A stretch of 64,000 bases of DNA from the IMG/VR virus record IMGVR_UViG_3300032235_000467, one strand, 5' to 3'. This stretch comes from a virus. Both the position numbers and the translations under genes were made by a program. Each line of letters opens with the position of its first letter. The stretch's first letter is position 1. Below the pieces are notes generated by a model that was not told the DNA's origin, did not search any database, and saw only the letters and a program-made list of their open reading frames with translations. This document shows positions 1-64,000 of this stretch, one piece after another.

Positions 1-3000
1 GATGCATATGCAGAAAATAACTTAACTTTTGATGGTTCTTTATTGTATGTAAATGGACAGCAGGGCATAGGAACAGCATCACCAGGGTCTTACAAACTCA
101 GTGTAGTTCAAGCAGCATCAGCAAATGCTGTAAACATTACAAGGGTATCAGGGTATGCAAACATATACGGTACTAATGATCTAGTATTAGAAACAGACAG
201 TACTTTCTATATGGGTGCTTATACAGCAAGGCCTATATACTTTAACTCTGCTAATGGTGCTTCTGGTACTGTTTATATCGCTTCTGACGGAAAGGTTGGT
301 ATAGGCACTACATCACCAACAGAAAAGTTACATGTTGTAGGGGGTCAGACATCAGCCATGTTTGTGGGGTCTGCAACTGGGTATACCCAAGGAGCTATAA
401 TACTAAGTAGTGGAACTGCCGATTCTCCAGGTGCTAGGGGACAAGGTGTGTTCTTATTTAACGAGGGTACTGATACAACATGGTATGTGGGATCTCCATA
501 TACTCAAGGAGATGCCTTTATAATAGCTAGAAAAGCATCAACAACATCGTATGATCCTGCAGTGGCTCAATATGCAAATGCTTTAATAACTATTGATAAT
601 GCTGGTAAGGTTGGTATAGGGACTGATTCCCCAGGGTATAAACTAGACGTATCAGGAAATGCCAGAGTAACCGGAGAGTTAGTAGTAGCTAAAAGCGGAA
701 CAGATTCATTAATTACATTCCCAGCTCAAACAAATGACCCTGGATTTATAAAACACTATGAATCATCCAACACGGCAGTAATGTATTTCTCTGTGTCTGA
801 TGACGATAATATCACTGGCGATTATTTTGCATTTGGTGCCGGAGGGACATATAGAACTATTATATATACCAATGGAAGAATAGATGCTGCTATATTATAT
901 GATTATAATAACACAGGATATTATTTAGACCCAGCTAGTACATCTAATTTGAATGTTGTTAGAACCCAACAAGTATTAACTCCAAATCATTCATTATCTT
1001 CTGTTTATGGTAGTTTTAATACTACTACTACAAATGGTTATTTAATAACTACCAATATTAGTTACAATGTTTTCAATATGCCTACGGTCATTATTGAAGG
1101 CTATGCGTATGGTGGTGGTCAATCAATTAATTTACAAATTATTTGGTATGCTTATGATGGTACTTTTACAAACTACTCTTATGTAAATAACGGAGATTGG
1201 GATCCTGGTACTATTAGAATTGGTGAAAACGGTAGTGGTAAAGTATGTATACATTTATCTTCTAACATTTATTATGGTAGGTTTAATGTAAGATGTATAT
1301 ATGATCAAGGGTTTGCACCACTAGAAGGGTGGAGCATAACAGATGCTACATACACTGGTTTAAGTAGATTAGTAACTATTGGCAAAAATGCAATAAATAC
1401 AAGTATTACTGGATTAGCAGCCTCAGAAACTTTACAAACAGTAACAAACAGAGGAAATACTACTACAAATAATATAATTTTTAGTAATTATGGAGTAGGT
1501 GTAGTTGGTACATACAGTGATACAAGGTACCAAGCTGTATTTGCAATGGGAGATTCCTATAAACTTCCTAGTGATGGCACAGGAGTTGGTACTTTATATG
1601 GTATAGCTTGGTCTCATCCTAATAATGGTGGTGCTGCTGCAAACTTGGCATCCCATGGTATGCTAATATTAGAAAATGGTGTATTTAAAGGTGCATGGGG
1701 TGGCGGTAGCTTACGAACACCATCAGATGTAAGAGGAACTGTATTCTATGATTGGAGTGATACAAGCTATTATGTAGATCCTAACAGCTATTCTAGTTTA
1801 TACACTGCTAGATTTTGGGGAGGATCAGTTTATATTAGAGGTAGTGCTCCAACATTATATCTTACAGACACTGATCATATGTCTGCAATGATTCATTGTA
1901 ATAGTGATTTACTATACATTCTTCGTGGTGGAGTAGATAGTACAGATTGGGTACAAATAAGTGGCTCGTGGCCACAGTATTGGAACCTGTCCAATAACTA
2001 TACCTTAATGGGAGGAATAGCTGAAGCTGTAACCGATTTCAGAGCCCCTATATTCTATGATTCTAATGATACAGCATACTATTTAAATCCAGCTGGTACG
2101 TCTAATTTAAATAGTGTATATACAAACTTTGTAAGTACTCAAAACGGATATTGGCATTATGCAGATACTGATAGAAATCCTGGAAGTTCTACTTATTATC
2201 CAAATACGTGGTCAACAGGAGTAAGATTTAGTTTCGCTTCAGCTGGTAATACTGGTACTGGTGGTAACTATTCTGGAGTATTACACTTCCATCCTTGGAC
2301 CGGCACAACAGCTTCTACTGGAGATGCTTCCTATCAATTAGTGTTTGGCAGTACAGCGGTTAATGGAAGTGGGTACCCACAATTAGTAATAAGAAACGGT
2401 ATAGACACTACATGGAATTCTTGGTATTACATACCAATGTACGGACTAAATCAATATGCCGGTGCACTATATGCTACCATATATTATGACTCAACTGACA
2501 CTGCGTATTACCTAGATCCAGCCAGTACATCTAGATTAGCTACGACAATAACAACTACTACATACTTTGGCTCTACCACTTCTCATGGATATGCGGAAGA
2601 ATACGGTACCAACTCATCATCACTTCGTAGAATAGCTTTCATGTCGTTTGACTGGAATGCTGCCTACAATAGTTATAACTATCATGGAATAGCTTCTACA
2701 GATCTAAATGGTACATTTACTGATAGTATGTCCATAAACTCTTTTAATGACATTAATTTAAGAATAGATGCAAATAATAACAATGGTGCTTCTTATGTAA
2801 GATTCCATAATAACTCTGACGTTTCTAACCAATTTGCTTATATAGGATATGACGGATCTGTATATTTATCATATTTTACAGGTACTGGGTACTTTACTGG
2901 TGACGTTATAGCCTACTATTCTGATGCTAGATTGAAAGAAAATGTAAAACCTATAGACTCAGTACTAGAAAAAATATCTAAGATAGGGGGATACTATTAT

Positions 3001-3261
3001 ACTCCAAATGCATTAGCTTTGCAATTAAATGCAGCTTCTGATAATAATCAAAAGCTCGGTGTATTAGCTCAAGAGATACAAGGAGTATTCCCAGAAGCAG
3101 TAGAAAAAGCACCGTTTGATAGGGATGAAAATGGTAATTCTAAATCAGGAGAAGACTATTTAACAGTAAAATATGAAAGATTAGTGCCTGTACTTATAGA
3201 AGCTATAAAAGAACAACAAAAACAAATAGAAGAACTTAAATATTTAATAAAAAACAAATAA
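1..3261 (+). CDS. Tail fibre protein with C-terminal Peptidase_S74 intramolecular chaperone (5'-truncated by window edge)
   Basis: Frame is open from base 1. Contains VGIGTxSP repeats, four FYDxxDTxYYLDPxxTS repeats, and a C-terminal YYSDARLKENV...GVLAQEIQ...YERLVPVLIEAIKEQQKQIEEL S74 signature. Confidence 0.9.
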   Translation, partial: DAYAENNLTFDGSLLYVNGQQGIGTASPGSYKLSVVQAASANAVNITRVSGYANIYGTNDLVLETDSTFYMGAYTARPIYFNSANGASGTVYIASDGKVGIGTTSPTEKLHVVGGQTSAMFVGSATGYTQGAIILSSGTADSPGARGQGVFLFNEGTDTTWYVGSPYTQGDAFIIARKASTTSYDPAVAQYANALITIDNAGKVGIGTDSPGYKLDVSGNARVTGELVVAKSGTDSLITFPAQTNDPGFIKHYESSNTAVMYFSVSDDDNITGDYFAFGAGGTYRTIIYTNGRIDAAILYDYNNTGYYLDPASTSNLNVVRTQQVLTPNHSLSSVYGSFNTTTTNGYLITTNISYNVFNMPTVIIEGYAYGGGQSINLQIIWYAYDGTFTNYSYVNNGDWDPGTIRIGENGSGKVCIHLSSNIYYGRFNVRCIYDQGFAPLEGWSITDATYTGLSRLVTIGKNAINTSITGLAASETLQTVTNRGNTTTNNIIFSNYGVGVVGTYSDTRYQAVFAMGDSYKLPSDGTGVGTLYGIAWSHPNNGGAAANLASHGMLILENGVFKGAWGGGSLRTPSDVRGTVFYDWSDTSYYVDPNSYSSLYTARFWGGSVYIRGSAPTLYLTDTDHMSAMIHCNSDLLYILRGGVDSTDWVQISGSWPQYWNLSNNYTLMGGIAEAVTDFRAPIFYDSNDTAYYLNPAGTSNLNSVYTNFVSTQNGYWHYADTDRNPGSSTYYPNTWSTGVRFSFASAGNTGTGGNYSGVLHFHPWTGTTASTGDASYQLVFGSTAVNGSGYPQLVIRNGIDTTWNSWYYIPMYGLNQYAGALYATIYYDSTDTAYYLDPASTSRLATTITTTTYFGSTTSHGYAEEYGTNSSSLRRIAFMSFDWNAAYNSYNYHGIASTDLNGTFTDSMSINSFNDINLRIDANNNNGASYVRFHNNSDVSNQFAYIGYDGSVYLSYFTGTGYFTGDVIAYYSDARLKENVKPIDSVLEKISKIGGYYYTPNALALQLNAASDNNQKLGVLAQEIQGVFPEAVEKAPFDRDENGNSKSGEDYLTVKYERLVPVLIEAIKEQQKQIEELKYLIKNK

Positions 3262-3262
3262 T

Positions 3263-3604
3263 ATGGCTATTACTTATACATTTAAAGTTACAGAAATAGA
3301 AGTAGCTCCTACTTCAAGTGGTGAGTACAATGTAGTAACAAGAGTACGTTATGACTATAAAGGAGTAGATGAGGACGGAGTAGAAGCTAATTTTACTGGA
3401 GCTACTCCTATGCCTTCCCCATCAGGAAGCTTTATACCTTATGAAGATTTAACTGAAAATACGGTCATAGGATGGTTAAATTCCGTATCCGATAAACCTC
3501 ATATGCAAGAAAGAATTACAGAAATGATTGGTTCCTTAAAAAATCCACAGTATGTACCAAAACCAGCTCCTTGGGCAACTGGGTCTGTATCTGGATCTAT
3601 ATAA
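3263..3604 (+). CDS. Small tail-fibre-associated protein (putative fibre assembly factor)
   Basis: 113-aa ORF directly after the S74 fibre; FIPYEDLTENTVIGW motif is typical of small fibre-adjacent phage proteins. Confidence 0.6.
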   Translation: MAITYTFKVTEIEVAPTSSGEYNVVTRVRYDYKGVDEDGVEANFTGATPMPSPSGSFIPYEDLTENTVIGWLNSVSDKPHMQERITEMIGSLKNPQYVPKPAPWATGSVSGSI

Positions 3605-3613
3605 AAAATAACT

Positions 3614-4192
3614 ATGGCATTACCTAGTAGTGGACAAATATCAATTAGCAACATCTATACTGAGGTAACTCAGTCTGGACAAGTAAATAATTATAGTTTG
3701 GCTAGACTATCTAAAGGTGATTGGAACAGTAAAATCGATCTACTAAATGGATACCCAGGAATAGATCAAAATTCTACCAGTAAACCAGATAGGGTAGCTC
3801 AGCATGAGATGTCAAATTTCCACAGCTACAACCATACTCAAAATGGATCTTGTTCTGGAACCAGTTTTGGAGATGTTTTAAGTGGCTTTGATGACCCTAG
3901 AAGATCCTATCATAGGATAAATGCCACAGGTACAGCAGGAGATATAGTAGTAATAACTGTAGGATGCTCTAAAAGAGAGGGGTCAGAACCTTTTGGACCT
4001 TTTAGTTATGGGTATTATTACATATTTGATGTATATCCTTTTGATTATTTTGGAACTTTGTTAGTAGGAAGTGCAATATATTCTGGAATTACAGGATCTA
4101 GCTCTAGAACAGATTATTGGTACTATACATTAAGTGGCACATCTCAAGTAATATATATAGTAACATACGCAGACGCAGCTGCTTATGGTTAA
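3614..4192 (+). CDS. Putative virion structural protein
   Basis: MALPSSGQISISNI N-terminus is common in proteins downstream of phage tail fibres. Confidence 0.55.
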   Translation: MALPSSGQISISNIYTEVTQSGQVNNYSLARLSKGDWNSKIDLLNGYPGIDQNSTSKPDRVAQHEMSNFHSYNHTQNGSCSGTSFGDVLSGFDDPRRSYHRINATGTAGDIVVITVGCSKREGSEPFGPFSYGYYYIFDVYPFDYFGTLLVGSAIYSGITGSSSRTDYWYYTLSGTSQVIYIVTYADAAAYG

Positions 4193-4206
4193 TAAATAAT
4201 AATAAA

Positions 4207-5037
4207 ATGTCTATATTTACATTTACGGTTGCATGCGGAGTTACTCCAACACCTACACCAACACCAAGACCAACTCCAGTACCTTGGTGTTGTTATGAGT
4301 ATACTACTTTTAATGAAGGGTTTAGTAGCACAACTGTTTATTTTGAAAATTGTGATGGGACTGGAGGTAGTAAAGTTGTTTCTACAGGTTATGATTCATT
4401 ACCATGTATTAAACAAAATTCTGCTTATGATTATAGCGGACTGGTATATTACACGGAAGAATCTCAATGTTACACAGTTCCAACTGATTGTGATACGACT
4501 ACACCTACACCAACACCTACACCTACACCAACAAACACTCCAGTACCAACACCAACTCCACCCCCTAACTATACTGTTTCAATATATGCTAAAAGATCAG
4601 GCACCCCTACTTGTATAATACCTCCAGGAGGTGGAACAGAGCCTCAGTTTAGAATTTATTATACTTTTGGATACCCTATGGCTTTACAATTAGTAGGAGG
4701 GAGTATAGCAAGTAACACTTGCGGATTTGTAGGAAACATAACAGTACCTTCAGGTACTACTTTGCATATAGGATGTAGATCTTGGAGTTATTTAAGCCCT
4801 ATAAGGTTTGGAGTAGCTAGCGGAACTTCCACATGCCCAGATTCAGGTCTTACATCTTATTGTGGAACTTTTTATGATGATGGAGGTTATAGCCAAGTTA
4901 TTACAGGTAATACTAGTTTAGCTTTTACATCAGATCTAATATCTCAATTTAAGCTTGCCCCAGATGGAAAAAGTTCAATATTTGATTGTTATAAATTTAA
5001 CTATTGTGGAGGCACAGGAGGAGGTTCAAATACTTAA
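4207..5037 (+). CDS. Cys-rich virion protein with Pro-Thr linkers
   Basis: Likely start is ATG 4207 (A-rich leader) rather than 4117. Two PTPTPT tracts separate Cys-rich beta-type domains. Confidence 0.6.
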   Translation: MSIFTFTVACGVTPTPTPTPRPTPVPWCCYEYTTFNEGFSSTTVYFENCDGTGGSKVVSTGYDSLPCIKQNSAYDYSGLVYYTEESQCYTVPTDCDTTTPTPTPTPTPTNTPVPTPTPPPNYTVSIYAKRSGTPTCIIPPGGGTEPQFRIYYTFGYPMALQLVGGSIASNTCGFVGNITVPSGTTLHIGCRSWSYLSPIRFGVASGTSTCPDSGLTSYCGTFYDDGGYSQVITGNTSLAFTSDLISQFKLAPDGKSSIFDCYKFNYCGGTGGGSNT

Positions 5038-5049
5038 AAAATAAAAAAT

Positions 5050-5226
5050 ATGAAATACAGAGTAATTATGCAGTTTATTCCTGGCCTAGACCAGATTTGG
5101 GTATCAAGATTATCCCCAGAAGATCCAGAATACGTATACGACACAGAACAAGAAGCCGTTGATAAAGCAGCTGAGTTAGAAGCAGCGGATCCAACAGGAA
5201 GAAAATATAAAACAGAAGCCGTATAG
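5050..5226 (+). CDS. Hypothetical 58-aa acidic protein (not in ORF track)
   Basis: ATG 5050 to TAG 5226 reads MKYRVIMQFIPGLDQIWVSRLSPEDPEYVYDTEQEAVDKAAELEAADPTGRKYKTEAV; A-rich leader; fills the intergenic gap. Confidence 0.7.
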   Translation: MKYRVIMQFIPGLDQIWVSRLSPEDPEYVYDTEQEAVDKAAELEAADPTGRKYKTEAV

Positions 5227-5240
5227 TAAAAATAATTACG

Positions 5241-5248
5241 TATATTTG
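5241..5248 (+). promoter_or_regulatory. Bacteroidota-type -7 promoter element (TATATTTG)
   Basis: Matches TAnnTTTG, 18 nt before the ATG at 5267; flanked by the inverted repeat TTACGTA/TACGTAA; no clear -33 box. Confidence 0.5.
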
Positions 5249-5266
5249 TACGTAAAATAAATTGTC

Positions 5267-7960
5267 ATGAAACAAAGGTTATTATTTATAGCCCCGCACC
5301 TCTCTACTGGAGGCATGCCGCAATACCTCTATAAGCAAATTGTAGCTCTTTTAGAGGACTTTGACGTTTATTGTATAGAATGGGACAACGTAACAGGGGG
5401 AGTCCTTGTAGTACAGCGTAATAGAATCCTAGAGGCATTGGGAGATAGACTCATTACATTAGGAGAAGACAAGACAGAACTCCTAAACTATGTCAATAAT
5501 AAAATAAAGCCAGACATAGTGCATCTACAGGAGATACCTGAAATGTTTATGGGGTATGGAATAGCTGAAAAGTTATACGCAACTGATCGGAAATACCGAA
5601 TAGTTGAGACCTCTCACGACTCTAGCTACGATGTAACTAAAAAAAGTCACTTCCCTGACAAGTTCATGATGGTAAGTCAGTATCAGGTAGAGGCTTATAA
5701 GAGCTTAAATATACCATGTGAGCTCGTAGAATATCCTATAGAGGATAAAACCAGAACAAAAACTAGAGAAGAACTGATGTCTGAATTAGGATTAGATCCT
5801 AATAAAAAGCATGTCATAACAGTAGGTCTATTCACTCCTAGAAAGAATCAAGCAGAGGTAGTAGAGTACGCAAGAATGCTACAGGATCAACCTATACAAT
5901 TTCATTTTATAGGTAATCAAGCAGACAATTTTAAGTACTATTGGGAGCCTATAATGAAGGATTTCCCATCTAATTGCACATGGTGGGGAGAGAGAAGTGA
6001 CGTAGATACCTTCTATCAAATGGCTGATCTATTTCTGTTTACGTCTAGAGGATTTGCTACAGATAAGGAGACAATGCCGCTAGTAATTAGGGAGGCTATT
6101 AGTTGGAAAGTACCGTCTTTAATATACAACCTTGATGTATATTTACACTACTTTAACAAATATGGCAATATTGGATACCTAAACACCAGTGATAAAATTG
6201 ACAATATATTAAAAATATTAAATAAGTTAGAATTAGATAAGTTAGAAGTAAAAGAAAATAATATGTTTTATACTTTAGAAGGAGAAAAAGATCTAGCTTC
6301 ATACGAATATCCAAACAGTATGTACGAATCTATGATTAAATATGGAGATGCCGCTGGAATTTATTGGGCTACATATTTGTATCATGAGTTGTGTAGATTT
6401 GATGTATGTGTTGAGGAGGGAGATGTATTTGTAGACTTGGGAACAAATATAGGAATATCATCAAAATACGCATTGTTACATGGTGCAAAAGAAGTACATT
6501 GTTTTGAACCAGACCCTGTACTTATAGAACTTATTAAGAAAAATGTCCCATCCAGCGAAATATATCAATATGCTATCGATAGTAAAAGCGAGGAGTTTGA
6601 ATTATATCATTGGCCTTATAATCCAGTAAACGAGGGGCCTAAATATAAATGTAAAAGTGTCACATTAAGAGAGGTATTAAGCCTAGTTAATAAACCAATA
6701 GACTATTTAAAAATAGATATTGAAGGGTTTGAACATAATATCTTTGACGACTTAACATATGAAGAATGTTCCAAATTTAAAAAACTGTTTGTTGAACATC
6801 ATATGCCGGAAAAAACCAATGATTTTTGTGAAGTTTTAAAGAGCAAAGGGTATAACCTTAGTGTTGAGTATGGAAATGGGCAAAATTATATATATGCTAA
6901 ACATGAGAATCCATATTATACAGACAAAAAACAAAATAAAGATCAAATACTGAAAAAAATAACTATGGATAATAAACAGCCTTCTTATAACTTTTGGAGT
7001 AAATGGGATAAGGACGAACAGCAAATGCATTTTGGGGCATATGAAAATGTTAATGAACCCTTAATAGTATCTTTAAGAGAGTATATGTCTGATGGGGTTT
7101 TATGGTCCTCTGATTATGCTTATATGCCAAAAGACGTGGCTTTTTGGATGATTCCTATTAATAAAGGATTATTTGATTACGAAAAAGATATTAATTATGC
7201 AGGAATAAAGATTTGTATATATAAAAAGAAAGACGGAAAAAAAGTATACGAGCAACCGTATTTCAGCAAATTTGTAGATGTACCCAGAGTTACCTTAAGT
7301 AACAGTATTCCATATTATTTAAACTATACTGAATTCTTTATACATGATAAATACGCTAGGTATTTTCGTAAAAAATATCACAATGTAGTTGATGTAGGAG
7401 CTAACGTAGGAGTATTCACAGAGTATTTGATACAAAATGAACATACAGAAAAAGTAATAGCAGTTGAGTGTGATTCAAAAGCTTTATACGATCTAACTAG
7501 AAATTTTAAAAGAGAGTATAGGGTAGAAATAGAGCCAAAAGCTTTGTATCACGAAAATACAAAAATAACATTCTACCATTCAGAAGAAAACCCTGTAATT
7601 AGTAGTACTATAGCTCCTGATAAGTTAGTTAATCATATGGCTGGAGTTAAAGGACAAGATGTTGTAGAAGTAGAAACAATCACTATTAGAGACCTTGTAA
7701 ACAAGTTAGGGTATATTGATTTGTTAAAAATAGACATAGAAGGAGGAGAGTACGAAGTAATAGAAAACCTGGATCCTAATTTGTTTAATCATATCAATAA
7801 TTTTCTAATAGAATGTCATTTCTTTGAATCTGATTATAAAGTAAAGTACGATAATCTTATAGATAAATTAAGAAATGGAGGATATATAGTAGAGGAGTTT
7901 TTGAAAGATCAATCTAGTAATTCAGGAACTAGCGAAGTAATATTTGCATCAAAAATTTAA
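5267..7960 (+). CDS. GT4 glycosyltransferase fused to two FkbM-family methyltransferase domains
   Basis: N-terminal GT-B (PHLSTGGMPQY, VGLFTPRKNQ, ADLFLFTS..ETMPLVIREA). Two FkbM domains: VDLGTNIG...YLKIDIEGFE and VDVGANVG...LLKIDIEGGE. Confidence 0.85.
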   Translation: MKQRLLFIAPHLSTGGMPQYLYKQIVALLEDFDVYCIEWDNVTGGVLVVQRNRILEALGDRLITLGEDKTELLNYVNNKIKPDIVHLQEIPEMFMGYGIAEKLYATDRKYRIVETSHDSSYDVTKKSHFPDKFMMVSQYQVEAYKSLNIPCELVEYPIEDKTRTKTREELMSELGLDPNKKHVITVGLFTPRKNQAEVVEYARMLQDQPIQFHFIGNQADNFKYYWEPIMKDFPSNCTWWGERSDVDTFYQMADLFLFTSRGFATDKETMPLVIREAISWKVPSLIYNLDVYLHYFNKYGNIGYLNTSDKIDNILKILNKLELDKLEVKENNMFYTLEGEKDLASYEYPNSMYESMIKYGDAAGIYWATYLYHELCRFDVCVEEGDVFVDLGTNIGISSKYALLHGAKEVHCFEPDPVLIELIKKNVPSSEIYQYAIDSKSEEFELYHWPYNPVNEGPKYKCKSVTLREVLSLVNKPIDYLKIDIEGFEHNIFDDLTYEECSKFKKLFVEHHMPEKTNDFCEVLKSKGYNLSVEYGNGQNYIYAKHENPYYTDKKQNKDQILKKITMDNKQPSYNFWSKWDKDEQQMHFGAYENVNEPLIVSLREYMSDGVLWSSDYAYMPKDVAFWMIPINKGLFDYEKDINYAGIKICIYKKKDGKKVYEQPYFSKFVDVPRVTLSNSIPYYLNYTEFFIHDKYARYFRKKYHNVVDVGANVGVFTEYLIQNEHTEKVIAVECDSKALYDLTRNFKREYRVEIEPKALYHENTKITFYHSEENPVISSTIAPDKLVNHMAGVKGQDVVEVETITIRDLVNKLGYIDLLKIDIEGGEYEVIENLDPNLFNHINNFLIECHFFESDYKVKYDNLIDKLRNGGYIVEEFLKDQSSNSGTSEVIFASKI

Positions 7961-7962
7961 TT

Positions 7963-8790
7963 ATGGTTTTATTTTTATATAGTGACATAAATTGTGAACA
8001 TCAAGCTGTATCATGTATCAAATCATTGTCCAGTAAGATAACAGATGACGTTAAAATAGTTTATTATACTGTAGGATTTGAAAGTTCGTTTGAATTTAAA
8101 AATCTATATAAAATAAAAATAGATTATAAACCCCAATATCCAACTTTTCACTATTACAAAGCGGAGCTGTCCTTATTAACAATGAGGATGTTTCCTAACG
8201 AGTATTATATGTTTTCAGATACGGACATATTATATTCTAGAAGATTTTCTTTTGATAAGATTAAGAGTAATCTATCATACCCTCTAGCTAGTTTTGGGCC
8301 ACATGAATATCCGTATTTATGGGAAAAAAGGGGAGATGTTACTACTATATTTGATGAATCAAAACTAATGGAGTATTTTAATGTTAAAGAAAGATCTCAA
8401 AGATATGTGTGGTCATGTATATATTCTTTCAGTGAACAGACAACAGAGTTTTTTGAAGAGTATACGTCTATGTGCAATAATAGGTATTTGTTAGATAGAA
8501 GACGAGATTATTATCCTATGCACGATGAAACTTCTTTTAACGTTTGTCTTTGGAAAAGAGGAGCAAATAAAAACTTAGGATTTGCATTTTTAAATACTCA
8601 TATATTTGAGTCAGTAAAAAAAACTGAGGAAAATTATATAAAAGATCAAAGGTTAGGTGTTAATGTAGACGATCATGGAAACGATTGGGAGTATATTCAT
8701 GATTCTAAAAATATTATAGGATATCATGGATTTAAAGAAAAAGACTCTATGGAAAAAACATTAAACTACTTACTAAATGAAAATAGTTAA
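7963..8790 (+). CDS. Putative GT-A fold glycosyltransferase (GT8-like)
   Basis: YYKAEL...MFSDTD (DxD) motif, HDETSFNV and late YHGFK motifs; lies inside the GT cluster. Confidence 0.6.
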   Translation: MVLFLYSDINCEHQAVSCIKSLSSKITDDVKIVYYTVGFESSFEFKNLYKIKIDYKPQYPTFHYYKAELSLLTMRMFPNEYYMFSDTDILYSRRFSFDKIKSNLSYPLASFGPHEYPYLWEKRGDVTTIFDESKLMEYFNVKERSQRYVWSCIYSFSEQTTEFFEEYTSMCNNRYLLDRRRDYYPMHDETSFNVCLWKRGANKNLGFAFLNTHIFESVKKTEENYIKDQRLGVNVDDHGNDWEYIHDSKNIIGYHGFKEKDSMEKTLNYLLNENS

Positions 8791-10858
8791 TGTAACCCCA
8801 GGTCTGATCCCAATTCCTCCTAACGGTTGGGGAGCTGTAGAGAAGATTATATGGGAAACCCACAAAGCACTGTTAAAACTAGGGCATGATGCTACAATAG
8901 AGTACTTAGATGATGTAAAAGACTATGATGTAGTCCATATTCATGTAGCTAACCTTGCAAATATCGCACATGAAAGAGGCATTCCTTACTATTTTACTAT
9001 GCATGACCACCATGCGTATCTATATGGAAAAGACTCAGAAGTTTTCAAAGAAAACATGCTTGCGATCAAAAATGCCAAAAAAGCATTCGTCCCAGCAAAA
9101 TTCTTGGTCGGTTATTTTGGAAACATACCGGAATATTTCTCACATGGAGTTAACACAGACTACTTCAAACCTAGTAAATCTAGTCCTCATAAGCTACTTT
9201 GTGTCGCTAATAATGGGTTTATACACAATCAGTCTGAAGATAGAAAGGGTTTTGGTTTAGCTATAGAGGCCGCAAAGAATTTAAACCTTCCTATAACAAT
9301 AGCAGGGCCTAGCAATAACAAAAAATATTTTGAGAAGTACCCACCAGACTACGATAAGCTAACTATACTGTATGATTTGACTGAAGATGAATTGAAAAAT
9401 CTTTATAAAGATCATACTTGTTTTATTCATATGTCTATTCTAGAAGCTGGACACCCTAATTTAACCTTATTAGAGGCTATGGCTTCAGGATTACCAATTA
9501 TTGGTACATATGAAGAGGATAATTCATTAGAAGGTATGATTAAAGTAGAAAGAAATGTGGAACAGATGATAAAAGCTATAGTAGAAGTACTATGGGATCC
9601 TTTTACATACGGTATATATTCTGAAAAAGCAAGACAACAAGCCCTAGATTTATCTTGGGACAACAGAACAAAAGAACTATTAAAACATTACAAAATGACT
9701 CTTAGAGATCAAATGGTAAACAGTTATAGAAATACTAATATTTTAAATATAAAATCTAAATCACATGCTCCTACCTTCAATATGAATTTTATAGAAGGTG
9801 CTTTTTTTGAAATATTAGGAGGTCCCGATAGGGAATATACTGTTCAGTTTATAAACAAAAAAACTGGAGAAATAGCACATAAATCTGATATAAAAAAGGA
9901 TCATTGGGTAAAAGCATCCATTTCATATTTTGTAGATTGGGACATATTTGTAGATGATGGTCTGAGTTCTTATGATTTCAAGCCTGATTATACAGGTAAA
10001 AGAGTGTATGTGGCTTTAGATTCAAAAGCCCTTGGGGATACCCTAGCTTGGTTTCCATATGTAGAAGAATTTAGAAAGAAGCACAATTGCAAGATGGTAT
10101 GTTCTACCTTTTGGAATCACTTCTTTGAATCAGAGTACCCAGAAATTGAGTTTGTAAAACCTGGGGAAGTGGTACATAATCTATATGCTATGTACACTTT
10201 AGGGTGGTTCTACAATGCAGATGGGTCTTTTAATATTTTAAAGACACCGGGAGATTTTAGGGATCAGTCTCTTCAAAAGACAGCTTCAGATATACTAGGG
10301 TTGGAATTTGAGGAGATTAGACCAAAGATTAAAAAGCCTGTTGCTGGTCTAAAAGAAAAGAAAGTAACGATTGCAATGCATTCTACAGCACAATGCAAGT
10401 ATTGGAACAATAAAACTGGATGGCAAGAATTGGTTGACAATCTGTTATTAAATGGATATGAAGTAGTAATGGTATCAAAAGAAGAGGATGGATATATGGG
10501 AAATAAATACCCCAAAGGAGTTACACTATTGATGGATACCAGTCTAGAGTCAGTAATGTTTGAAATGCTAACCTCTCAAATGTTTATTGGTATAAGCAGC
10601 GGACTAAGCTGGCTAGCCTGGTCTTTAGGAGTAAATACCTGCTTAATATCCGGAATAACCAAGCCTGAGTCTGATTTTACCCCAACCGTGAGGATTTCAC
10701 CTAAAGAATCGGTATGTAGGTTCTGTTTCAATAAAGAGAAGCTAGATGCAGGGGATTGGAACTGGTGTCCTAAGCATAAAGGAACAGATAGACAGTTTGA
10801 GTGTACAAAGACTATAACTGCACAGGATGTAATAGCAGAAATATATAAAATGCTGTAA
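8777..10858 (+). CDS. GT4 glycosyltransferase fused to Aah/TibC-family autotransporter O-heptosyltransferase
   Basis: N-half GT4 (IPPNGWGAVEKIIWE, EAGHPNLTLLEAMASGLPII). C-half has ALGDTLAWFPY, STAQCKYWNN..GW, FIGISSGLSWLAW and CRFC...WCPKHKGTDRQFECTKTIT, matching the iron-binding four-Cys motif of Aah/TibC. Confidence 0.85.
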   Translation: MKIVNVTPGLIPIPPNGWGAVEKIIWETHKALLKLGHDATIEYLDDVKDYDVVHIHVANLANIAHERGIPYYFTMHDHHAYLYGKDSEVFKENMLAIKNAKKAFVPAKFLVGYFGNIPEYFSHGVNTDYFKPSKSSPHKLLCVANNGFIHNQSEDRKGFGLAIEAAKNLNLPITIAGPSNNKKYFEKYPPDYDKLTILYDLTEDELKNLYKDHTCFIHMSILEAGHPNLTLLEAMASGLPIIGTYEEDNSLEGMIKVERNVEQMIKAIVEVLWDPFTYGIYSEKARQQALDLSWDNRTKELLKHYKMTLRDQMVNSYRNTNILNIKSKSHAPTFNMNFIEGAFFEILGGPDREYTVQFINKKTGEIAHKSDIKKDHWVKASISYFVDWDIFVDDGLSSYDFKPDYTGKRVYVALDSKALGDTLAWFPYVEEFRKKHNCKMVCSTFWNHFFESEYPEIEFVKPGEVVHNLYAMYTLGWFYNADGSFNILKTPGDFRDQSLQKTASDILGLEFEEIRPKIKKPVAGLKEKKVTIAMHSTAQCKYWNNKTGWQELVDNLLLNGYEVVMVSKEEDGYMGNKYPKGVTLLMDTSLESVMFEMLTSQMFIGISSGLSWLAWSLGVNTCLISGITKPESDFTPTVRISPKESVCRFCFNKEKLDAGDWNWCPKHKGTDRQFECTKTITAQDVIAEIYKML

Positions 10859-10876
10859 GATATAGAGTTTTCAGTC

Positions 10877-10885
10877 ATATTTATA
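10877..10885 (+). promoter_or_regulatory. Putative phage late promoter ATATTTATA
   Basis: Motif recurs upstream of many structural genes (also 17409, 25884, 29794, 32092, 33293, 35136, 36185). Confidence 0.6.
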
Positions 10886-10888
10886 TAC

Positions 10889-10925
10889 GCCTATATAGGC
10901 CAGCGAAAGCTGCGTGTAAATACAC
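10889..10925 (+). promoter_or_regulatory. Structured 5' leader: three adjacent 4-bp tetraloop hairpins
   Basis: GCCT-ATAT-AGGC, CAGC-GAAA-GCTG, then C, then GTGT-AAAT-ACAC, between the promoter motif and the ATG at 10942. Confidence 0.5.
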
Positions 10926-10941
10926 TTAGAGACTCATACAT

Positions 10942-13900
10942 ATGGCCCAAATACTCAAACTCCGCAGGAGCGCTATATCTGGCGCTAAACCAACTATATC
11001 CCAGATAGAATTTGGTGAAGTAGCAATGAACACAGCTGATGGAAAGCTGTTCATGAAAGTTAGCGGTAGCGGAGGAGACAGCGTAATAGAGATTGGTGCC
11101 AATTCAGGAAATGTATCAGGGTCATTATATTACGTACCGGTATTTACAGGAGTCAATTCAGTAGGCACAAGCTCAATATACCAATCAGGGTCCTTTACCT
11201 CTATAAGGAAAACCACAGTTCCTGTAAATCCAACAAATCCAGATATACTATTTGTAAACGGAGAAGGAGTCAACACTTACAATCTTATATCTGCACACAG
11301 TAATTTAAATAGCTATGTGCAGGTAAACGTACAAAACTACAGTTCAGGGGCTTTTGCCTCTTCAGATATAGTAGCTACCGCAAACGATGGTACTGAAACT
11401 ACCAAGTACATTAACATGGGTATTAATAGTAGTCAGTACACTTCTCCAGATTTTATTGGATCTGCAGGGGATGCGTATTTGTACTCTACTGGTAATGACT
11501 TATATATAGGAAATGCTATTCCCAATAAAAGAGTAATAATATTTAATGGAGGCTTTGATGCTTTTGTACATTCTAAGGTTTTCATACACGAACAAGGTAC
11601 TATAGGCATTAATACCGATACTATTGATTATGACTACCCATCTTCTTTAAGAGTATTTGCAGCAAATACTAGTTCTTTTAACTTAATATACGCACAAGCA
11701 AATGTAAATAACTACTCCCAAATTAATATAAAAAATATAAGCAGTGGGGAGGAAGCATCTTCTGATATAGTAGCTACTGCAGATGATGGAGATGAGGAAC
11801 AGGGGTATATAAATATGGGAATAAACTCTTCCCAGTTTCAAAAGCCCAATACTATAGGAAATCCTAGAGATGGGTATCTATATTCAACAGGTAATGATCT
11901 TTGTATAGGAAATGCTGTTCCAAATAAACAAGTTATTATTTTTAACGGAGGGTTTGATGTAGTCGAAAATGCAAGACTGTGGGTACATAGTCAGGGAACA
12001 GTAAGTATAAACACAGATCAGTATAATGTTAATAATCCGCCATCTTTAGTTGTATATGCTCCAAATACAACAACTAATACATTAATTGAAGGAGTTGGTC
12101 AATCTAATCAATTTTTACAATTAGCAATAGCTAATCAAAGTAGTGGTTCATTTGCCTCATCTGATATAGTTGCCTATAATGATATAGATCCCACAAATCA
12201 AGGAGTTGGATTCATTGATATGGGTATTAGCTCAACTACTTTTAATGATCCCACAAACTATCCAGGATGGGAACCTGGAGAATCATATGTTTATACGGAT
12301 GCTGCTGGAATGACGATAGGAACCACAGCAGATAGTAGTGAAATACACATATTTGCTGGGGGTATTAATCCTGTTGAAAATACTAAATTATTAATAAGAT
12401 CAAATAATCAACACGAATTAACTGGTTCTTTAAATATAAGTGGATCGCTAGTTGTTAATAATGGAATTACAGGCTCCTTATTTGGTACAGCTAGTTGGGC
12501 ATTAAATGCTATAACTGCTTCATATATAACTGCTTCTAATGTTTATGGTCCATATGGCCAAAACAGTGTAATAAGCGCATCACATGCTGTTACAGCATCA
12601 TCAGCGGATGATTTCCTTGTTAGAGGGACCTTAACCGCACAGACTATAATAGTACAAACTATAACATCATCTGTAGAGTTTGTAACGGGATCTACTCATT
12701 TTGGAACTATTATCCAAAATACACATGAATTTACTGGATCCTTATCAATATCTGGATCCTTAGTAATTAACGGCACTTCTTATACAGCAGCCACTTCTGG
12801 AACTAGCGGAACTTCTGGAACAAGCGGATCCTCAGGCACTTCTGGAACCTCTGGATCCTCTGGGTCTACAGGTACTTCCGGATCTTCAGGTAGTACTGGA
12901 ACAAGCGGTAGTGCTGGTACTAGTGGTTCATCTGGCTCATCCGGTTCCTCAGGAACTTCAGGTACTAGCGGTACATCAGGAAGTAGTGGGTCCACCGGTA
13001 CATCAGGAAGTTCAGGATCATCTGGAAGTACTGGCAGCAGTGGAACTAGTGGCACATCCGGCAGCTCAGGCTCTACTGGTACAAGTGGCACATCTGGTTC
13101 ATCTGGAAGTTCTGGATCAACAGGATCCTCCGGTACATCAGGAACATCAGGCAGCTCAGGATCCTCCGGATTTTCTGGCAGTAGTGGATCTAGTGGTTCT
13201 TCGGGATCTACTGGAACTAGTGGTACTTCAGGTACATCAGGAACCTCTGGATCTAGCGGTAGTACTGGTACAAGTGGAACTTCTGGTAGCAGTGGAACAA
13301 GTGGTACATCTGGCTCATCAGGATCCTCTGGTTCTTCAGGGTTATCTGGAACTAGTGGCTCTTCAGGAACATCTGGCTCTTCTGGATCTACAGGAACTTC
13401 AGGTACTTCTGGAAGTAGTGGATCATCTGGTTCTACAGGAAGTTCAGGTACATCAGGAAGCTCAGGTACAAGCGGATCTACAGGTACAAGCGGAACATCT
13501 GGCTCAACAGGTACAAGCGGATCTTCCGGATCATCAGGCTCTTCTGGCACTAGCGGAACTTCCGGTTCTAGCGGCTCATCCGGGTCTTCAGGAAGTACTG
13601 GTTCATCTGGTTCTAGCGGCTCTTCAGGGTCTAGCGGTTCAACGGGCACAAGTGGAACAAGTGGCACATCAGGATCTTCCGGATCATCAGGCTCTTCTGG
13701 CACAGCTGGGTCATCTGGTACAGGATTTACAACTATAAACAGCCCTGCTGTAGGAAGAGTTTTGTTATCAGACGGTAGTGTAAACGCCGCTACTGCATCT
13801 TCTGCTATAGTATATAATGGAGGAGGACTTAGCATATCAGGAAGCACAACTATTACAGGGTCTTTAACAGTATCAAATACAATAACTGCACAGACTTTAA

Positions 13901-16581
13901 TAGTACAGACAATTACTTCCTCAGTAGAATTCGTAACTGGTTCTACACACTTTGGTACAATTATTCAGAATACTCACGAGTTTACAGGTTCTTTAAGTAT
14001 TTCTGGATCTTTAACTATAAATGGAACATCCTACACTGCTGCTACTTCTGGAACATCAGGTACCAGCGGTACAGCAGGATCATCTGGTTCATCAGGTAGT
14101 ACAGGCACATCAGGAACCTCTGGTTCTAGTGGATCTTCTGGTAGTTCTGGTTCCACTGGAACAAGTGGCACATCAGGATCTAGCGGCAGCTCAGGGTCTT
14201 CTGGTAGCACAGGAACTTCCGGAACAACAGGTACTAGCGGAAGCTCAGGATCCTCTGGAAGTACTGGAACTAGTGGTAGCTCCGGTACAAGCGGAACTTC
14301 TGGGTCTAGCGGCAGCTCAGGATCAACAGGTTCGTCAGGATCTTCAGGGACTGCTGGATCTAGTGGATCCTCTGGTACCTCTGGATCAACTGGGTCTTCT
14401 GGCTCATCTGGATCAACTGGAACTAGTGGGTCTAGCGGTAGCTCTGGTTCATCAGGTTCTACAGGAACCTCTGGTTCAACAGGAACTAGTGGATCCTCTG
14501 GTAGCTCTGGATCAACTGGTACATCCGGGACTAGTGGTTCATCAGGTTCATCTGGAAGTTCCGGTTCAACAGGCACTTCAGGTACATCAGGTAGTAGTGG
14601 TAGCGCAGGATCATCTGGTTCAACAGGCACTAGCGGTACATCTGGTTCCTCTGGTACTAGTGGAAGTGCAGGTTCATCAGGATCTACTGGAACAAGTGGA
14701 ACCTCAGGTACGTCCGGGTCTTCTGGTAGCACAGGATCCAGCGGATCATCAGGAAGCTCAGGCTCCTCTGGATCTACAGGATCTTCAGGTAGTACAGGAA
14801 CCTCAGGTACATCTGGCACATCTGGCACTAGCGGATCCTCTGGTACAGGATTTACAACTATAAACAGTCCTGCACAAGGAAGAGTGTTAGTATCAGACGG
14901 ATCTGTAAATGCAGCTACAGCATCAGCAGTATTATTAGTAAATAATGGAGCGGTAGCAATATCCGGAAGTACTATTATAACAGGATCTCTTACTGTAACA
15001 AATACTATAAGCGCTCTTACTTTAGTAGTTCAAACCATATCGTCTTCAGTAGAATTTGTAACAGGTTCTACTAAGTTCGGATCTATACCATCTAACACAC
15101 ATCAATTTACAGGATCAGTAAGTATTACTGGCTCCTTGATAATAAACGGTACATCCTACACTGCAGCTACTTCCGGAACTTCTGGAACATCTGGCTCAAC
15201 CGGAACTAGTGGATCTTCAGGCACATCCGGTTCTACTGGTACCTCTGGCTCAACAGGAAGTAGTGGCTCAAGTGGTTCTAGTGGTTCAAGTGGATCTTCT
15301 GGTAGTACAGGTACTAGCGGTTCTACTGGTAGCTCAGGCTCTTCTGGTAGCACTGGTAGTAGTGGTAGTACTGGAACAAGTGGATCATCAGGGTCTAGTG
15401 GTTCTTCAGGATCATCTGGCTCTACTGGAACAAGCGGTTCTACGGGAACTAGTGGATCAAGCGGTAGTACTGGCTCTTCTGGCAGCAGTGGGTCTACTGG
15501 CACATCTGGTTCTAGCGGAACAAGTGGAAGTAGCGGTTCATCAGGAAGTACCGGATCTTCTGGCTCAACAGGAAGTAGCGGTTCTAGTGGTTCAAGCGGA
15601 TCTACAGGAACATCTGGCTCAACAGGAACTTCAGGGTCTAGCGGTTCTTCTGGATCAACCGGTACCTCAGGATCAACTGGTACAAGTGGATCTTCAGGTA
15701 GTACAGGAACTAGCGGTACCTCAGGCACATCTGGTTCATCTGGATCATCTGGATCATCAGGTACTAGCGGATCTAGTGGCAGTTCTGGTAGCACAGGAAC
15801 ATCTGGCTCAACAGGAACTAGTGGATCTTCTGGTAGTTCTGGCTCTACTGGATCATCAGGAACTAGTGGATCAAGCGGTACAGGGTTTAATACCATAAGC
15901 AATGCTGGTATTGGTAGAGTTGTAGTATCTGACGGAACTGTCAATGCGGCCACAGCATCAGCTATCTTAACTGTTAATAACGGAGCGGTAAGTATGTCTG
16001 GCAGTGCATTCATAACTGGATCACTGACAGTATCAAATACAATAACTGCACAGACTTTAATAGTACAAACCGTAAGTTCAAGTGTAGTTTTTTCCAGTGG
16101 ATCAAACGTATTTGGAAACAGCTTATCTAATACACATCAGTTTACTGGTAGTGTAACCATAACTGGTAGCTTATCTGTAAATAACAGTAGCGTAGTGCTG
16201 TCTAATCAGACAGGATCAATGTCTGTTTTAACAGCATCACATGCTTTGACAGGAAGCAATCCATTTATAATAGGCAATAGTCAGTTTAACACTACAGGAT
16301 CAGCCACAGCAAATGGAACTACAGCTGTATCTCAGATACCTACAGGATCATACACATCTGCATTCTATAGATATACGCTAGCCTCAGCCTCTAATGCTAG
16401 GGCAGGAGAAGTGATATCTGTATGGAGTGGCTCTGTGGTAAGATTTAGTGAATTCACAACTACGGATATAGGAAACACATCAACAGCTGTATTCTCAGTA
16501 ACTATAAGTTCTGGTAACGTTGTATTGAATCTATCTTCTTCTGGGGGTTGGAATGTAAAATCTATTGCAAATTTATTATAA
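10942..16581 (+). CDS. Giant virion fibre protein (1879 aa) with three Gly-Ser/Thr collagen-like blocks
   Basis: N-terminus MAQILKLRRS...GEVAMNTADGKLF resembles fibre attachment domains. Three ~130-aa repeats (SSDIVA...INMGINSS) precede the (S/T)(S/T)G blocks. Confidence 0.8.
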   Translation: MAQILKLRRSAISGAKPTISQIEFGEVAMNTADGKLFMKVSGSGGDSVIEIGANSGNVSGSLYYVPVFTGVNSVGTSSIYQSGSFTSIRKTTVPVNPTNPDILFVNGEGVNTYNLISAHSNLNSYVQVNVQNYSSGAFASSDIVATANDGTETTKYINMGINSSQYTSPDFIGSAGDAYLYSTGNDLYIGNAIPNKRVIIFNGGFDAFVHSKVFIHEQGTIGINTDTIDYDYPSSLRVFAANTSSFNLIYAQANVNNYSQINIKNISSGEEASSDIVATADDGDEEQGYINMGINSSQFQKPNTIGNPRDGYLYSTGNDLCIGNAVPNKQVIIFNGGFDVVENARLWVHSQGTVSINTDQYNVNNPPSLVVYAPNTTTNTLIEGVGQSNQFLQLAIANQSSGSFASSDIVAYNDIDPTNQGVGFIDMGISSTTFNDPTNYPGWEPGESYVYTDAAGMTIGTTADSSEIHIFAGGINPVENTKLLIRSNNQHELTGSLNISGSLVVNNGITGSLFGTASWALNAITASYITASNVYGPYGQNSVISASHAVTASSADDFLVRGTLTAQTIIVQTITSSVEFVTGSTHFGTIIQNTHEFTGSLSISGSLVINGTSYTAATSGTSGTSGTSGSSGTSGTSGSSGSTGTSGSSGSTGTSGSAGTSGSSGSSGSSGTSGTSGTSGSSGSTGTSGSSGSSGSTGSSGTSGTSGSSGSTGTSGTSGSSGSSGSTGSSGTSGTSGSSGSSGFSGSSGSSGSSGSTGTSGTSGTSGTSGSSGSTGTSGTSGSSGTSGTSGSSGSSGSSGLSGTSGSSGTSGSSGSTGTSGTSGSSGSSGSTGSSGTSGSSGTSGSTGTSGTSGSTGTSGSSGSSGSSGTSGTSGSSGSSGSSGSTGSSGSSGSSGSSGSTGTSGTSGTSGSSGSSGSSGTAGSSGTGFTTINSPAVGRVLLSDGSVNAATASSAIVYNGGGLSISGSTTITGSLTVSNTITAQTLIVQTITSSVEFVTGSTHFGTIIQNTHEFTGSLSISGSLTINGTSYTAATSGTSGTSGTAGSSGSSGSTGTSGTSGSSGSSGSSGSTGTSGTSGSSGSSGSSGSTGTSGTTGTSGSSGSSGSTGTSGSSGTSGTSGSSGSSGSTGSSGSSGTAGSSGSSGTSGSTGSSGSSGSTGTSGSSGSSGSSGSTGTSGSTGTSGSSGSSGSTGTSGTSGSSGSSGSSGSTGTSGTSGSSGSAGSSGSTGTSGTSGSSGTSGSAGSSGSTGTSGTSGTSGSSGSTGSSGSSGSSGSSGSTGSSGSTGTSGTSGTSGTSGSSGTGFTTINSPAQGRVLVSDGSVNAATASAVLLVNNGAVAISGSTIITGSLTVTNTISALTLVVQTISSSVEFVTGSTKFGSIPSNTHQFTGSVSITGSLIINGTSYTAATSGTSGTSGSTGTSGSSGTSGSTGTSGSTGSSGSSGSSGSSGSSGSTGTSGSTGSSGSSGSTGSSGSTGTSGSSGSSGSSGSSGSTGTSGSTGTSGSSGSTGSSGSSGSTGTSGSSGTSGSSGSSGSTGSSGSTGSSGSSGSSGSTGTSGSTGTSGSSGSSGSTGTSGSTGTSGSSGSTGTSGTSGTSGSSGSSGSSGTSGSSGSSGSTGTSGSTGTSGSSGSSGSTGSSGTSGSSGTGFNTISNAGIGRVVVSDGTVNAATASAILTVNNGAVSMSGSAFITGSLTVSNTITAQTLIVQTVSSSVVFSSGSNVFGNSLSNTHQFTGSVTITGSLSVNNSSVVLSNQTGSMSVLTASHALTGSNPFIIGNSQFNTTGSATANGTTAVSQIPTGSYTSAFYRYTLASASNARAGEVISVWSGSVVRFSEFTTTDIGNTSTAVFSVTISSGNVVLNLSSSGGWNVKSIANLL
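12793..13719 (+). repeat. (S/T)-(S/T)-Gly triplet block 1, 103 triplets
   Basis: 927 nt; Gly at every third residue in the translation. Confidence 0.9.
14044..14844 (+). repeat. (S/T)-(S/T)-Gly triplet block 2, 89 triplets
   Basis: 801 nt; period-3 Gly. Confidence 0.9.
15169..15879 (+). repeat. (S/T)-(S/T)-Gly triplet block 3, 79 triplets
   Basis: 711 nt; period-3 Gly. Confidence 0.9.
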
Positions 16582-17387
16582 TGCCAATAACTTTTTTAAA
16601 TAGAAATAACTCAGGAAATCTATCACTTATCAATAGAAGTAACAGCGGTAGACTAAGTATGACAGTAGGAACTTCTATTGTAACAGCAGGATTAGTATTA
16701 AATTTAGATGCTGGTAATCCATCTTCTTATCCTGGTAGTGGAACTACTTGGACAGATTTAACCGTAAATGGGTTCAATGCTTCTATGACCGGTAGCGTTA
16801 GTTATAATAATACACCTCCTCAATATTTTGACTATGCTAATCTTCCAAATTATTTTGTTGGTAATAATAATCTTACTTCTGTAATAAGCACTGCTATAAC
16901 AATTACATCTTGGATAAATGTACGTAATATAGCATCAAGAAGTGTTGTGTTTGATAAATACCAAACACCAACTCTCCCTGCTGGGTATGTTCTTGAAGTA
17001 GGAACAGTCTCCTCCCTTTGGACTAATACAGTAAGATTTTTTGCAGTAGGTTCTACTGGAGATGGTTGGGACCCTAGAGGAGTAAGTAATGCTATACAAG
17101 AGAATGTCCCATGTATGGTATCAGTAACATTAGATCGTACTGCACAACAATCTTCATTGTATGTAAATGGTTCAAGTATATCATATACACAAGGTGGAGG
17201 CCCTATTACTAATTTAGCTTCTAATTGGGCTACAGGAACTAATGTATATACTTTGGGGTCATATCGACCTGACTCTGCTATAGACTCAAACATGTATCAG
17301 TATAATCTATTAATATATAATAGAGCTTTATCCGCATCTGAAATCCTACAAAACTATAATGCACAAAAATCAAAATTTGGGTTATAA
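16581..17387 (+). CDS. LamG/concanavalin A-like lectin-fold virion protein
   Basis: Start at TAATG overlap (16581). GLVLNLDAGNPSSYPGSGTTWTDL...IYNRALSASEILQNYNA is a typical phage LamG-like domain. Confidence 0.8.
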   Translation: MPITFLNRNNSGNLSLINRSNSGRLSMTVGTSIVTAGLVLNLDAGNPSSYPGSGTTWTDLTVNGFNASMTGSVSYNNTPPQYFDYANLPNYFVGNNNLTSVISTAITITSWINVRNIASRSVVFDKYQTPTLPAGYVLEVGTVSSLWTNTVRFFAVGSTGDGWDPRGVSNAIQENVPCMVSVTLDRTAQQSSLYVNGSSISYTQGGGPITNLASNWATGTNVYTLGSYRPDSAIDSNMYQYNLLIYNRALSASEILQNYNAQKSKFGL

Positions 17388-17408
17388 AAAGTATTACTCT
17401 AGATCCTT

Positions 17409-17417
17409 ATATTTATA
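17409..17417 (+). promoter_or_regulatory. Putative phage late promoter ATATTTATA
   Basis: Intergenic copy of the recurrent motif, 33 nt before ATG 17451. Confidence 0.6.
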
Positions 17418-17450
17418 AATGTCTGTTGGAAAGTGAAAACAGTATAAAAT

Positions 17451-20207
17451 ATGCCAAACGAGTTCAAAGTTAAGAATGGCCTGATTGTAGACCAAGGAGG
17501 AGCCAATATAACAGGTTCTTCTGCTATATCAGGATCTTTAGACATTGCTGGCAGCGTAACTGCGACTAACTTTACCGGATCTTTATTTGGTACAGCAAGT
17601 TGGGCTGCAAATTTTAAGGAAACAGACCCAGTATTTTCATCCAAGTCAGCTAGTTTAGCCACTACAGGATCTAATTCATTTTTTGGAGATCAATATATAA
17701 CAGGATCTTTAAACCTGTCATCTAGTGGAATCCACTATATAAGTGGACTGGTAACAGCTTCAAGTACTATTCATGTAAACGTAACACAGCCTGTCCTAGC
17801 TTTAGATACAAGAGGTAGAATACTGTACTCTAACTTCTTCTCAACTACTGCAAGTTTACCGGATCCTAACTTGTACCATGGTATGTTTACCCATGTACAT
17901 AATGAAGGATCAGCATATTATTCACACGGGTCTAATGGTTGGGTAAGATTATGGGACAGATTTAACAGTCCTAATTTAATTAGCGGATCACAAGTACCAG
18001 CTAATATAGTAGGACAAGCAATTGCTCCTCTAAGCGTAAGCGCATCTTCTTTTGTAAGTGCTAGTGAATTTTTTGGTAGCGGTAGCGGAATAGTAGGAGT
18101 CATATCATCTTCATATTCAGTAACAGCATCCAATGGACTGTTATTTAATAGCACATCCTCAGAAAGATTTGCAACCACAGGATCTAACACATTTATAGGA
18201 AATCAAATAGTAACTGGTAGTTTATACACTAGCGGGTCTAATAGATTAGTAGGGCCTACAGAATTAACAGGTTCTTTAGGAATATCTGGTAGCCAGATTA
18301 TAAAAGGGTATGTGCAATTCATGCCTGTTACTACAAACATAGACACATCAATAACTGCATCTTATATCTATGTATCAGGTTCTACTAATGATTTGTATTT
18401 CTCTCAAAACGGTGATGGGTATAATAACGTAACTCGTTTACGTTGGTTAGAAGGCAACTTATATACAGGATTATTACATGGAGGTTTAATTACAGCTGCT
18501 ACAGGATCTACTATATATCAAGTTAGTAGCGGTAGTGGTATAATTGTTAATATAAATGCAAGCTTAACTGCCAATCCATACCCTACTATTAAATATGTAA
18601 ACTGGGGTAATTTAACAGCTAGTATTGCACCACTTACTGCATCATATCAACAAGCATTTGTATCTATTGATTCGAATGGTAGTATTTACCAACAAGGCAT
18701 ACCATACGCTTCCGAACAATTTGATACATCAATTAACATAGGAGTTGTATTATTTCAAAACGGATCTACAATTAATGGTGTTAAAACACAACCATCCACA
18801 GCATATGGTTTTGAACAACAACAAAATATATTTAATAGGGCATTTGGACCTTTAAAATTATCAGGGTATACTTTAGCACCTAGTGGTTCTTCAACACGCA
18901 GTTTAATAGTAGCAGGTGGTACAGCTTACTCACCTGGTTCTAACTATTCTGTAGATCCAAATAATCCATCCTACACTACTGATAGTGGAACTAATGTATC
19001 TAAAATATTCAGATATAGACAATCAGGTTCTACTTGGGTATATGATACAAATGCAGGTGCAGGTTATACAACAATTGATCCAACACAATATTCAAACAAT
19101 GGTGTATTAACAGCAGTACCAGGAGGAGGATCAAATAGAGAATTTTCTATTCAAAGAGTATTTTATTTCCCTAATAGTGTAGCTAAAGCTATAGTCGTTT
19201 ATTATGGTAATGCTACATACGCAAGTCTAACAGATGCAACATCAAATATTTCTTTTGAACCGTTTGTTGAAGCACCAAATACTGCAGCAAACGCAATTTA
19301 TTTAGGGGCAATTATTGTAAGAAATAACGCTGATTTTACAGTTACTGACTCATATGCTATTCAGACAGCAGGTCTATTTAGGTCAGTAGGAGGATCAGGA
19401 GGCGGAGGATCGGTAGTAACTCAAACTTTATCAGGACTTTCTGATGTAAATATATCAGGACCAACAAATGGACAACCATTAGTTTATGATTCGACTGCTG
19501 CTAAATGGGAAAATAAATCAACACTAACAGCAACATTAATAGGTAATGCTAGCACAGCTACAACTGCATCTTACGCATTAATAGCTAAAAGTATAGAAGG
19601 CATTATAACTAGCGCTTCTTATGCATTAACGGCTTCTTATGTACTTAATGCTATAAGTGCATCATATTCTGCTACTGCATCATATGTACTAAACTCTATA
19701 AGTTCTTCATACGCTGCTACTGCATCTTTTGTAGCCACTGCATCAAACGCAATATCTTCTTCATATGCAGTAACAGCAAGTTATGTAGCAACCCTAAATA
19801 AAAAAGTAAGAACTACTATTCCAATAACAGCAGTACAAGGACAGACTACCCTTATAACAAACATACCTGCATTAGTGGATGAAGTAGGAACTGAATTAAG
19901 AATTAGGGAAAATCTATTAAATGCCGTATCTTGCAGTATGTCTGCTAGGGTTGAACAAGCTACTGGTGGTGCTATTGGTCATTTAAAGATTCAATATTCA
20001 ACAGATGAATCTACTTGGAATGATCTTAATGCAAATAAAGTAGATCTAGGAACAGTCGGGACTCAATTAACAACAGAAGAAGCAATTCCATCTGGAGCAA
20101 AGACAACCGGTACTTATATAAGATTAGTAACAATAAGTGGAGATGGTACGGCAGCTAGTAATGCCAGATTTGGAAATGTAACTTTAAATATAATTTACGA
20201 TATATAA
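17451..20207 (+). CDS. Virion fibre/structural protein (918 aa)
   Basis: MPNEFKVKNGL start; Ser/Thr-rich TGS/SGS strands; TASYA repeats; LSGLSDVNISGPTNGQPLVYD motif typical of phage fibres. Confidence 0.7.
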   Translation: MPNEFKVKNGLIVDQGGANITGSSAISGSLDIAGSVTATNFTGSLFGTASWAANFKETDPVFSSKSASLATTGSNSFFGDQYITGSLNLSSSGIHYISGLVTASSTIHVNVTQPVLALDTRGRILYSNFFSTTASLPDPNLYHGMFTHVHNEGSAYYSHGSNGWVRLWDRFNSPNLISGSQVPANIVGQAIAPLSVSASSFVSASEFFGSGSGIVGVISSSYSVTASNGLLFNSTSSERFATTGSNTFIGNQIVTGSLYTSGSNRLVGPTELTGSLGISGSQIIKGYVQFMPVTTNIDTSITASYIYVSGSTNDLYFSQNGDGYNNVTRLRWLEGNLYTGLLHGGLITAATGSTIYQVSSGSGIIVNINASLTANPYPTIKYVNWGNLTASIAPLTASYQQAFVSIDSNGSIYQQGIPYASEQFDTSINIGVVLFQNGSTINGVKTQPSTAYGFEQQQNIFNRAFGPLKLSGYTLAPSGSSTRSLIVAGGTAYSPGSNYSVDPNNPSYTTDSGTNVSKIFRYRQSGSTWVYDTNAGAGYTTIDPTQYSNNGVLTAVPGGGSNREFSIQRVFYFPNSVAKAIVVYYGNATYASLTDATSNISFEPFVEAPNTAANAIYLGAIIVRNNADFTVTDSYAIQTAGLFRSVGGSGGGGSVVTQTLSGLSDVNISGPTNGQPLVYDSTAAKWENKSTLTATLIGNASTATTASYALIAKSIEGIITSASYALTASYVLNAISASYSATASYVLNSISSSYAATASFVATASNAISSSYAVTASYVATLNKKVRTTIPITAVQGQTTLITNIPALVDEVGTELRIRENLLNAVSCSMSARVEQATGGAIGHLKIQYSTDESTWNDLNANKVDLGTVGTQLTTEEAIPSGAKTTGTYIRLVTISGDGTAASNARFGNVTLNIIYDI

Positions 20208-23200
20208 TGCCAAAGTATACTATATTTTCAAATATTATAAGTGGTAGCAGTGCAGCTATAACATCTATTACTGGATCGTTATTAGGTAATGCATCTACTG
20301 CAACTACTGCATCTCATGCACTGACAGCTTCTTCTGCGGATAATTTTACTGTAAGAGGAACACTGACAGCACAAACTATAGTAGCTCAGACCATTACATC
20401 GTCTACCGATTTTGTTACTGGATCTACTAGATTTGGTAGCGTCGCTTCAAATACACATCAATTTACCGGCTCAGTAAGTATAACAGGATCTCTTACTATA
20501 AACGGAACATCTTATACTGCTGCTACATCCGGAACAAGCGGTACTTCAGGAACCGCAGGATCGTCCGGTAGCTCAGGATCTACAGGTACATCTGGTACTG
20601 CAGGTTCTAGCGGGTCTTCCGGCAGCACAGGTAGTAGCGGAACATCAGGCACTGCCGGTACAACGGGTACTAGCGGTACCTCTGGTTCATCTGGATCTAG
20701 CGGATCTTCAGGATCTACAGGAACATCTGGCTCAACTGGTACCTCAGGTACATCAGGAAGTTCTGGATCCTCCGGATCAACTGGCTCATCAGGAACTTCA
20801 GGTACTTCTGGAAGCAGTGGATCTTCTGGTTCTACTGGTACTTCTGGATCAACTGGTTCTTCCGGCTCGGCGGGAAGTAGCGGTACTTCTGGATCAACTG
20901 GAACATCTGGTTCTACTGGAACTAGCGGAAGTTCAGGATCCTCTGGATCTACAGGCACCAGTGGTACTTCAGGTTCTACAGGAACTAGCGGATCATCAGG
21001 TTCTTCGGGTACCAGCGGTACTTCTGGATCTACTGGTACATCAGGAAGCACAGGAACATCTGGCTCAACAGGAACATCAGGATCTAGTGGGTCATCTGGT
21101 TCTTCAGGGTCGTCTGGATCATCTGGTACAGGTTTCACCACAATAAATAACCCTGCTATAGGAAGGGTATTGCTTGCTGATAACTCAACAAATGCAGCAA
21201 CAGCTTCCGCAGTATTAACTATAAACAATGGAAACGTAGTTGTTTCTGGTAGCACTGTTATAACAGGCTCCTTAACTGTAACTAATACTATTAATGCGCT
21301 AACATTAGTAGTACAAACTATATCTTCCTCAGTAGAATTTGTTACAGGGTCTACTAAATTTGGTAGTATAATATCAAATACACATCAATTTACAGGTTCT
21401 GTAAGTATATCAGGATCTTTATCTTTAAATGGAACATCTTTTGCTGCAGCCACTTCAGGAACTTCAGGAACTAGTGGTATAAATGGTACTAGTGGCTCTT
21501 CTGGAAGCTCTGGTTCTAGTGGAACATCTGGCTCAACTGGTACATCAGGTACTTCTGGTAGCAGCGGTTCTACAGGAACGTCAGGATCTAGTGGCACTTC
21601 AGGAGTTAATGGTACATCTGGTTCAAGTGGAACTAGTGGGTCTACCGGCTCTTCAGGTTCATCTGGTAGTACAGGTACTAGCGGATCAACAGGAACTTCT
21701 GGTTCTACAGGTACATCTGGCTCAACTGGAACTAGCGGTAGCTCCGGATCTTCAGGTTCTACTGGAACTTCTGGAACCTCAGGATCTACTGGAACTAGTG
21801 GGTCTTCTGGTAGCACAGGAACAAGTGGCTCTAGTGGTACTTCTGGAGCAAACGGTTCTTCAGGAACTTCAGGAACTAGCGGTACATCTGGCTCTAGTGG
21901 TACGAGTGGTGTAAATGGTAGTTCTGGTACATCTGGTAGCACAGGCACTTCAGGATCTTCTGGATCATCAGGATCATCTGGATCTACCGGTACATCAGGA
22001 AGCTCTGGCTCAACTGGATCATCTGGTAGTAGTGGATCTACGGGATCCAGTGGTACTGCAGGTACTTCTGGTACTAGCGGACAAACAGGATCTTCTGGTT
22101 CAAGTGGTTCTTCCGGCACTAGCGGGACCTCAGGTACATCAGGAACTTCTGGAACTTCTGGTAGTTCAGGGTCTACAGGTACATCAGGCTCTAGTGGTTC
22201 AACAGGATCATCTGGAAGTAGCGGTAGTACAGGTACATCGGGCAGCAGTGGTACTTCAGGTACTAGTGGAACATCCGGTTCATCTGGTACAGGATTCAAT
22301 ACAATAAATAATCCTGCTATAGGAAGAGTCCTCATAGCAGATGCTTCAACTAATTCAGCTACAGCTTCAGCAATATTAACCGTTAACAACGGAGCTGTTA
22401 GCATGTCAGGCAGTACATTTATTACTGGATCATTAACAGTAACTAATACTATTAATGCTTTAACATTAGTTGTACAGACTATATCATCTTCAATAGAATT
22501 TGTAACTGGATCTACTAGATTTGGTAGTACAATTTCTAACAATCATGAGTTTACCGGTAGTGTTAGAATTAGCGGATCTTTATTTATAAACGGTACATCA
22601 TACACTGCCGCTACTTCTGGAACTAGTGGTACTACAGGAACATCAGGAAGTTCTGGATCCTCAGGTAGTTCTGGTTCAACTGGAACTAGTGGCACAGCAG
22701 GAACGGCTGGTACTACAGGAACATCAGGAACAGCAGGATCTTCTGGAAGTGCAGGCTCATCTGGCTCTACAGGTACCAGCGGATCTACAGGTACTTCAGG
22801 ATCTTCTGGTTCTTCAGGAACTACTGGAACATCAGGTAGTACAGGTACTAGTGGTTCTAGTGGTACTTCTGGAGCAAACGGTTCTTCAGGAACTTCTGGA
22901 ACTTCAGGAAGCTCTGGCTCAACTGGTTCTTCTGGTTCTTCTGGTTCTTCTGGTTCTTCTGGTTCTACAGGTACTTCTGGTACTTCAGGTACCGCAGGAA
23001 GCTCTGGATCTTCTGGCTCATCAGGAAATACAGGCTCTTCTGGAAGTAGTGGTTCTACAGGTACTTCGGGGTCTAGTGGTTCAACAGGAACTAGCGGCAC
23101 AGCAGGAACCTCAGGATCTAGTGGATCCTCTGGATCAACTGGAACATCTGGTTCAACTGGTACTTCAGGCACCTCTGGATCAACTGGTTCTTCTGGTACA

Positions 23201-24907
23201 TCTGGTTCTACTGGTACATCAGGTACTAGTGGTTCATCTGGAACAGGATTTAATACTATCAATAGCCCTGCTATCGGTAGAGTCCTTATAGCAGATGCCT
23301 CAACTAACGCTGCAACTGCTTCAGTTATACTAACTGTCAATAATGGCGCAGTTAGTGTATCTGGAAGTACAATTATCACTGGATCTTTAACAGTGACTAA
23401 TACGATAAATGCTTTAACATTAGTAGTACAAACTATAAGCTCTTCTGTAGAGTTTGTAACAGGGTCAACTAGGTTTGGCAGCACTATATCCAATAACCAT
23501 GAATTTACAGGCAGCTTAAGAATTAGCGGATCTTTATTCATAAACGGAACATCCTATACTGCTGCCACATCAGGAACTAGTGGAACATCAGGCAGCTCCG
23601 GAACTTCAGGATCTACTGGTTCATCTGGTAGTTCAGGAACTAGCGGAACTTCTGGTTCTACCGGTACTAGCGGTTCAACAGGAACTTCTGGAACATCAGG
23701 AACTACAGGATCTTCTGGTTCTACAGGTTCATCTGGATCTTCTGGATCTACAGGGTCAAGTGGATCCTCAGGTAGTACAGGAACTTCTGGAACTAGTGGC
23801 ACTTCAGGAACTACAGGTTCGTCTGGATCTTCCGGTAGCACAGGTTCTAGTGGATCTACAGGCACAAGTGGATCTACTGGAACATCAGGTAGTACAGGTA
23901 GTTCAGGCTCTACTGGCTCATCAGGGTCTACCGGAACATCAGGAACTTCTGGTAGTACTGGATCCTCTGGATCAACTGGTACTTCCGGTAGCACAGGTAC
24001 TAGCGGTTCAACAGGAACTTCAGGCTCGTCTGGAACAGGATTCAATACAATAAACAGTCCTGCTATAGGAAGAGTTTTAATAGCAGATGCCACAAATAAT
24101 GCAGCTACTGCATCGGCAATACTTACTGTAAATAATGGAGCCGTTAGTGTCTCAGGTAGTACAATTATAACAGGATCTTTAAGTATATCTGGTAGTAGTG
24201 GGACTACTTTATTTTCTTCAAACGTAGACACGTTAATATTAACAGGATCTGCTATAGTAACAGGATCTGTTATTGTAACTGGATCAGTATCTATAAACAA
24301 TCTAACTCTTAACTCAGGATTAACTAGATTTGTAGTAGTTGATCCAACAACAGGACAGTTATTTTATAATACATCAGGAGGTGGAGCAGGGTCCGCTGGT
24401 TCATCAGGATCCTCAGGTTCTAGCGGATCAAGCGGTTCTTCTGGATCTTCTGGTTCTACAGGGTCAAGTGGATCCTCAGGTACAACAGGATCTTCTGGAT
24501 CTTCAGGAACATCAGGATTATCTAGTTTATCTCTAACAGTAGCTGATGGAGGTGTTATACAAGGCACAGGCATTACCTATTTAGAATTTGCTACTAATAT
24601 ATCGGCAACTGTAACCAATACAACAGCGTCTATTAGTGCAACTGGTGGAGGCGGTGGTGGAGGACTAGCTACAAAAGCTGGATCAATAGCCAATAGTTCT
24701 TTCACTGGTAACCCTAAGAAGTCCACAGTAACCTTTGCAGCAGCATTTACAGATGCAAACTATGCAGTGGCGGTAACTGGAGAAGATGCTAGATCATGGA
24801 CTATAGAAAGTAAAGCAGCAGGAAGCTTTATAATAAACGCAAATAGTAATGCCGGATTAGCAGGAAGTACTAATTGGGTGGCAGTTAAACATGGAGAAAC
24901 AGCCTAA
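20207..24907 (+). CDS. Giant virion fibre protein (1566 aa) with five Gly-Ser/Thr collagen-like blocks
   Basis: Shares the triplet blocks and 108-aa spacer with 10942..16581; small C-terminal beta domain (VTFAAAFTDANYAVAVT). Confidence 0.8.
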   Translation: MPKYTIFSNIISGSSAAITSITGSLLGNASTATTASHALTASSADNFTVRGTLTAQTIVAQTITSSTDFVTGSTRFGSVASNTHQFTGSVSITGSLTINGTSYTAATSGTSGTSGTAGSSGSSGSTGTSGTAGSSGSSGSTGSSGTSGTAGTTGTSGTSGSSGSSGSSGSTGTSGSTGTSGTSGSSGSSGSTGSSGTSGTSGSSGSSGSTGTSGSTGSSGSAGSSGTSGSTGTSGSTGTSGSSGSSGSTGTSGTSGSTGTSGSSGSSGTSGTSGSTGTSGSTGTSGSTGTSGSSGSSGSSGSSGSSGTGFTTINNPAIGRVLLADNSTNAATASAVLTINNGNVVVSGSTVITGSLTVTNTINALTLVVQTISSSVEFVTGSTKFGSIISNTHQFTGSVSISGSLSLNGTSFAAATSGTSGTSGINGTSGSSGSSGSSGTSGSTGTSGTSGSSGSTGTSGSSGTSGVNGTSGSSGTSGSTGSSGSSGSTGTSGSTGTSGSTGTSGSTGTSGSSGSSGSTGTSGTSGSTGTSGSSGSTGTSGSSGTSGANGSSGTSGTSGTSGSSGTSGVNGSSGTSGSTGTSGSSGSSGSSGSTGTSGSSGSTGSSGSSGSTGSSGTAGTSGTSGQTGSSGSSGSSGTSGTSGTSGTSGTSGSSGSTGTSGSSGSTGSSGSSGSTGTSGSSGTSGTSGTSGSSGTGFNTINNPAIGRVLIADASTNSATASAILTVNNGAVSMSGSTFITGSLTVTNTINALTLVVQTISSSIEFVTGSTRFGSTISNNHEFTGSVRISGSLFINGTSYTAATSGTSGTTGTSGSSGSSGSSGSTGTSGTAGTAGTTGTSGTAGSSGSAGSSGSTGTSGSTGTSGSSGSSGTTGTSGSTGTSGSSGTSGANGSSGTSGTSGSSGSTGSSGSSGSSGSSGSTGTSGTSGTAGSSGSSGSSGNTGSSGSSGSTGTSGSSGSTGTSGTAGTSGSSGSSGSTGTSGSTGTSGTSGSTGSSGTSGSTGTSGTSGSSGTGFNTINSPAIGRVLIADASTNAATASVILTVNNGAVSVSGSTIITGSLTVTNTINALTLVVQTISSSVEFVTGSTRFGSTISNNHEFTGSLRISGSLFINGTSYTAATSGTSGTSGSSGTSGSTGSSGSSGTSGTSGSTGTSGSTGTSGTSGTTGSSGSTGSSGSSGSTGSSGSSGSTGTSGTSGTSGTTGSSGSSGSTGSSGSTGTSGSTGTSGSTGSSGSTGSSGSTGTSGTSGSTGSSGSTGTSGSTGTSGSTGTSGSSGTGFNTINSPAIGRVLIADATNNAATASAILTVNNGAVSVSGSTIITGSLSISGSSGTTLFSSNVDTLILTGSAIVTGSVIVTGSVSINNLTLNSGLTRFVVVDPTTGQLFYNTSGGGAGSAGSSGSSGSSGSSGSSGSSGSTGSSGSSGTTGSSGSSGTSGLSSLSLTVADGGVIQGTGITYLEFATNISATVTNTTASISATGGGGGGGLATKAGSIANSSFTGNPKKSTVTFAAAFTDANYAVAVTGEDARSWTIESKAAGSFIINANSNAGLAGSTNWVAVKHGETA
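20525..24517 (+). repeat. Five (S/T)-(S/T)-Gly blocks: 20525-21127 (67), 21452-22288 (93), 22613-23242 (70), 23567-24034 (52), 24392-24517 (14 triplets)
   Basis: Each block length is divisible by 9 nt; period-3 Gly; first four blocks separated by 324-nt spacers. Confidence 0.9.
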
Positions 24908-24909
24908 CT

Positions 24910-25878
24910 ATGGCACTAATATTAAATAACAGTTTTTTTAGAGTGAGTAATGGATCTTTTTCTTTTTTTAAACCTGAAAGTGCTCCTCTATCTCTAGGAC
25001 AAATATATAGAGTAGTAAGTATAGGTGGAAGTGGTGGTTCTTTTTCATATACAAAAATAGATGGATCTACGGCCTCAACTCCAACTCTATCAACAGGACA
25101 AATAGCATATATTCTAGCAGTTTCTGGATCAATATCCGACAACTATAATAATCCCAACACACCCGGTTTTTTGGCCGTTACTAACTTATTAATAACCTCT
25201 AGTAATCTATCGGAACCATTAACTTTTACAGAAGAATTAATTACGACTACGGGAGCTGGAACTTGGACAAAACCTGCTGGTGTAACAGAAGTTATTGTAG
25301 AATGTTGGGGAGGTGGTGGTGCCGGTGGTGGTGCAACTTCAAACCCAGCAGGAGGTGCAGGAGGTGCAGCGGGTCAATACTCTAGAAAATACATACAATA
25401 TTCTTCTCCATCCGTGGGAGTATCATATTCAGTTGCGGCTACCAGAGCCGGTACTCAAAATGCTGGAGCTGTAGGAAATGATACTACTTGGAATACAAAT
25501 GTAGTTGTAGCAAAGGGAGGAGCAGGAGGAGGAGGAAATGGTACTACTGGAGCTGATGTTGCAGGAGGGGTAGGATCAACAACTGGAGGTATTGGAGATG
25601 TAGTATATGCTGGTCTTGATGGAAACCAAAGCCAAGTTTCTTTTCAAAACGCAGGAGGCGGAGGAAGCGGCAGGGGGTCCACAGGAACAGGAATTGCAGG
25701 TGGTGCTGCAGGCCAAGAGTATAGTGGAACTGGTGGTACAAGTGGTGCGTTTTTATTATCTAATGGCGGTGCTGGAACAAACTATGGTGCAGGAGGTGGA
25801 GGTGGATATACTAACGTAGCTACAAACGCAAATGGCGGTGCTGGTGCGCAAGGTCTAATCAGATTAATATATAGATAA
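24910..25878 (+). CDS. Glycine-rich virion protein
   Basis: GTWTKPAGVTEVIVECWGGGGAGG...GGAGAQGLIRLIY is a typical phage glycine-rich domain. Confidence 0.75.
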   Translation: MALILNNSFFRVSNGSFSFFKPESAPLSLGQIYRVVSIGGSGGSFSYTKIDGSTASTPTLSTGQIAYILAVSGSISDNYNNPNTPGFLAVTNLLITSSNLSEPLTFTEELITTTGAGTWTKPAGVTEVIVECWGGGGAGGGATSNPAGGAGGAAGQYSRKYIQYSSPSVGVSYSVAATRAGTQNAGAVGNDTTWNTNVVVAKGGAGGGGNGTTGADVAGGVGSTTGGIGDVVYAGLDGNQSQVSFQNAGGGGSGRGSTGTGIAGGAAGQEYSGTGGTSGAFLLSNGGAGTNYGAGGGGGYTNVATNANGGAGAQGLIRLIYR

Positions 25879-25896
25879 ATAAGATATTTATAATAT

Positions 25897-26319
25897 ATGC
25901 CAATATTTTACACAGATACAGGAAGTCTAGGAAGATTAGAAGTTACAGGAAGCACAGTAATGTCTGGATCTTCTAACGTTCTTAATGTTAAAGGAAGTGG
26001 ATCTGCTATAATGGTAGTATCTGGAAGTGTAGGCGGTCTAGTGGAAATATCTGATATACAACCTTCAGGAGATTTATTTATAGTAGCCTCAGGAAGTAGA
26101 ATCATATTTGACATAGATAATACACCCAGTGTAACTATATCGGGATCTTTAAGAGTAAGCGGATCTTTTTCTGCTTCTTTACAAAGTGGGTACACTTGGG
26201 TAGGAAATTCTTCTGGAATTGGAGTCCCTGTACCAACATCTTCTATAGGAGGAGGCGGTGGTGCTACTGACCCTAGGGTAAGTACAGCTGCTAGCCTGTA
26301 CTTATTTTATAATTACTAA
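25897..26319 (+). CDS. Putative virion structural protein (SGS-rich)
   Basis: 140-aa ORF in the fibre operon with many xGS motifs. Confidence 0.6.
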   Translation: MPIFYTDTGSLGRLEVTGSTVMSGSSNVLNVKGSGSAIMVVSGSVGGLVEISDIQPSGDLFIVASGSRIIFDIDNTPSVTISGSLRVSGSFSASLQSGYTWVGNSSGIGVPVPTSSIGGGGGATDPRVSTAASLYLFYNY

Positions 26320-26336
26320 AACAAAAAACAAAAAAT

Positions 26337-26744
26337 ATGCCAGCAAATACAACACCCATTTTTCCACTGTCTCCTATTTACAGACACGCTGTAGTAACTG
26401 CTTTAACTACAGATAGATCAGGAGCAACAACTACAAACTTACAAACGTTAATTACTGGAGCTGCAAATGGAACCAAAATTACTCAATTAGGAGTAAAATT
26501 TCAAGGAACGTCAGCAGCAGGGTCAATATTAATATTTGTTACTGATACATCAGGAGCTAACTTAGAGTTGTTTGATGAAATACAAGTAACGGCGGTTACA
26601 GCGAACGATACAACACCTTCTTTTAGATCTGTTAACTTGTATAATGATTTTCAAATAGCATCAGGTCAATTAGTTAGAGTAGGGATGACTACTATATCAG
26701 GAACTGTTGCTGCTACTGTATTTTGTATGGCAGGAGATTATTAA
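26337..26744 (+). CDS. Putative virion structural protein
   Basis: 135-aa beta-rich ORF (MPANTTPIF...GDY) in the fibre operon. Confidence 0.6.
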   Translation: MPANTTPIFPLSPIYRHAVVTALTTDRSGATTTNLQTLITGAANGTKITQLGVKFQGTSAAGSILIFVTDTSGANLELFDEIQVTAVTANDTTPSFRSVNLYNDFQIASGQLVRVGMTTISGTVAATVFCMAGDY

Positions 26745-26756
26745 AAATATTATTTT

Positions 26757-27200
26757 ATGTGGGCGGCAAATAGTTTTAAAGGAGATATAACGCACAATCA
26801 ATGGTATGATTATTCAGATACATCTAGAATAGTTGGATGGAGTTCTTTTACCAAAAGAGTATTGTTTGTAAATTATAGGGAAAATGTAGTACATGTTGTA
26901 GTTAATATACTAGGTACTAGTAATAGCACTGCAACTACTTTTACACTACCTATTAACGTATGTTATGAAAGTTTTAGAGTATTTAATGGAGCTCTTTTTT
27001 GTACTGGAACTGCTGTTAATAACGGAGTTGTAAGTTATGCTCGTTTACAACCTCTAACTCCGTTTCCCGGATCTACTACTTTAGGAACTTATACAATAAC
27101 TGTCAACTGTGCTTATGGGGTTACTGGAGGTGTGCAAGCAACATGGACAGCATCTGGTACTAAATTAATATCTTCTTGTTTTGTATTACCTTTAATGTAA
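26757..27200 (+). CDS. Fibre-tip-like protein, paralog 1 of 3
   Basis: Shares IVGW, GTSNSTxxxFTLP and WTASGTK motifs with the next two ORFs. Confidence 0.6.
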   Translation: MWAANSFKGDITHNQWYDYSDTSRIVGWSSFTKRVLFVNYRENVVHVVVNILGTSNSTATTFTLPINVCYESFRVFNGALFCTGTAVNNGVVSYARLQPLTPFPGSTTLGTYTITVNCAYGVTGGVQATWTASGTKLISSCFVLPLM

Positions 27201-27206
27201 AATAAT

Positions 27207-27620
27207 ATGTTAAGTAATTATAGTAAAAGGACATTCCCTAATAATGGATGGGAAGATGCATTTCCTAGTAATGTAATAGGATGGACATACCCTCCTAATA
27301 CAACTAGATATATAAAATATAAGTTTATTGAAAAGAATCTAGCTATGGTAGTATTCAGAGTGGATGGAACTAGTAATTCAACAACCACATCTTTTACATT
27401 ACCCTTTTCTTTTTTAAGTCCTTCTATAACTGGAGAAACAATAGTAGTTCCTATAACTGTAGCAAATAATAACACATCTATATGGGGACAATTAACAATA
27501 ACCAAAGACCCAAGAACCGGAGGCATGCTATGTACAGGTACGCAGGGAACCAATGCAGGATGGACTGCTTCTGGAACTAAGCAATTTAGAGGAATGTTTT
27601 TTGTACCCGTTCAAGCTTAA
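27207..27620 (+). CDS. Fibre-tip-like protein, paralog 2 of 3
   Basis: VIGW, GTSNSTTTSFTLP and WTASGTK motifs. Confidence 0.6.
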   Translation: MLSNYSKRTFPNNGWEDAFPSNVIGWTYPPNTTRYIKYKFIEKNLAMVVFRVDGTSNSTTTSFTLPFSFLSPSITGETIVVPITVANNNTSIWGQLTITKDPRTGGMLCTGTQGTNAGWTASGTKQFRGMFFVPVQA

Positions 27621-27623
27621 AAT

Positions 27624-28085
27624 ATGTTTACACAATTTAATTTTCAAGATTTTCCAGATACAGGATGGGTAGATTTTTCAAATGATGCTACAATAGTAGG
27701 ATGGTCATCTTTTGATACTAGAGGGAGAGTTTTAATTTACAAAATAGTAGATAACATATTGTATGTTATATACAGATTAGATGGAACTAGTAATTCTACC
27801 AGTGCTTACTTCACTATCCCAGTAAACTTAAAAAGAGAGTTTGAAAATAAACAAACTCCAGGAGTAACTGATGCAAATCCTTTTTATATGGCTTATTCTT
27901 GCAGTAGCACGAATAACGGTACTTTGAATGCAGGAACTTTATATGTATATAAAAGAACTAGTTTACAAACAGCAAAAGGTGGATTGTATTGTTTAGGAAC
28001 ATTCGGAACTACTAATGGACATAGTGCAACTTGGACAGCATCCGGAACTAAAAGATTAAGAGGACAATTTTTCTTACCAATTTAA
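27624..28085 (+). CDS. Fibre-tip-like protein, paralog 3 of 3
   Basis: IVGWSSF, GTSNSTSAYFTIP and WTASGTK motifs. Confidence 0.6.
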   Translation: MFTQFNFQDFPDTGWVDFSNDATIVGWSSFDTRGRVLIYKIVDNILYVIYRLDGTSNSTSAYFTIPVNLKREFENKQTPGVTDANPFYMAYSCSSTNNGTLNAGTLYVYKRTSLQTAKGGLYCLGTFGTTNGHSATWTASGTKRLRGQFFLPI

Positions 28086-28097
28086 AATTTTACAATT

Positions 28098-28367
28098 ATG
28101 AGAGATTATGCAACTTGGAATGTAGCAACTTGGAGAATACATGCAATTGTGGAGTGGAGAGGTTTGAATCAAAACATAATAGACGCACTAGGAACTATAG
28201 AAGACGATAAAAAAAGAACCATATCTACAAACGCTTGGCAATCTGCTGCTGAAGTAAACAGAGCTAGCGGACTTGTAATATACATACAATCTCAATTAGG
28301 GTTAACAGACGTTGAAGTAGATGACATATTTACTGAAGCTGAACAAATAACATTGTCTGATTTATAG
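28098..28367 (+). CDS. Hypothetical protein (fibre-assembly-like)
   Basis: 89 aa; W..A..V.R...V...LGLTDVEVDDIFTEA pattern is seen in fibre-adjacent phage proteins. Confidence 0.55.
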   Translation: MRDYATWNVATWRIHAIVEWRGLNQNIIDALGTIEDDKKRTISTNAWQSAAEVNRASGLVIYIQSQLGLTDVEVDDIFTEAEQITLSDL

Positions 28368-28443
28368 TTTTGTAAAAAAATATATATTATTAATATAAAA
28401 TATTATATTTGTATATATTTATTATAGAACAAAAAAACTATTT

Positions 28444-28782
28444 ATGAACTTAGTAATTATCGTATTAGTCGCTGCTGTTATAGTAGCCATGGTTATTATC
28501 TCCAACAGCTCTAAAAAAACAGCAGACGAAACTCCAGAACCTTTGGTCAATCCAAACTTTGGTTTAGATTTGGAAGACCCAGCAGCACCCGTACAAGCTC
28601 CAGAAGAATTGGTAGAAACCAAGTCTGAAGTATTTAACGAATCGTTGCATAAACTGGAAGAGCCTGTAGTTAGTATTAAAAAAGCAGTAAAAGCCCCGGC
28701 TGTAAAAAAAGAAGCTAAGCCTGTAGCAAAAACATCTGCAAAACCAGCACCTAAAAAGACAGTTGTTAAAAAAATTAAATAA
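28444..28782 (+). CDS. Membrane-anchored protein with Lys/Ala/Pro-rich tail
   Basis: Hydrophobic N-terminal helix; basic KKAVKAPAVKK tail; TATATTTG element at about 28404. Confidence 0.65.
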   Translation: MNLVIIVLVAAVIVAMVIISNSSKKTADETPEPLVNPNFGLDLEDPAAPVQAPEELVETKSEVFNESLHKLEEPVVSIKKAVKAPAVKKEAKPVAKTSAKPAPKKTVVKKIK

Positions 28783-28783
28783 T

Positions 28784-29251
28784 ATGCAAAAAGTTACGTT
28801 AAAGATCTATGAGATCTTAGCTCTAGACGTGGAGTTGAACGGATACACAGATCCTCAAAGTGGAAAATTATTAGCTGAGGGCATCCTAAGTAAAGATTTG
28901 AAACTTACTGTGAAGTACTGGTTGAGTGATCTTTCTGATAAAGTAAGTAAAGAAAAGGATAAGATCTCAAAATTAAGGGAGGATATGATTAAGAAGTTTG
29001 GTACTCAAGACGAGAAAGGAGGAGTGTTTATTCCAATGTACGTAAACCAAGTTCTTGACGAGAGCGGCAATATGGTATCAGGAGATGTAAATCCAGCATA
29101 CAATAACTTTCAAAAGGAATATCAACTTCTATTAGAAGAAACAGTAGAACTTGAATATAAAGAGTTGAAGCTGTCTGATATAGAAGGTATTGCCCTTAAA
29201 GACACTCCTAGAGTATTTTTTAAACTAATAGCAAAGCCAGAAAGTGAATAA
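28784..29251 (+). CDS. Hypothetical phage protein
   Basis: Likely start ATG 28784 (MQKVTLK), just after the upstream stop; helical and charged. Confidence 0.65.
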   Translation: MQKVTLKIYEILALDVELNGYTDPQSGKLLAEGILSKDLKLTVKYWLSDLSDKVSKEKDKISKLREDMIKKFGTQDEKGGVFIPMYVNQVLDESGNMVSGDVNPAYNNFQKEYQLLLEETVELEYKELKLSDIEGIALKDTPRVFFKLIAKPESE

Positions 29252-29477
29252 ACTACTAGAAATAGCATCAGCTTGGATAACTGCTGCAAACCCTAGTGAA
29301 GAAGACAAAGAAAAAGCTGAGAAAAGAATAGCCACTTGTAATGGGTGCGAAGAAAACAAACTCAGCGAAATATTGGAATATCACTACTGCGGCAAGTGTG
29401 GATGTCCACTTAAAAAGAAAATTTTTTCTCCTTTACCTGGAAGCGAGGCGTGTCCTTTAGGTAAATGGGAGATATAA
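29244..29477 (+). CDS. Small Cys-rich putative metal-binding protein
   Basis: CxxC...CxxCGC...CPLGKW. Confidence 0.65.
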   Translation: MNKLLEIASAWITAANPSEEDKEKAEKRIATCNGCEENKLSEILEYHYCGKCGCPLKKKIFSPLPGSEACPLGKWEI

Positions 29478-29487
29478 AACCAAAGTT

Positions 29488-29760
29488 ATGGCAGAAACAA
29501 AAATGCTTAATGCACAGGAGATCAATAGTCTTAAAGATCTCAATAAAAAGTTTGGAAATACTCTAAACTCTTTAGGAGATATAGAAATTAAACTAAACCT
29601 TCTAAAACAAAAAGAAACAGAATTACTTAAAGACAAGGAAGGTCATCTATCAGATTATAATACTTTAAGAATTAAGGAGACAGAAATAACCACCCAGCTG
29701 CTAGAAAAGTACGGAGAAGGTAAAATAGATATAGAATCCGGAAAAATAGAACTATTATAG
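29488..29760 (+). CDS. Coiled-coil hypothetical protein
   Basis: 90 aa; heptad-like, ending LEKYGEGKIDIESG. Confidence 0.65.
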   Translation: MAETKMLNAQEINSLKDLNKKFGNTLNSLGDIEIKLNLLKQKETELLKDKEGHLSDYNTLRIKETEITTQLLEKYGEGKIDIESGKIELL

Positions 29761-29840
29761 AATAACTTTTGTCATTTTTGCTGGAAAATATTGATATTTA
29801 TTAACGTATCATCAATAATATTTTTCAAATTTTATAGAAA

Positions 29841-32087
29841 ATGACAGAACAAATTCTTTCTGCTGGAGTTTACTCCTACGAAAATGACCAGAGTTATTAT
29901 ACTCAAGGCACGGATGAGACGGGTTTAGCCCTTGTAGGACCTACTGAAAAGGGTTCTGCGTTCGTTCCTACAGACGTATCTAGCTACAGTCAATACACAG
30001 CTCTATTTGGAGAAGATCCTAATGTGTCTTATCTCCCACAAACTGCTTTCAACTACTTGCAAGCAGGAAATACCGTTAAAGTAACTCGTGTACTTGGTAA
30101 CGGTGGATTTTCATACAACTCTTCTAGGCCACTGGTAGCCATCACAAGTGGATCTTATATCCTTTCGGTATTGTATCCTACAAAAAATGATACACCTACT
30201 GTAGGTATTTCTGGTTCTATCACTGGAACTTTTAGTGCTTTCGGTGCTAAATTTCATGGATTTGGTGCTACAGGGGTAATAGGAACTGCATCTTTCAGTG
30301 CATCTTTAAATCCAACCTCTGCTACGTACATATCAAAAGTAATAGGATCAGACGAAAACTATGCAACTGGTTCAATATTCCCATATTTACTTTTTAGTAA
30401 CTTTATCACTGGAAGTGGCGCATTAGCTTCTACAGCAGACATAGGCGCTAAATTAGAATATCTTGCAGGTAATTGTGTATTCACTAGCTCTAATTCTAGC
30501 GGATATGATCATGCAATAACTCCTTGGGTTAATTCTGATAGCGGTGTTCCTTTGTTTAGGTTCCACCACAGGTCTGATGGTTTCAAAACTAACAGAGATG
30601 TTAAAGTATGTATATCTAACATCTCAGCCGGTGTTACCTCAACTGATTACTCTACATTTAGTGTTATAGTTCGTGCTTGGAATGATACAGACAGAGCTCC
30701 TTCTATCATAGAACAATACAATAATGTTTCATTAAACCCAGATGCTGCTAACTATATTGCAAAAGCAATAGGTGACAAGTATCAGGAATTTAATGAGACT
30801 TCTTTAAATGTATTAGAATACGGTGATTTTGCTAACGTGTCTAACTACATTCGTGTAGAAGTAGCAGGTGGAGTAGCTGGAAAAGCAACACATCCTCAGT
30901 TGTATCCAAATGGACACGCTGCATTGGTTGAGACTATAGCAGGATTTACTAGTAGAAACTTACCAGCAGCTCAAATGGTTCAAAGTACAGCTGCTAGCGC
31001 TACATATTCTGGGTTTAATTATGCAAATTCTGATAACTACAATTACTTAAATCCAATACCAACTGGTGCTGGTAACGGTCTCAATGTAGCATTTACTAAG
31101 CCAGTAGGAGATAACAAGTTTGTTCTTCCTTTCCAAGGCGGTACAGACGGTATAAACTACACAGTAATTAAAAAGTCAGGTGCTAATATTACAGCAGATA
31201 ACTTGTTCGGATATGATTTGACTAATAGCACAGCTCCTGGATCTGTTGCTTACATCAAAGCTTTGAATATCTTAGCTAATAAAGAACTATACAACTTTGA
31301 TCTCATAGTATTGCCAGGGGTTATTCAAGAATTACATGCAGGAGTAACAGCTGTAGCCCAAAGCACAGCAGAAGAGCGTACAGACTGTGTATATCTCCGT
31401 GACCTGACTACCCTCAACGCCTCTGTAGTAACAGCTATAAGCACAGCAGCTGGTCTTGATTCCAGCTATAGCGCTGCTTACTATCCTTGGATTAAAGTTC
31501 GCAGTGTAGGTAGCTCTAAAGATATCTACGTTCCACCAACAGTATTGGTTCCACAAGCATATGCCTACAATGATAAGGTAGCTGCTGAATGGTTCGCTCC
31601 TGCAGGTTTGAATCGTGGTGGTCTTGGTGGTGCAATCGACACTCGTATCCGTCTTACTAAGGCTGATAGAGACGCTCTATACAATGGTAGGGTTAACCCA
31701 ATCGCTAAATTCCAGAACACTGGAGTAGTAATCTGGGGTCAGAAGACTCTTCAAGTTAGAGATACAGCCCTTAACCGTATCAATGTACGTAGGTTGTTAA
31801 TCAATCTCCGTGAATACATCAGTGGTGTAGCTCTCAACTACGTGTTCGAGAACAACACTGCAGCTACTAGGAACAGATTGATCTCTGCTATCACCCCATA
31901 CATGGAGAATGTACAGTCTCGTCAAGGTCTGTATGCCTTCAGAATTGATATCAGCGACTCATTGAACACTAACGATGTAATCGATCGTAACCAGCTTGTA
32001 GGTAAGATCTACGTATCTCCTGTCAAGTCTATCGAATTCATCTTGTTGGAATTCAACATCACAGGTACTGGAGTAAGTTTTGAATAA
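29841..32087 (+). CDS. Contractile tail sheath protein
   Basis: SAGVYSYEND start, VGPTEKG, YYPW, WFAPAGLNRG, VIWGQKTLQ, RINVRRL, FENN, PVKSIEFI: sheath C-terminal signatures. Confidence 0.95.
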   Translation: MTEQILSAGVYSYENDQSYYTQGTDETGLALVGPTEKGSAFVPTDVSSYSQYTALFGEDPNVSYLPQTAFNYLQAGNTVKVTRVLGNGGFSYNSSRPLVAITSGSYILSVLYPTKNDTPTVGISGSITGTFSAFGAKFHGFGATGVIGTASFSASLNPTSATYISKVIGSDENYATGSIFPYLLFSNFITGSGALASTADIGAKLEYLAGNCVFTSSNSSGYDHAITPWVNSDSGVPLFRFHHRSDGFKTNRDVKVCISNISAGVTSTDYSTFSVIVRAWNDTDRAPSIIEQYNNVSLNPDAANYIAKAIGDKYQEFNETSLNVLEYGDFANVSNYIRVEVAGGVAGKATHPQLYPNGHAALVETIAGFTSRNLPAAQMVQSTAASATYSGFNYANSDNYNYLNPIPTGAGNGLNVAFTKPVGDNKFVLPFQGGTDGINYTVIKKSGANITADNLFGYDLTNSTAPGSVAYIKALNILANKELYNFDLIVLPGVIQELHAGVTAVAQSTAEERTDCVYLRDLTTLNASVVTAISTAAGLDSSYSAAYYPWIKVRSVGSSKDIYVPPTVLVPQAYAYNDKVAAEWFAPAGLNRGGLGGAIDTRIRLTKADRDALYNGRVNPIAKFQNTGVVIWGQKTLQVRDTALNRINVRRLLINLREYISGVALNYVFENNTAATRNRLISAITPYMENVQSRQGLYAFRIDISDSLNTNDVIDRNQLVGKIYVSPVKSIEFILLEFNITGTGVSFE

Positions 32088-32120
32088 TCAAATATTTATA
32101 ATAGAATAAAATAACATAAA

Positions 32121-32609
32121 ATGGCATTACTTAGTACAGATGAGATGTTGGGTACCTTGTTCGAGCCCATGCTGCAACACAGGTTTATCATGTATATCGA
32201 TGGTATCCCTTCATACTTGATCAAAAAAGTAGGCGGTATAGGATACGATGACGGTGAGGTAATCATAGATCATATCAATAGCTACGTTAAATTCCGTGCA
32301 AAGCGCAGGTGGAATGACGTTACCCTTAGCCTTTATAACCCAGTAACTCCTTCAGGTGCGCAAGCAGTAATGGAGTGGGCTCGTCTCGGATATGAGACAG
32401 TAACTGGTAGGGCTGGATACGGTGACTTCTACTGGAAGGATATCACTTTCAATGCGATAGATCCTGTAGGTAACGTAGTTAATGAGTGGGTGATTAAGAA
32501 GGCCTTTATTAAGAATGTAAGTTCTTTTGGAGACTGGGATTGGTCAGCTGATGCTTACACTACAATTGAAATGACACTAGGAAATTCAGGGATGATCTTG
32601 AACTTCTAG
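32121..32609 (+). CDS. Tail tube protein (T4 gp19-like)
   Basis: Follows sheath; FEP..QHRFIMYIDGIP, W.DVTLSLY.P, AVMEW, DPVG.VV.EW motifs. Confidence 0.9.
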   Translation: MALLSTDEMLGTLFEPMLQHRFIMYIDGIPSYLIKKVGGIGYDDGEVIIDHINSYVKFRAKRRWNDVTLSLYNPVTPSGAQAVMEWARLGYETVTGRAGYGDFYWKDITFNAIDPVGNVVNEWVIKKAFIKNVSSFGDWDWSADAYTTIEMTLGNSGMILNF

Positions 32610-32626
32610 ATCTATAAACTATCAAG

Positions 32627-32662
32627 AAAGCCCGTATCATAGCAATATGACGGGCTTTTTTT
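32627..32662 (+). terminator. Rho-independent terminator
   Basis: AAAGCCCG(TA)TCATA-GCAA-TATGACGGGCTTT stem with GNRA loop and T7 tail after the tube gene. Confidence 0.85.
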
Positions 32663-32673
32663 ATCTCTATAAT

Positions 32674-33267
32674 ATGAAAACAGCAGCCTCAAATTTTATA
32701 GAACACGTTAAATCGGAGTGCGAACATTACCACATCAAGTGTGATTTGAGGGATACCACATATGTAAAGGTATCAGATTCGATAAAAGCCTCAGGGTATT
32801 TCGATGAATCAGTTCCTACCCTAGTATGTTCTATGAAACGTAAGGATAGCATAGAGATACTGGCCCATGAGTACGGACATTTGACTCAATGGGTAGATAA
32901 CATACCTTTGTGGAAGACTGTAGAATATAGTATGCCAAAGTTAGATGCCTGGCTAGGAGGAGAAGAAGTTCCAGATATAGAAGAACATATTGCAAACTGT
33001 AGGGATTTAGAATTAGATAATGAAAAACGCACAATAAACATTATAAAGAAGTTCAAATTACCTATAGATTTAGGAAACTACAGGAAGAAAGCCAACAGCT
33101 ATGTCATGTTTTACAATTATATGCTTATTTCCAGGCGGTGGTGTACTCCGGAAAACAGTCCATACGGTAATAAACGGATTATAGAGGCTATGCCAAATAG
33201 ATTTAATATGAATTATACCAAGCTTCCTAAAAGATTAGAGAAGATATTTATAGAAGAGGGGTTCTAA
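32674..33267 (+). CDS. Putative HExxH zinc metallopeptidase
   Basis: ILAHEYGHLTQW followed by LELDNE. Start moved to ATG 32674 because 32647 lies inside the terminator. Confidence 0.65.
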   Translation: MKTAASNFIEHVKSECEHYHIKCDLRDTTYVKVSDSIKASGYFDESVPTLVCSMKRKDSIEILAHEYGHLTQWVDNIPLWKTVEYSMPKLDAWLGGEEVPDIEEHIANCRDLELDNEKRTINIIKKFKLPIDLGNYRKKANSYVMFYNYMLISRRWCTPENSPYGNKRIIEAMPNRFNMNYTKLPKRLEKIFIEEGF

Positions 33268-33301
33268 TATTTATATTTATATCGTATATTTGATATTTAT
33301 A
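33244..33301 (+). promoter_or_regulatory. Cluster of four ATATTTATA motifs plus one TATATTTG
   Basis: ATATTTATA at 33244, 33267, 33273 and 33293; TATATTTG at 33285; upstream of ATG 33321. Confidence 0.55.
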
Positions 33302-33320
33302 TACACAAATTGTATTAAAA

Positions 33321-34292
33321 ATGAAGCAAACTCAAAAGCTTGACGCACTTATTAGCAGGATAATTAAAGAGGAGTTAGATAAATCTCAAAAAGGAGTATT
33401 AGATGTAACTATTCCTAGTAAATTTGCTTTTGCATTAGCGGACCCTAGAGTTAGCGATGACCCATCATATGTATCTTTTATGAAATCGAAAGACGATGGT
33501 AAAACTTATAACCTAAAAATACAGTCAAAAACTCCTGAGTTTAAGGAGTTAAAGAGGGCCATGGGTAGAATAGATAATAGTATTAATATTGATACCCCTG
33601 AATTGGAAAAAATATACAATGCTATAATGTCAGGTATTGAAAAAGCTGATATAGAAGGAAGTGTAGATCTTATAAAACAAGGACGTAAGTCAGGATTAGA
33701 AGAAGAAGAAAAAGAATACGTAACCCCGGATGGCACCTCAGCTAGCGCTAGTGCTGATCAAATAGCGTCTGCAACAAGAGCTAAATCAGGAACTATTGTT
33801 AAGTATAGAAAAGCCGGAGTTAAACCTATGAAAGAAAACGAAGAAGAAATGCAAGAACCAGATATGGAACAAAAACCAAAAGCATCAGAAATTGCAGGGC
33901 AATTAGCTGAAATCATGGAGAAACTTAAATCCATGGCTGAAGGAGAAGATCCTAAAAAAGGAAAGCATGCTGCTAAAGTAATGAAATATATGGAGTCTGC
34001 TAAGGCTGCATTAGAAGCCCTTACAGCGCATGAAACAATGCTTGAAGAGAAAGACCAAGAACAACAAACAAAAGCGGCTGAGAAGCACAAGAAGAACATA
34101 GAGAAAATCTTCAAAAGTATTGTTAAGGATGAAAACATTGTTAATAGACTTAAAGACAAGCTAACCCCTAAAGACATTGCTGATTTGACAAAAAAGTTAA
34201 AAGACAAAGGAAAAGAGCTTGACGAAGAGAAACTTGCACGAATAGTGCTAAATCGTTCTTTGAAAGAAGGCTGGGAAGTAAAAAAAAAGTAA
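33321..34292 (+). CDS. Putative internal head protein; ends at a -1 slippery site
   Basis: Highly charged, with many (I/L/M)-x-E motifs (IIKEE, LEEE, MKENE, LDEE, LKEG). Ends A_AAA_AAG_TAA. Confidence 0.6.
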   Translation: MKQTQKLDALISRIIKEELDKSQKGVLDVTIPSKFAFALADPRVSDDPSYVSFMKSKDDGKTYNLKIQSKTPEFKELKRAMGRIDNSINIDTPELEKIYNAIMSGIEKADIEGSVDLIKQGRKSGLEEEEKEYVTPDGTSASASADQIASATRAKSGTIVKYRKAGVKPMKENEEEMQEPDMEQKPKASEIAGQLAEIMEKLKSMAEGEDPKKGKHAAKVMKYMESAKAALEALTAHETMLEEKDQEQQTKAAEKHKKNIEKIFKSIVKDENIVNRLKDKLTPKDIADLTKKLKDKGKELDEEKLARIVLNRSLKEGWEVKKK

Positions 34293-35029
34293 AAACTGAA
34301 CAGTTAGACGAAGGTCTTAAGGATGTTTTGGTAGGTGCTTTAATGAGTTTGTCATTTATGACACCTGCTAAAGCACAAAAAACAGCAAACGCCTTATCAG
34401 GTAATATCCCAGCGTCTAAAGTGCAGGCTTTGGTACAAGACATTAAATCTGCAGACAGCACAGCAGATTTATCTTCTATTATAAAGTCTTATAGCTCCGA
34501 TACAGAGGACATAAAAATTAATAAGAATATTGCTAAACCTTCAGGATACAAACCTCTAACTGTTCAACAAAGAAAAGATTGGAATAAATATCTACACTCT
34601 TTAGGAGATATGGCAGGAAGTCCTGAATTAGATAAAGGAGTACCTACTTTAGGGAAACAAAAATTAGAAGCTTATTTAAAAGCTAATCCAAGTAGTAGTT
34701 TAAATCAATTTAAAAATCAAGATGATTTAGTAAAAAGCATTCAATATGAAATGCAACTTATTAGAAGAGGGTCTGAATTTCCTGGTCTAACTCCATTTGA
34801 GCTAAAAGCCATGCAAACCTTACTATTAAAAAATAGAAAGGCATTTATGATGGTAAATAGATCAGAAACAGACGGAAATCCTGGTCAATTTACTACAGAG
34901 GAACATTATCCTGAATTTAATAATGAAACAGATTATTCAAAAGTTATGACTAATGTATATAGAACATTAGTTAAATTGTATAATATTACAAATATAGATG
35001 GCACAGACATAACTAAACTGTTCAAGTAA
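34289..35029 (+). CDS. Probable -1 frameshift extension of 33321 ORF (ORF track start 34328 is a TTG)
   Basis: Frame is open from 34223, across the slippery site; reads VKTEQLDEGLKDVLVGALMSLSFMTPAKAQ. Confidence 0.55.
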   Translation, partial: VKTEQLDEGLKDVLVGALMSLSFMTPAKAQKTANALSGNIPASKVQALVQDIKSADSTADLSSIIKSYSSDTEDIKINKNIAKPSGYKPLTVQQRKDWNKYLHSLGDMAGSPELDKGVPTLGKQKLEAYLKANPSSSLNQFKNQDDLVKSIQYEMQLIRRGSEFPGLTPFELKAMQTLLLKNRKAFMMVNRSETDGNPGQFTTEEHYPEFNNETDYSKVMTNVYRTLVKLYNITNIDGTDITKLFK

Positions 35030-35077
35030 AGATACCCATGCAAGTAAAGAGCCTGCTACCTCAGGGCGCCTCACATA

Positions 35078-35117
35078 GAAAGCCACATCTCTTAGACCAG
35101 GTGTGGTTTTTCTTTTT
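35078..35117 (+). terminator. Rho-independent terminator
   Basis: GAAAGCCACATCT-loop-AGGTGTGGTTTT stem followed by a T-rich tail. Confidence 0.75.
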
Positions 35118-35161
35118 ACAAAAACCCAAATCAATATATTTATATATACAAAATATAGTTT

Positions 35162-35926
35162 ATGTCAGATTTATTAAATGTTCCAACGCAAGCACTCGAC
35201 CTACCATCTAAAGGACTACTCTACCCAGAATCCAGTCCTCTCAGTTCAGGACAGGTTGAACTCTACCTACCCACAGCAATGCATGAAGATATCCTAACCA
35301 ATAAAAACTTCATCCAGCAAGGTACGGTAATAGACAAGTTCCTACAGGCTATTATAGCCTCAAAAATTGATTATAACGAACTCCTAGTCGGAGATAAGAA
35401 CGCTATCATGATAGGAGCTAGGATCCTTGCGTATGGCAGCAAGTACACATTTAAGTACACAGACCCCACTTCAAATCAGTCAGAAGAGGTATCTATAGAT
35501 CTTTCTGAGTTAAAAGAGAAAGAACTTGACTGGGATTCTATAAAGAAAGGACAGAATGAGTTTGATTATCAGCTTCCTATGTCAAAGCAACTGGTAACCT
35601 TTAAGGTCCTCACCCATAAAGATGAATCAGCTATTGAAGCTGAAATCAAGGGGTTGCAGAAGATAAACAAAAACATGTCTGCTGAGATTACTGTGCGTTT
35701 AGCACATTCTATCTTGGCTGTTAATGGAGACAGGGATAAGAAAGTAGTGAGAGAGTTCATTAAGGCAATGCCAATGAGAGACTCCCAAGATCTTAGAAAG
35801 CAGATCTCAGTCTCTACCCCAGACATTTTAATGAAGTTTGATTTCACCAGAAAGAATGGAGAGGTAGTGGAGGGCCTAAACATACCGATGACGGTTGACT
35901 TTTTTTGGCCTGAACTCGGCGTATAG
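35162..35926 (+). CDS. Tail assembly chaperone / baseplate hub assembly protein (T4 gp26-like)
   Basis: LPSKGLLYP, EDILT, LLVGDKNAIMIGARILAYG motifs; ends DFFWP; located between tube and tape measure. Confidence 0.75.
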   Translation: MSDLLNVPTQALDLPSKGLLYPESSPLSSGQVELYLPTAMHEDILTNKNFIQQGTVIDKFLQAIIASKIDYNELLVGDKNAIMIGARILAYGSKYTFKYTDPTSNQSEEVSIDLSELKEKELDWDSIKKGQNEFDYQLPMSKQLVTFKVLTHKDESAIEAEIKGLQKINKNMSAEITVRLAHSILAVNGDRDKKVVREFIKAMPMRDSQDLRKQISVSTPDILMKFDFTRKNGEVVEGLNIPMTVDFFWPELGV

Positions 35927-36176
35927 GAATCAACTATTTGATGAACTTCTGTGGCTATCTATGAATAGCCAAGGCGCTATAAGTTATGCAATGGCATACC
36001 ACATGCCGGTAGCATATAGACTGATTAACATAAAGAAACTGTCTGACATCATTAAAAAACATAATGATGAGATGGAGAAGGCTAATAGTAAGGGAACAAC
36101 CATGAGTATGGAAGATTTAGCCAAGAGAAAAGAACAGACCCCGGACTATAAGTCTCCGAGAGCCGCTAAAAAATAG
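35895..36176 (+). CDS. Tail chaperone extension, probably reached by +1/-2 frameshift
   Basis: Overlaps the upstream ORF at a T7 run; begins FFGL in the +1 frame; only a TTG start near the overlap; AYHMPVAYR motif. Confidence 0.6.
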   Translation: MTFFGLNSAYRNQLFDELLWLSMNSQGAISYAMAYHMPVAYRLINIKKLSDIIKKHNDEMEKANSKGTTMSMEDLAKRKEQTPDYKSPRAAKK

Positions 36177-36184
36177 CGGCTTTC
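36158..36184 (+). terminator. Hairpin/terminator overlapping stop codon
   Basis: GAGAGCCGCTA-AAAAA-TAGCGGCTTTC. Confidence 0.6.
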
Positions 36185-36207
36185 ATATTTATATATAAAG
36201 CGTATAG

Positions 36208-38445
36208 ATGGCCACACCAGATCCGTTTGAACAGTTTAGAGAAGATGCAGCAAATAATATAAGTGCTGCAAATAGGGAGTTGCTTGATACTGTTGACATA
36301 AGTAAACAGCTTGATAAAGAATTTAAAAATGTTAGTGGTAACTTAAGGAATGCATATAATAATAGTACAAACGTAAGGGATAGTTTAAATAGTACTTTAG
36401 ATTTAGTCTCTAAACTCGGTAGAGAGTATGTAGATGCAGATAAAATAACTGAGAGGATTCTTGAAAACAGGACTAAACTTCAAGGTGTAGAAGCAAATAT
36501 AAAAACTCTATACGAAGCTGAGGTTCAGGCCTATATAGGAATAGGAAACACTAGAGCTCAAGCTGTGGCACTTTTAGGGGATGAGAAACAAATGTATGAT
36601 AACATACTAGCAAGAATGACAAGCAATTCTGCTGCTTTAAGAGCTAATGTCTCAGCCCAGGAAAAAGAGTATGTTAATTTGATGAATCAAGTTGAAGGAA
36701 GAAAAGTTATAAACGATTTGCTTGATGAAGCAAAGGATAAAGTAGAGGGATTTAATCAAAAAGCACAAGAAAGTACTATAAAAGCTACCGCACTATCTAA
36801 GATATTTGGGTCCATGTCGGGAATACCATTCCTAAAAGATTTTATGGACTTTAAACAATTGTCTGTAGAGTTTCAAAAAGGATTCGGGTCTGGCATGAAG
36901 AATTTAGGAACTCAGTTAAAATCAATAATAAGTAATCCATTATTCCTAGCTGCTGCTGGAGTAGTAGCTTTAATAACAGCATTTAAAGCATTAGTAAAAT
37001 TAGCATTCGACTACGATAAGCTCGTAACAGACATAGCTAACAATACAGCATTATCAAAAACATCTGCTGTAGGACTTCTAGATGCGTATAGAGATGTATC
37101 AAATGAAAATGCTAAAACAGTAGATTCACTAAATGCAGGGTTCTTATCAGTTAAAAACCAAGCAAATGCTTTTATAGAACTAGGAGAAACATTAGAAACA
37201 AATGCAATGTTCACCAATGATATGGTACAAAACCAAATCTTGTTGACAAAGCAAATGAAGATGTCCAAGGAAGAGGCTACTGGTATTCAAAAGTTGTCTT
37301 TATTAACAGGACAGTCAGCTGAAAAGATATTAAACACTGCCATGAAGCAGAACACAAGTGTAATATCTTATAAAAAGATATTTTCAGAAATAGCAAAAGT
37401 AAATTCAGAGATAGCAACGGCATATAAAAACAATCCAGAATTAATAGCAAAAGCTGTAGTAGAAGCTAATAAACTTGGAATGTCTTTAGAACAAACTAAA
37501 AACATATCTAAAAGCTTGTTAGATTTTGAAACTTCAATATCAGGGGAGCTTGAGTCAGAACTTCTTTTAGGTAAAAGATTTAACTTTGAAAAGGCAAGAG
37601 CATTAGCACTTGATGGAAAATCAGTAGAAGCTGCCAGTGAATTAATGGGTCAGATAGGAGGTATAAATGCTTTGACCCAAATGAACGTTATACAACGTGA
37701 AAGATTGGCTGCGTCTATAGGAATGTCTGCAGAAGAATTGACTAAGTCTGCTAGAGAACAAGCAGTATTAAATGCTTTAGGGGAGCAGAATAAAGCCGGA
37801 TTGGAAGAAAGGTATGAGTATTTAAGGATGACAGGAGATTTAGCAGGTATGGAGCAGCTTAAAGCTGAGGCTGCTAGAAAAGAAGGGGGCCAAGCTTTAT
37901 TGCAAGATATAGCTAGAGCTAACTTACAAGATAGATTTAATGAGTCAATGGAAAGGATTAAACAGATATTTACAGAAATAGCTGCTGGACCTATGATTAA
38001 ATTATTATCTGGATTTGCGCAGTTAATGGAGCACACTACATTATTAAAAGTACTTTTCTTCAGTTTAGCTACTGCAGCAACAGCAATAGCGGCTTCTATG
38101 GTTATAGCAAGTGGAGGTACTGTATTATTAGGCGCAGCTGCAGCAGTAGCAGCTACGGGTATAGGACTAGGATTGATGGGAGGATCTGCAGCAGGAGAGG
38201 AGGATATGGCAGTGGCAAAACCAACTCTACCAAATAGAAATAATAATTTTCCTAGTTATAATAATAACAATCAAGGAGGTTACAATAATAACAACAATCA
38301 AAATACAGGGAACAATCAAGGAAACGGTGCAGCAGGAAATCAAAGAAGTGATGAACAAAGAAGAATTGAGATTTACACCACATTGAATATGGACGGTAAA
38401 GACGTATCAAAAGTTATGAAGACTTCTGAATACACCTACTCTTAA
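36208..38445 (+). CDS. Tape measure protein
   Basis: Long helical Ala/Leu-rich ORF with hydrophobic segments, directly after the chaperone; LLDFETSISGELESELLLGK..NFEKARALAL. Confidence 0.8.
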   Translation: MATPDPFEQFREDAANNISAANRELLDTVDISKQLDKEFKNVSGNLRNAYNNSTNVRDSLNSTLDLVSKLGREYVDADKITERILENRTKLQGVEANIKTLYEAEVQAYIGIGNTRAQAVALLGDEKQMYDNILARMTSNSAALRANVSAQEKEYVNLMNQVEGRKVINDLLDEAKDKVEGFNQKAQESTIKATALSKIFGSMSGIPFLKDFMDFKQLSVEFQKGFGSGMKNLGTQLKSIISNPLFLAAAGVVALITAFKALVKLAFDYDKLVTDIANNTALSKTSAVGLLDAYRDVSNENAKTVDSLNAGFLSVKNQANAFIELGETLETNAMFTNDMVQNQILLTKQMKMSKEEATGIQKLSLLTGQSAEKILNTAMKQNTSVISYKKIFSEIAKVNSEIATAYKNNPELIAKAVVEANKLGMSLEQTKNISKSLLDFETSISGELESELLLGKRFNFEKARALALDGKSVEAASELMGQIGGINALTQMNVIQRERLAASIGMSAEELTKSAREQAVLNALGEQNKAGLEERYEYLRMTGDLAGMEQLKAEAARKEGGQALLQDIARANLQDRFNESMERIKQIFTEIAAGPMIKLLSGFAQLMEHTTLLKVLFFSLATAATAIAASMVIASGGTVLLGAAAAVAATGIGLGLMGGSAAGEEDMAVAKPTLPNRNNNFPSYNNNNQGGYNNNNNQNTGNNQGNGAAGNQRSDEQRRIEIYTTLNMDGKDVSKVMKTSEYTYS

Positions 38446-38462
38446 TATAAAACAAACACAAC

Positions 38463-40307
38463 GTGCCATCATTACAAGACTTATCAACTAACTTAGCAAA
38501 CCACCAATATTATAGTGGGGTAGGTGCGTTTAATGCAAATAAACTACCTTTTGGTAGAGATACTCCAGGTGGAGGAGATAGCGGACAACCTTTCGTAGTA
38601 AGGAGAATAGATCAGAGATGGTCTCCATCAAATATGACAGACTCTCTTACACCTTTTGGAGCTGTCACAACTGTTACTAGAACTTTGAAAGATGTAGAGA
38701 GGGTATCTAAGTTTATGTATACTAGTATTATGGGCCCTATGTTTTTAATAAAACAGACGGGATTACAGGCTACAAATCCTGATACACAACAGCTGGGTAA
38801 TAAATTAGGTAGTCTAAGGACATACAATCCTTTAGGAATTAACACACTTGCACAAGTAGCAGTAAATGCTAGTGGAGTTAAATTTACAAAACACGGATTA
38901 ACCCCAACTGTTAGTAAACAAGACTCGTATGAAAAGTTTGCTTTAAAAAGAGATGAAGATTATGTAGACAGGTTGTACATATTGACGGATAAACTAAGTA
39001 ATAAAGAAAGACGTAACTACATAGACAAGTATGTAGGAGGACCAGAATCTTTTTTTGGAATAGGAAGCACTACTATCAATAGATCCTACTATACTTTAAA
39101 TAATGGAGTAGCAGATGATTTTAGTGGGTTTATATCTGTACCTATATCCAATCTTTACAAGATATTTCCAACTATGACTGGAGGGGGAATACCTACTTCT
39201 AGAGATATATATGTAGATCCTACTAAGACCGTAGAGGCAGAAGGAGAATTCGTACCTCCTAATTTAATAGCCCCAGGGGTAATAACCCCAGAAGCAAGAG
39301 GGAATACTTATATTCTTGGAAGTAATTATGACTTTAGAATATATAAAAATGCTTTAAATAAAAAAAGTTCTCCTAAAGGAAATGAATTACCGGAATCTAA
39401 TTACACAACCTATAATTTAGAATCTAGAATAGGCGTAGCTAGAGTAAGAAAACCGGAACATAGAATAAAATATGAAGCTACAGCAAGTGCAGATGGAAGG
39501 TACAACTTTGAAAAAGAATATTCAGATAGAATAAATGCTATTGGCTTGTACTATGCAGCAGGACCAGCAGCAAAATCTACAGATGTAAACGGTAAAATAG
39601 TAAATGACGGCACACCAGAAACTTCTATTAGAGATATTGTAAAGTTCCGTATAAAGATTTTGGATAACGATAAAAGACCGGTTGCAAAAACAGGAGATAG
39701 CTTCGGAGTGTATATAGTATTCAGAGCATACATATCAAACATCAGAAGGAACATTGTATCTAAATGGGATCCATATAAGTATGTAGGTAGGGGTGAATCC
39801 TTTTACGCTTATGATGGTTTCACAGAAACAATAACATATTCGTTTGTTATAGCTGCTTCATCTCGTGCAGAAATGAAACCACTATATCAAAAGTTAAACT
39901 ATTTGATATCTTCAATGGCTCCGGACTATAGAGATAATTTGATGAGAGGAAACATTGCAGAATTAACTATAGGAGACTTTGTGTTGTATCAACCAGGCAT
40001 TATTACTAACTTCGATATGAACATAGATGAAGATTCTAACTGGGAAATAGCATTACAAGAACCAGAACAAGGACAAGAGGGAACTGATACAGATATGCAT
40101 GAGCTTCCACATCTTATAAAATGTAATATGACTTTTATACCTATTTACAATTTCTTACCGAGAAAATCAGCAGAAGCTCCTTTTATAGGCATAGACGATC
40201 CTATAGAGAAAAAACCAGGTAAAATGTGGTTGGATAAGATTGGTAATAAATTAAAGGAAAATAAAAGTAAGGTAATTGTAGGAGACGCAACTAAAGTACA
40301 AAAATAA
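38463..40307 (+). CDS. Baseplate/tail-tube-initiator-like protein
   Basis: GTG start; C-terminal FRAYI...W....YVGRGE.FY.Y.GF...KLNYL....PDY...LTIGD motif of tube-like baseplate proteins. Confidence 0.7.
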   Translation: MPSLQDLSTNLANHQYYSGVGAFNANKLPFGRDTPGGGDSGQPFVVRRIDQRWSPSNMTDSLTPFGAVTTVTRTLKDVERVSKFMYTSIMGPMFLIKQTGLQATNPDTQQLGNKLGSLRTYNPLGINTLAQVAVNASGVKFTKHGLTPTVSKQDSYEKFALKRDEDYVDRLYILTDKLSNKERRNYIDKYVGGPESFFGIGSTTINRSYYTLNNGVADDFSGFISVPISNLYKIFPTMTGGGIPTSRDIYVDPTKTVEAEGEFVPPNLIAPGVITPEARGNTYILGSNYDFRIYKNALNKKSSPKGNELPESNYTTYNLESRIGVARVRKPEHRIKYEATASADGRYNFEKEYSDRINAIGLYYAAGPAAKSTDVNGKIVNDGTPETSIRDIVKFRIKILDNDKRPVAKTGDSFGVYIVFRAYISNIRRNIVSKWDPYKYVGRGESFYAYDGFTETITYSFVIAASSRAEMKPLYQKLNYLISSMAPDYRDNLMRGNIAELTIGDFVLYQPGIITNFDMNIDEDSNWEIALQEPEQGQEGTDTDMHELPHLIKCNMTFIPIYNFLPRKSAEAPFIGIDDPIEKKPGKMWLDKIGNKLKENKSKVIVGDATKVQK

Positions 40308-40609
40308 TGGCCAGATATTCAAACATAAAAGTATTAAAAGACAGTGAGAATAGCAAAAGGTACTATAGGGCTTCTAAATATCCTGATATAGCTTTTTCTG
40401 ATACTGACATTTACATTGAGGCAGCTTATGGAGACAGGCTCGATATAATATCTTACGACTACTATAAGTCCACAGAATACTACTGGATATTATTAGTAGC
40501 AAACAATCTCCCAGGGGATAGTATCTTTGTGCCACCAGGCACCCAGTTGAGGATCCCAGAAAACTTAGATCAGATATTAGCCGATTATGAAGCACTAAAT
40601 AGTATATAA
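40307..40609 (+). CDS. LysM-like baseplate wedge / tail X protein
   Basis: GDRLDIISYDYY...YWILLVANNL...PGTQLRIP. Confidence 0.8.
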   Translation: MARYSNIKVLKDSENSKRYYRASKYPDIAFSDTDIYIEAAYGDRLDIISYDYYKSTEYYWILLVANNLPGDSIFVPPGTQLRIPENLDQILADYEALNSI

Positions 40610-40614
40610 AAGTT

Positions 40615-43593
40615 ATGTCAATATTCAAAAGCACTTTAAAACCTTACGTAGTAAGACAAATAAATACTAGGCAGAATCTACTATCTGAAATAAAAAGACC
40701 AGTAGAGTTTGCTCACTATGTATCCAGCAAGTCCCCTTGGATAAGAATGACTTCTTTTGTAAATTACGGACCAGTAGGTAGTGAAAACGCAGACCTAGCA
40801 AAGAAGTATATATTAATGGGAGGGTCTTTGTATAATATGAAATCTGGTGGCTATTCTCAAAGGAGTGGAGTAGGAGGTGCTGGTTCTGTTTATGGAGGAG
40901 ATCTAGGAACTAATCAATACGGTATAAGACCTATGCCGGGTATATCAGAATTGAATACAAGATCATTAGGGGCATACGGATCTCTTACAGAAGCTACTGT
41001 TAAATTTTATGCGTGGGATGTAAAGCAATTAGAAGACTTGACGGTCCTTTTTATGAGACCGGGATATAAAGTATTATTAGAATGGGGATGGTCAATGTAT
41101 TTAGATACCCTTATTAGCGGAGAAGATTACAAAAAGAAATCAGATCCTAACTCTTTGAAAGGCAGCTTTACTAATTACAGTATAGAGACTATGCCTTTTA
41201 ATACCATAGATTGTTTTAACACAAGTATAACTCAAGATGTTATATATGATCAACTGGAAAAAATAAGACATAGGTATTCTGGTAATTATGATGGGGTTCT
41301 AGGATCTATAAAAAACTACCAATACACCTTACTTCCTAATGGAGCATATGAGTGTACTGTTACTTTAATTAGTATTGGAGATGTAATAGATACCATAAGA
41401 CTTAACGACACTTTAGGATACGAAGCCTCAGAAGGAGGAGAACAAACCCCAGAAACAGCAACCACAGGATCAGTTACCCCAGACATAAAAAGTGATTTTG
41501 AGATTATATTTGATGAGTATGCTAAATTGAGCCCATTTAATAGTAGAGAAAATTCTCCTATAATAACAACAATTGATAGCAGAATAAAACCTAAAGACGC
41601 CAAATATATAGACCCATACGTGTATAACTACCAACTACCAGAAAACTCTATATTTGGAAAACAACAAATTATACAACAAGGCATATTTAAACAGGGGGGT
41701 AAAAGATCATATTTTTATCTTCAATTTGGGTACGTTTTACATATACTTAACTCTTTAAAAAATGTATTTGCTAGTAAAGGACAAACTCTATTTGAAATAG
41801 AAATACCATCAGATCCAAATAATCCCGACAGCTTATCTAACGGATTATGCCAAGCTTCATACAATGTGGTATCCGTAGATCCTAGTGTTTGTTTAATTAG
41901 AAATAGTAATGCTACATTATTTATTTCTAAGGAAGAAGACCCTATTGATAATACTAATATTTTAGATAAAAAAGGATTTAGACCTAACATATATAAAAAT
42001 GAAAATTTTATAGTAAAACAGGTACCTTCTGATCTAGTATCTAACAATAATGATATAAAAGAGTATCTTTATTCTAATACAAACTTTGGATTAATAAGTA
42101 ACATATATGTGAATATCCTTGAAATAATATCAATATATAAAGAACAATCTATGTCTAATAACGGATATGTTTATTTAGGAGAGTTTATATCTGCTTTATT
42201 GTCTAAGATGTCTTATTCTTTAGGATCTATAAATGATTTTGATAAGTTTGTTAGCAACAATAAAGTAGTAATTATAGACAAACACTATACAGAAGTAGGC
42301 GCGGACTCAGCGTACAATAATAAGTTTAAAATTAATATTTCTGGTAACAATAGTATAGTAAGGTCTCATAAGATAGAATCAAAGATATTCCCTTCTCAAG
42401 CTACTATGATAGCAGTAGCTGCACAAAGTAGAGAGAATATATCTGCAATCCAAACATCTACATACAATTATATAAATGAGGGATTGGTAGATAGATTGTT
42501 AGGGGATAAAACAAACAAAAAAGAAGATCAAGGAGATAACAAAGAGGGACTGGCGGAAGAAAGAGCTAAAGAAGCAAAATTAAATAGCATACTTAAACTC
42601 ATCCAGTACGTAAACAATTATGTTATTCCAAATAATATAAATAGCGATTCATACGCCTCTAACTTATCCACTATGAATGGATATTTGAATACATTGTTGG
42701 TAGAGATGGAAGGCGGCACTAACTATAAAGCAGTTATACCTATATCAGTAAATCTAACTATAGACGGACTATCTGGACTAACAATAGGGGAAATATTCAC
42801 AGTAGATAAAAAGGTACTACCAAGGGATCACAAGGATAAATCTATAGGTTTTATAATAACTAAGTTGGCCAATCAAATTATAGGAGGTTCTTGGACAACC
42901 AATATAGAATCTCAGATGTGTGTGTTAGACCAAGAAAGTAAGCAAATAAGAACAAAAGAAAAAGCAGATCAATTATTAAGAGAACTTTTGAATTTAGGGG
43001 AGAAAAACAAACTAAAAAATATAGCATCTATAACATATTTTAACATACTAGCCGCATTAACAGCTGACGTACTATCTGGTAGAATAAAAGTTGAAAATGA
43101 GTACGGCGATTTAGTGGTTAGAGACAATTCAAAAGTATTGTACACAAGAGCAGCTTTAGCTGAGTTTGTTCCAGGAGGAAAAATAACTTTGGAAGATGTA
43201 TTAAAAGATCTTAATCGTTCTTATTTGAGATTTTATCCAGATGCTAAAAAAAGAAATTTTTACGATACGTTTTTCTATAGGGATGATAATTTAAACGATG
43301 CACAAGTAGCAACTAATATAATCTATGGAATGTACTACTATAGCTATATGGTAGATGAAATAAAGACACAGTTTGATGCCGAGTTTAATAGAATTATAGG
43401 AAGATATGTAAAAGGAGATTTGACACAACAAACAGTAACAAGAGACGGAAAAGGAACAGTAACAACCTCAGTAGTATTTGATCTTGTGTTTTCTAAAATA
43501 GATATAAAAAATGCAGTAGATATGAATACTGGGATATTAATTCCAAATGTACCATTAATAGCAGGATATGCAATATTACCCATAGTAAAATAA
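40615..43593 (+). CDS. Large baseplate hub protein
   Basis: RPMPGI, F.RPGY.VLLEWGWS, GNYDG, LTIDGLSG..IG..F and WTT.I motifs; baseplate position. Confidence 0.65.
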   Translation: MSIFKSTLKPYVVRQINTRQNLLSEIKRPVEFAHYVSSKSPWIRMTSFVNYGPVGSENADLAKKYILMGGSLYNMKSGGYSQRSGVGGAGSVYGGDLGTNQYGIRPMPGISELNTRSLGAYGSLTEATVKFYAWDVKQLEDLTVLFMRPGYKVLLEWGWSMYLDTLISGEDYKKKSDPNSLKGSFTNYSIETMPFNTIDCFNTSITQDVIYDQLEKIRHRYSGNYDGVLGSIKNYQYTLLPNGAYECTVTLISIGDVIDTIRLNDTLGYEASEGGEQTPETATTGSVTPDIKSDFEIIFDEYAKLSPFNSRENSPIITTIDSRIKPKDAKYIDPYVYNYQLPENSIFGKQQIIQQGIFKQGGKRSYFYLQFGYVLHILNSLKNVFASKGQTLFEIEIPSDPNNPDSLSNGLCQASYNVVSVDPSVCLIRNSNATLFISKEEDPIDNTNILDKKGFRPNIYKNENFIVKQVPSDLVSNNNDIKEYLYSNTNFGLISNIYVNILEIISIYKEQSMSNNGYVYLGEFISALLSKMSYSLGSINDFDKFVSNNKVVIIDKHYTEVGADSAYNNKFKINISGNNSIVRSHKIESKIFPSQATMIAVAAQSRENISAIQTSTYNYINEGLVDRLLGDKTNKKEDQGDNKEGLAEERAKEAKLNSILKLIQYVNNYVIPNNINSDSYASNLSTMNGYLNTLLVEMEGGTNYKAVIPISVNLTIDGLSGLTIGEIFTVDKKVLPRDHKDKSIGFIITKLANQIIGGSWTTNIESQMCVLDQESKQIRTKEKADQLLRELLNLGEKNKLKNIASITYFNILAALTADVLSGRIKVENEYGDLVVRDNSKVLYTRAALAEFVPGGKITLEDVLKDLNRSYLRFYPDAKKRNFYDTFFYRDDNLNDAQVATNIIYGMYYYSYMVDEIKTQFDAEFNRIIGRYVKGDLTQQTVTRDGKGTVTTSVVFDLVFSKIDIKNAVDMNTGILIPNVPLIAGYAILPIVK

Positions 43594-43599
43594 AAATAT

Positions 43600-44115
43600 A
43601 TGTATTATCCTAAATCAGAAATATTAAAAGTAGACTATACATCAGGAAGTGAGTTCTTAATAAAAAGTACCTTAGTATTTTATAAGGGAGACTACTATGC
43701 TACTAATGATGGAAAGTTCTTCTCAGGAAAAGAGTATAGCCCGTCTACTCAACAACTGGTACCGGTATCTGATAATATTCAAAACATAAATGAAAAAGAA
43801 TCATACGGATTTCATTATGCAATGCCATCTGAAGACGATTATTCTAACGGATCGTTCACCAGATATACAATAAAAAGAGTAAACAGTGGGTTTGAAACCA
43901 TATTAGAAGTAGATCAAACTGAACACGAGAGAGCTGTGAAAGATCCCTTGTACTCAGCAGTAAAGTTTTTCTGGAAAATAACTGGTCCCCTGTACACAAC
44001 TCCAGAAGGAATACCAGGAATAGTAAACACCAATCAGAAAACTCTAGAAAATTTAGAGAAAAATATACCGGGTATATCAAATTATTTTACAAATTTAGCA
44101 CAGTACGCAAAATAA
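43600..44115 (+). CDS. Hypothetical protein (baseplate region)
   Basis: 171-aa ORF, MYYPKS...YTSG.EF; last gene of the structural block. Confidence 0.65.
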   Translation: MYYPKSEILKVDYTSGSEFLIKSTLVFYKGDYYATNDGKFFSGKEYSPSTQQLVPVSDNIQNINEKESYGFHYAMPSEDDYSNGSFTRYTIKRVNSGFETILEVDQTEHERAVKDPLYSAVKFFWKITGPLYTTPEGIPGIVNTNQKTLENLEKNIPGISNYFTNLAQYAK

Positions 44116-44118
44116 CCC

Positions 44119-44126
44119 TATCTTTG
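44119..44126 (+). promoter_or_regulatory. Bacteroidota-type -7 element (TATCTTTG)
   Basis: TAnnTTTG upstream of the first replication-module gene. Confidence 0.5.
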
Positions 44127-44142
44127 TACAAAGGTTATAAAC

Positions 44143-45480
44143 GTGTATTACATAATAGAGACTGAAGAACAGCTTCAGAAATTTTCTACATACGACTTCA
44201 CTAATTGTATTGTTGATGTAATTTCATCAAACGATAACTGTCATCCTAAACTGGCAGACATCTCCCTGATCTATATAAAGCCTTTTAGATCCCGTATGGG
44301 ATTTATGCTATGTCTTGATCACACAGAAGCGTTTTCTCTTCCTAAAGAAGCTGTAGAGGCCTTTATAATTAATAATCTTGGCAATATTTACGCTATTGAT
44401 GCAAAAAGGATGAGATACTTCACTAAAAGAGATAGCGCCTTATACTGCCTTAAAATGGCCAAGTATCTATCTACTGGGGAGATAATAGACGAGTCTAAGT
44501 TCAATACTACAGCACACAACTTCTTTTGTCAGAAGTATGAATACCGTCCTGACATAAATAAGATCATCCCTATAGCTAAACACTTTGAAAAGTATGAGAA
44601 ACTAGCCGCCTCTATAAAGATAGATCAGGCCTGGTTCAAACCTAAGTACTATAAATTGTATGGGGAGGTAGCCCCTAGACTTTTTAATTCCATCGAATCT
44701 GATGGAATTAGCATAGATAATGTAGCATTTTTCAGTCATTATACCCCAAAAGAGGCCTTAATGTCGGTTAAATCAGACAAAACATACACTCAATATAACC
44801 TTTATACTACTACCGGAAGGCCTTCAAATGCCTTCAATGGTATCAATTATGGAGCCATGAACAAGACAGATGGCAGTAGAAAGTCATTTGTAGCTGGTAA
44901 AGATAGATTGGTTGAGTTTGATTACAGTTCGTATCACATTCGTATATTAGCGTATCATATCGGATATATCTTTGACGATGAGGATATTCATACTCATTTA
45001 GCCAAGTACTATTTTGATACTAAAGACATCACTAAGGAACAATATGAAGAGAGTAAAGGTCTGACTTTTAAACTGCTGTATACTGATTCTATTGCTGAAG
45101 AGGTTAAGGATATACCTTTTTTTGCAAAAGTCAAACAATTTAAAGAGTCATTGTGGAATTTATATAGAAAACAGGGATATATTGAAAGTTTTCTATCTAA
45201 AAGGCCTATTAGAGGAATAACTTCTAAGACTCAAGTACTCCCTTTTATTTTACAGAACTACGAAACTGAGAGAAATATCTTTGTTCTTAATGAACTTATT
45301 GCCTATCTTTGTAATAAGAACACAAAATTAGTGTTGTATAACTACGATTCTTTCTTATTTGACTATAGTAAATTGGACGGAAAGCAGACGCTTTGCGACA
45401 TACAGATGATTTTGGAACAAGACGGATATAAAACATCCTGTAAATACGGCCAGAACTATCAGGAAATGAAGAATTTATAA
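44143..45480 (+). CDS. Divergent, short family A DNA polymerase-like protein
   Basis: TTTGRPSN, motif A LVEFDYSSYHIR, DIHTHLA, motif B ESKGLTFKLLY, motif C LYNYDSFLFD; degenerate exonuclease region. Confidence 0.75.
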   Translation: MYYIIETEEQLQKFSTYDFTNCIVDVISSNDNCHPKLADISLIYIKPFRSRMGFMLCLDHTEAFSLPKEAVEAFIINNLGNIYAIDAKRMRYFTKRDSALYCLKMAKYLSTGEIIDESKFNTTAHNFFCQKYEYRPDINKIIPIAKHFEKYEKLAASIKIDQAWFKPKYYKLYGEVAPRLFNSIESDGISIDNVAFFSHYTPKEALMSVKSDKTYTQYNLYTTTGRPSNAFNGINYGAMNKTDGSRKSFVAGKDRLVEFDYSSYHIRILAYHIGYIFDDEDIHTHLAKYYFDTKDITKEQYEESKGLTFKLLYTDSIAEEVKDIPFFAKVKQFKESLWNLYRKQGYIESFLSKRPIRGITSKTQVLPFILQNYETERNIFVLNELIAYLCNKNTKLVLYNYDSFLFDYSKLDGKQTLCDIQMILEQDGYKTSCKYGQNYQEMKNL

Positions 45481-45510
45481 ATTTTTAGCACAATTATTAG
45501 ATATTTATAT

Positions 45511-45945
45511 ATGAATAATAATTTTTTTGATCTAACTTACGATTACTTGAACAAGCTTTTTTGCACGTTTACCAAAAAGGAAGACCTTCAGGTCACCATA
45601 TCGGATATAAAATCCAGATATGAAGTAATCTATTCTAAGATATTCATATTAGAAACAGATAACGACAACGAGTACGTGTGCACATATAACATTGATAGCG
45701 ACAATATCAATAAAAACAATGTACTTCCTAATACAATTCTTATGCATCGCCGTAAAGAATGCAATGTTCTTTACACCATAAACTCCCTCAACAAGCTTAT
45801 CGAGTCACTTAATGGTGGTGTTAGGGATAATAGCTATAAGGTTAACTGGAAAGACTATGAGAATAGCATCCTCCTTACCCAGAAGGACCAGTTTGTACAA
45901 CTTAAGACCAAGATCCACGATATAGTTAATGTGGATAAAAAATAA
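45511..45945 (+). CDS. Conserved hypothetical phage protein
   Basis: 144 aa; KLFCTF, TYNID, HRRKECNVLYTINSLN. Confidence 0.7.
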   Translation: MNNNFFDLTYDYLNKLFCTFTKKEDLQVTISDIKSRYEVIYSKIFILETDNDNEYVCTYNIDSDNINKNNVLPNTILMHRRKECNVLYTINSLNKLIESLNGGVRDNSYKVNWKDYENSILLTQKDQFVQLKTKIHDIVNVDKK

Positions 45946-45976
45946 TTTGGAGTAGTTAATATATTCCTTACTTTTG
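45946..45976 (+). promoter_or_regulatory. Bacteroidota sigma-A-type promoter
   Basis: TTTG (45946-49), 19-nt spacer, TACTTTTG (45969-76): full consensus, upstream of SSB. Confidence 0.75.
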
Positions 45977-46001
45977 TTCTTCACTTTTTAAAAAACAAGT
46001 T

Positions 46002-46874
46002 ATGTCCAAGATTGATTTGATTAAAGAAAGACTGAATAAGCTACAGTCTAAAAACTCAGGCTCCGCATTCGAAAAGATTGACTTCACAACCATTTTCTGG
46101 AAACCAAAGTTGGGAAAACAAGTAGTTAGGATTCTTCCAAGGAAAACTAACAAAGACTTCCCATTTGCAGAAGTTAGCTTCCATCAGTACAACATTTTCA
46201 AAAAAAATGTTTACAGTCTTGAAAACTTCGGTGAGAAAGATCCTGTAGTTCAATTGATGCGTGAACTCTATGATGAGAACACAGAAGAAAGCAAAGATTT
46301 GGCTCGTAAGCTCAGGCCTCGTACTAAATTCTTCGCACAAGTATTGGTTCGTGGTGAAGAAGGTATGGGTGCTAGACTTTGGGAGTTTAACAAAACTACT
46401 TACGAGAAGTTGCTTAGTATCATGGCCGATGATGATTTTGGTGACGTATCAGATGTAACAGAAGGTACTGACCTTACTGTAGAAGGATACAACGATGTGA
46501 TCAAGATTGGTAAGCGTGATGTCAACTACGTTGCAGTGAACGTAACTCCAAAGAGAAACATTTCTCCTATCTCCGAAGATGCTGCTCTAGTACAGAAAGT
46601 ATTGGAAACACAAAAAGAGATTACTGAAATCTACAAGAAGTATTCTTATGATGAAATTAAGAAGATGCTTCATGATTACATTAATCCACAGGAAACCCAA
46701 CCGGAAGAAGTATCCACTCCTACAGTAGAAGCAGCAGCACCGGTTGCATCAAATGATGATGAGGACACTCCTCCATTTGACGGTCCTTACAAAACAGTAG
46801 CACCTGCAGCAACAGCTCCAAAGCCTAGCTCAGTAGCATCTAAGTTTGATGATTTATTTGGAGAAGAAAATTAA
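46002..46874 (+). CDS. Single-stranded DNA-binding protein (T4 gp32-like)
   Basis: FWKP..GKQVVRILP, VLVRGEE, D..EGTDL motifs; acidic C-tail FDDLFGEEN. Confidence 0.85.
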   Translation: MSKIDLIKERLNKLQSKNSGSAFEKIDFTTIFWKPKLGKQVVRILPRKTNKDFPFAEVSFHQYNIFKKNVYSLENFGEKDPVVQLMRELYDENTEESKDLARKLRPRTKFFAQVLVRGEEGMGARLWEFNKTTYEKLLSIMADDDFGDVSDVTEGTDLTVEGYNDVIKIGKRDVNYVAVNVTPKRNISPISEDAALVQKVLETQKEITEIYKKYSYDEIKKMLHDYINPQETQPEEVSTPTVEAAAPVASNDDEDTPPFDGPYKTVAPAATAPKPSSVASKFDDLFGEEN

Positions 46875-46884
46875 AAACTAACAT

Positions 46885-48003
46885 ATGGCAGAATCAAAAA
46901 ACATTAAAGGTGCTGTAGCTAGCGCCTTAGGTAAGAGTACGTCTTTTAATTTAGAAAATTTTAAGAAGTCAAAAAATCTAACCGAGAACGGATCCTTTAA
47001 GAAACAAGAGTGGATCCCATTATCAGAAGCTTTTCAACAAGCAATTAGTTTACCGGGTCTTCCTCATGGGCACGTTATTAATCTTCGTGGTCATAGCGAT
47101 ACTGGAAAAACCACAGCATTGATTGAAGCAGCGGTTAGTGTACAGAAAATGGGAAAACTACCAGTCTTTATCATCACTGAGATGAAGTGGGATTGGAGTC
47201 ATGCTAAGATCATGGGATTTGAAGTAGAAACAAAAGTTAAAAATGTTACAGATAAAGTTACAGGAGAGGTAACCCAAGTAATATCTTATGAAGGTAATTT
47301 TATCTATATTGATAAGAGTAGTATAACTACCGTAGAAGATGTGGCTGAGTTTATTTTGGATTTGTTGGATGAACAAGCAAAAGGAGTGCTTCCTGTTGAT
47401 TTAGTATTCCTTTGGGATTCTGTAGGATCCTTACCATGTAAGCTATCCGTAGAATCTAATAAGAACAATAATGAGTGGAATGCAGGAGCAATGTCTCAAC
47501 AGTTCGGCAACTTTATAAACCAAAGAATTGTCGGCTCTAGAAAAGATAGTTCTCAGTATACAAACACCCTTATTGCTGTAAACAAAGTTTGGGTGGAGAA
47601 ACCATCTTCATATGGTGAAATGCCAAAGATAAAGAACAAGGGAGGAAATACAATGTTCTTTGATTCAACAATAGTAGTAACCTTTGGTAACTCTACTGGA
47701 GCAGGAACAAACAAGATCAAAGCCACTAAGAATGGTAAGGATGTTGAGTTTGCAAAAAGAACTAAGATCTCAGTAGACAAGAATCACATCAATGGTGTAA
47801 CAACCACTGGTAAGATTATTGCAACTCCCCATGGATTTATTATAGATGATAAGAAATACATTGACGCCTATAAGAAACAACATTCAGCAGAGTGGTTAAA
47901 GATTCTTGGAAGCGAAGACTTCGATGTAATAGAAGAAGTGGATAATGGAGATATGATAGATAATCATGGAGATGCTACCATTAACAATTTAGGGAATGAA
48001 TAA
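46885..48003 (+). CDS. uvsX: RecA/UvsX-like recombinase
   Basis: Walker A GHSDTGKT, Walker B FLWDSVG, KGG motif, KNH. Confidence 0.85.
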   Translation: MAESKNIKGAVASALGKSTSFNLENFKKSKNLTENGSFKKQEWIPLSEAFQQAISLPGLPHGHVINLRGHSDTGKTTALIEAAVSVQKMGKLPVFIITEMKWDWSHAKIMGFEVETKVKNVTDKVTGEVTQVISYEGNFIYIDKSSITTVEDVAEFILDLLDEQAKGVLPVDLVFLWDSVGSLPCKLSVESNKNNNEWNAGAMSQQFGNFINQRIVGSRKDSSQYTNTLIAVNKVWVEKPSSYGEMPKIKNKGGNTMFFDSTIVVTFGNSTGAGTNKIKATKNGKDVEFAKRTKISVDKNHINGVTTTGKIIATPHGFIIDDKKYIDAYKKQHSAEWLKILGSEDFDVIEEVDNGDMIDNHGDATINNLGNE

Positions 48004-49033
48004 GGAGAGACTCCTTAATATATTCTCTAGACTTAAAAACGATGAGAAGCCTGCTAATCTACACTACAATAGTAAAGTGTTGATTATAGATGGGATGAAT
48101 ACATTTCTCAGAAGCTTCGCAGTAGTTAACCGAGTAAACCTAGCAGGTAATGATGTAGGTGGACTTATTGGATTTTTGAAATCACTTGGGCATGCAATAA
48201 AACTGTTATCCCCGACTCGTGTAGTAATCGTCTTTGATGGTGAAGGCGGGTCGGGCAACAGGAAGTATCTCTACAACCAATACAAAGGAAATAGGGATAC
48301 CGGGAGAATTATGAATTATAAATCCTTCCAGACAAAAGGTGCAGAAGAAGATTCTAAATACAATCAGATAACCAGGCTGATAGACTATCTACAATTATTA
48401 CCTGTGACCTTACTATCTTTTGATAAGCTTGAGGCAGATGATGTCATGGGGTATTTAGCAGGAAGGATCTACAAAGAGTATGACGATTCCCAAGTGTACC
48501 TTATGTCTTCAGATAATGACTTTATGCAGCTGGTAAATGATAGAGTCAAAGTATATAGCCCAACAAAGAAAAAGATATATGGGGTTGAGAATGTGGTAGA
48601 AGATTTTGGTATACACCCGGATAACTTCTTATTGTATAAAGCTCTAGTAGGAGACACATCGGATAATATACCTGGAGTAAATGGATTAGGTGAAAAGAAT
48701 GTAGTGAAGCTTTTTGAGTTTGTATCAAAGCCAGAAAGAAAAACATTACAGGACGTTTATCAGGTATGCCAAAACCCTCCTAAGAAGTCAGCACTATATG
48801 AAAGAATATTGAGTGTTAGTAAGCAAGTAGAGATCTTCTACAAGATTATGAACATCATGGAACCTAATATATCTGAGGAAACGGTTGCAGAGATTATGAA
48901 AAAATATCATATTAAGGCTCCGGCTTTAAAGAAGTATGATTTCATGAAACTATACAATCATGATAAGATGGGAGATGCTATACCGCATTTAGATCTATGG
49001 ATAAATTTATATTCCACATTGAACAATTATTAA
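47996..49033 (+). CDS. 5'-3' exonuclease (PolI N-terminal / T4 RNase H-like)
   Basis: IIDGMN, VFDG, YKGNR, EADD, SSDNDFMQL, GDTSDNIPGV.GLGEK. Confidence 0.92.
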   Translation: MNKERLLNIFSRLKNDEKPANLHYNSKVLIIDGMNTFLRSFAVVNRVNLAGNDVGGLIGFLKSLGHAIKLLSPTRVVIVFDGEGGSGNRKYLYNQYKGNRDTGRIMNYKSFQTKGAEEDSKYNQITRLIDYLQLLPVTLLSFDKLEADDVMGYLAGRIYKEYDDSQVYLMSSDNDFMQLVNDRVKVYSPTKKKIYGVENVVEDFGIHPDNFLLYKALVGDTSDNIPGVNGLGEKNVVKLFEFVSKPERKTLQDVYQVCQNPPKKSALYERILSVSKQVEIFYKIMNIMEPNISEETVAEIMKKYHIKAPALKKYDFMKLYNHDKMGDAIPHLDLWINLYSTLNNY

Positions 49034-49040
49034 ATAAGTT

Positions 49041-50393
49041 ATGACGCAGCAAAGATTAACAAGTTATGGACATCAATTTCAAATAAAAGTTCTATACTCC
49101 TTACTAAACGATAAACAGTTCCTTCAAAACATAGCAGATGTAATCACAGCTGATTATTTTGAATCTCCTGCACACAAGTGGATCATTGGAATTATTCTTG
49201 ATTATTATGGAAAGTATAATACTTTTCCTACTATGGAAGTTCTTAAGATAGAACTTAAGAAGGAAAAGAATGAGGTACTTCAAATATCAATCAAGGAAGA
49301 ACTTAAGCAGGCCTACACAGCAACACAAGATGATATTGATTACGTAAAAGAAGAGTTCTTCAACTTCTGTAAAAACCAGAAGCTAAAAGACGCATTACTA
49401 TCATCAGTGGATCTGCTTACAAGCGGAGAGTTCGAAGGAATCAGAAAGATTATTGATGAGGCATTGAGGGCCGGCGCTACAAAGGAGATAGGACACGAGT
49501 ACGATAAAGATATCGAATCCAGATTTAGAGAAGAAGAGGATAAAAAGATTCCATTCCCATGGAAAGTGTTTAACGATATTACAGATGGAGGAATAGGAGG
49601 AAGCAATCTTATGCTTCTGTTTGCACCTCCTGGTATTGGTAAATCTACTGTGGTTTGTAATATTGCATCCCACTGTCTTAAGATGGGATACAACGTAGTG
49701 TACTATACATTAGAGTTGGATGAAAGGTATGTAGGTAAAAAGATCGACTCTATTCTTACCGGAGTAGAAGTTAAGATGCTTAAGTTTCACCGTAAAGAAG
49801 TAGAAACAGCTGTAAAGAATCTTAAAGGCAAGATTGTTATCAAGGAGTATTCACCTGGTAGGGCCTCACTAAGTACCATAGAATCTCATATAAAACAATT
49901 ACAGTCCAATAATGACTTCATTCCAGATCTAATCATCATAGACTACCCAGATCTATTAAAGCCTCGTAAATCTAGGAAAGAAAGCAAAGAAGAACTAGAT
50001 GACATCTACACCGATCTAAAAGGGATGGCTAAAGATCTCAAGATACCATTTGTTTGTCCTTCCCAGATTAATCGTATGGGAGCTAAGGATGAGATCATCG
50101 AGGGGGATAAAGTAGCCGGAAGTTTCCAAAAGATGATGATTGCCGATCTAAGCGTGTCATTGTCTAGGCGCAGGAAGGATAAGATAAACGGTACCGGAAG
50201 ATTCCACATAATGAAATCCAGACTAGGACCGGATGGACAAACTTATGCTGCTAAAATAGATTTGAATAAAGGATTTATTGACATATCAGAAGATCTTTAT
50301 GAGGAAGAGTCTGATAGTGAGGACGTTGGGTCCAAAGGAGATTTTAGTTCAGACGATATGTCTTTGCTAAAGAAAAAGTTCCTTAAAGCATAA
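49041..50393 (+). CDS. Replicative DNA helicase (DnaB / T4 gp41-like)
   Basis: Walker A APPGIGKS, YTLEL, IIIDYPDLL, SQINR, KSRLG. Confidence 0.92.
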   Translation: MTQQRLTSYGHQFQIKVLYSLLNDKQFLQNIADVITADYFESPAHKWIIGIILDYYGKYNTFPTMEVLKIELKKEKNEVLQISIKEELKQAYTATQDDIDYVKEEFFNFCKNQKLKDALLSSVDLLTSGEFEGIRKIIDEALRAGATKEIGHEYDKDIESRFREEEDKKIPFPWKVFNDITDGGIGGSNLMLLFAPPGIGKSTVVCNIASHCLKMGYNVVYYTLELDERYVGKKIDSILTGVEVKMLKFHRKEVETAVKNLKGKIVIKEYSPGRASLSTIESHIKQLQSNNDFIPDLIIIDYPDLLKPRKSRKESKEELDDIYTDLKGMAKDLKIPFVCPSQINRMGAKDEIIEGDKVAGSFQKMMIADLSVSLSRRRKDKINGTGRFHIMKSRLGPDGQTYAAKIDLNKGFIDISEDLYEEESDSEDVGSKGDFSSDDMSLLKKKFLKA

Positions 50394-50501
50394 TCTCATA
50401 AGCATCAAAAAAGTAGCAAAAAAAAAGCTGAGCAAGTCAACTTTTTTTCCCTTTTGAGTGGGTATTTATTTTTACCTTTATAAAAATTTAAAACAAAAAA
50501 C

Positions 50502-52355
50502 ATGGAATTAGGATCGGAGATACTAAGTCAGATAACTATTTTTTCTAAATACGCCAAGTACATCCCTGAAGTAAAAAGAAGGGAAACATGGGAAGAAATA
50601 GTATCTAGGTATGAGGTTATGTTAATGCAAAAGTTCCCAAATCTAAAGAAAGAGATAATGGAGAACGCTGGTTATATTGTGGATAAGAAAGTACTCCCAT
50701 CAATGAGAGCCTTACAGTTCTCAGGTATAGCTGCTGAAGTAAACAATGCACGCATATACAACTGTTGCTACCTTCCAATGGATAGCGTACATTGCTTCTC
50801 AGAGTCTATGTTTCTTTTGCTTGGCGGTACTGGAGTAGGATATTCCGTTCAGTTTCAACACGTAGAGAAGTTACCAGAGATTATAAAGCCAGTAAAACAA
50901 AAAAGGTATTTAGTACAAGATAGTATTATTGGATGGGCTGATGCTGTAAAAGTATTGATGAAGTCTTATTTTGGTAAAGGTGCTAAGCCTATATTCGATT
51001 ACAGAGATGTACGTCCTAAAGGAGCTAGACTCATTACTGCAGGCGGAAAAGCACCTGGACCAGAGCCTCTTAAGATCTGCCTTACACATATAGAAGCTAT
51101 ACTGGATCGTAAGCAAAATGGTGAAAAGCTGACTACCTTAGAAGTGCATGATATCATGTGCCATATTGCTAACAGCGTATTGTCTGGTGGTATTAGAAGG
51201 GCTGCTATGATTGCATTGTTTAGCCATGATGATGAAGAAATGCTTACCTGTAAGTACGGTAATTGGTGGGAGCTGAACGAACAAAGGGGAAGGTCAAACA
51301 ACTCCGCAGTATTGGAAAGAGGCCAGATTACAGAAGAACAGTTCAAAGCTTTGTGGAAGAAGATAGAGTTGAGTAACTCTGGAGAGCCTGGGTTCTATTG
51401 GACAAAGAATGCTGAGTGGGGAACTAACCCATGCTGCGAAATAGCCCTGCGTCCATATCAATTCTGTAACCTGTGTGAGGTGAACGTATCTGATATCAAA
51501 GATGAACAAGATCTATTCGATAGAGTGCGTGTAGCTGCGTTCTTTGGAACCTTACAAGCATCGTTCACTGATTTCCATTATCTCCGTCCTATTTGGCAGA
51601 AGACTACTGAAAAAGATGCTTTGCTTGGAATAGGTATGACAGGCATCGGAAGTGGAGAGATTCTTAAATATGATCTTGAAAAAGCCGCTGAGATTGCAAA
51701 AGAAGTAAATGCGGAGTACGCAGATCTTATAGGAATTAACAGAGCTGCTCGTGTAACTTGCATAAAACCTTCAGGAACAACATCTTGTGTATTGGGCACA
51801 GCTTCTGGAATACATGCATGGCATAACGATTATTATCTCAGGACAGTAAGATTTAATAAGAGTGAAGACATCGCTAAGTATCTTATTGCAAACCATCCTG
51901 AGATGTGTGAGGACGATGTGTTGAGATCTCATGATACTCTGTGTGCAAGGATTCCTATCAAAGCACCAGAAGGTTCAATAATGAGAAGCGAAACCCCAAT
52001 AGAGTTATTGGAAAGGGTAAAGCACTTCTCAGTTAATTGGATTAAGAGTGGTCATAGGAATGGATACAACACCCACAACGTATCAGCTACTGTATCTCTT
52101 AAAGAAGATGAATGGCTTCCAGTAGGAGAATGGATGTGGAAAAACAGAGAACATTATAATGGGTTGTCAGTATTACCTTATTGGGGAGGTACTTATCAAC
52201 AGGCTCCTTTTGAAGATATCACTAAAGAGGAGTATGAAGAAAGAGTAAGCCGTCTCACTTCTATGGACTTGACTAGTATTGTAGAAGAAGATGATACTGT
52301 AAACTTTGGGGCGATCGCAGCTTGCAGTGGTGCCAACTGTAGCGTAGAACAGTAA
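50502..52355 (+). CDS. nrdJ: Class II (adenosylcobalamin-dependent) ribonucleotide reductase
   Basis: PSMRALQF, YNCC, GTGVG, RRAA, TNPCCEI, CNLCE, KPSGT motifs and C-terminal CSGANC; no adjacent nrdB. Confidence 0.85.
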   Translation: MELGSEILSQITIFSKYAKYIPEVKRRETWEEIVSRYEVMLMQKFPNLKKEIMENAGYIVDKKVLPSMRALQFSGIAAEVNNARIYNCCYLPMDSVHCFSESMFLLLGGTGVGYSVQFQHVEKLPEIIKPVKQKRYLVQDSIIGWADAVKVLMKSYFGKGAKPIFDYRDVRPKGARLITAGGKAPGPEPLKICLTHIEAILDRKQNGEKLTTLEVHDIMCHIANSVLSGGIRRAAMIALFSHDDEEMLTCKYGNWWELNEQRGRSNNSAVLERGQITEEQFKALWKKIELSNSGEPGFYWTKNAEWGTNPCCEIALRPYQFCNLCEVNVSDIKDEQDLFDRVRVAAFFGTLQASFTDFHYLRPIWQKTTEKDALLGIGMTGIGSGEILKYDLEKAAEIAKEVNAEYADLIGINRAARVTCIKPSGTTSCVLGTASGIHAWHNDYYLRTVRFNKSEDIAKYLIANHPEMCEDDVLRSHDTLCARIPIKAPEGSIMRSETPIELLERVKHFSVNWIKSGHRNGYNTHNVSATVSLKEDEWLPVGEWMWKNREHYNGLSVLPYWGGTYQQAPFEDITKEEYEERVSRLTSMDLTSIVEEDDTVNFGAIAACSGANCSVEQ

Positions 52356-52396
52356 ATTTTTTGTTATTTTTTAGAAATGTGTAAAAATATAAACCA

Positions 52397-52678
52397 ATGG
52401 CACAACAATACAGAAAGAAACCAGTAGTAATAGAAGCATTTAAATATGGAATAGATAATAGACCTGATTGGTTTAATGATAAAGTAACTACAAATGAAAT
52501 AGTAACTCATGTTGGATATGATTTAAGAAGTCCAGAAGAATTTTATTGTGAAATAAAAACTTTGGAAGGAGTTATGAGAGGTAATTGTGGTGATTATATT
52601 ATTCAAGGAGTTAAAGGAGAAATCTATCCTTGTAAGCCTGATATCTTTGAAGCAACATATGAAAGTGTTGAACAGTAA
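52397..52678 (+). CDS. Conserved phage hypothetical protein
   Basis: YRKKPVVIEA...IKTLEG.M....GDYII.GVKGE.YPCKPDIF..TYE is a widespread phage family. Confidence 0.8.
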   Translation: MAQQYRKKPVVIEAFKYGIDNRPDWFNDKVTTNEIVTHVGYDLRSPEEFYCEIKTLEGVMRGNCGDYIIQGVKGEIYPCKPDIFEATYESVEQ

Positions 52679-52844
52679 ATTAAAAGAAGGGATAGATTAT
52701 TACATAGATGAGCAGACTGGATACTTTGTATTCACTGCTCTCTATCTTTCCCAAAGAGGTAAGTGTTGTGGTAATAAATGTAAAGAATGCCCTTACGATC
52801 CTAAATGGGTAAAAGGAAATAATAATTTGATAGAACAGGAATAG
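52659..52844 (+). CDS. Small Cys-rich protein (DUF5522-like)
   Basis: Likely ATG 52659; DYYI...VFT..YL..RG.CCGN.C..CPY. Confidence 0.65.
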   Translation: MKVLNSKLKEGIDYYIDEQTGYFVFTALYLSQRGKCCGNKCKECPYDPKWVKGNNNLIEQE

Positions 52845-52856
52845 TTCTTATATTTG
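52826..52856 (+). promoter_or_regulatory. Bacteroidota sigma-A-type promoter
   Basis: TTTG (52826-29), 19-nt spacer, TATATTTG (52849-56). Confidence 0.75.
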
Positions 52857-52870
52857 TTAAAATAATAGTT

Positions 52871-53068
52871 ATGGTTGTATATGCTATATGTACCGGTATA
52901 AATCTTTTAGGAATGGGGTTCCTGTTCTATATTTACGAACAGCAGAAGGTTGTAAACACAGAGTTTTTAAAAAATGTAATCCTACACAGCGCAGTATTAG
53001 AAATGCTAAAAGATAAAACAGATGAGTTAGAAAAGCTTATCAAAGAGTTAAAAACAGAAAAAAAATAA
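52871..53068 (+). CDS. Small membrane protein
   Basis: N-terminal hydrophobic helix plus coiled coil. Confidence 0.55.
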   Translation: MVVYAICTGINLLGMGFLFYIYEQQKVVNTEFLKNVILHSAVLEMLKDKTDELEKLIKELKTEKK

Positions 53069-53073
53069 AGGTT

Positions 53074-53304
53074 ATGAAAGTAAATTCACTAGTTTTATGT
53101 GTCTTAGGACACCCAGGAGTAATACAGCAGGATCAGATTTACACAGTAAGGGAGATTACTTCCCAAGGAAATATTAATATTTTTGAAGTAGAGCCTCCAC
53201 ATCCATACAGTTCCTTTTACAGAGAAAGGTTTGTAGAAGTACAATCCTCAGATGAAATGCCAGAGATATTAGCAGAACTGTTATTTGATCAAATTGAAAA
53301 TTAA
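53074..53304 (+). CDS. Hypothetical protein
   Basis: 76-aa ORF with A-rich leader. Confidence 0.55.
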   Translation: MKVNSLVLCVLGHPGVIQQDQIYTVREITSQGNINIFEVEPPHPYSSFYRERFVEVQSSDEMPEILAELLFDQIEN

Positions 53305-53308
53305 TATC

Positions 53309-53623
53309 ATGCAATTTAAAGAATATCAAGAGTTAGCAAAGACAACTGCCATATACCCAGAATCAGCTAGGATATTTTATCCTTGCTTAGGACTAGCTGG
53401 GGAAGTCGGCGAAGTATGTGAGAAGGTAAAAAAGCATGTAAGAGATGGCAGACTGTTAGATAAAGAAGATCTTAAGAAGGAATTAGGAGACATCCTATGG
53501 TATCTATCAGCAGTAGCAACTGATTTAGGAATTGATTTAGATGATGTAGCTGTTACTAATTACGAGAAGTTAAAATCTAGACAAGAGAGAAACGTTCTGC
53601 AGGGATCAGGAGACAATAGATAA
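53309..53623 (+). CDS. MazG-like NTP pyrophosphohydrolase
   Basis: LGLAGEVGEV.EKVKK, KELGDILWY, N..KL..R...GSGDNR; start ATG 53309. Confidence 0.88.
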   Translation: MQFKEYQELAKTTAIYPESARIFYPCLGLAGEVGEVCEKVKKHVRDGRLLDKEDLKKELGDILWYLSAVATDLGIDLDDVAVTNYEKLKSRQERNVLQGSGDNR

Positions 53624-53638
53624 TAAAAAATAAAGGTT

Positions 53639-55945
53639 ATGAGTGAGAAGCAATACGTCACGGTGGAAACACCGGATGCATTGAGGCAGATGGTCAAACA
53701 CATTAGAGAGCATGACATTATTGCTTTCGATACAGAGACAACCAGTCTTAATGTCAGGAAGGGAAAAATAATAGGAATATCAGTATCAGGAGAAGTTGGA
53801 GTGGGATATTACATGCCAACCATGGTACTAAAAGAAGGAGAGTTAGTAGACGATACTATCTACGGAGAAAGTTGCCATGATCTAGCAAAGAAAGTTATAA
53901 CTCTGCTTTGCAGTAAAAAACTCATAGGGCACAACTTATCATTTGACTCCAGATTTGTAAAAGAGTTTTACGGGATTGATATAGTACCAGCTATATACGC
54001 AGATACTATGTTACTAGTACACACAGTAGCAGAGGAAGGTGCAGGAGATGGCTTTGGTAGTTCTTTTGGTCTTAAAGACATTGCAAAGGCCATACAAGAA
54101 CACATCGGTCTAGATATGGATAAAGAGGCCAATGAAGAACAAGTAGAGCTTAAAGAGTCTATAAAAGCCAATGGTGGCACCACCACTAAAGAAAATTATG
54201 AGATATGGAAGGCAGACCTACCTATCCTATCCAAGTACGCTTGTGCGGATACAGACCTTACCCTAAGAGTATACAACTACTATATAGAAAAACTAAAGTC
54301 AGAAGGACTAGAGAAGTTCTTTTTTGAAGATGAGGTGATGCCGCTATACAAGGAAGTTACTATTCCTATGGAGAGTAATGGTATGAAGCTTGACATGGAT
54401 CTTATAATAAAGTCTAGAGAAGAGATAATAAAAGATCTTGAGGACTACAAATTACTTGTAATCAAAACTCTTTTAAAAGATCCTAGAGTAAAAGAATGGG
54501 TTATAGACAAGGCACTAGAAAAATACCCTCCTACACATAAAGGAAGTTATGCACAGCAACTGATAACAGAATCAGGACATACTTTACCAAAGTCTGAGAA
54601 GACTGGCAAGTACACGATGAATGCTGCTACACTAAAGACTTTAGAAGAAGGTCCTATTAAAGAGTTCCTAACAACCGGCAACATGGATGTACTCGATGCC
54701 GACCTAGCTGTAAAAGTTAGCATGAAACTATGGAAAGAAAGCCAGGGTGGAGATTTCTTTAATATTCAATCTAAAGATCACTTAGGTAGTATTGCATTCA
54801 CAGCTTTAGGCATGGAACCTATATCCACTACGGATAAAGGAAAAGACAAGTTTGATGATGACTTCATTCAGTCTATTGCAGATAAACATGAGTGGGCTAA
54901 GAATCTTCGCATTTATAATAAACTGCTAAAGATAAAGTCTACTTATATGGATAGGTTCCTGGATAAACAGGAAGATGGGATGTACTATTTTTACTACAAA
55001 CAACATGCTACAGTATCAGGTAGGTATGGATCTGATGCACAACAATTACCAAGACCTAAAGAAGAAGGAGAAGAGGATCCAGTAGTATTGAAGTACAACA
55101 ATATGGTCAGGGCTTTTTTTATAGCTAAACCTGGGTATATCTTTGTGGATAATGATTACGAGTCACTTGAACCCAAAGTATTCTCCCATGTAGCAGATGA
55201 TGAGGGTTTGAAAGATATATTCCGTAATGGATGGGATTTTTATTCTACTATTGCTATAAAAACTGAAAAACTAGATCAGTACTCTCCGGATAAAAAAGCT
55301 CCAAACTATTTAAAGAAGCATGCAAATCATATTAGGCAGAAAGCAAAAGCATACTCCCTTGGTATTCCATATGGAATGTCTGCATATGCATTAGGAAAAA
55401 GCATTGATCTTAGTACTAAGGAAGCACAGAAACTGGTTGATGGGTACTTAAATGGATTTCCTAATCTTAAAAAATGGATGACCGACTCCAAGATATTTGT
55501 CAAGAAAGAAGGATATGTTAAAACACAAGTAGGTAGAGTTCGCCATTTACCAAAAGTTTCTTATCTTCACGGCAAGTTTGGGGACTCATTGCTAGAGTGG
55601 GACTTCCAGAATAAACTAGAAGGACAGTTAGGAAAAGAAATGGTTACGAATATGGCGAGGGATTATAAGAATGGTCTTAACAATAGTATGAATTTCCAGA
55701 TACAAAGTCTGGCAGCTTCTATAGTAAACCGTGCTGCTATTGAAATAAACAGGGAATTTAAAAAACAAGGAATAAAAGGACAGGTAGTTGCACAGATACA
55801 TGACCAGTTGGTTATGGAAGTTGATGAAACCATGGCTGATGAAGCCTGTAAAATAGTTCAAGATAAGATGGAAAATACTACCAAACTGTCATTAGATTTA
55901 GTAGCAGTTCCATCTTTGGCACATAATTTGAAGGAAGGCCATTAA
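53639..55945 (+). CDS. polA: DNA polymerase, family A, with 3'-5' exonuclease
   Basis: Exo motifs FDTET, HNLSFD, YACAD; VSGRY; motif A DYESLE; motif B RQKAKAYSLGIPYG; NFQIQ; motif C QIHD. Confidence 0.93.
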   Translation: MSEKQYVTVETPDALRQMVKHIREHDIIAFDTETTSLNVRKGKIIGISVSGEVGVGYYMPTMVLKEGELVDDTIYGESCHDLAKKVITLLCSKKLIGHNLSFDSRFVKEFYGIDIVPAIYADTMLLVHTVAEEGAGDGFGSSFGLKDIAKAIQEHIGLDMDKEANEEQVELKESIKANGGTTTKENYEIWKADLPILSKYACADTDLTLRVYNYYIEKLKSEGLEKFFFEDEVMPLYKEVTIPMESNGMKLDMDLIIKSREEIIKDLEDYKLLVIKTLLKDPRVKEWVIDKALEKYPPTHKGSYAQQLITESGHTLPKSEKTGKYTMNAATLKTLEEGPIKEFLTTGNMDVLDADLAVKVSMKLWKESQGGDFFNIQSKDHLGSIAFTALGMEPISTTDKGKDKFDDDFIQSIADKHEWAKNLRIYNKLLKIKSTYMDRFLDKQEDGMYYFYYKQHATVSGRYGSDAQQLPRPKEEGEEDPVVLKYNNMVRAFFIAKPGYIFVDNDYESLEPKVFSHVADDEGLKDIFRNGWDFYSTIAIKTEKLDQYSPDKKAPNYLKKHANHIRQKAKAYSLGIPYGMSAYALGKSIDLSTKEAQKLVDGYLNGFPNLKKWMTDSKIFVKKEGYVKTQVGRVRHLPKVSYLHGKFGDSLLEWDFQNKLEGQLGKEMVTNMARDYKNGLNNSMNFQIQSLAASIVNRAAIEINREFKKQGIKGQVVAQIHDQLVMEVDETMADEACKIVQDKMENTTKLSLDLVAVPSLAHNLKEGH

Positions 55946-55965
55946 GAAACATAAAAAATAAAACA

Positions 55966-56262
55966 ATGAGTAAATTAGTTGCATTACATGACAAAGTCAT
56001 TCTAAAGAAGATTGACTCAGAAGACAAAACGGTAGGTGGTATTATTGTACCAGACATGGGGGCTGAAAAGTCGAACTACTTTGAAGTAGTTAGCGCAGGT
56101 TTAGGTATGTACGATACCCAAAATGGTAAGTACTTTCCTATGCACGTAGAAGTAGGGGATACAGTTATTGTACCAAAAGCAGTAGTAACACAAATCATTG
56201 TAGACGGTGATGAGTATTATGTATGCCGTGAAGTAGAAATCCTTTCAATTATTAAAGATTAA
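55966..56262 (+). CDS. groES: Co-chaperonin GroES
   Basis: LHDKVIL, KTVGGIIVPD mobile loop, VVSAG.G, V.VGD.V, IL.II. Confidence 0.9.
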   Translation: MSKLVALHDKVILKKIDSEDKTVGGIIVPDMGAEKSNYFEVVSAGLGMYDTQNGKYFPMHVEVGDTVIVPKAVVTQIIVDGDEYYVCREVEILSIIKD

Positions 56263-56513
56263 TGGATATAGTATATTCTATAACAGAGTTTAAATGGGTT
56301 AAGAAAGATAATACTTTCTATGCTGAGGCAGATACCCTGCATCCTGATGGAGATTATAAGTGTACTTTTCCAAACGGTAGGAAAAAGTTTTATATCAAGA
56401 ACCATAGGACAAAAGGATTTAGAAGATTTACACTAAACAAAGAATATGATAACGTCTTACAATTCACAAGCGAAGACGGTATATTATGTAACATACAAAC
56501 AAAAACAAAATGA
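56262..56513 (+). CDS. Hypothetical protein between groES and groEL
   Basis: 83 aa; overlaps both neighbours (TAATG and ATGA-type junctions). Confidence 0.6.
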   Translation: MDIVYSITEFKWVKKDNTFYAEADTLHPDGDYKCTFPNGRKKFYIKNHRTKGFRRFTLNKEYDNVLQFTSEDGILCNIQTKTK

Positions 56514-58165
56514 TAAAGACAGAATTTGGAACAGACCTCAAAAAGAAACTCCTAGAGGGAGTAAACAAGATTAATGCAAGCGTATCCTCGACATTGGGGC
56601 CTGCAGGTAGAAATGTAATCATTAGGGGTGCTGATGGTGCTATTAAGATTACAAAAGATGGTGTTACAGTAGCACAATCATTTACCAAGCTTGAAGATCC
56701 TATTGAGGATATCGGAGCTCAAATGATTAAAAGCGTATCAGTAAGATCAGCAGATAAAGCTGGAGATGGTACAACAACTTCTACATTACTTGCATCCGTA
56801 ATGGTGAACGAAGGTATTAAAGCTATCACACAGGGATCTAACGCAGTAGAAGTAAAGAAAGGTATTGATAAAGCTGTATCAGCAGTAGTGGCCGGTTTGA
56901 AGTCTATCTCTAAGGATATCTCCTCAGAAGATCAGATTAAACAAGTAGCAACTATTTCTGCTAACAACGATACTGAGATTGGTACATTAATTGCAACTGC
57001 TTTGGATAAAGTGGGTACTGATGGTGTAGTAGCTATTGAAGAGTCAAAGTCTGGTGAGACTTCTTTAGAAGTGGTAGAAGGTATGATGTTTGACAGAGGT
57101 TTCAAATCTCCATACTTTGTTACAGACAACTCTACAATGCAGGCTATATTTGATAAGCCGTTGATCTTCTTGTATGATGGTAGACTCACTAGCACTGCAC
57201 AGGTGTTGCCATTGTTGCAAGCAGCTCACGCAGAAAGCCTTCCGCTACTTATTGTTGCTGAAGACATTGAACATGAAGCACTGGCTATCTTGGTAGTTAA
57301 TAAAGCAAACGCTACAATTAAAGTATGTGCTGTGAAGGCTCCTGACTTTGGTGATCGTAGGACAGCAATCTTAGAAGACATTGCAATCCTTACTGGCGCT
57401 ACTGTTGTATCTCCTACCAAAGGTAACAAGATTGAGAAGATGAAGCCTGATGAGTTTAAGCCATTGTTCGGTAAAGCTCGTATGGTAAATGTATCATCTA
57501 AAGATACCACTATCATTGATGGTAAAGGATCAGTAGAAGGGATTGAGCAGAGGTTGAATGATATTAAAAAACAAATTGAGATTGCTAAATCTAACTTTGA
57601 AATTGAAAAACTCCAAGAGAGGTTGTCAAAACTTACTGGCGGTGTTGCTATTATCAATGTTGGAGGTATGAGTGAGATCGAGATGAAGGAGAAGAAGGAT
57701 CGCGTAGACGATGCATTACACGCTACTAAAGCTGCCTTAGATCAAGGTATTGTTCCTGGTGGTGGTATGGCATTGATTAACTGTATAGACTTGCTTAAAG
57801 AGGCTGTATTAAATTGTGATAACGATGATCAAGAACTGGGTGTACGTATTGTTACTAAAGCTTTGTATGCACCATTTAAAACCATACTTACCAATGCTGG
57901 TATTGAGAATGCATACGAGATCCTAAGCAATGTAAAGAGAGATGCTAACAGTGAAGAAGATAGCACATGGTACGGATATAATGCCAAGACCGGGGAGATT
58001 CAGAACTTCTTCACAGCAGGTATTTTAGATCCTACTAAAGTAACAAGGACTGCTATTGAGAATGCTGCCAGCGTAGCTGGAACTATCCTCACTACAGAAT
58101 CAGTAGTATATTTTACAGGAGATGAGAAGAAAGATGATATCGATTATAGTCAATTCATGCAATAA
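56510..58165 (+). CDS. groEL: Chaperonin GroEL
   Basis: [63 protein letters not shown]. Confidence 0.96.
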
Positions 58166-58176
58166 AAATAAATAAT

Positions 58177-58455
58177 ATGCAACAACAAAACCCGTTAGCA
58201 AATGTAAGATTTGATCAGACTACTGGAGTAGTATGTGAAAAATGTGGTAGTAATCTATTCACTGAAGGTTTATACCTTCGTAAGGTTTCTAAATTCCTTG
58301 TAGCTGCTACTAGCGATAAGGATCAAGTTATCCCAGTTCCAACATTCTTCTGCGTGAAGTGTAAGCATGTGAACAAAGAGTTTTCACCGCTAGGAATGGA
58401 TGAAGAAACAAAAGGAGGATATGAAGAAACGGATAATTACAATCCTATTTTCTAA
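58177..58455 (+). CDS. Zinc-ribbon protein
   Basis: CEKCG...CVKCKH. Confidence 0.7.
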   Translation: MQQQNPLANVRFDQTTGVVCEKCGSNLFTEGLYLRKVSKFLVAATSDKDQVIPVPTFFCVKCKHVNKEFSPLGMDEETKGGYEETDNYNPIF

Positions 58456-58466
58456 AAATAAATGTT

Positions 58467-58661
58467 ATGACGTTAGATGAAATAAATGAAGCAGTAGAAC
58501 AATGCAACAAAAAGTTAGACGATTACAATATACAGATAGAAGCTTTGTCCAATAAGGATGATCTAATGTCTGAAGATGTACAGTCACAGTTCGACTACTT
58601 GATAAGAGAGATAGAAAAGACAACAGGAGAGCTAGAAGATTTGATAAAACAAATACAATGA
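58467..58661 (+). CDS. Small acidic coiled-coil protein
   Basis: 64-aa helical ORF overlapping the next start. Confidence 0.55.
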   Translation: MTLDEINEAVEQCNKKLDDYNIQIEALSNKDDLMSEDVQSQFDYLIREIEKTTGELEDLIKQIQ

Positions 58662-59599
58662 AAGAAGCAATCGCTTTATCAGAAAGCTTAGCTCCAAGAA
58701 TCAGAAGAGAAATGGGAGAAGGGCAGAAAAGAATATCCTTCTCCCAATACTCTGTTTATGAGTCGTGCCCCCACCGTTGGTACCTCACCTACGCTCAGGG
58801 ACATTATTTATTCTCAGCAAGTATTAATACTGTTTTTGGTACAGCTATACATGAAGCCATACAAAAGTACTTGGCTATATTATTTAATGAGTCTGTTAAA
58901 GCATCAGATGCTTTTGATATGGTAGAACACTTTGAGAAAGTATTCAGAGATGAATACATTAAAGAAGTTACTAATAACGGAGGCGCACATTTCTCTACAA
59001 AACAAGAGATGGCAGAGTTTTATCAGGATGGAGTAGAGATACTTAACTACTTTAGAAAGAAGAGAGTTGCTTATTTTTCTACAAAGGATATGGAATTACT
59101 TGGTATGGAAATACCTCTACTAACAGAGATCCGTGATATAACAGATACTTTCTTGTTTAATGGGTATATAGATTTAGTTCTTAGAGATAAGACTGACGGT
59201 ACCATTTATATTGAGGATTTCAAAACATCTACTAAAGGCTGGAGAGATTACGAGAAGAAAGATGAGATTAAACAAGCCCAGATTCTTTTGTACAAGAAAT
59301 ACTTTGCAAAACAATTTGCAGTGGATGAATCTAAGATTGTTCCTAGGTTCCGTATATTAAAAAGAAAGTTATATGAAAATGCCGACTTCCCTCAATCCAG
59401 AGTACAAGTGCACGAACCTGCTAACGGAAAAGCCAAAGTACACCAAGCTGGACAACGCCTTATTAACTTCATAAACGAATGTTTTAATGAAGATGGTACT
59501 GCAAGGGAGAAGTATCATACTAAAATATCATCCGGTAACAACTGTAGATTCTGTCCATTTAAAGATAGGCCGGACCTTTGTGATAAAAAAAATATATGA
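58658..59599 (+). CDS. PD-(D/E)xK nuclease, Cas4/RecB-like, probable Fe-S cluster
   Basis: SFSQ...CP..W, FGTAIH, GYIDLV, IEDFKT, Q...Y, C-terminal CRFCPF......C. Confidence 0.85.
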   Translation: MKEAIALSESLAPRIRREMGEGQKRISFSQYSVYESCPHRWYLTYAQGHYLFSASINTVFGTAIHEAIQKYLAILFNESVKASDAFDMVEHFEKVFRDEYIKEVTNNGGAHFSTKQEMAEFYQDGVEILNYFRKKRVAYFSTKDMELLGMEIPLLTEIRDITDTFLFNGYIDLVLRDKTDGTIYIEDFKTSTKGWRDYEKKDEIKQAQILLYKKYFAKQFAVDESKIVPRFRILKRKLYENADFPQSRVQVHEPANGKAKVHQAGQRLINFINECFNEDGTAREKYHTKISSGNNCRFCPFKDRPDLCDKKNI

Positions 59600-59650
59600 T
59601 AGGCTTAATTTTAATGTAATTTTTATATATTTATTATATATAAATACATT

Positions 59651-59845
59651 ATGAAAGATAAATTAAAACTAACAAGTGTTAAAATACACAAAGATCTATC
59701 TGAAAATTTCAAGATAGAAAGCGCAAGAACAGGATTATCATTACAAAAATTTGTAAACAGGACTATTCATTTGTACCTAACTGATCCCGAATTTCAAGTT
59801 AAAATGTTGACTTACAACAACTTAGCAACTAGTGGAAGTCTATAA
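59651..59845 (+). CDS. Small ribbon-helix-helix-like DNA-binding protein
   Basis: LTSVKI strand followed by two helices (SLQKFVNRTIHLY). Confidence 0.55.
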   Translation: MKDKLKLTSVKIHKDLSENFKIESARTGLSLQKFVNRTIHLYLTDPEFQVKMLTYNNLATSGSL

Positions 59846-59861
59846 CAAATAAAAATAAATA

Positions 59862-61301
59862 ATGAAAGCAGGTTATATTAAAAAAGAAGACAGGAAGAAA
59901 ATACTCTTTATAGGAGACGACATTAGGTTTTTCTCAGGTATCGCAACTATCTCCAGGGAATTAGTATTAGGTACAGCTCATTCATTTAACTACGTTTGTA
60001 TAGGCGGAGCTATAGATCATCCGGATAAAAATAAGAGAATGGACTTATCACAGTCTACAAATGAAATTGCCGGTATTCCAGATGCATCAGTTATATTATA
60101 TCCTACTAATGGATATGGAACTCAAGATCTGATAAGGCAGATGATCAATGTAGAAAAGCCTGATCTACTTGTATTCATTACTGATCCTAGATACTACGAG
60201 TGGCTATTCAGAATAGAACAGGAAATTAGGAAGACAATTCCCATGGTATATATAAACATTTGGGATTGTGAACCAGCTCCTTTGTATAACAAGAACTATT
60301 ACAGATCTTGCGACACTCTACTGGCTATTTCCAAACAGACTAAAATACTTAATGAGGTTGTATTAGGAGAATATGCAAAAGACAAAACCATTAAATACTT
60401 CCCACATGGTATTAATGAAAACAATTTCTACCCAATAAGGGAAGGGCACGAACAGTATTCAAAACTACAAGCTTTTAAAAACAATCTACTTAAGGATAAA
60501 GATTTTGAATTTGTTTTACTGTTCAATAGTAGGAACATCAGAAGAAAGTCTATACCAGATACCATATTAGCATTCAGGCATTTCTTAGATCAACTGCCCT
60601 CAGAAAAAGCAGATAAATGTTGTTTAGTGCTACATACTCACAAAGTAGACGATAATGGTACGGATCTTCCAGCAGTTATTGATTTATTGATGGGAGACAA
60701 AGGAGATCAGATAATATTTTCAAATCCTGGAGAAGGAGTTGAGTATATGAATATGTTATACAATTCTTCGGATGCTACAGTATTGTTATCTTCTAACGAA
60801 GGTTGGGGATTATCTCTTACAGAGTCAATGATGTGCGGTAGAATGATTATTGCAAACGTAACTGGAGGTATGCAAGATCAAATGAGGTTTGAAGATGAAA
60901 AAGGCAATTGGATTGAGTTTGATGAATCTTTCTGTACTAACCATCTAGGAAGATACAAGAAGTGTGGAGAGTGGGCTATTCCTGTATTTCCTTGTGGAAT
61001 AAGCATTCAAGGATCTCCTCCAACTCCTTACATATCAGATGACAGAGTAGACTTCAGAGACGCGTCTAAAGCTATTATGGAATTATATAACATGGGTAAA
61101 GAAGAGAGAGATAACAAAGGATTGAAAGCAAGAGAGTGGGTAACTTCTTCTGAATCTATGATGAGTGCTAGCAGCATGTCAAAAAACTTCATTGAAGGTA
61201 TCCAGGAAACTTTAGACAACTGGAAACCTAGAGGCAGATTCCATATTAAAAAAATAGAAGATAGGCCATTGAAAACTATAAAACATTATATATCTTTGTA
61301 A
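59862..61301 (+). CDS. GT4 glycosyltransferase
   Basis: DDIRFFSGIA, PHGI, NSRNIRRK, SSNEGWGLSLTE, NVTGG. Confidence 0.85.
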   Translation: MKAGYIKKEDRKKILFIGDDIRFFSGIATISRELVLGTAHSFNYVCIGGAIDHPDKNKRMDLSQSTNEIAGIPDASVILYPTNGYGTQDLIRQMINVEKPDLLVFITDPRYYEWLFRIEQEIRKTIPMVYINIWDCEPAPLYNKNYYRSCDTLLAISKQTKILNEVVLGEYAKDKTIKYFPHGINENNFYPIREGHEQYSKLQAFKNNLLKDKDFEFVLLFNSRNIRRKSIPDTILAFRHFLDQLPSEKADKCCLVLHTHKVDDNGTDLPAVIDLLMGDKGDQIIFSNPGEGVEYMNMLYNSSDATVLLSSNEGWGLSLTESMMCGRMIIANVTGGMQDQMRFEDEKGNWIEFDESFCTNHLGRYKKCGEWAIPVFPCGISIQGSPPTPYISDDRVDFRDASKAIMELYNMGKEERDNKGLKAREWVTSSESMMSASSMSKNFIEGIQETLDNWKPRGRFHIKKIEDRPLKTIKHYISL

Positions 61302-61310
61302 TCAACTGTT

Positions 61311-62594
61311 ATGAATAAACTTACATGTGTTGTTTCTTGCCCAATAGATATTATTTCCGGTTATGGATCTCGTAGTCGTGATTTTGTAAAAGCTTTGATA
61401 AAAGCCAAAGGAGAAGAGTGGGATATAAAAATCCTCTCTCAGAGATGGGGAGAGTGTCCTTACGGAGCTTTAAGCAGAGATATACCAGAAGATCTAGATT
61501 TGATTAATAGAGTAATGCCACAGATGGACACACAACCTGATATCTGGTTTCAGATTACCGTGGCTAATGAATTTCAACCTGTAGGTAAAGTTAGTATTGG
61601 AGTATCTGCGTTGGTAGAAACTACAATACTTCCGGCTGAGCTACTAGAAGGTTTGAATAGAATGAACTTTAATATAGTATCATCTGAGTTTGTAAAAGAT
61701 GTAGCTAATAAGACCAGCTTTGATAAGATTGATCCAAACACTAGGCAAAAGCAAGAGACTATTAACCTAACCAAACATCTTGAAGTATTATTTGAAGGTG
61801 TGGATACAAACAAGTATAAGAGATTAGAAAAGTCTAACTTTGATCTATCTGAAGTAAAAGAAGAGTTTTGTTTCTTGACTGTAGCACATTGGCTGACTGG
61901 TGATACTGGTGAAGATAGAAAACAACTTACCACTCTTATTAAATCATTCCTTACAGTTTTTAAAGATAAAAAGAAACGTCCAGCTCTTATTCTTAAAACT
62001 AGTTTAGCAGGTTTTAGTATTGTGGAAGAGGAGAAGATACTAGACAGTATAGATATTATTAGAAAAAGTGTTGGTGGAGATATGCCAAACATCTATCTAT
62101 TGTATGGCGAGTTGACTGAGGAAGAAATGAATCACTTGTACAACCATGAAAAAGTAAAAGCTTTTGCTCTGGTAGGCAACGAAGGATTTGGCAGGCCATA
62201 TCTAGAGTTCTCAGCAGCATCTAGCAAACCTATCATAGCATCTCCATTCAGTGGGCATACTGACTTTCTTAACGAAGAATATAACATTTTTGTACAAGGT
62301 AAGGTAGAACAAATACACCCATCAGCAGCTAATCAGTTTTTGATAAAGGAAGCCAGTTGGTTTAAAGCAGATCCTAAATCAGTAGAGGATTCTTTAAAAG
62401 CTGTGTATGAAAACTACAACAAGTATATAGACAATGCAAAGAGACAAGGACACCAATCAAGAACTCAGTTTAGTTTTGATAAAATGGTAGAAAAACTAGC
62501 TGAGATACTTGAGAAGAATGTTCCTAAGTTGAGCGTCCCTCAAATGATAAAACTTCCAAAGCTTAAAACCCGTGGACAGAGGCAAGAAGATTAG
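61311..62594 (+). CDS. GT4 glycosyltransferase
   Basis: SGYG..SRD, DRK, EGFGRPYLEF, SGHTDFL. Confidence 0.85.
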   Translation: MNKLTCVVSCPIDIISGYGSRSRDFVKALIKAKGEEWDIKILSQRWGECPYGALSRDIPEDLDLINRVMPQMDTQPDIWFQITVANEFQPVGKVSIGVSALVETTILPAELLEGLNRMNFNIVSSEFVKDVANKTSFDKIDPNTRQKQETINLTKHLEVLFEGVDTNKYKRLEKSNFDLSEVKEEFCFLTVAHWLTGDTGEDRKQLTTLIKSFLTVFKDKKKRPALILKTSLAGFSIVEEEKILDSIDIIRKSVGGDMPNIYLLYGELTEEEMNHLYNHEKVKAFALVGNEGFGRPYLEFSAASSKPIIASPFSGHTDFLNEEYNIFVQGKVEQIHPSAANQFLIKEASWFKADPKSVEDSLKAVYENYNKYIDNAKRQGHQSRTQFSFDKMVEKLAEILEKNVPKLSVPQMIKLPKLKTRGQRQED

Positions 62595-62621
62595 CTCAAA
62601 AAAATAAAAAACAAAAATAGC

Positions 62622-63110
62622 ATGGATAGCAAAAGTTTTATAAGTTGGCTAAAGGGTTTTACAGAAGCTTGTCCAGAGTTTCACCCAACTCCTAAACAGT
62701 GGGATAGATTAAAGGAAGTGTTGAACGAAGTAGAGGACTATGATGATAATCCTGGAATAGATGTTGAGATTGATGATTGGAAATCAGAACGCGATATATT
62801 TAGAAACCCTTCTCACCCTCCTCCTATGGGTCCTTATACAGCCCCTTATTGGCCATTGGGTACTCCAGGATGGATACAAAATCCAGGAACTACTTCAGGA
62901 ATTACAATAATCTCAGGATCAGGCTATATAACAACCTCAGGATCAGGCAACACGTTCACAACCACTGATGGAACCACTTCAACAACGGTATGGAACGATA
63001 AGATGGGATGTTGGCATTACACTAACTATCCTGAAGGATTTGGATACTATACCAATACCACACTGCATAAAACAACTCCAGAAGAAACAAAAAAACAATT
63101 ATTAGATTAA
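62622..63110 (+). CDS. Hypothetical protein
   Basis: F..WL.GF.E...PT..QW N-domain followed by a low-complexity Pro/Thr tail. Confidence 0.6.
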   Translation: MDSKSFISWLKGFTEACPEFHPTPKQWDRLKEVLNEVEDYDDNPGIDVEIDDWKSERDIFRNPSHPPPMGPYTAPYWPLGTPGWIQNPGTTSGITIISGSGYITTSGSGNTFTTTDGTTSTTVWNDKMGCWHYTNYPEGFGYYTNTTLHKTTPEETKKQLLD

Positions 63111-63111
63111 T

Positions 63112-63555
63112 ATGCAAGATCAATTAACAACCTGCCGAAAATGTAAGAGTCCATTATGTTATGAACGCCATAATGATGGAGTAGTAAGCTGGGACTGTTT
63201 ACAATGTGGATTCACTACAAATACTTTATTACTTCAAAACACAGAAACTGTAGTGTCTTATGAGTCTATGATTCCAAACTTGTTTAGAGACATTAAGTAT
63301 TTAGATGAGGATGGATTTGTATGGTACCCGACAACTATAACTAAAGAGGGGGTAGGTATTGTATTTGCGGACGGTACGTCTAAAGATAGTTGGAAGTGGG
63401 CATTTGCTCCTCATGTGCCAGTAACTGAGGAAGAGAAGGAGAGGTTCAAGAAAGCAGATGGAACTTACCACCAGTACAAGACAGACATGAAACATGTTCT
63501 TCATTTTGATCAAGAATATTTCTCAAGAGCTTTAGAGGCCGCAGGATTAATTTAA
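63112..63555 (+). CDS. Zinc-ribbon-containing hypothetical protein
   Basis: CRKC...C...CLQCGF. Confidence 0.65.
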   Translation: MQDQLTTCRKCKSPLCYERHNDGVVSWDCLQCGFTTNTLLLQNTETVVSYESMIPNLFRDIKYLDEDGFVWYPTTITKEGVGIVFADGTSKDSWKWAFAPHVPVTEEEKERFKKADGTYHQYKTDMKHVLHFDQEYFSRALEAAGLI

Positions 63556-63559
63556 TATC

Positions 63560-64000
63560 ATGGTACCTATATCATATTGCATAACGACTCATAATGAAGG
63601 AGAAGCTTATATAAGACCCCTCCTAGAAAGATTGTTAAAGCATCTACAACCGGAAGATGAGATTGTAGTAGTAGATGATTTCTCTACAGACGAGTCTACA
63701 GTGGCCGTATTAGAGGAGTATAGAGATAAAGTTAATTTGTATTTCAATTCATTAGATAATAATTTTGCAGCACATAAAAACTTTGCTAAATCTAAATGTA
63801 CAAAGGATTACATATTCTTTATAGATGCTGATGAAAATTTACATGAGAATCTATTGATAACTCTAAAAGAAATTTTACTTAATAACCTGAACGTAGATCT
63901 ATTCTTAGTGCCAAGGATAAACGTAGTGCCAGGGCTTACCCAAAATCATATCCAGAAGTGGGGATGGCAGGTTAATGATAAAGGATACATCAATTATCCA
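63560..64000 (+). CDS. GT2 glycosyltransferase (3'-truncated; not in ORF track)
   Basis: ATG 63560 reads MVPISYCITTHNEG...EIVVVDDFSTD...FAAHKN...YIFFIDADE...VPRIN; open to the window end. Confidence 0.88.
   Translation, partial: MVPISYCITTHNEGEAYIRPLLERLLKHLQPEDEIVVVDDFSTDESTVAVLEEYRDKVNLYFNSLDNNFAAHKNFAKSKCTKDYIFFIDADENLHENLLITLKEILLNNLNVDLFLVPRINVVPGLTQNHIQKWGWQVNDKGYINYP

What the first reader, a model, noticed from the sequence alone, without database searches (positions are those of the whole stretch)
5267..24907. Candidate phage-encoded protein O-glycosylation system for Ser/Thr collagen-like virion fibres
Seen: three consecutive genes carry four glycosyltransferase domains and two FkbM methyltransferase domains. 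They sit inside the virion fibre module, and the last ends 83 nt before the first of two giant fibres that hold about 570 (S/T)(S/T)G triplets (over 1000 hydroxyl residues). Established: Aah/TibC enzymes hyper-glycosylate Ser in repetitive proteins encoded next to them, and glycosylated Thr can stabilise collagen triple helices that lack hydroxyproline (vent-worm cuticle collagen). Inference: the TibC-like domain primes Ser/Thr, the GT4 and GT-A enzymes extend the glycan and the FkbM domains O-methylate it. This would give long glycan-coated virion filaments for stability, shielding or adhesion. I do not know of a characterised phage system like this.
Basis: partly seen in the sequence, partly recalled or inferred. 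Interest (0 to 1): 0.92.

Follow-up and report, generated by a model that had tools for sequence, protein, structure and literature searches.

The report
Phage enzymes likely sugar-coating collagen-like fibres
A large uncultured tailed phage encodes a sugar-adding and methylating enzyme set, including a true relative of the E. coli adhesin-glycosylating enzyme TibC, right before two giant proline-free Gly-Ser/Thr-Ser/Thr fibre genes; the same pairing recurs in many phages and some bacteria, so the phage most likely glycosylates its own fibres, but nobody has shown this by experiment.

Summary
There are three tightly packed genes: GT4+FkbM+FkbM; a GT-A-fold DxD protein; and GT4 fused to a TibC/Aah-type (BAHT) domain. 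The last ends 83 nt before the first of two fibres, which hold 569 Gly-X-Y triplets with 1,096 Ser/Thr and no Pro in the arrays.

The BAHT call is solid: TIGR04414 scores 270 bits against a cut-off of 200, and TibC (PDB 4RAP) matches at E 2e-49. The catalytic Asp, beta-phosphate Thr/Lys, Trp305 and the four iron-finger Cys are all kept. Arg286, the adenine contact that explains ADP-sugar use, is Val here, so the donor sugar-nucleotide is unknown.

Comparative genomics supports the link:
- All phage BAHT-like domains, plus 24 bacterial ones, form one clade.
- 44 of its 79 members have an S/T Gly-X-Y array within 10 kb. None of 59 classical autotransporter-linked BAHTs does.
- In bacteria the partner is a small secreted protein that is little more than the array.
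- Loci found by the repeat alone often carry the enzyme.
- Fused proteins join all the enzyme domains.

No glycan has been demonstrated, and the roles of GT4, GT-A and FkbM are inferred. This scan has noted the same system on other DNA (at least 53 genomes). I found no paper describing it.

The parts
5267..7960 (+). P0001, 897 aa. GT4 glycosyltransferase (about residues 1-330), FkbM methyltransferase (about 374-541), a linker of unknown function (about 560-690), and a second FkbM (709-874).
   Evidence: Pfam PF00534 61.9 bits and PF05050 90.7 bits in 2 stretches. TIGR01444 146.8 bits in 2 stretches. phrog_8156 methyltransferase, 2 stretches.
7963..8790 (+). P0002, 275 aa. A GT-A-fold glycosyltransferase-like protein with an invariant DxD motif (D86, D88). 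Its family has no Pfam model.
   Evidence: No family hit. 121 representatives in the 1.84-billion-protein library. Invariant K66, D86, D88, E189, H255. AlphaFold with alignment gives pLDDT 94.7. Foldseek matches GT6 alpha-1,3-GalT and ABO transferases at probability 1.0, TM about 0.5. Found fused to GT4, FkbM and BAHT domains in P0129, P0146 and P0186.
8777..10858 (+). P0003, 693 aa. An N-terminal GT4 domain (about 1-300) fused to a C-terminal TibC/Aah-type (BAHT) protein O-glycosyltransferase domain.
   Evidence: Pfam PF00534 33.7 bits and PF01075 28.2 bits. TIGR04414 270.3 bits against a cut-off of 200. TibC 4RAP E 1.8e-49.
9824..10849 (+). The BAHT domain proper (P0003 residues 350-691). 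It has catalytic Asp421 (TibC D110), Thr537 and Lys541 (T226, K230), Trp612 (W305), and Cys647/650/664/676 (the iron finger). Val593 stands in place of TibC Arg286, and Ser607 in place of Pro300.
   Evidence: Pairwise alignment to TibC. Residue roles from PMC4358343. Conservation across 58 sequences.
10942..16581 (+). Fibre 1 (P0004, 1,879 aa). A 619-aa N-terminal domain with internal repeats is followed by three S/T Gly-X-Y arrays: 12799-13725 (103 triplets), 14050-14850 (89) and 15175-15885 (79). The arrays are separated by 108-aa spacer modules. A 231-aa C-terminal domain ends the protein.
   Evidence: The N-terminal domain is conserved directly after the BAHT gene in L002-L009. No PDB sequence relative for the N-terminal, spacer or C-terminal parts.
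16548..17387 (+). 279-aa protein with a concanavalin-A-like lectin/glucanase domain (Laminin_G_3). It lies between the two fibres.
   Evidence: Pfam PF13385 33.1 bits. phrog_8510 virion structural protein. Homologues lie near the module in L002, L005-L007, L010, L015.
17451..20207 (+). 918-aa protein between the fibres, with a weak F5/8 type C (discoidin-like) C-terminal match. Probably a structural or adhesion protein.
   Evidence: Pfam PF00754 23.7 bits, below the cut-off. Homologues in L002 and L003.
20207..24907 (+). Fibre 2 (P0005, 1,566 aa). It has five S/T Gly-X-Y arrays: 20531-21133 (67 triplets), 21458-22294 (93), 22619-23248 (70), 23573-24040 (52) and 24380-24523 (16). Each is preceded by a spacer: 108 aa before the first four and 113 aa before the short fifth. 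A 127-aa C-terminal domain ends the protein.
24910..25878 (+). 322-aa glycine-rich tail-fibre-like protein directly after fibre 2.
   Evidence: Pfam Gly_rich_2 38.7 bits. phrog_863 tail fiber assembly and phrog_6202 tail fiber protein.
43..3261 (+). Context: tail fibre protein with a T4 gp37-like distal C-terminus, upstream of the enzyme genes.
   Evidence: PHROG tail-fibre families, E down to 5e-24.
29841..32087 (+). Context: contractile tail sheath. It places the module in the tail region of a myovirus.
   Evidence: phrog_23 tail sheath E 1.2e-68. In many related loci the sheath lies 2-4 kb from the BAHT gene.

Best explanation
This is a phage-encoded protein O-glycosylation and methylation module whose acceptor is the Gly-Ser/Thr-Ser/Thr arrays of the two adjacent fibres.

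Proposed course (inferred unless marked):
1. In the infected cell's cytoplasm, the BAHT domain of P0003 transfers a first sugar from a nucleotide-sugar to Ser/Thr hydroxyls of the newly made fibre chains. Its catalytic Asp, beta-phosphate Thr/Lys and Fe-Cys4 finger are intact (shown by sequence).
2. The fused GT4, the GT4 of P0001 and the GT-A protein P0002 extend the glycan.
3. The two FkbM domains methylate it.
4. The result would be fibres of the order of 250 nm, built from seven long arrays (52-103 triplets) and one short one (16). All are separated by 108-113-aa modules and carry a dense glycan coat.

The arrays have no Pro and almost no charged residues, so they lack the two known triple-helix stabilisers. 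The glycan plausibly supplies stability or stiffness, and it also forms the outer surface that meets hosts, enzymes and grazers. The donor sugar is not established. Heptose is the family precedent, but the adenine-binding Arg is Val here.
For: 1. Family membership: TIGR04414 270 bits against a cut-off of 200; TibC E 1.8e-49. D110, K230, W305, C339/342/358/370 and F368 are invariant in 58 phage and bacterial sequences. Their roles are taken from PMC4358343.

2. Layout: in Aah/AIDA-I-type loci the enzyme gene lies directly upstream of its substrate gene (L136-L138). Here the gap is 83 nt.

3. Forward test: of 53 IMG/VR loci found through the BAHT domain, the closest ones (at least 43% identity) mostly have a giant S/T Gly-X-Y ORF within 10 kb. 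The fibre lies on either strand and on either side. For more distant ones the arrays lie about 15 kb or more away in the same record (G021, G022, G032, G027).

4. Reverse test: of 79 loci found only through repeat peptides, 18 carry a BAHT domain in the fetched flank and 6 more carry other module parts. Of 17 further records searched whole, 6 have it, including both 100%-complete genomes.

5. Tree of 138 domains: one 79-row clade (support 100) holds all phage rows and 24 bacterial rows. 44 of the 79 have arrays within 10 kb, against 0 of 59 classical BAHTs. Bacterial members: 15 of 24 against 0 of 59, Fisher 1e-10.

6. In those bacteria the neighbour, 77-1,088 bp away, is a small signal-peptide or lipobox protein. 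It is little more than a (GTS)n or (GSS)n array, so the array itself is the only plausible acceptor.

7. Natural fusions: GT4+FkbMx2+P0002-like (P0129), P0002-like+GT4+BAHT (P0146), and all of these plus GT34 (P0186).

8. Precedents: BclA PTG triplets are O-glycosylated on Thr with a methylated sugar chain (PMC6222408). (Gly-Pro-Thr)10 becomes triple-helical only when Thr is galactosylated (PMC11923368).
Against: - There is no direct evidence of any glycan on any of these fibres.
- The classical BAHT acceptor is Ser in a beta-helical 19-residue repeat, which is a quite different structure from Gly-X-Y.
- Arg286, whose Ala mutant abolished or largely diminished TibC activity, is Val in the window and non-Arg in 34 of 58 sequences.
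- Many S/T collagen loci (55 of 79) show no BAHT within the fetched flank. One 79%-complete record (G015) and one 76%-complete record (G002) lack it, so the enzyme may not be obligatory for such fibres.
- One complete bacterial genome (L144) has the enzyme without an adjacent array.
- The association is largely a clade-level trait, so the number of independent events is small.
- No nucleotide-sugar synthesis genes were found in the window.
Confidence: 0.66

Rival explanations
1. The module glycosylates the fibres or another virion protein, but not on the Gly-X-Y arrays. The acceptor would be the Ser/Thr-rich beta-strand parts: the 108-aa spacer modules, the repeat-bearing N-terminal domain of fibre 1, or neighbouring structural proteins. 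These are closer in kind to the beta-helix 'strand-loop-strand' acceptors of TibC/Aah.
For: Characterised BAHTs act on beta-helical repeats (PMC4358343). The spacers and N-terminal domain are S/T-rich and predicted beta-rich by their sequence. BAHT-bearing phage loci such as L009, L012 and L030 have no array within 10 kb.
Against: The bacterial partners of the same enzyme clade are small proteins with only a signal peptide, the array and an acidic tail, and no beta-rich module. What recurs next to the enzyme across phages is the array, while the non-repeat domains change. Some array-less loci do have arrays further away in the same record.
Confidence: 0.1
2. The enzymes do not modify phage proteins. 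They build or alter a host envelope glycan (LPS, capsule, S-layer or cell-surface glycoprotein) during infection, for example to block superinfection. Their place among fibre genes would then be an accident of genome organisation.
For: GT4, GT-A and FkbM combinations are typical of polysaccharide and O-antigen clusters (general knowledge). Phage glycosyltransferases that change host serotype are known (cited in PMC12619734). A second glycosyltransferase cluster lies far from the fibres, at 59862-64000.
Against: The BAHT family is, as far as characterised, a cytoplasmic protein O-glycosyltransferase. There are no membrane-embedded polymerase, flippase or initiating transferase genes in the region. 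The tight and recurrent adjacency to arrays on both strands and in bacteria is not explained. Fusions join the tailoring domains to the BAHT domain.
Confidence: 0.08
3. The arrays are glycosylated as proposed but are not collagen triple helices. They would be mucin-like, extended, disordered linkers between folded 108-aa beads. In that case the glycan gives stiffness and protease resistance rather than triple-helix stability.
For: There is no Pro and essentially no charged pairs in the arrays, which are the two known stabilisers of bacterial and animal triple helices (PMC11923368). Ser dominates the Y position (about 75%), whereas the known stabilising glyco-residue is Thr.
Against: Strict Gly at every third residue is kept without a single frame break over up to 103 triplets, although the DNA repeats have diverged to 60-80%. 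A disordered linker would not need this. Pfam Collagen matches at E 1e-109 to 1e-120. Fibre proteins are typically trimers (general knowledge).
Confidence: 0.2

Closest known systems
TibC-TibA and Aah-AIDA-I of E. coli (bacterial autotransporter heptosyltransferases, BAHT; TIGR04414; PDB 4RAP/4RB4; PMC4358343)
   Same: Same enzyme family by curated HMM and by 35-38% identity. The catalytic Asp, beta-phosphate Thr/Lys, Trp305, four iron-finger Cys and thumb Phe368 are kept. The enzyme gene lies immediately upstream of a long repetitive Ser-rich substrate gene. The precedent is hyper-O-glycosylation of many Ser residues in the cytoplasm.
   Different: The presumed acceptor is a Pro-free Gly-S/T-S/T collagen-like array of a phage fibre, not a beta-helical autotransporter passenger. 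The enzyme is fused behind a GT4 and travels with FkbM and GT-A partners. Arg286 (adenine N1 contact) is Val. The phage and array-linked enzymes form a clade separated by a long branch from all classical BAHTs.
Mycobacteriophage virion glycosylation (Freeman et al. 2023, Cell Host Microbe; as cited in PMC12619734)
   Same: Phage-encoded glycosyltransferases modify the phage's own virion proteins with O-linked glycans, and a shielding role is proposed.
   Different: There the acceptors are C-terminal tails of capsid and tail-tube subunits. No BAHT-type enzyme, collagen-like fibre or FkbM pair is involved, and it is experimentally shown. I could not read that paper here, so this comparison rests on the citing text and my own knowledge.
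BclA, the collagen-like exosporium filament of Bacillus anthracis (PMC6222408)
   Same: A collagen-like Gly-X-Y filament whose Thr residues in the triplets carry O-linked oligosaccharides that include a methylated sugar. It forms a hair-like outer layer.
   Different: BclA triplets are mostly Pro-Thr-Gly, so they are Pro-rich. The enzymes are unrelated to BAHT. It is a bacterial spore structure, not a phage fibre.
Glycosylated-Thr collagens: vent-worm cuticle collagen and (Gly-Pro-Thr)10 model peptides (Mann et al. 1996 as cited in PMC11923368)
   Same: Glycosylated Thr in the triplets replaces hydroxyproline as the triple-helix stabiliser. This is the physical rationale for the proposed role of the glycan.
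   Different: Those sequences still have Pro in X, Thr in Y and galactose. Here both X and Y are Ser/Thr, with Ser dominant in Y, and the sugar is unknown.

Membership tests
BAHT (TibC/Aah autotransporter O-heptosyltransferase, TIGR04414) | Scores above the curated equivalog cut-off of the family HMM | tested here: met
   270.3 bits against a cut-off of 200, residues 350-691 matching profile positions 25-373 of 374. TibC 4RAP E 1.8e-49.
BAHT (TibC/Aah autotransporter O-heptosyltransferase, TIGR04414) | Catalytic base Asp110 and sugar/phosphate contacts Thr226, Lys230, Trp305 | tested here: met
   They correspond to Asp421, Thr537, Lys541 and Trp612 of P0003. D, K and W are invariant and T is T or S in 58 sequences. 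Roles from PMC4358343.
BAHT (TibC/Aah autotransporter O-heptosyltransferase, TIGR04414) | Arg286 hydrogen-bonding adenine N1, the basis of ADP-sugar specificity | tested here: not met
   Val593 in the window. The column is R in 24, T in 16, V in 13, and A, I or L in 5 of 58 sequences. All classical bacterial BAHTs keep R except two with C.
BAHT (TibC/Aah autotransporter O-heptosyltransferase, TIGR04414) | Four-Cys iron-finger motif (Cys339, 342, 358, 370) | tested here: met
   Cys647, 650, 664 and 676 are invariant in 58 sequences. Iron binding itself is not testable here.
BAHT (TibC/Aah autotransporter O-heptosyltransferase, TIGR04414) | Ring-shaped dodecamer formed through the beta-hairpin thumb and iron finger | not testable with these tools
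   Thumb positions F265 and V266 are Tyr and Met, and F368 is kept. The N-terminal GT4 fusion may alter assembly.
BAHT (TibC/Aah autotransporter O-heptosyltransferase, TIGR04414) | Adjacent autotransporter (AIDA-I/TibA type) substrate gene | tested here: not met
   The downstream gene is a collagen-like fibre with no autotransporter domain. Classical loci L136-L138 have AIDA-I-type neighbours.
BAHT (TibC/Aah autotransporter O-heptosyltransferase, TIGR04414) | Transfers heptose from ADP-heptose to Ser | not testable with these tools
   No ADP-heptose pathway gene was found in the window. There is no rfaE domain I in three related records. The single GmhA-like SIS hit in a relative sits in a NeuB/DegT-type sugar cluster.
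GT4 (Pfam Glycos_transf_1, GT-B retaining) | Pfam gathering score reached | tested here: met
   P0001 scores 61.9 bits and P0003 33.7 bits, against a cut-off of 26.4.
FkbM methyltransferase (PF05050 / TIGR01444) | Family HMM above the cut-off, two separate domains | tested here: met
   PF05050 90.7 bits in 2 stretches. TIGR01444 146.8 bits against a cut-off of 37.7, 2 stretches. The methyl acceptor was not tested.
GT-A fold glycosyltransferase (P0002) | Rossmann-like GT-A fold with a DxD metal/nucleotide-sugar motif | tested here: met
   Model pLDDT 94.7. Foldseek probability 1.0 to GT6 enzymes, TM 0.43-0.53, identity 8-13%. D86 and D88 invariant. Membership of CAZy family GT6 itself is not established.
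Collagen triple helix (PF01391) | Uninterrupted Gly-X-Y repeats | tested here: met
   Eight arrays of 16-103 triplets without a frame break. Pfam E 5e-109 and 9e-120.
Collagen triple helix (PF01391) | Known stabilisers: Pro/Hyp in X/Y, or Lys-Gly-Asp/Glu salt bridges | tested here: not met
   No Pro and no charged residues among the listed X/Y residues. GSS, GTS and GST make up 525 of 569 triplets. Stabiliser rules from PMC11923368.
Collagen triple helix (PF01391) | Forms a trimeric triple helix | not testable with these tools
   Needs circular dichroism, protease resistance or a solved structure.
Phage virion glycosylation (mycobacteriophage type) | Glycan demonstrated on virion proteins and dependent on phage glycosyltransferases | not testable with these tools
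   Only the gene arrangement can be seen here.

The most novel reading that the evidence does not exclude
A distinct branch of the TibC/Aah family, spread between phages and bacteria, is dedicated to Pro-free, charge-free Gly-Ser/Thr-Ser/Thr arrays. Its glycan, with a donor that may not be ADP-heptose, is what makes these sequences fold into stable triple helices. This would define a 'glyco-collagen' class of filaments. In phages it would build tail or whisker fibres hundreds of nanometres long, and in methanotrophs and other Proteobacteria it would build small surface lipoproteins.
Probability: 0.35. Interest if true: 0.85.

Novelty: new variant of a known kind. Interest (0 to 1): 0.72.

Why it matters
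If true, it extends protein hyper-glycosylation by BAHT enzymes from a handful of proteobacterial adhesins to a large set of aquatic phages. It would also identify a second, mechanistically different kind of phage virion glycosylation.

It offers an answer to how collagen-like sequences with neither proline nor salt bridges can be stable. The same enzyme-repeat pair occurs in minimal bacterial form, as one enzyme and one small protein. It also occurs in a cultured Microcystis phage (Mel-JY01). So the idea is directly testable.

Glycan-coated fibres would bear on phage host recognition, on resistance to proteases and on particle stickiness in water. The pair could also serve as a tool for making glycosylated collagen-like materials.

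Tried and rejected
- Single-sequence AlphaFold of P0002 failed (pLDDT 33). Only the alignment-based model was used.
- Megablast of 24 kb of the window against GenBank phages found nothing, and no whole genome is held for the window. The phage could not be named or its other genes searched.
- A single-protein scan of genome contigs found nothing. The alignment-based scan worked.
I used a referenced array as the query instead.
- PDB sequence searches of the spacer, the N-terminal domain and the C-terminal domain of fibre 1 gave nothing significant.
- The promoter and terminator scan of the enzyme genes and the 83-nt gap gave no more sites than shuffles, so nothing can be said on co-transcription.
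- I planned a co-occurrence test among phages related by tail sheath and dropped it. Only 22 relatives were found, and their contigs begin just downstream of the fibre genes. Assemblies appear to break in the repeats, so absence of the enzyme there means nothing.
- ADP-heptose pathway search in three related records: no rfaE domain I. One GmhA-like SIS hit lies in a NeuB/DegT/GDP-mannose-dehydratase-like cluster, so it is not evidence for heptose.
- DNA glycosylation was considered and set aside. The BAHT family acts on proteins, and nothing in the region suggests modified-base synthesis.
- Literature searches for BAHT or TibC with phage or collagen-like fibres found no relevant paper.


Full report
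**What is there**

The window is part of a large myovirus-like phage with all genes on the + strand. It carries a gp37-like tail fibre (43-3261) and a tail sheath (29841-32087). It also carries a ribonucleotide reductase, family A DNA polymerase, GroEL and helicase. It has no close DNA relative among GenBank phages, and no whole genome is held for it.

Three genes lie between the tail fibre and the sheath, packed with a 2-nt gap and then a 14-nt overlap:
- **P0001 (5267-7960)** has a GT4 domain and two FkbM methyltransferase domains.
- **P0002 (7963-8790)** matches no Pfam, NCBIfam or PHROG model. It belongs to a family of 121 cluster representatives with an invariant DxD. Its alignment-based model (pLDDT 94.7) matches GT-A retaining transferases of family GT6 at Foldseek probability 1.0 and TM about 0.5.
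- **P0003 (8777-10858)** is a GT4 fused to a TibC/Aah-type domain. TIGR04414 scores 270 bits against a cut-off of 200, and TibC 4RAP matches at E 1.8e-49.

**The fibres**

Fibre 1 (10942-16581) starts 83 nt after P0003. Fibre 2 is at 20207-24907. Together they hold 569 Gly-X-Y triplets in eight arrays, seven of 52-103 triplets and one of 16. X and Y are 95-98% Ser/Thr (1,096 residues), there is no Pro in the arrays, and GSS, GTS and GST make up 525 of the triplets.

The arrays are separated by 108-aa modules; the module before the short last array of fibre 2 is 113 aa. The result is a beads-on-a-string design. At the DNA level the repeats are only 60-80% alike. Their periods are mixed multiples of 9 nt, and no indel breaks the Gly phase. 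The periodicity is therefore maintained by selection rather than by recent slippage. At about 0.86 nm per triplet (general knowledge of collagen), each fibre would exceed 230 nm if triple-helical. That figure is an inference.

**Is the TibC-like domain a working member of the family?**

I used the residue roles given in the TibC structure paper (PMC4358343).
- The catalytic base Asp110, the beta-phosphate contacts Thr226 and Lys230, the heptose-O4 contact Trp305, the four iron-finger Cys and thumb residue Phe368 are all present in P0003. All are invariant or nearly so in 58 phage and bacterial sequences.
- The exception is Arg286. In TibC it bonds adenine N1 and was put forward as the reason the enzyme uses an ADP-activated sugar; its Ala mutant abolished or largely diminished activity. 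It is Val in the window and non-Arg in 34 of 58 sequences.
- The position that sets D,D- against L,D-heptose choice (Pro300 in TibC, Ser in Aah) is Ser here.

I therefore treat the domain as a catalytically competent BAHT-family transferase whose donor nucleotide-sugar is open. No sugar-nucleotide synthesis gene was found in the window, but the window is only part of the genome.

**Co-occurrence, forward direction**

A scan of IMG/VR with the BAHT domain gave 53 loci.
- About four fifths have a GT4 fused or directly upstream, and most have FkbM nearby. The enzyme set is a conserved module, often within a few kb of the tail sheath.
- Giant S/T Gly-X-Y ORFs lie within 10 kb in the loci closest to the window. 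They are on the same strand downstream (L002-L008), convergent on the other strand (L010, L015, L023, L029), or upstream.
- A more distant viral subclade showed none within 10 kb. Whole-record searches found arrays about 15 kb or more from the enzyme in several of these and other array-less records (G021, G022, G032, G027; weak in G019).
- Among GenBank phages only three distinct genomes carry the domain. The cultured Microcystis phage Mel-JY01 has a fusion that holds GT4 and TibC-like domains and is annotated as an FkbM methyltransferase. It lies 1.7 kb from a + strand ORF with 202 S/T-rich triplets (Pfam Collagen E 1e-66), and that ORF is not annotated. Megaphage LR756501 has a 35-triplet ORF beside the module. 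LR756504 has the enzyme alone within 20 kb.

**Co-occurrence, reverse direction**

A scan that used only peptides of one array returned 79 loci.
- Profile searches with models built from my own alignments found a BAHT domain in 18 of them and other module parts in 6 more.
- Of 17 of the remaining records searched whole, 6 have the enzyme, 11 kb or more from the array. These include both records rated 100% complete (G001, G003). Most of the others are 5-24% complete fragments.
- Two fairly complete records (G015 at 79%, G002 at 76%) lack it, so the enzyme may not accompany every such fibre.
- Contigs often end inside the fibre genes, which depresses all these counts.

**Bacteria**

An alignment-based scan of one genome per prokaryote species returned 80 loci. 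In a tree of 138 domains rooted on E. coli and Salmonella Aah, 59 classical BAHTs come from Enterobacteria, Burkholderiales, Lentisphaerae, Selenomonadales and others. They are followed by large autotransporter-size genes and have no S/T array nearby.

All phage sequences and 24 bacterial ones fall in a single clade behind a long, fully supported branch. 44 of those 79 rows have an array within 10 kb. For the bacterial rows the count is 15 of 24 against 0 of 59 (Fisher 1e-10).

The bacterial partners lie 77-1,088 bp from the enzyme. They are small proteins with a signal peptide or lipobox, a (GTS)n or (GSS)n run of 12-39 triplets and, in about half of those read, an acidic tail. Nothing else in them could serve as an acceptor. 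Methanotroph sequences nest next to the window's own subclade, which implies exchange between phages and bacteria.

These bacterial pairs lack the GT4/FkbM partners and the phage context. That makes them the strongest argument that the array itself is what this enzyme branch recognises.

**One pathway**

Homologues of P0002 occur as natural fusions:
- with GT4 and two FkbM domains (P0129);
- with GT4 and the BAHT domain (P0146);
- with all of these plus a GT34-type GT-A domain in one 1,867-residue chain (P0186).

This supports the view that the six domains act on one product. The order of action (BAHT primes, GT4 and GT-A extend, FkbM methylates) is inference from what these families usually do.

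**Comparison with what is known**

- The closest family is BAHT (TibC-TibA, Aah-AIDA-I). The enzyme is a member by the curated model and by most defining residues. It fails two features that I could test, the adenine-binding Arg and the autotransporter substrate.
- Phage-encoded virion O-glycosylation is already known in mycobacteriophages (Freeman et al. 2023, as cited in PMC12619734). I could not open that paper.
- BclA shows that Thr in collagen-like triplets can carry methylated oligosaccharides (PMC6222408).
- Model peptides show that glycosylated Thr can turn a random coil into a triple helix (PMC11923368). That paper also notes that salt bridges or Pro normally stabilise prokaryotic and viral collagen-like domains. 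Both are absent here, which gives the glycan hypothesis a physical rationale. It also leaves open that the arrays are mucin-like linkers.
- I found no paper linking BAHT enzymes to phages or to collagen-like repeats.

**Earlier notes of this scan**

The same system has been flagged on other DNA in at least 53 genomes, and several follow-up agents reached the same reading. One note's statement that the pairing recurs in ordinary bacteria gave me the lead for the bacterial test, which I ran independently here. Another note's heptose-pathway lead did not hold for the relatives I could search.

**Verdict**

The functional link between the BAHT-type module and the S/T Gly-X-Y fibres is well supported by comparative genomics.
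- The chemistry (which sugar, which sites, methylation) and the structural role are untested.
- I rate it a new variant of known kinds: BAHT protein glycosylation and phage virion glycosylation.
- Confidence in the main reading is about 0.66.

Noticed in passing
window 59862-64000: A second glycosyltransferase cluster lies far from the fibres, next to replication genes. It has two GT4-like genes (59862-61301 and 61311-62594, the second below the Pfam cut-off) and a GT2 gene cut by the window end (63560-64000). Its target is unknown.
   Followed up: partly
L001 (Microcystis phage Mel-JY01, PP395634.1) 2-3049 + strand: A 1,016-codon open frame with 202 Gly-X-Y triplets (79% S/T; Pfam Collagen E 1.4e-66) is not annotated. 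The record instead annotates two minus-strand ORFs (1-651, 739-2298) and a short + strand ORF (2519-3052) over it. The frame runs off the start of the linear record. This is probably a missed fibre gene beside the GT4-TibC-like fusion annotated as FkbM methyltransferase (4750-8430).
   Followed up: partly
L140-L142, L148-L150, L156-L160, L163, L177 (bacterial genomes and MAGs): Small secreted or lipobox proteins made of (GTS)n or (GSS)n runs lie 77-1,088 bp from a stand-alone BAHT-like gene; about half of those read end in poly-Asp/Glu. They occur in Methylococcales, other Gammaproteobacteria, Burkholderiaceae and a Bradyrhizobium MAG. Some loci have two such genes flanking the enzyme.
   Followed up: partly
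L219 (G025:C1:81000-97000, the record of L015): A related 219-kb phage with a 733-triplet S/T fibre carries a run of sugar-nucleotide genes: GDP-mannose-4,6-dehydratase-like, DegT aminotransferase, epimerase, NeuB-type synthase, SIS isomerase, SDR and a class IV aminotransferase. This resembles nonulosonic-acid pathways. It lies about 40 kb from the BAHT gene.
   Followed up: partly
BAHT alignment column of TibC Arg286 (window Val593, codon about 10553-10555): The residue sorts by clade. It is Arg in all classical BAHTs (two Cys), in the gammaproteobacterial array-linked subclade and in one viral subclade. It is Val, Thr, Ile or Ala in most array-linked phage and methanotroph enzymes. This may mark a change of donor nucleotide.
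   Followed up: partly
L221-L223 against L002-L003 (IMG/VR contigs from the same samples): Contigs that hold the 87-91% identical tail sheath begin 5-9 kb upstream of it. Contigs that hold the 82-86% identical BAHT gene end inside the fibre gene. Assemblies of these phages seem to break in the collagen-like repeats, so fragment-based presence or absence counts are biased low.
   Followed up: no
window 13726-14049 and its copies: The non-collagen spacers between the long arrays are each exactly 108 aa and closely similar in sequence. They are S/T-rich, look beta-strand-rich and have no PDB sequence relative. They may act as registration or nucleation modules for the arrays.
   Followed up: partly
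window 44143-45480 and 53639-55945: Two separate genes match family A DNA polymerase: a 445-aa ORF with a weak DNA_pol_A hit and a 768-aa ORF with strong PHROG DNA polymerase hits. A GroEL-like chaperonin is at 56510-58165 and a MazG pyrophosphohydrolase at 53285-53623.
   Followed up: no
L035 3549-4595: In one viral locus of the array-less BAHT subclade, a 349-codon frame is 53% Ser/Thr, with a 100-residue stretch that is entirely Ser/Thr. It may be another kind of acceptor, or an antisense or low-complexity artefact.
   Followed up: no

Follow-up and report, generated by a model that had tools for sequence, protein, structure and literature searches.

Proline-free, serine/threonine-rich collagen-like tracts in two fibres of an uncultured tailed phage and the TibC/Aah-type glycosyltransferase gene beside them

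Two genes of a large, uncultured, tailed phage, which we read as a myovirus, encode long Gly-X-Y tracts built almost entirely of Ser and Thr, and we lean towards the view that these tracts form the stalks of two beaded virion fibres, collagen-like, trimeric and O-glycosylated, with lengths of about 230 and 250 nm. Because a relative of TibC is encoded directly upstream, it is, judging from the sequence, probably attached sugars that keep the fibres in shape. Both genes lie on the + strand of the window, the whole 64,000-nucleotide stretch of DNA analysed here. Fibre A (10942..16581, 1879 aa) carries three G-S/T-S/T blocks and fibre B (20207..24907, 1566 aa) carries five; a tail fibre gene with an S74 chaperone flanks the fibre genes on one side, and the sheath and tube genes on the other.

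Scanning the translations for strict G-X-Y runs reveals eight uninterrupted blocks totalling 561 triplets: 102, 88 and 78 triplets in fibre A (12799-13716, 14050-14841 and 15175-15876, + strand), and 66, 92, 69, 51 and 15 in fibre B (20531-21124, 21458-22285, 22619-23239, 23573-24031 and 24389-24523, + strand). This bears out the preliminary description of the window, which had reported eight blocks made nearly exclusively of Ser and Thr and free of Pro and charge; its triplet counts (103, 89, 79; 67, 93, 70, 52, 14) are each within one of ours, a difference due to the closing 'GTG' triplet, which our counts leave out. Ser and Thr fill 99% of the X and Y positions in fibre A and 96% in fibre B, the other residues being A, N, V, I, F, L and Q. 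Gly accounts for exactly one third of tract residues, no Pro, Asp, Glu, Lys or Arg occurs within any of the eight blocks, the tracts of both fibres lack Cys, and 534 of the 561 triplets contain at least one Ser. The Pfam Collagen family (PF01391) matches the two fibres with E values of 5e-109 and 9e-120. Residue order inside the tracts is non-random: X is about 60% Ser and 40% Thr, whereas Y is about 80% Ser and is Ser dominated in distant relatives too; GTT triplets are rarer than expected (8 observed, 45 expected), and Thr(Y)-Gly-Thr(X) is commoner (84 observed, 46 expected).

The strict Gly register is a product of selection at the protein level. Every synonymous codon for Gly, Ser and Thr is used in the blocks, at the frequencies seen in the sheath, polymerase and GroEL genes, and repeats within the block DNA match at only 60-85%. 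It is this genome-typical codon usage, together with the degeneracy of the DNA repeats, that points to selection on the protein as what keeps Gly at period 3, and the same features rule out a recent slippage artefact or chance as the origin of the tracts. In relatives (31 ORFs, 6,195 triplets), the register is kept in 276 of 281 short interruptions and broken in five. Minus-strand ORFs also overlap the blocks (12780-13847 and others); these are artefacts that arise where the GGN-WSN-WSN repeat is read in antisense.

In both fibres the blocks, bordered by conserved junction motifs, alternate with the same conserved, β-rich, Ser/Thr-rich spacer of about 110 aa (in fibre A at 13717-14049, 14842-15174 and 15877 to about 16200, + strand). 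Fibre A has a 615-aa N-terminal domain ahead of its first block, for which there are more than 836 metagenomic homologues, and its first 50 or so residues are 53% identical to the "collagen like minor tail" protein of Synechococcus phage S-CBS2. At its other end is a tip domain (16177-16578, + strand; model pLDDT 82) whose best fold match is the C-terminal domain of T4 gp9, a trimeric phage protein. Fibre B ends in a small C-terminal domain beyond a Gly7 linker, with homologues at 66-71% identity in four other loci (L002, L055, L057 and L070). An AF2 monomer model of a spacer with its flanks is of low confidence (pLDDT 51, and about 30 in the tracts). Nevertheless, the strict register, the X/Y asymmetry and a tip folded like a trimeric phage protein lead us to favour a triple helix for the tracts. 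At 0.286 nm per residue and with spacers excluded, the 268 triplets of fibre A would span 230 nm and the 293 of fibre B 251 nm, so that the filament of 240-260 nm put forward earlier was about right. Its comparison with a tail of roughly 110 nm is still inferential, because the 745-aa ORF on which it depends (36208-38445), although in the position expected of a tape measure, 3' of the tube and chaperone-like ORFs, has no Pfam or PHROG match.

Three further genes on the + strand accompany the fibres. The first (16548..17387, 279 aa) encodes a concanavalin A-like lectin-fold protein, with matches to Pfam Laminin_G_3 (7.6e-08) and to virion structural protein phrog_8510 (3.7e-12), and its homologues adjoin spacer-bearing fibres in many loci. 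It is a candidate partner of fibre A in receptor binding. The second (17451..20207, 918 aa), a fibre-associated protein with a weak F5/8 type C match, has homologues at 39-85% identity in most spacer-containing loci; its stop codon and the start of fibre B overlap, so this protein may form the proximal portion of the second fibre. The third (24910..25878, 322 aa) encodes a glycine-rich-domain protein resembling tail-fibre assembly proteins (Pfam Gly_rich_2, 1.4e-09; phrog_863, tail fiber assembly, 2.7e-15).

The main new point of this analysis is the gene directly 5' of fibre A (8777..10858, + strand, 693 aa). Its product fuses a GT4-type domain (residues ~1-340) to a protein O-glycosyltransferase domain of the TibC/Aah type (BAHT; residues 350-691), which scores 270.3 bits against TIGR04414 (hepto_Aah_TibC), above the NCBIfam equivalog cutoff of 200 bits, and matches the TibC structure PDB 4RAP at E 1.8e-49. 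The equivalents of catalytic Asp110, phosphate-binding Thr226 and Lys230, sugar-binding Trp305 and the four iron-finger cysteines (Cys339/342/358/370) are all intact. However, the adenine-reading Arg286 of TibC is Val in the phage domain, and since R286A abolishes or largely diminishes TibC activity (PMC4358343), the donor of the phage enzyme, or even its activity, is uncertain. Two more genes complete the cassette upstream. The first (5267..7960, + strand, 897 aa) encodes GT1/GT4-type and two FkbM methyltransferase domains (Pfam Glycos_transf_1, 7e-17; Methyltransf_21, 1.6e-25 over two stretches; TIGR01444 fkbM_fam, 5.6e-43), and in L001, L003, L016, L025, L036 and L054 its place is taken by homologues of 68-76% identity. 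The second, a 275-aa ORF (7963..8790, + strand), has no Pfam, PHROG or NCBIfam match and is a lead only, but it may be a further glycosyltransferase-like domain: its nearest ESM Atlas structures are phage proteins, in which the fold is joined to a methyltransferase, GT9 or FkbM/GT1 domain, and a cluster from Bacteroidota with 30% Glyco_transf_8 members, and its position is kept in L001, L003, L016, L025 and L054.

The linkage between enzyme and tract is conserved well beyond this phage. In L001, L003, L016, L021, L025 and L036 the glycosyltransferase cassette and Ser/Thr fibres are syntenic, and among viral loci found via the enzyme, 13 of the 51 scored have at least 20 Pro-free Ser/Thr G-X-Y triplets within 10 kb, among them uninterrupted runs of 857, 726 and 340 triplets that have no spacer domain. 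Against this, ten of 23 Arg-less viral loci have no Ser/Thr block within 10 kb. Such a block is present in 26 of 36 bacterial loci, within 2 kb in 22 of them, and the isolate Methylobacter luteus is among these bacteria. We found no paper describing the pairing of a BAHT-type enzyme with a Ser/Thr Gly-X-Y tract.

The closest known systems share parts of this arrangement. TibC and Aah of E. coli are cytoplasmic enzymes that O-glycosylate many Ser of an adjacently encoded repetitive protein, TibA and AIDA-I respectively (TIGR04414; PDB 4RAP/4RB4; PMC4358343), much as we propose for the phage pair. TibC modifies Ser, not Thr (PMC4358343), and Ser is the residue that prevails at Y in the phage tracts. 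There, however, the neighbour is an autotransporter β-helix rather than a collagen-like phage fibre. The phage enzyme, unlike TibC, is fused to GT4 and accompanied by more glycosyltransferase and methyltransferase domains; its thumb hairpin is three residues shorter, with Tyr-Met instead of Phe-Val at the tip, and with Val in place of the Arg286 that contacts adenine, its donor may be a nucleotide sugar other than ADP-heptose. The literature (PMC11923368, PMC8968730) agrees with the earlier statement that collagens of prokaryotes and phages normally rely on Pro and charged pairs. BclA of the Bacillus anthracis/cereus exosporium forms hair-like surface filaments, varying in length with repeat number, from collagen-like Gly-X-Thr repeats bearing O-linked oligosaccharides that include methylated sugars (PMC8968730 and general knowledge). 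Yet its repeats are mostly Gly-Pro-Thr and hence proline rich, and its blocks are tens of triplets long rather than several hundred per chain. BclA is nucleated by a C-terminal domain of the C1q/TNF-like type, unlike the T4 gp9-like tip of fibre A, and is glycosylated by enzymes from outside the BAHT family. Phage and prophage collagen-like tail fibres (for example E. coli O157 prophages, PMC3368898; S-CBS2) likewise set Gly-X-Y within trimeric fibres between trimerisation domains, but in short tracts where Pro and charged residues abound; KGD/KGE triplets, the viral collagen signature (PMC11923368), are absent from the tracts of fibres A and B. The nearest cultured relative, Microcystis phage Mel-JY01 (PP395634; tail sheath 39% identical), encodes a BAHT homologue (48% identity) fused to FkbM (CDS 4750-8430), and beside it a "structural protein" that resembles the spacer and a Gly-X-Y ORF, rich in Ser/Thr, on the + strand and at least 1016 aa long. 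The tracts of Mel-JY01 are less extreme: Arg and Asp recur in them periodically (GTR...GTD), and Gly-Pro-Pro forms caps. That ORF is unannotated, antisense CDSs being annotated there instead. These nearest relatives, metagenomic contigs and a Microcystis phage, are the only basis on which the present phage appears aquatic.

The strongest competitor, which we nonetheless consider unlikely, is that the tracts are mucin-like bottle-brush linkers, O-glycosylated but single, extended polyproline-II-like or disordered chains that serve as flexible, protease-shielded tethers, with trimerisation only in the spacers and terminal domains. The enzyme family and its linkage to the tracts apply equally to such linkers, the AF2 monomer gives the tracts no ordered structure, and Ser has a low triple-helix propensity, the host-guest data of Persikov et al. 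(2000) reportedly ranking it low at both X and Y. But a disordered or single chain needs no Gly at exactly every third residue, and the register is unbroken over 561 triplets, with five breaks in about 6,200 in relatives, despite full synonymous divergence; moreover, the X/Y asymmetry and the Thr-Gly-Thr enrichment suggest position-specific packing. Against the glycosylated helix itself, dense glycans at both X and Y might clash sterically.

We give still less credence to the idea that the cassette acts on another target (β spacers, N-terminal domains or a host surface glycan) and leaves the Gly-X-Y tracts unmodified. Characterised BAHTs do modify Ser in β-helical strand-loop-strand repeats, as in TibA/AIDA-I, not collagen-like chains (PMC4358343), and a second glycosyltransferase cluster (59862-64000) lies far from the fibre genes. 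The spacers, being Ser/Thr-rich β structure themselves, could be the real acceptor. However, the only feature common to the enzyme's neighbours across phages and bacteria is the Pro-free Ser/Thr Gly-X-Y tract: those of L081, L086 and L100 (340-857 triplets) have no spacer, and in Methylobacter the protein encoded next to the enzyme is small, secreted and carries short GT[SA] tracts.

Polyglycine-II/polyproline-II bundles of the snow-flea antifreeze type, in which the chain folds back as a stack of short left-handed helices, would suit the Gly tripeptide periodicity, the small side chains, the lack of Pro and an apparently aquatic phage, but are very improbable given that Gly is exactly 33% of the tracts and roughly 45% of the antifreeze family, that 50-100 consecutive triplets here and up to 857 in relatives lack turn-forming breaks, that the tracts have no Cys, and that conserved junction motifs and domains of the trimeric-fibre type border the blocks. 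Thus, of the two options offered in the preliminary description, glycosylation gains strong indirect support from the upstream cassette and the recurrent enzyme-tract linkage, while the bundles fit poorly.

For glycosylated triple-helical fibres, we infer the tracts to be the enzyme's acceptor, as we do the identity of the sugar and the fold. Precedents are the cuticle collagen of Riftia pachyptila and Ac-(Gly-Pro-Thr(β-Gal))10 peptides, in which a glycosylated hydroxy-amino acid replaces hydroxyproline as stabiliser, and triple-helix stabilisation by glycosylated Thr is documented (PMC11923368). These collagens are animal or synthetic, with Pro at X and the sugar on Thr at Y, whereas the phage tracts have no Pro whatever and mostly Ser at Y. 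In the host cytoplasm, the TibC/Aah-like enzyme would attach a sugar to Ser hydroxyls of the tracts, and the rest of the cassette (its GT4 fusion partner, GT1, the GT-like ORF and both FkbM methyltransferases) would lengthen and methylate that sugar. Three chains would join through the spacers and terminal domains, keeping them in register and at high local concentration, and a dense O-glycan shell would take the place of hydroxyproline and charge pairs in stabilising a collagen-type triple helix, the part played by galactosyl-Thr in Riftia collagen and (Gly-Pro-Thr)10 peptides. Beaded and coated with sugar, fibres A and B would then measure roughly 230 and 250 nm, and the trimeric, T4 gp9-like adaptor at the end of fibre A would probably bear the lectin-fold protein of the next gene.

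The two collagen-like fibre genes of the window are built around Gly-X-Y tracts in which serine and threonine leave room for little else. A strict scan finds runs of 102, 88 and 78 triplets in fibre A (10942-16581, 1879 aa) and of 66, 92, 69, 51 and 15 triplets in fibre B (20207-24907, 1566 aa), which amounts to eight runs of 15-102 triplets each, totalling 561, with the register unbroken within every run. These figures agree to within one triplet per block with the block coordinates and counts of the preliminary description, and its claim that the tracts are free of proline and charge is borne out in all eight runs: X and Y are 96-99% Ser/Thr, and neither Pro nor Asp, Glu, Lys or Arg occurs in any of the 561 triplets. 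The Pfam Collagen profile (PF01391) matches the two fibres with 356 and 391 bits (cutoff 27.2; E 5e-109 and 9e-120). Recent slippage or an assembly artefact is unlikely because either would leave near-identical DNA units, whereas Tandem Repeats Finder reports only degenerate periods of 9-81 nt with 60-85% matches in the tracts. The proportions of Gly, Ser and Thr codons match those of six window genes with housekeeping or structural roles. On sequence grounds, the tracts are real coding sequence selected at the protein level, and the large minus-strand ORFs that run across them are antisense artefacts.

The order of the triplets is far from free. GSS (221), GTS (193) and GST (111) are the common forms, GTT is seen 8 times against 45 expected (p 6e-15), and at least one Ser is kept in 534 of the 561 triplets. 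After a Thr at Y, the next X is again Thr in 84 cases (46 expected), and GST never directly follows GST (25 expected). In the window tracts, X is about 60% Ser and 40% Thr and Y about 80% Ser; in distant relatives Y is mostly Ser too, though X is mostly Thr. Among 31 distinct related ORFs (6,195 triplets), short interruptions are a multiple of three residues in 276 of 281 cases. Such constraints on order and register point to a structure with a period of three and non-equivalent X and Y positions, whereas a disordered linker would need none of them. This bears on the rival view that the tracts form a glycosylated, non-helical bottle-brush tether. An AF2 monomer of a spacer with its flanking tracts gave a pLDDT of 51, with values of about 30 in the tracts, too low to inform on their fold.

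A collagen-type helix, for its part, would have to do without the usual stabilisers of known collagens, Pro/Hyp at X and Y and Lys-Gly-Asp/Glu pairs, which are absent from the window tracts. Published accounts of prokaryotic and viral collagens emphasise Pro at X, Thr at Y and the charge pairs KGD and KGE (PMC8968730, PMC11923368); Pro occupies 19-31% of X positions in bacterial collagens (PMC8968730), and KGD alone accounts for 13% of viral collagen triplets (PMC11923368). A precedent is Riftia collagen, in which galactosyl-Thr stabilises the triple helix, together with Ac-(Gly-Pro-Thr)10, which is a random coil until galactosylated (PMC11923368). Among bacteria, BclA forms a collagen-like filament that is glycosylated (PMC8968730), but its repeats are mostly Gly-Pro-Thr whereas the window tracts have no Pro, and its C-terminal trimerisation domain is C1q/TNF-like whereas the tip of fibre A matches the C-terminal domain of T4 gp9 and tailspike adaptor domains. 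With neither Pro nor a C1q/TNF-like tip, the window fibres are not exosporium collagens of the BclA type. Our literature search turned up no account of phage fibres with Pro-free, collagen-like Ser/Thr tracts, nor of phage enzymes of the BAHT family (TibC/Aah-type protein Ser-O-glycosyltransferases), and we rate the system as an unpublished combination of known kinds, namely a collagen-like phage fibre, a glycosylated collagen and BAHT glycosylation.

In both fibres the blocks alternate with a conserved spacer of about 110 aa. The junctions are sharply conserved: a block has ...GSSGTGF(N/T)TIN at its C-terminal end, and ...NGTSYTAATSGTSGTSG marks the start of the block that follows. As a module the spacer is widespread, with 3,570 representatives of clusters matching at E<1e-3, and a protein usually has 2-10 copies of it. 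By sequence it has no relative among solved structures (best E 0.18). A PHROGs search with the spacer, the N-terminal domain of fibre A and the tips gave no annotated match, and three weak matches to unannotated families (E 1e-4 to 2e-4). In four related loci (L008, L031, L050 and L018), the spacer alternates with other charge-poor Gly-X-Y flavours, Gln/Pro/Asn, Gln/Ala/Ile and Thr/Pro/Ala/Gln, in blocks of up to 119 triplets. The N-terminal domain of fibre A (615 aa) has more than 836 metagenomic homologues, the top 120 of which all lack long Ser/Thr tracts, so the tracts are not a property of this domain family; its first ~50 residues match the N-termini of other phage fibres, including the S-CBS2 'collagen like minor tail'. 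In L073, the closest related contig, the fibre A orthologue (11130-15533) has only one block, of 67 triplets; a non-collagen insert of 400 aa replaces the other two blocks of the window. Block-spacer cassettes are thus gained and lost between close relatives, and fibre length appears to vary in this way.

At the C-terminal tip of fibre A (16177-16578), the last ~95 residues have a predicted fold with a pLDDT above 90. Its best structural match is the C-terminal domain of the trimeric T4 gp9 (E 3.8e-5, TM 0.56), followed by particle-binding adaptor domains of Acinetobacter phage tailspikes. The modelled gp9-like tip speaks for a fibre that is trimeric and ends in a docking socket, and, if the model is right, this tip may be a socket for the lectin-fold protein encoded by the next gene rather than a receptor-binding tip. 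The two genes 3' of fibre A encode that protein, which has a ConA-like lectin fold (16548-17387), and a 918-aa protein (17451-20207) with a weak match to discoidin; both are candidate receptor-binding parts. The 918-aa gene and fibre B share base 20207, the last of the former and the first of the latter. Fibre B opens with a half-spacer and lacks its own N-terminal anchor domain; the 918-aa protein and fibre B may form one fibre or be translationally coupled. The surrounding one-strand stretch is that of a large myovirus-like genome, with a tail sheath (29841-32087), a tail tube (32121-32609) and genes for DnaB, RNR, PolA and GroEL. A 5'-open ORF at 1-3261 has the C-terminus of a tail fibre with an S74 intramolecular chaperone domain.

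The three genes immediately 5' of fibre A make up a putative glycosylation cassette. The first (5267-7960) encodes a GT1 domain and two FkbM methyltransferase domains. The second (7963-8790) has no family match, and its nearest Atlas structures are phage proteins in which the fold is fused to GT9, GT1/FkbM or methyltransferases. The third (8777-10858) encodes a GT4 domain fused to a TibC-like domain. A second glycosyltransferase cluster, with GT1-type enzymes at 59862-61301 and 61311-62594 and a GT2 from 63560, occupies 59862-64000 and extends beyond the window end. The TibC-like domain matches TibC itself (PDB 4RAP) with E 1.8e-49 and the TIGR04414 equivalog ('autotransporter strand-loop-strand O-heptosyltransferase', Aah/TibC) with 270.3 bits against a cutoff of 200, over residues 350-691 and profile positions 25-373 of 374.

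TibC heptosylates Ser, not Thr; its catalytic base is Asp110, Thr226 and Lys230 are ligands of the beta-phosphate and Trp305 of heptose O4, Arg286 confers ADP specificity through its contact with adenine N1, and Cys339/342/358/370 bind iron (PMC4358343). The LGD, ST.Q.K and SGLSW motifs that contain Asp110, Thr226, Lys230 and Trp305 are kept in the window enzyme and in all its close phage homologues. In the window enzyme (domain 9824-10855), the four iron-finger cysteines and Phe368 are all conserved. The thumb hairpin is three residues shorter than in TibC, with Tyr-Met instead of Phe-Val at its tip; iron finger and hydrophobic beta-hairpin thumb are the elements on which the TibC dodecamer depends. 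The equivalent of Arg286 is Val ('LESV'). All 23 viral homologues of the same clade have V, T or A at this position; 28 viral homologues that are more distant, and an Aah-like enzyme, have Arg. As read from the sequence, loss of the adenine contact points to a donor that is not ADP-heptose, and the loss across the phage clade may reflect a change of nucleotide-sugar donor. The window contains no autotransporter partner of the AIDA-I/TibA type; a collagen-like fibre adjoins the enzyme instead. Since the family cutoff is exceeded but the adenine-reading Arg and the autotransporter partner are absent, we call the enzyme BAHT-like and propose that it works like TibC on a new class of acceptor. By analogy, a cytoplasmic, nucleotide-sugar-dependent, Ser-specific and processive protein glycosyltransferase could suit a fibre that is assembled in the cytoplasm.

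What the acceptor might be is best judged from the company the enzyme keeps. A spacer-based survey of 72 IMG/VR loci found Pro-free, Ser/Thr-rich blocks of 20-123 triplets in about 27 of them; homologues of all three cassette genes (61-83% identity) adjoin Ser/Thr fibres in three of the loci (L001, L003 and L016), and parts of the cassette are present in another three (L021, L025 and L036). An enzyme-based survey fetched 53 viral loci, 51 of which were scored, and found at least 20 Pro-free Ser/Thr triplets within 10 kb of the enzyme in 13, an association counted over loci that were themselves chosen by homology. Such tracts occur in 13 of the 23 Arg-less viral loci versus none of the 28 Arg-bearing ones (Fisher p 2e-6, relatedness uncorrected). 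Uninterrupted runs of 857 (L081/L082, 11765-21022), 726 (L086, 13670-21034) and 340 triplets (L100, 14905-20328), all on the minus strand, lie beside BAHT-like relatives in loci that count among the 13; they consist of Gly-(Thr/Ser)-(Ser/Asn), and the proteins have no spacer domain. As triple helices, these runs would reach about 700-735 nm at most.

The pairing extends to cells. Of 36 bacterial and archaeal loci with an enzyme homologue, 26 carry a Gly-X-Y block of the Pro-free Ser/Thr kind, at a distance of up to 2 kb in 22 of the 26 and up to 1 kb in 15. The isolate Methylobacter luteus IMV-B-3098 encodes a secreted protein with GT[SA] tracts (L129, 8869-9729) 827 nt upstream of its enzyme. 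A miniature form of the pairing is seen in this and other cellular genomes (L129, L130, L135, L138-L140 and L144), where small neighbours with a signal-peptide-like N-terminus and 12-37 Pro-free GT[SA] triplets lie 40-830 nt from the BAHT-like gene. In Arenicellales, Arg-bearing enzymes also adjoin Ser/Thr tracts, so loss of the Arg is not required for pairing; as a marker of collagen-type acceptors it holds in viral contigs but fails in these bacteria, and we keep it as a hint about the donor only. A rival explanation is that the enzyme has another acceptor, either the spacers or a host glycan. The tract, however, is the sole feature common to the enzyme's neighbours, which is our main argument that the tract, not the spacer, is the acceptor.

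Microcystis phage Mel-JY01 (PP395634), the nearest cultured relative, whose tail sheath is 39% identical, has the module in a milder form. Its BAHT homologue (48% identity) is fused to FkbM (CDS 4750-8430) and adjoined by a spacer-like 'structural protein'. A nearby plus-strand ORF (2..3052), which is 5'-open, at least 1016 aa long and ends in the annotated CDS 2519-3052, has Gly-X-Y tracts that are rich in Ser/Thr, with Arg/Asp at periodic positions and Gly-Pro-Pro caps. Over this ORF, GenBank places two 'hypothetical proteins' on the minus strand, at 1-651 and 739-2298; both read as PVPE repeats and are probably antisense miscalls. A literature search for the name Mel-JY01 found no paper. 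Because this phage is cultured and carries the milder module, the idea is open to direct testing.

The boldest reading of these data, which we consider possible though less likely than not, is a collagen triple helix made of Gly, Ser and Thr only and stabilised by per-triplet Ser O-glycosylation from a donor-switched TibC-like enzyme. It would be a third chemical means of stabilisation after hydroxyproline and charge pairs, and a module used by phages and some bacteria for glyco-fibres, whose length would run from about 250 nm in the window to about 700 nm in the 857-triplet relatives. In the mechanism that we favour, the spacers and terminal domains would trimerise and keep three chains aligned in register, priming of tract serines would fall to the BAHT-like enzyme, the GT4, GT1, GT-like and FkbM activities would then build a short methylated glycan, and the resulting glycan shell would stabilise the helix. 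The reading that fits worst is a bundle of the snow-flea antifreeze type, in which short PGII segments are joined by turns in small, disulfide-stabilised proteins with Gly well above one third: here Gly is exactly one third of tract residues, runs of 50-102 triplets (up to 857 in relatives) have no turn breaks, the tracts have no Cys and the fibres are large (1566 and 1879 aa), so we do not place them in that family.

If the glycosylated helix is real, it would matter in several ways. Collagen biophysics takes a stable triple helix to depend on imino acids, on charge pairs or, in rare cases, on glycosylated Thr next to Pro; a Gly-Ser/Thr-only helix of hundreds of triplets would test that rule, and a simple, recombinant, glycan-tunable collagen scaffold would become possible. 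Virion glycosylation has a precedent in the capsid and tail glycans of mycobacteriophages, and the fibres would represent a second type. The BAHT family, so far known to us only from the maturation of bacterial adhesins, would act on fibres two to three times the inferred tail length. Such long fibres could widen the capture radius in dilute water, or bind and penetrate host mucilage, and the pairing of enzyme and tract predicts a new class of BAHT acceptors in ordinary bacteria such as Methylobacter.
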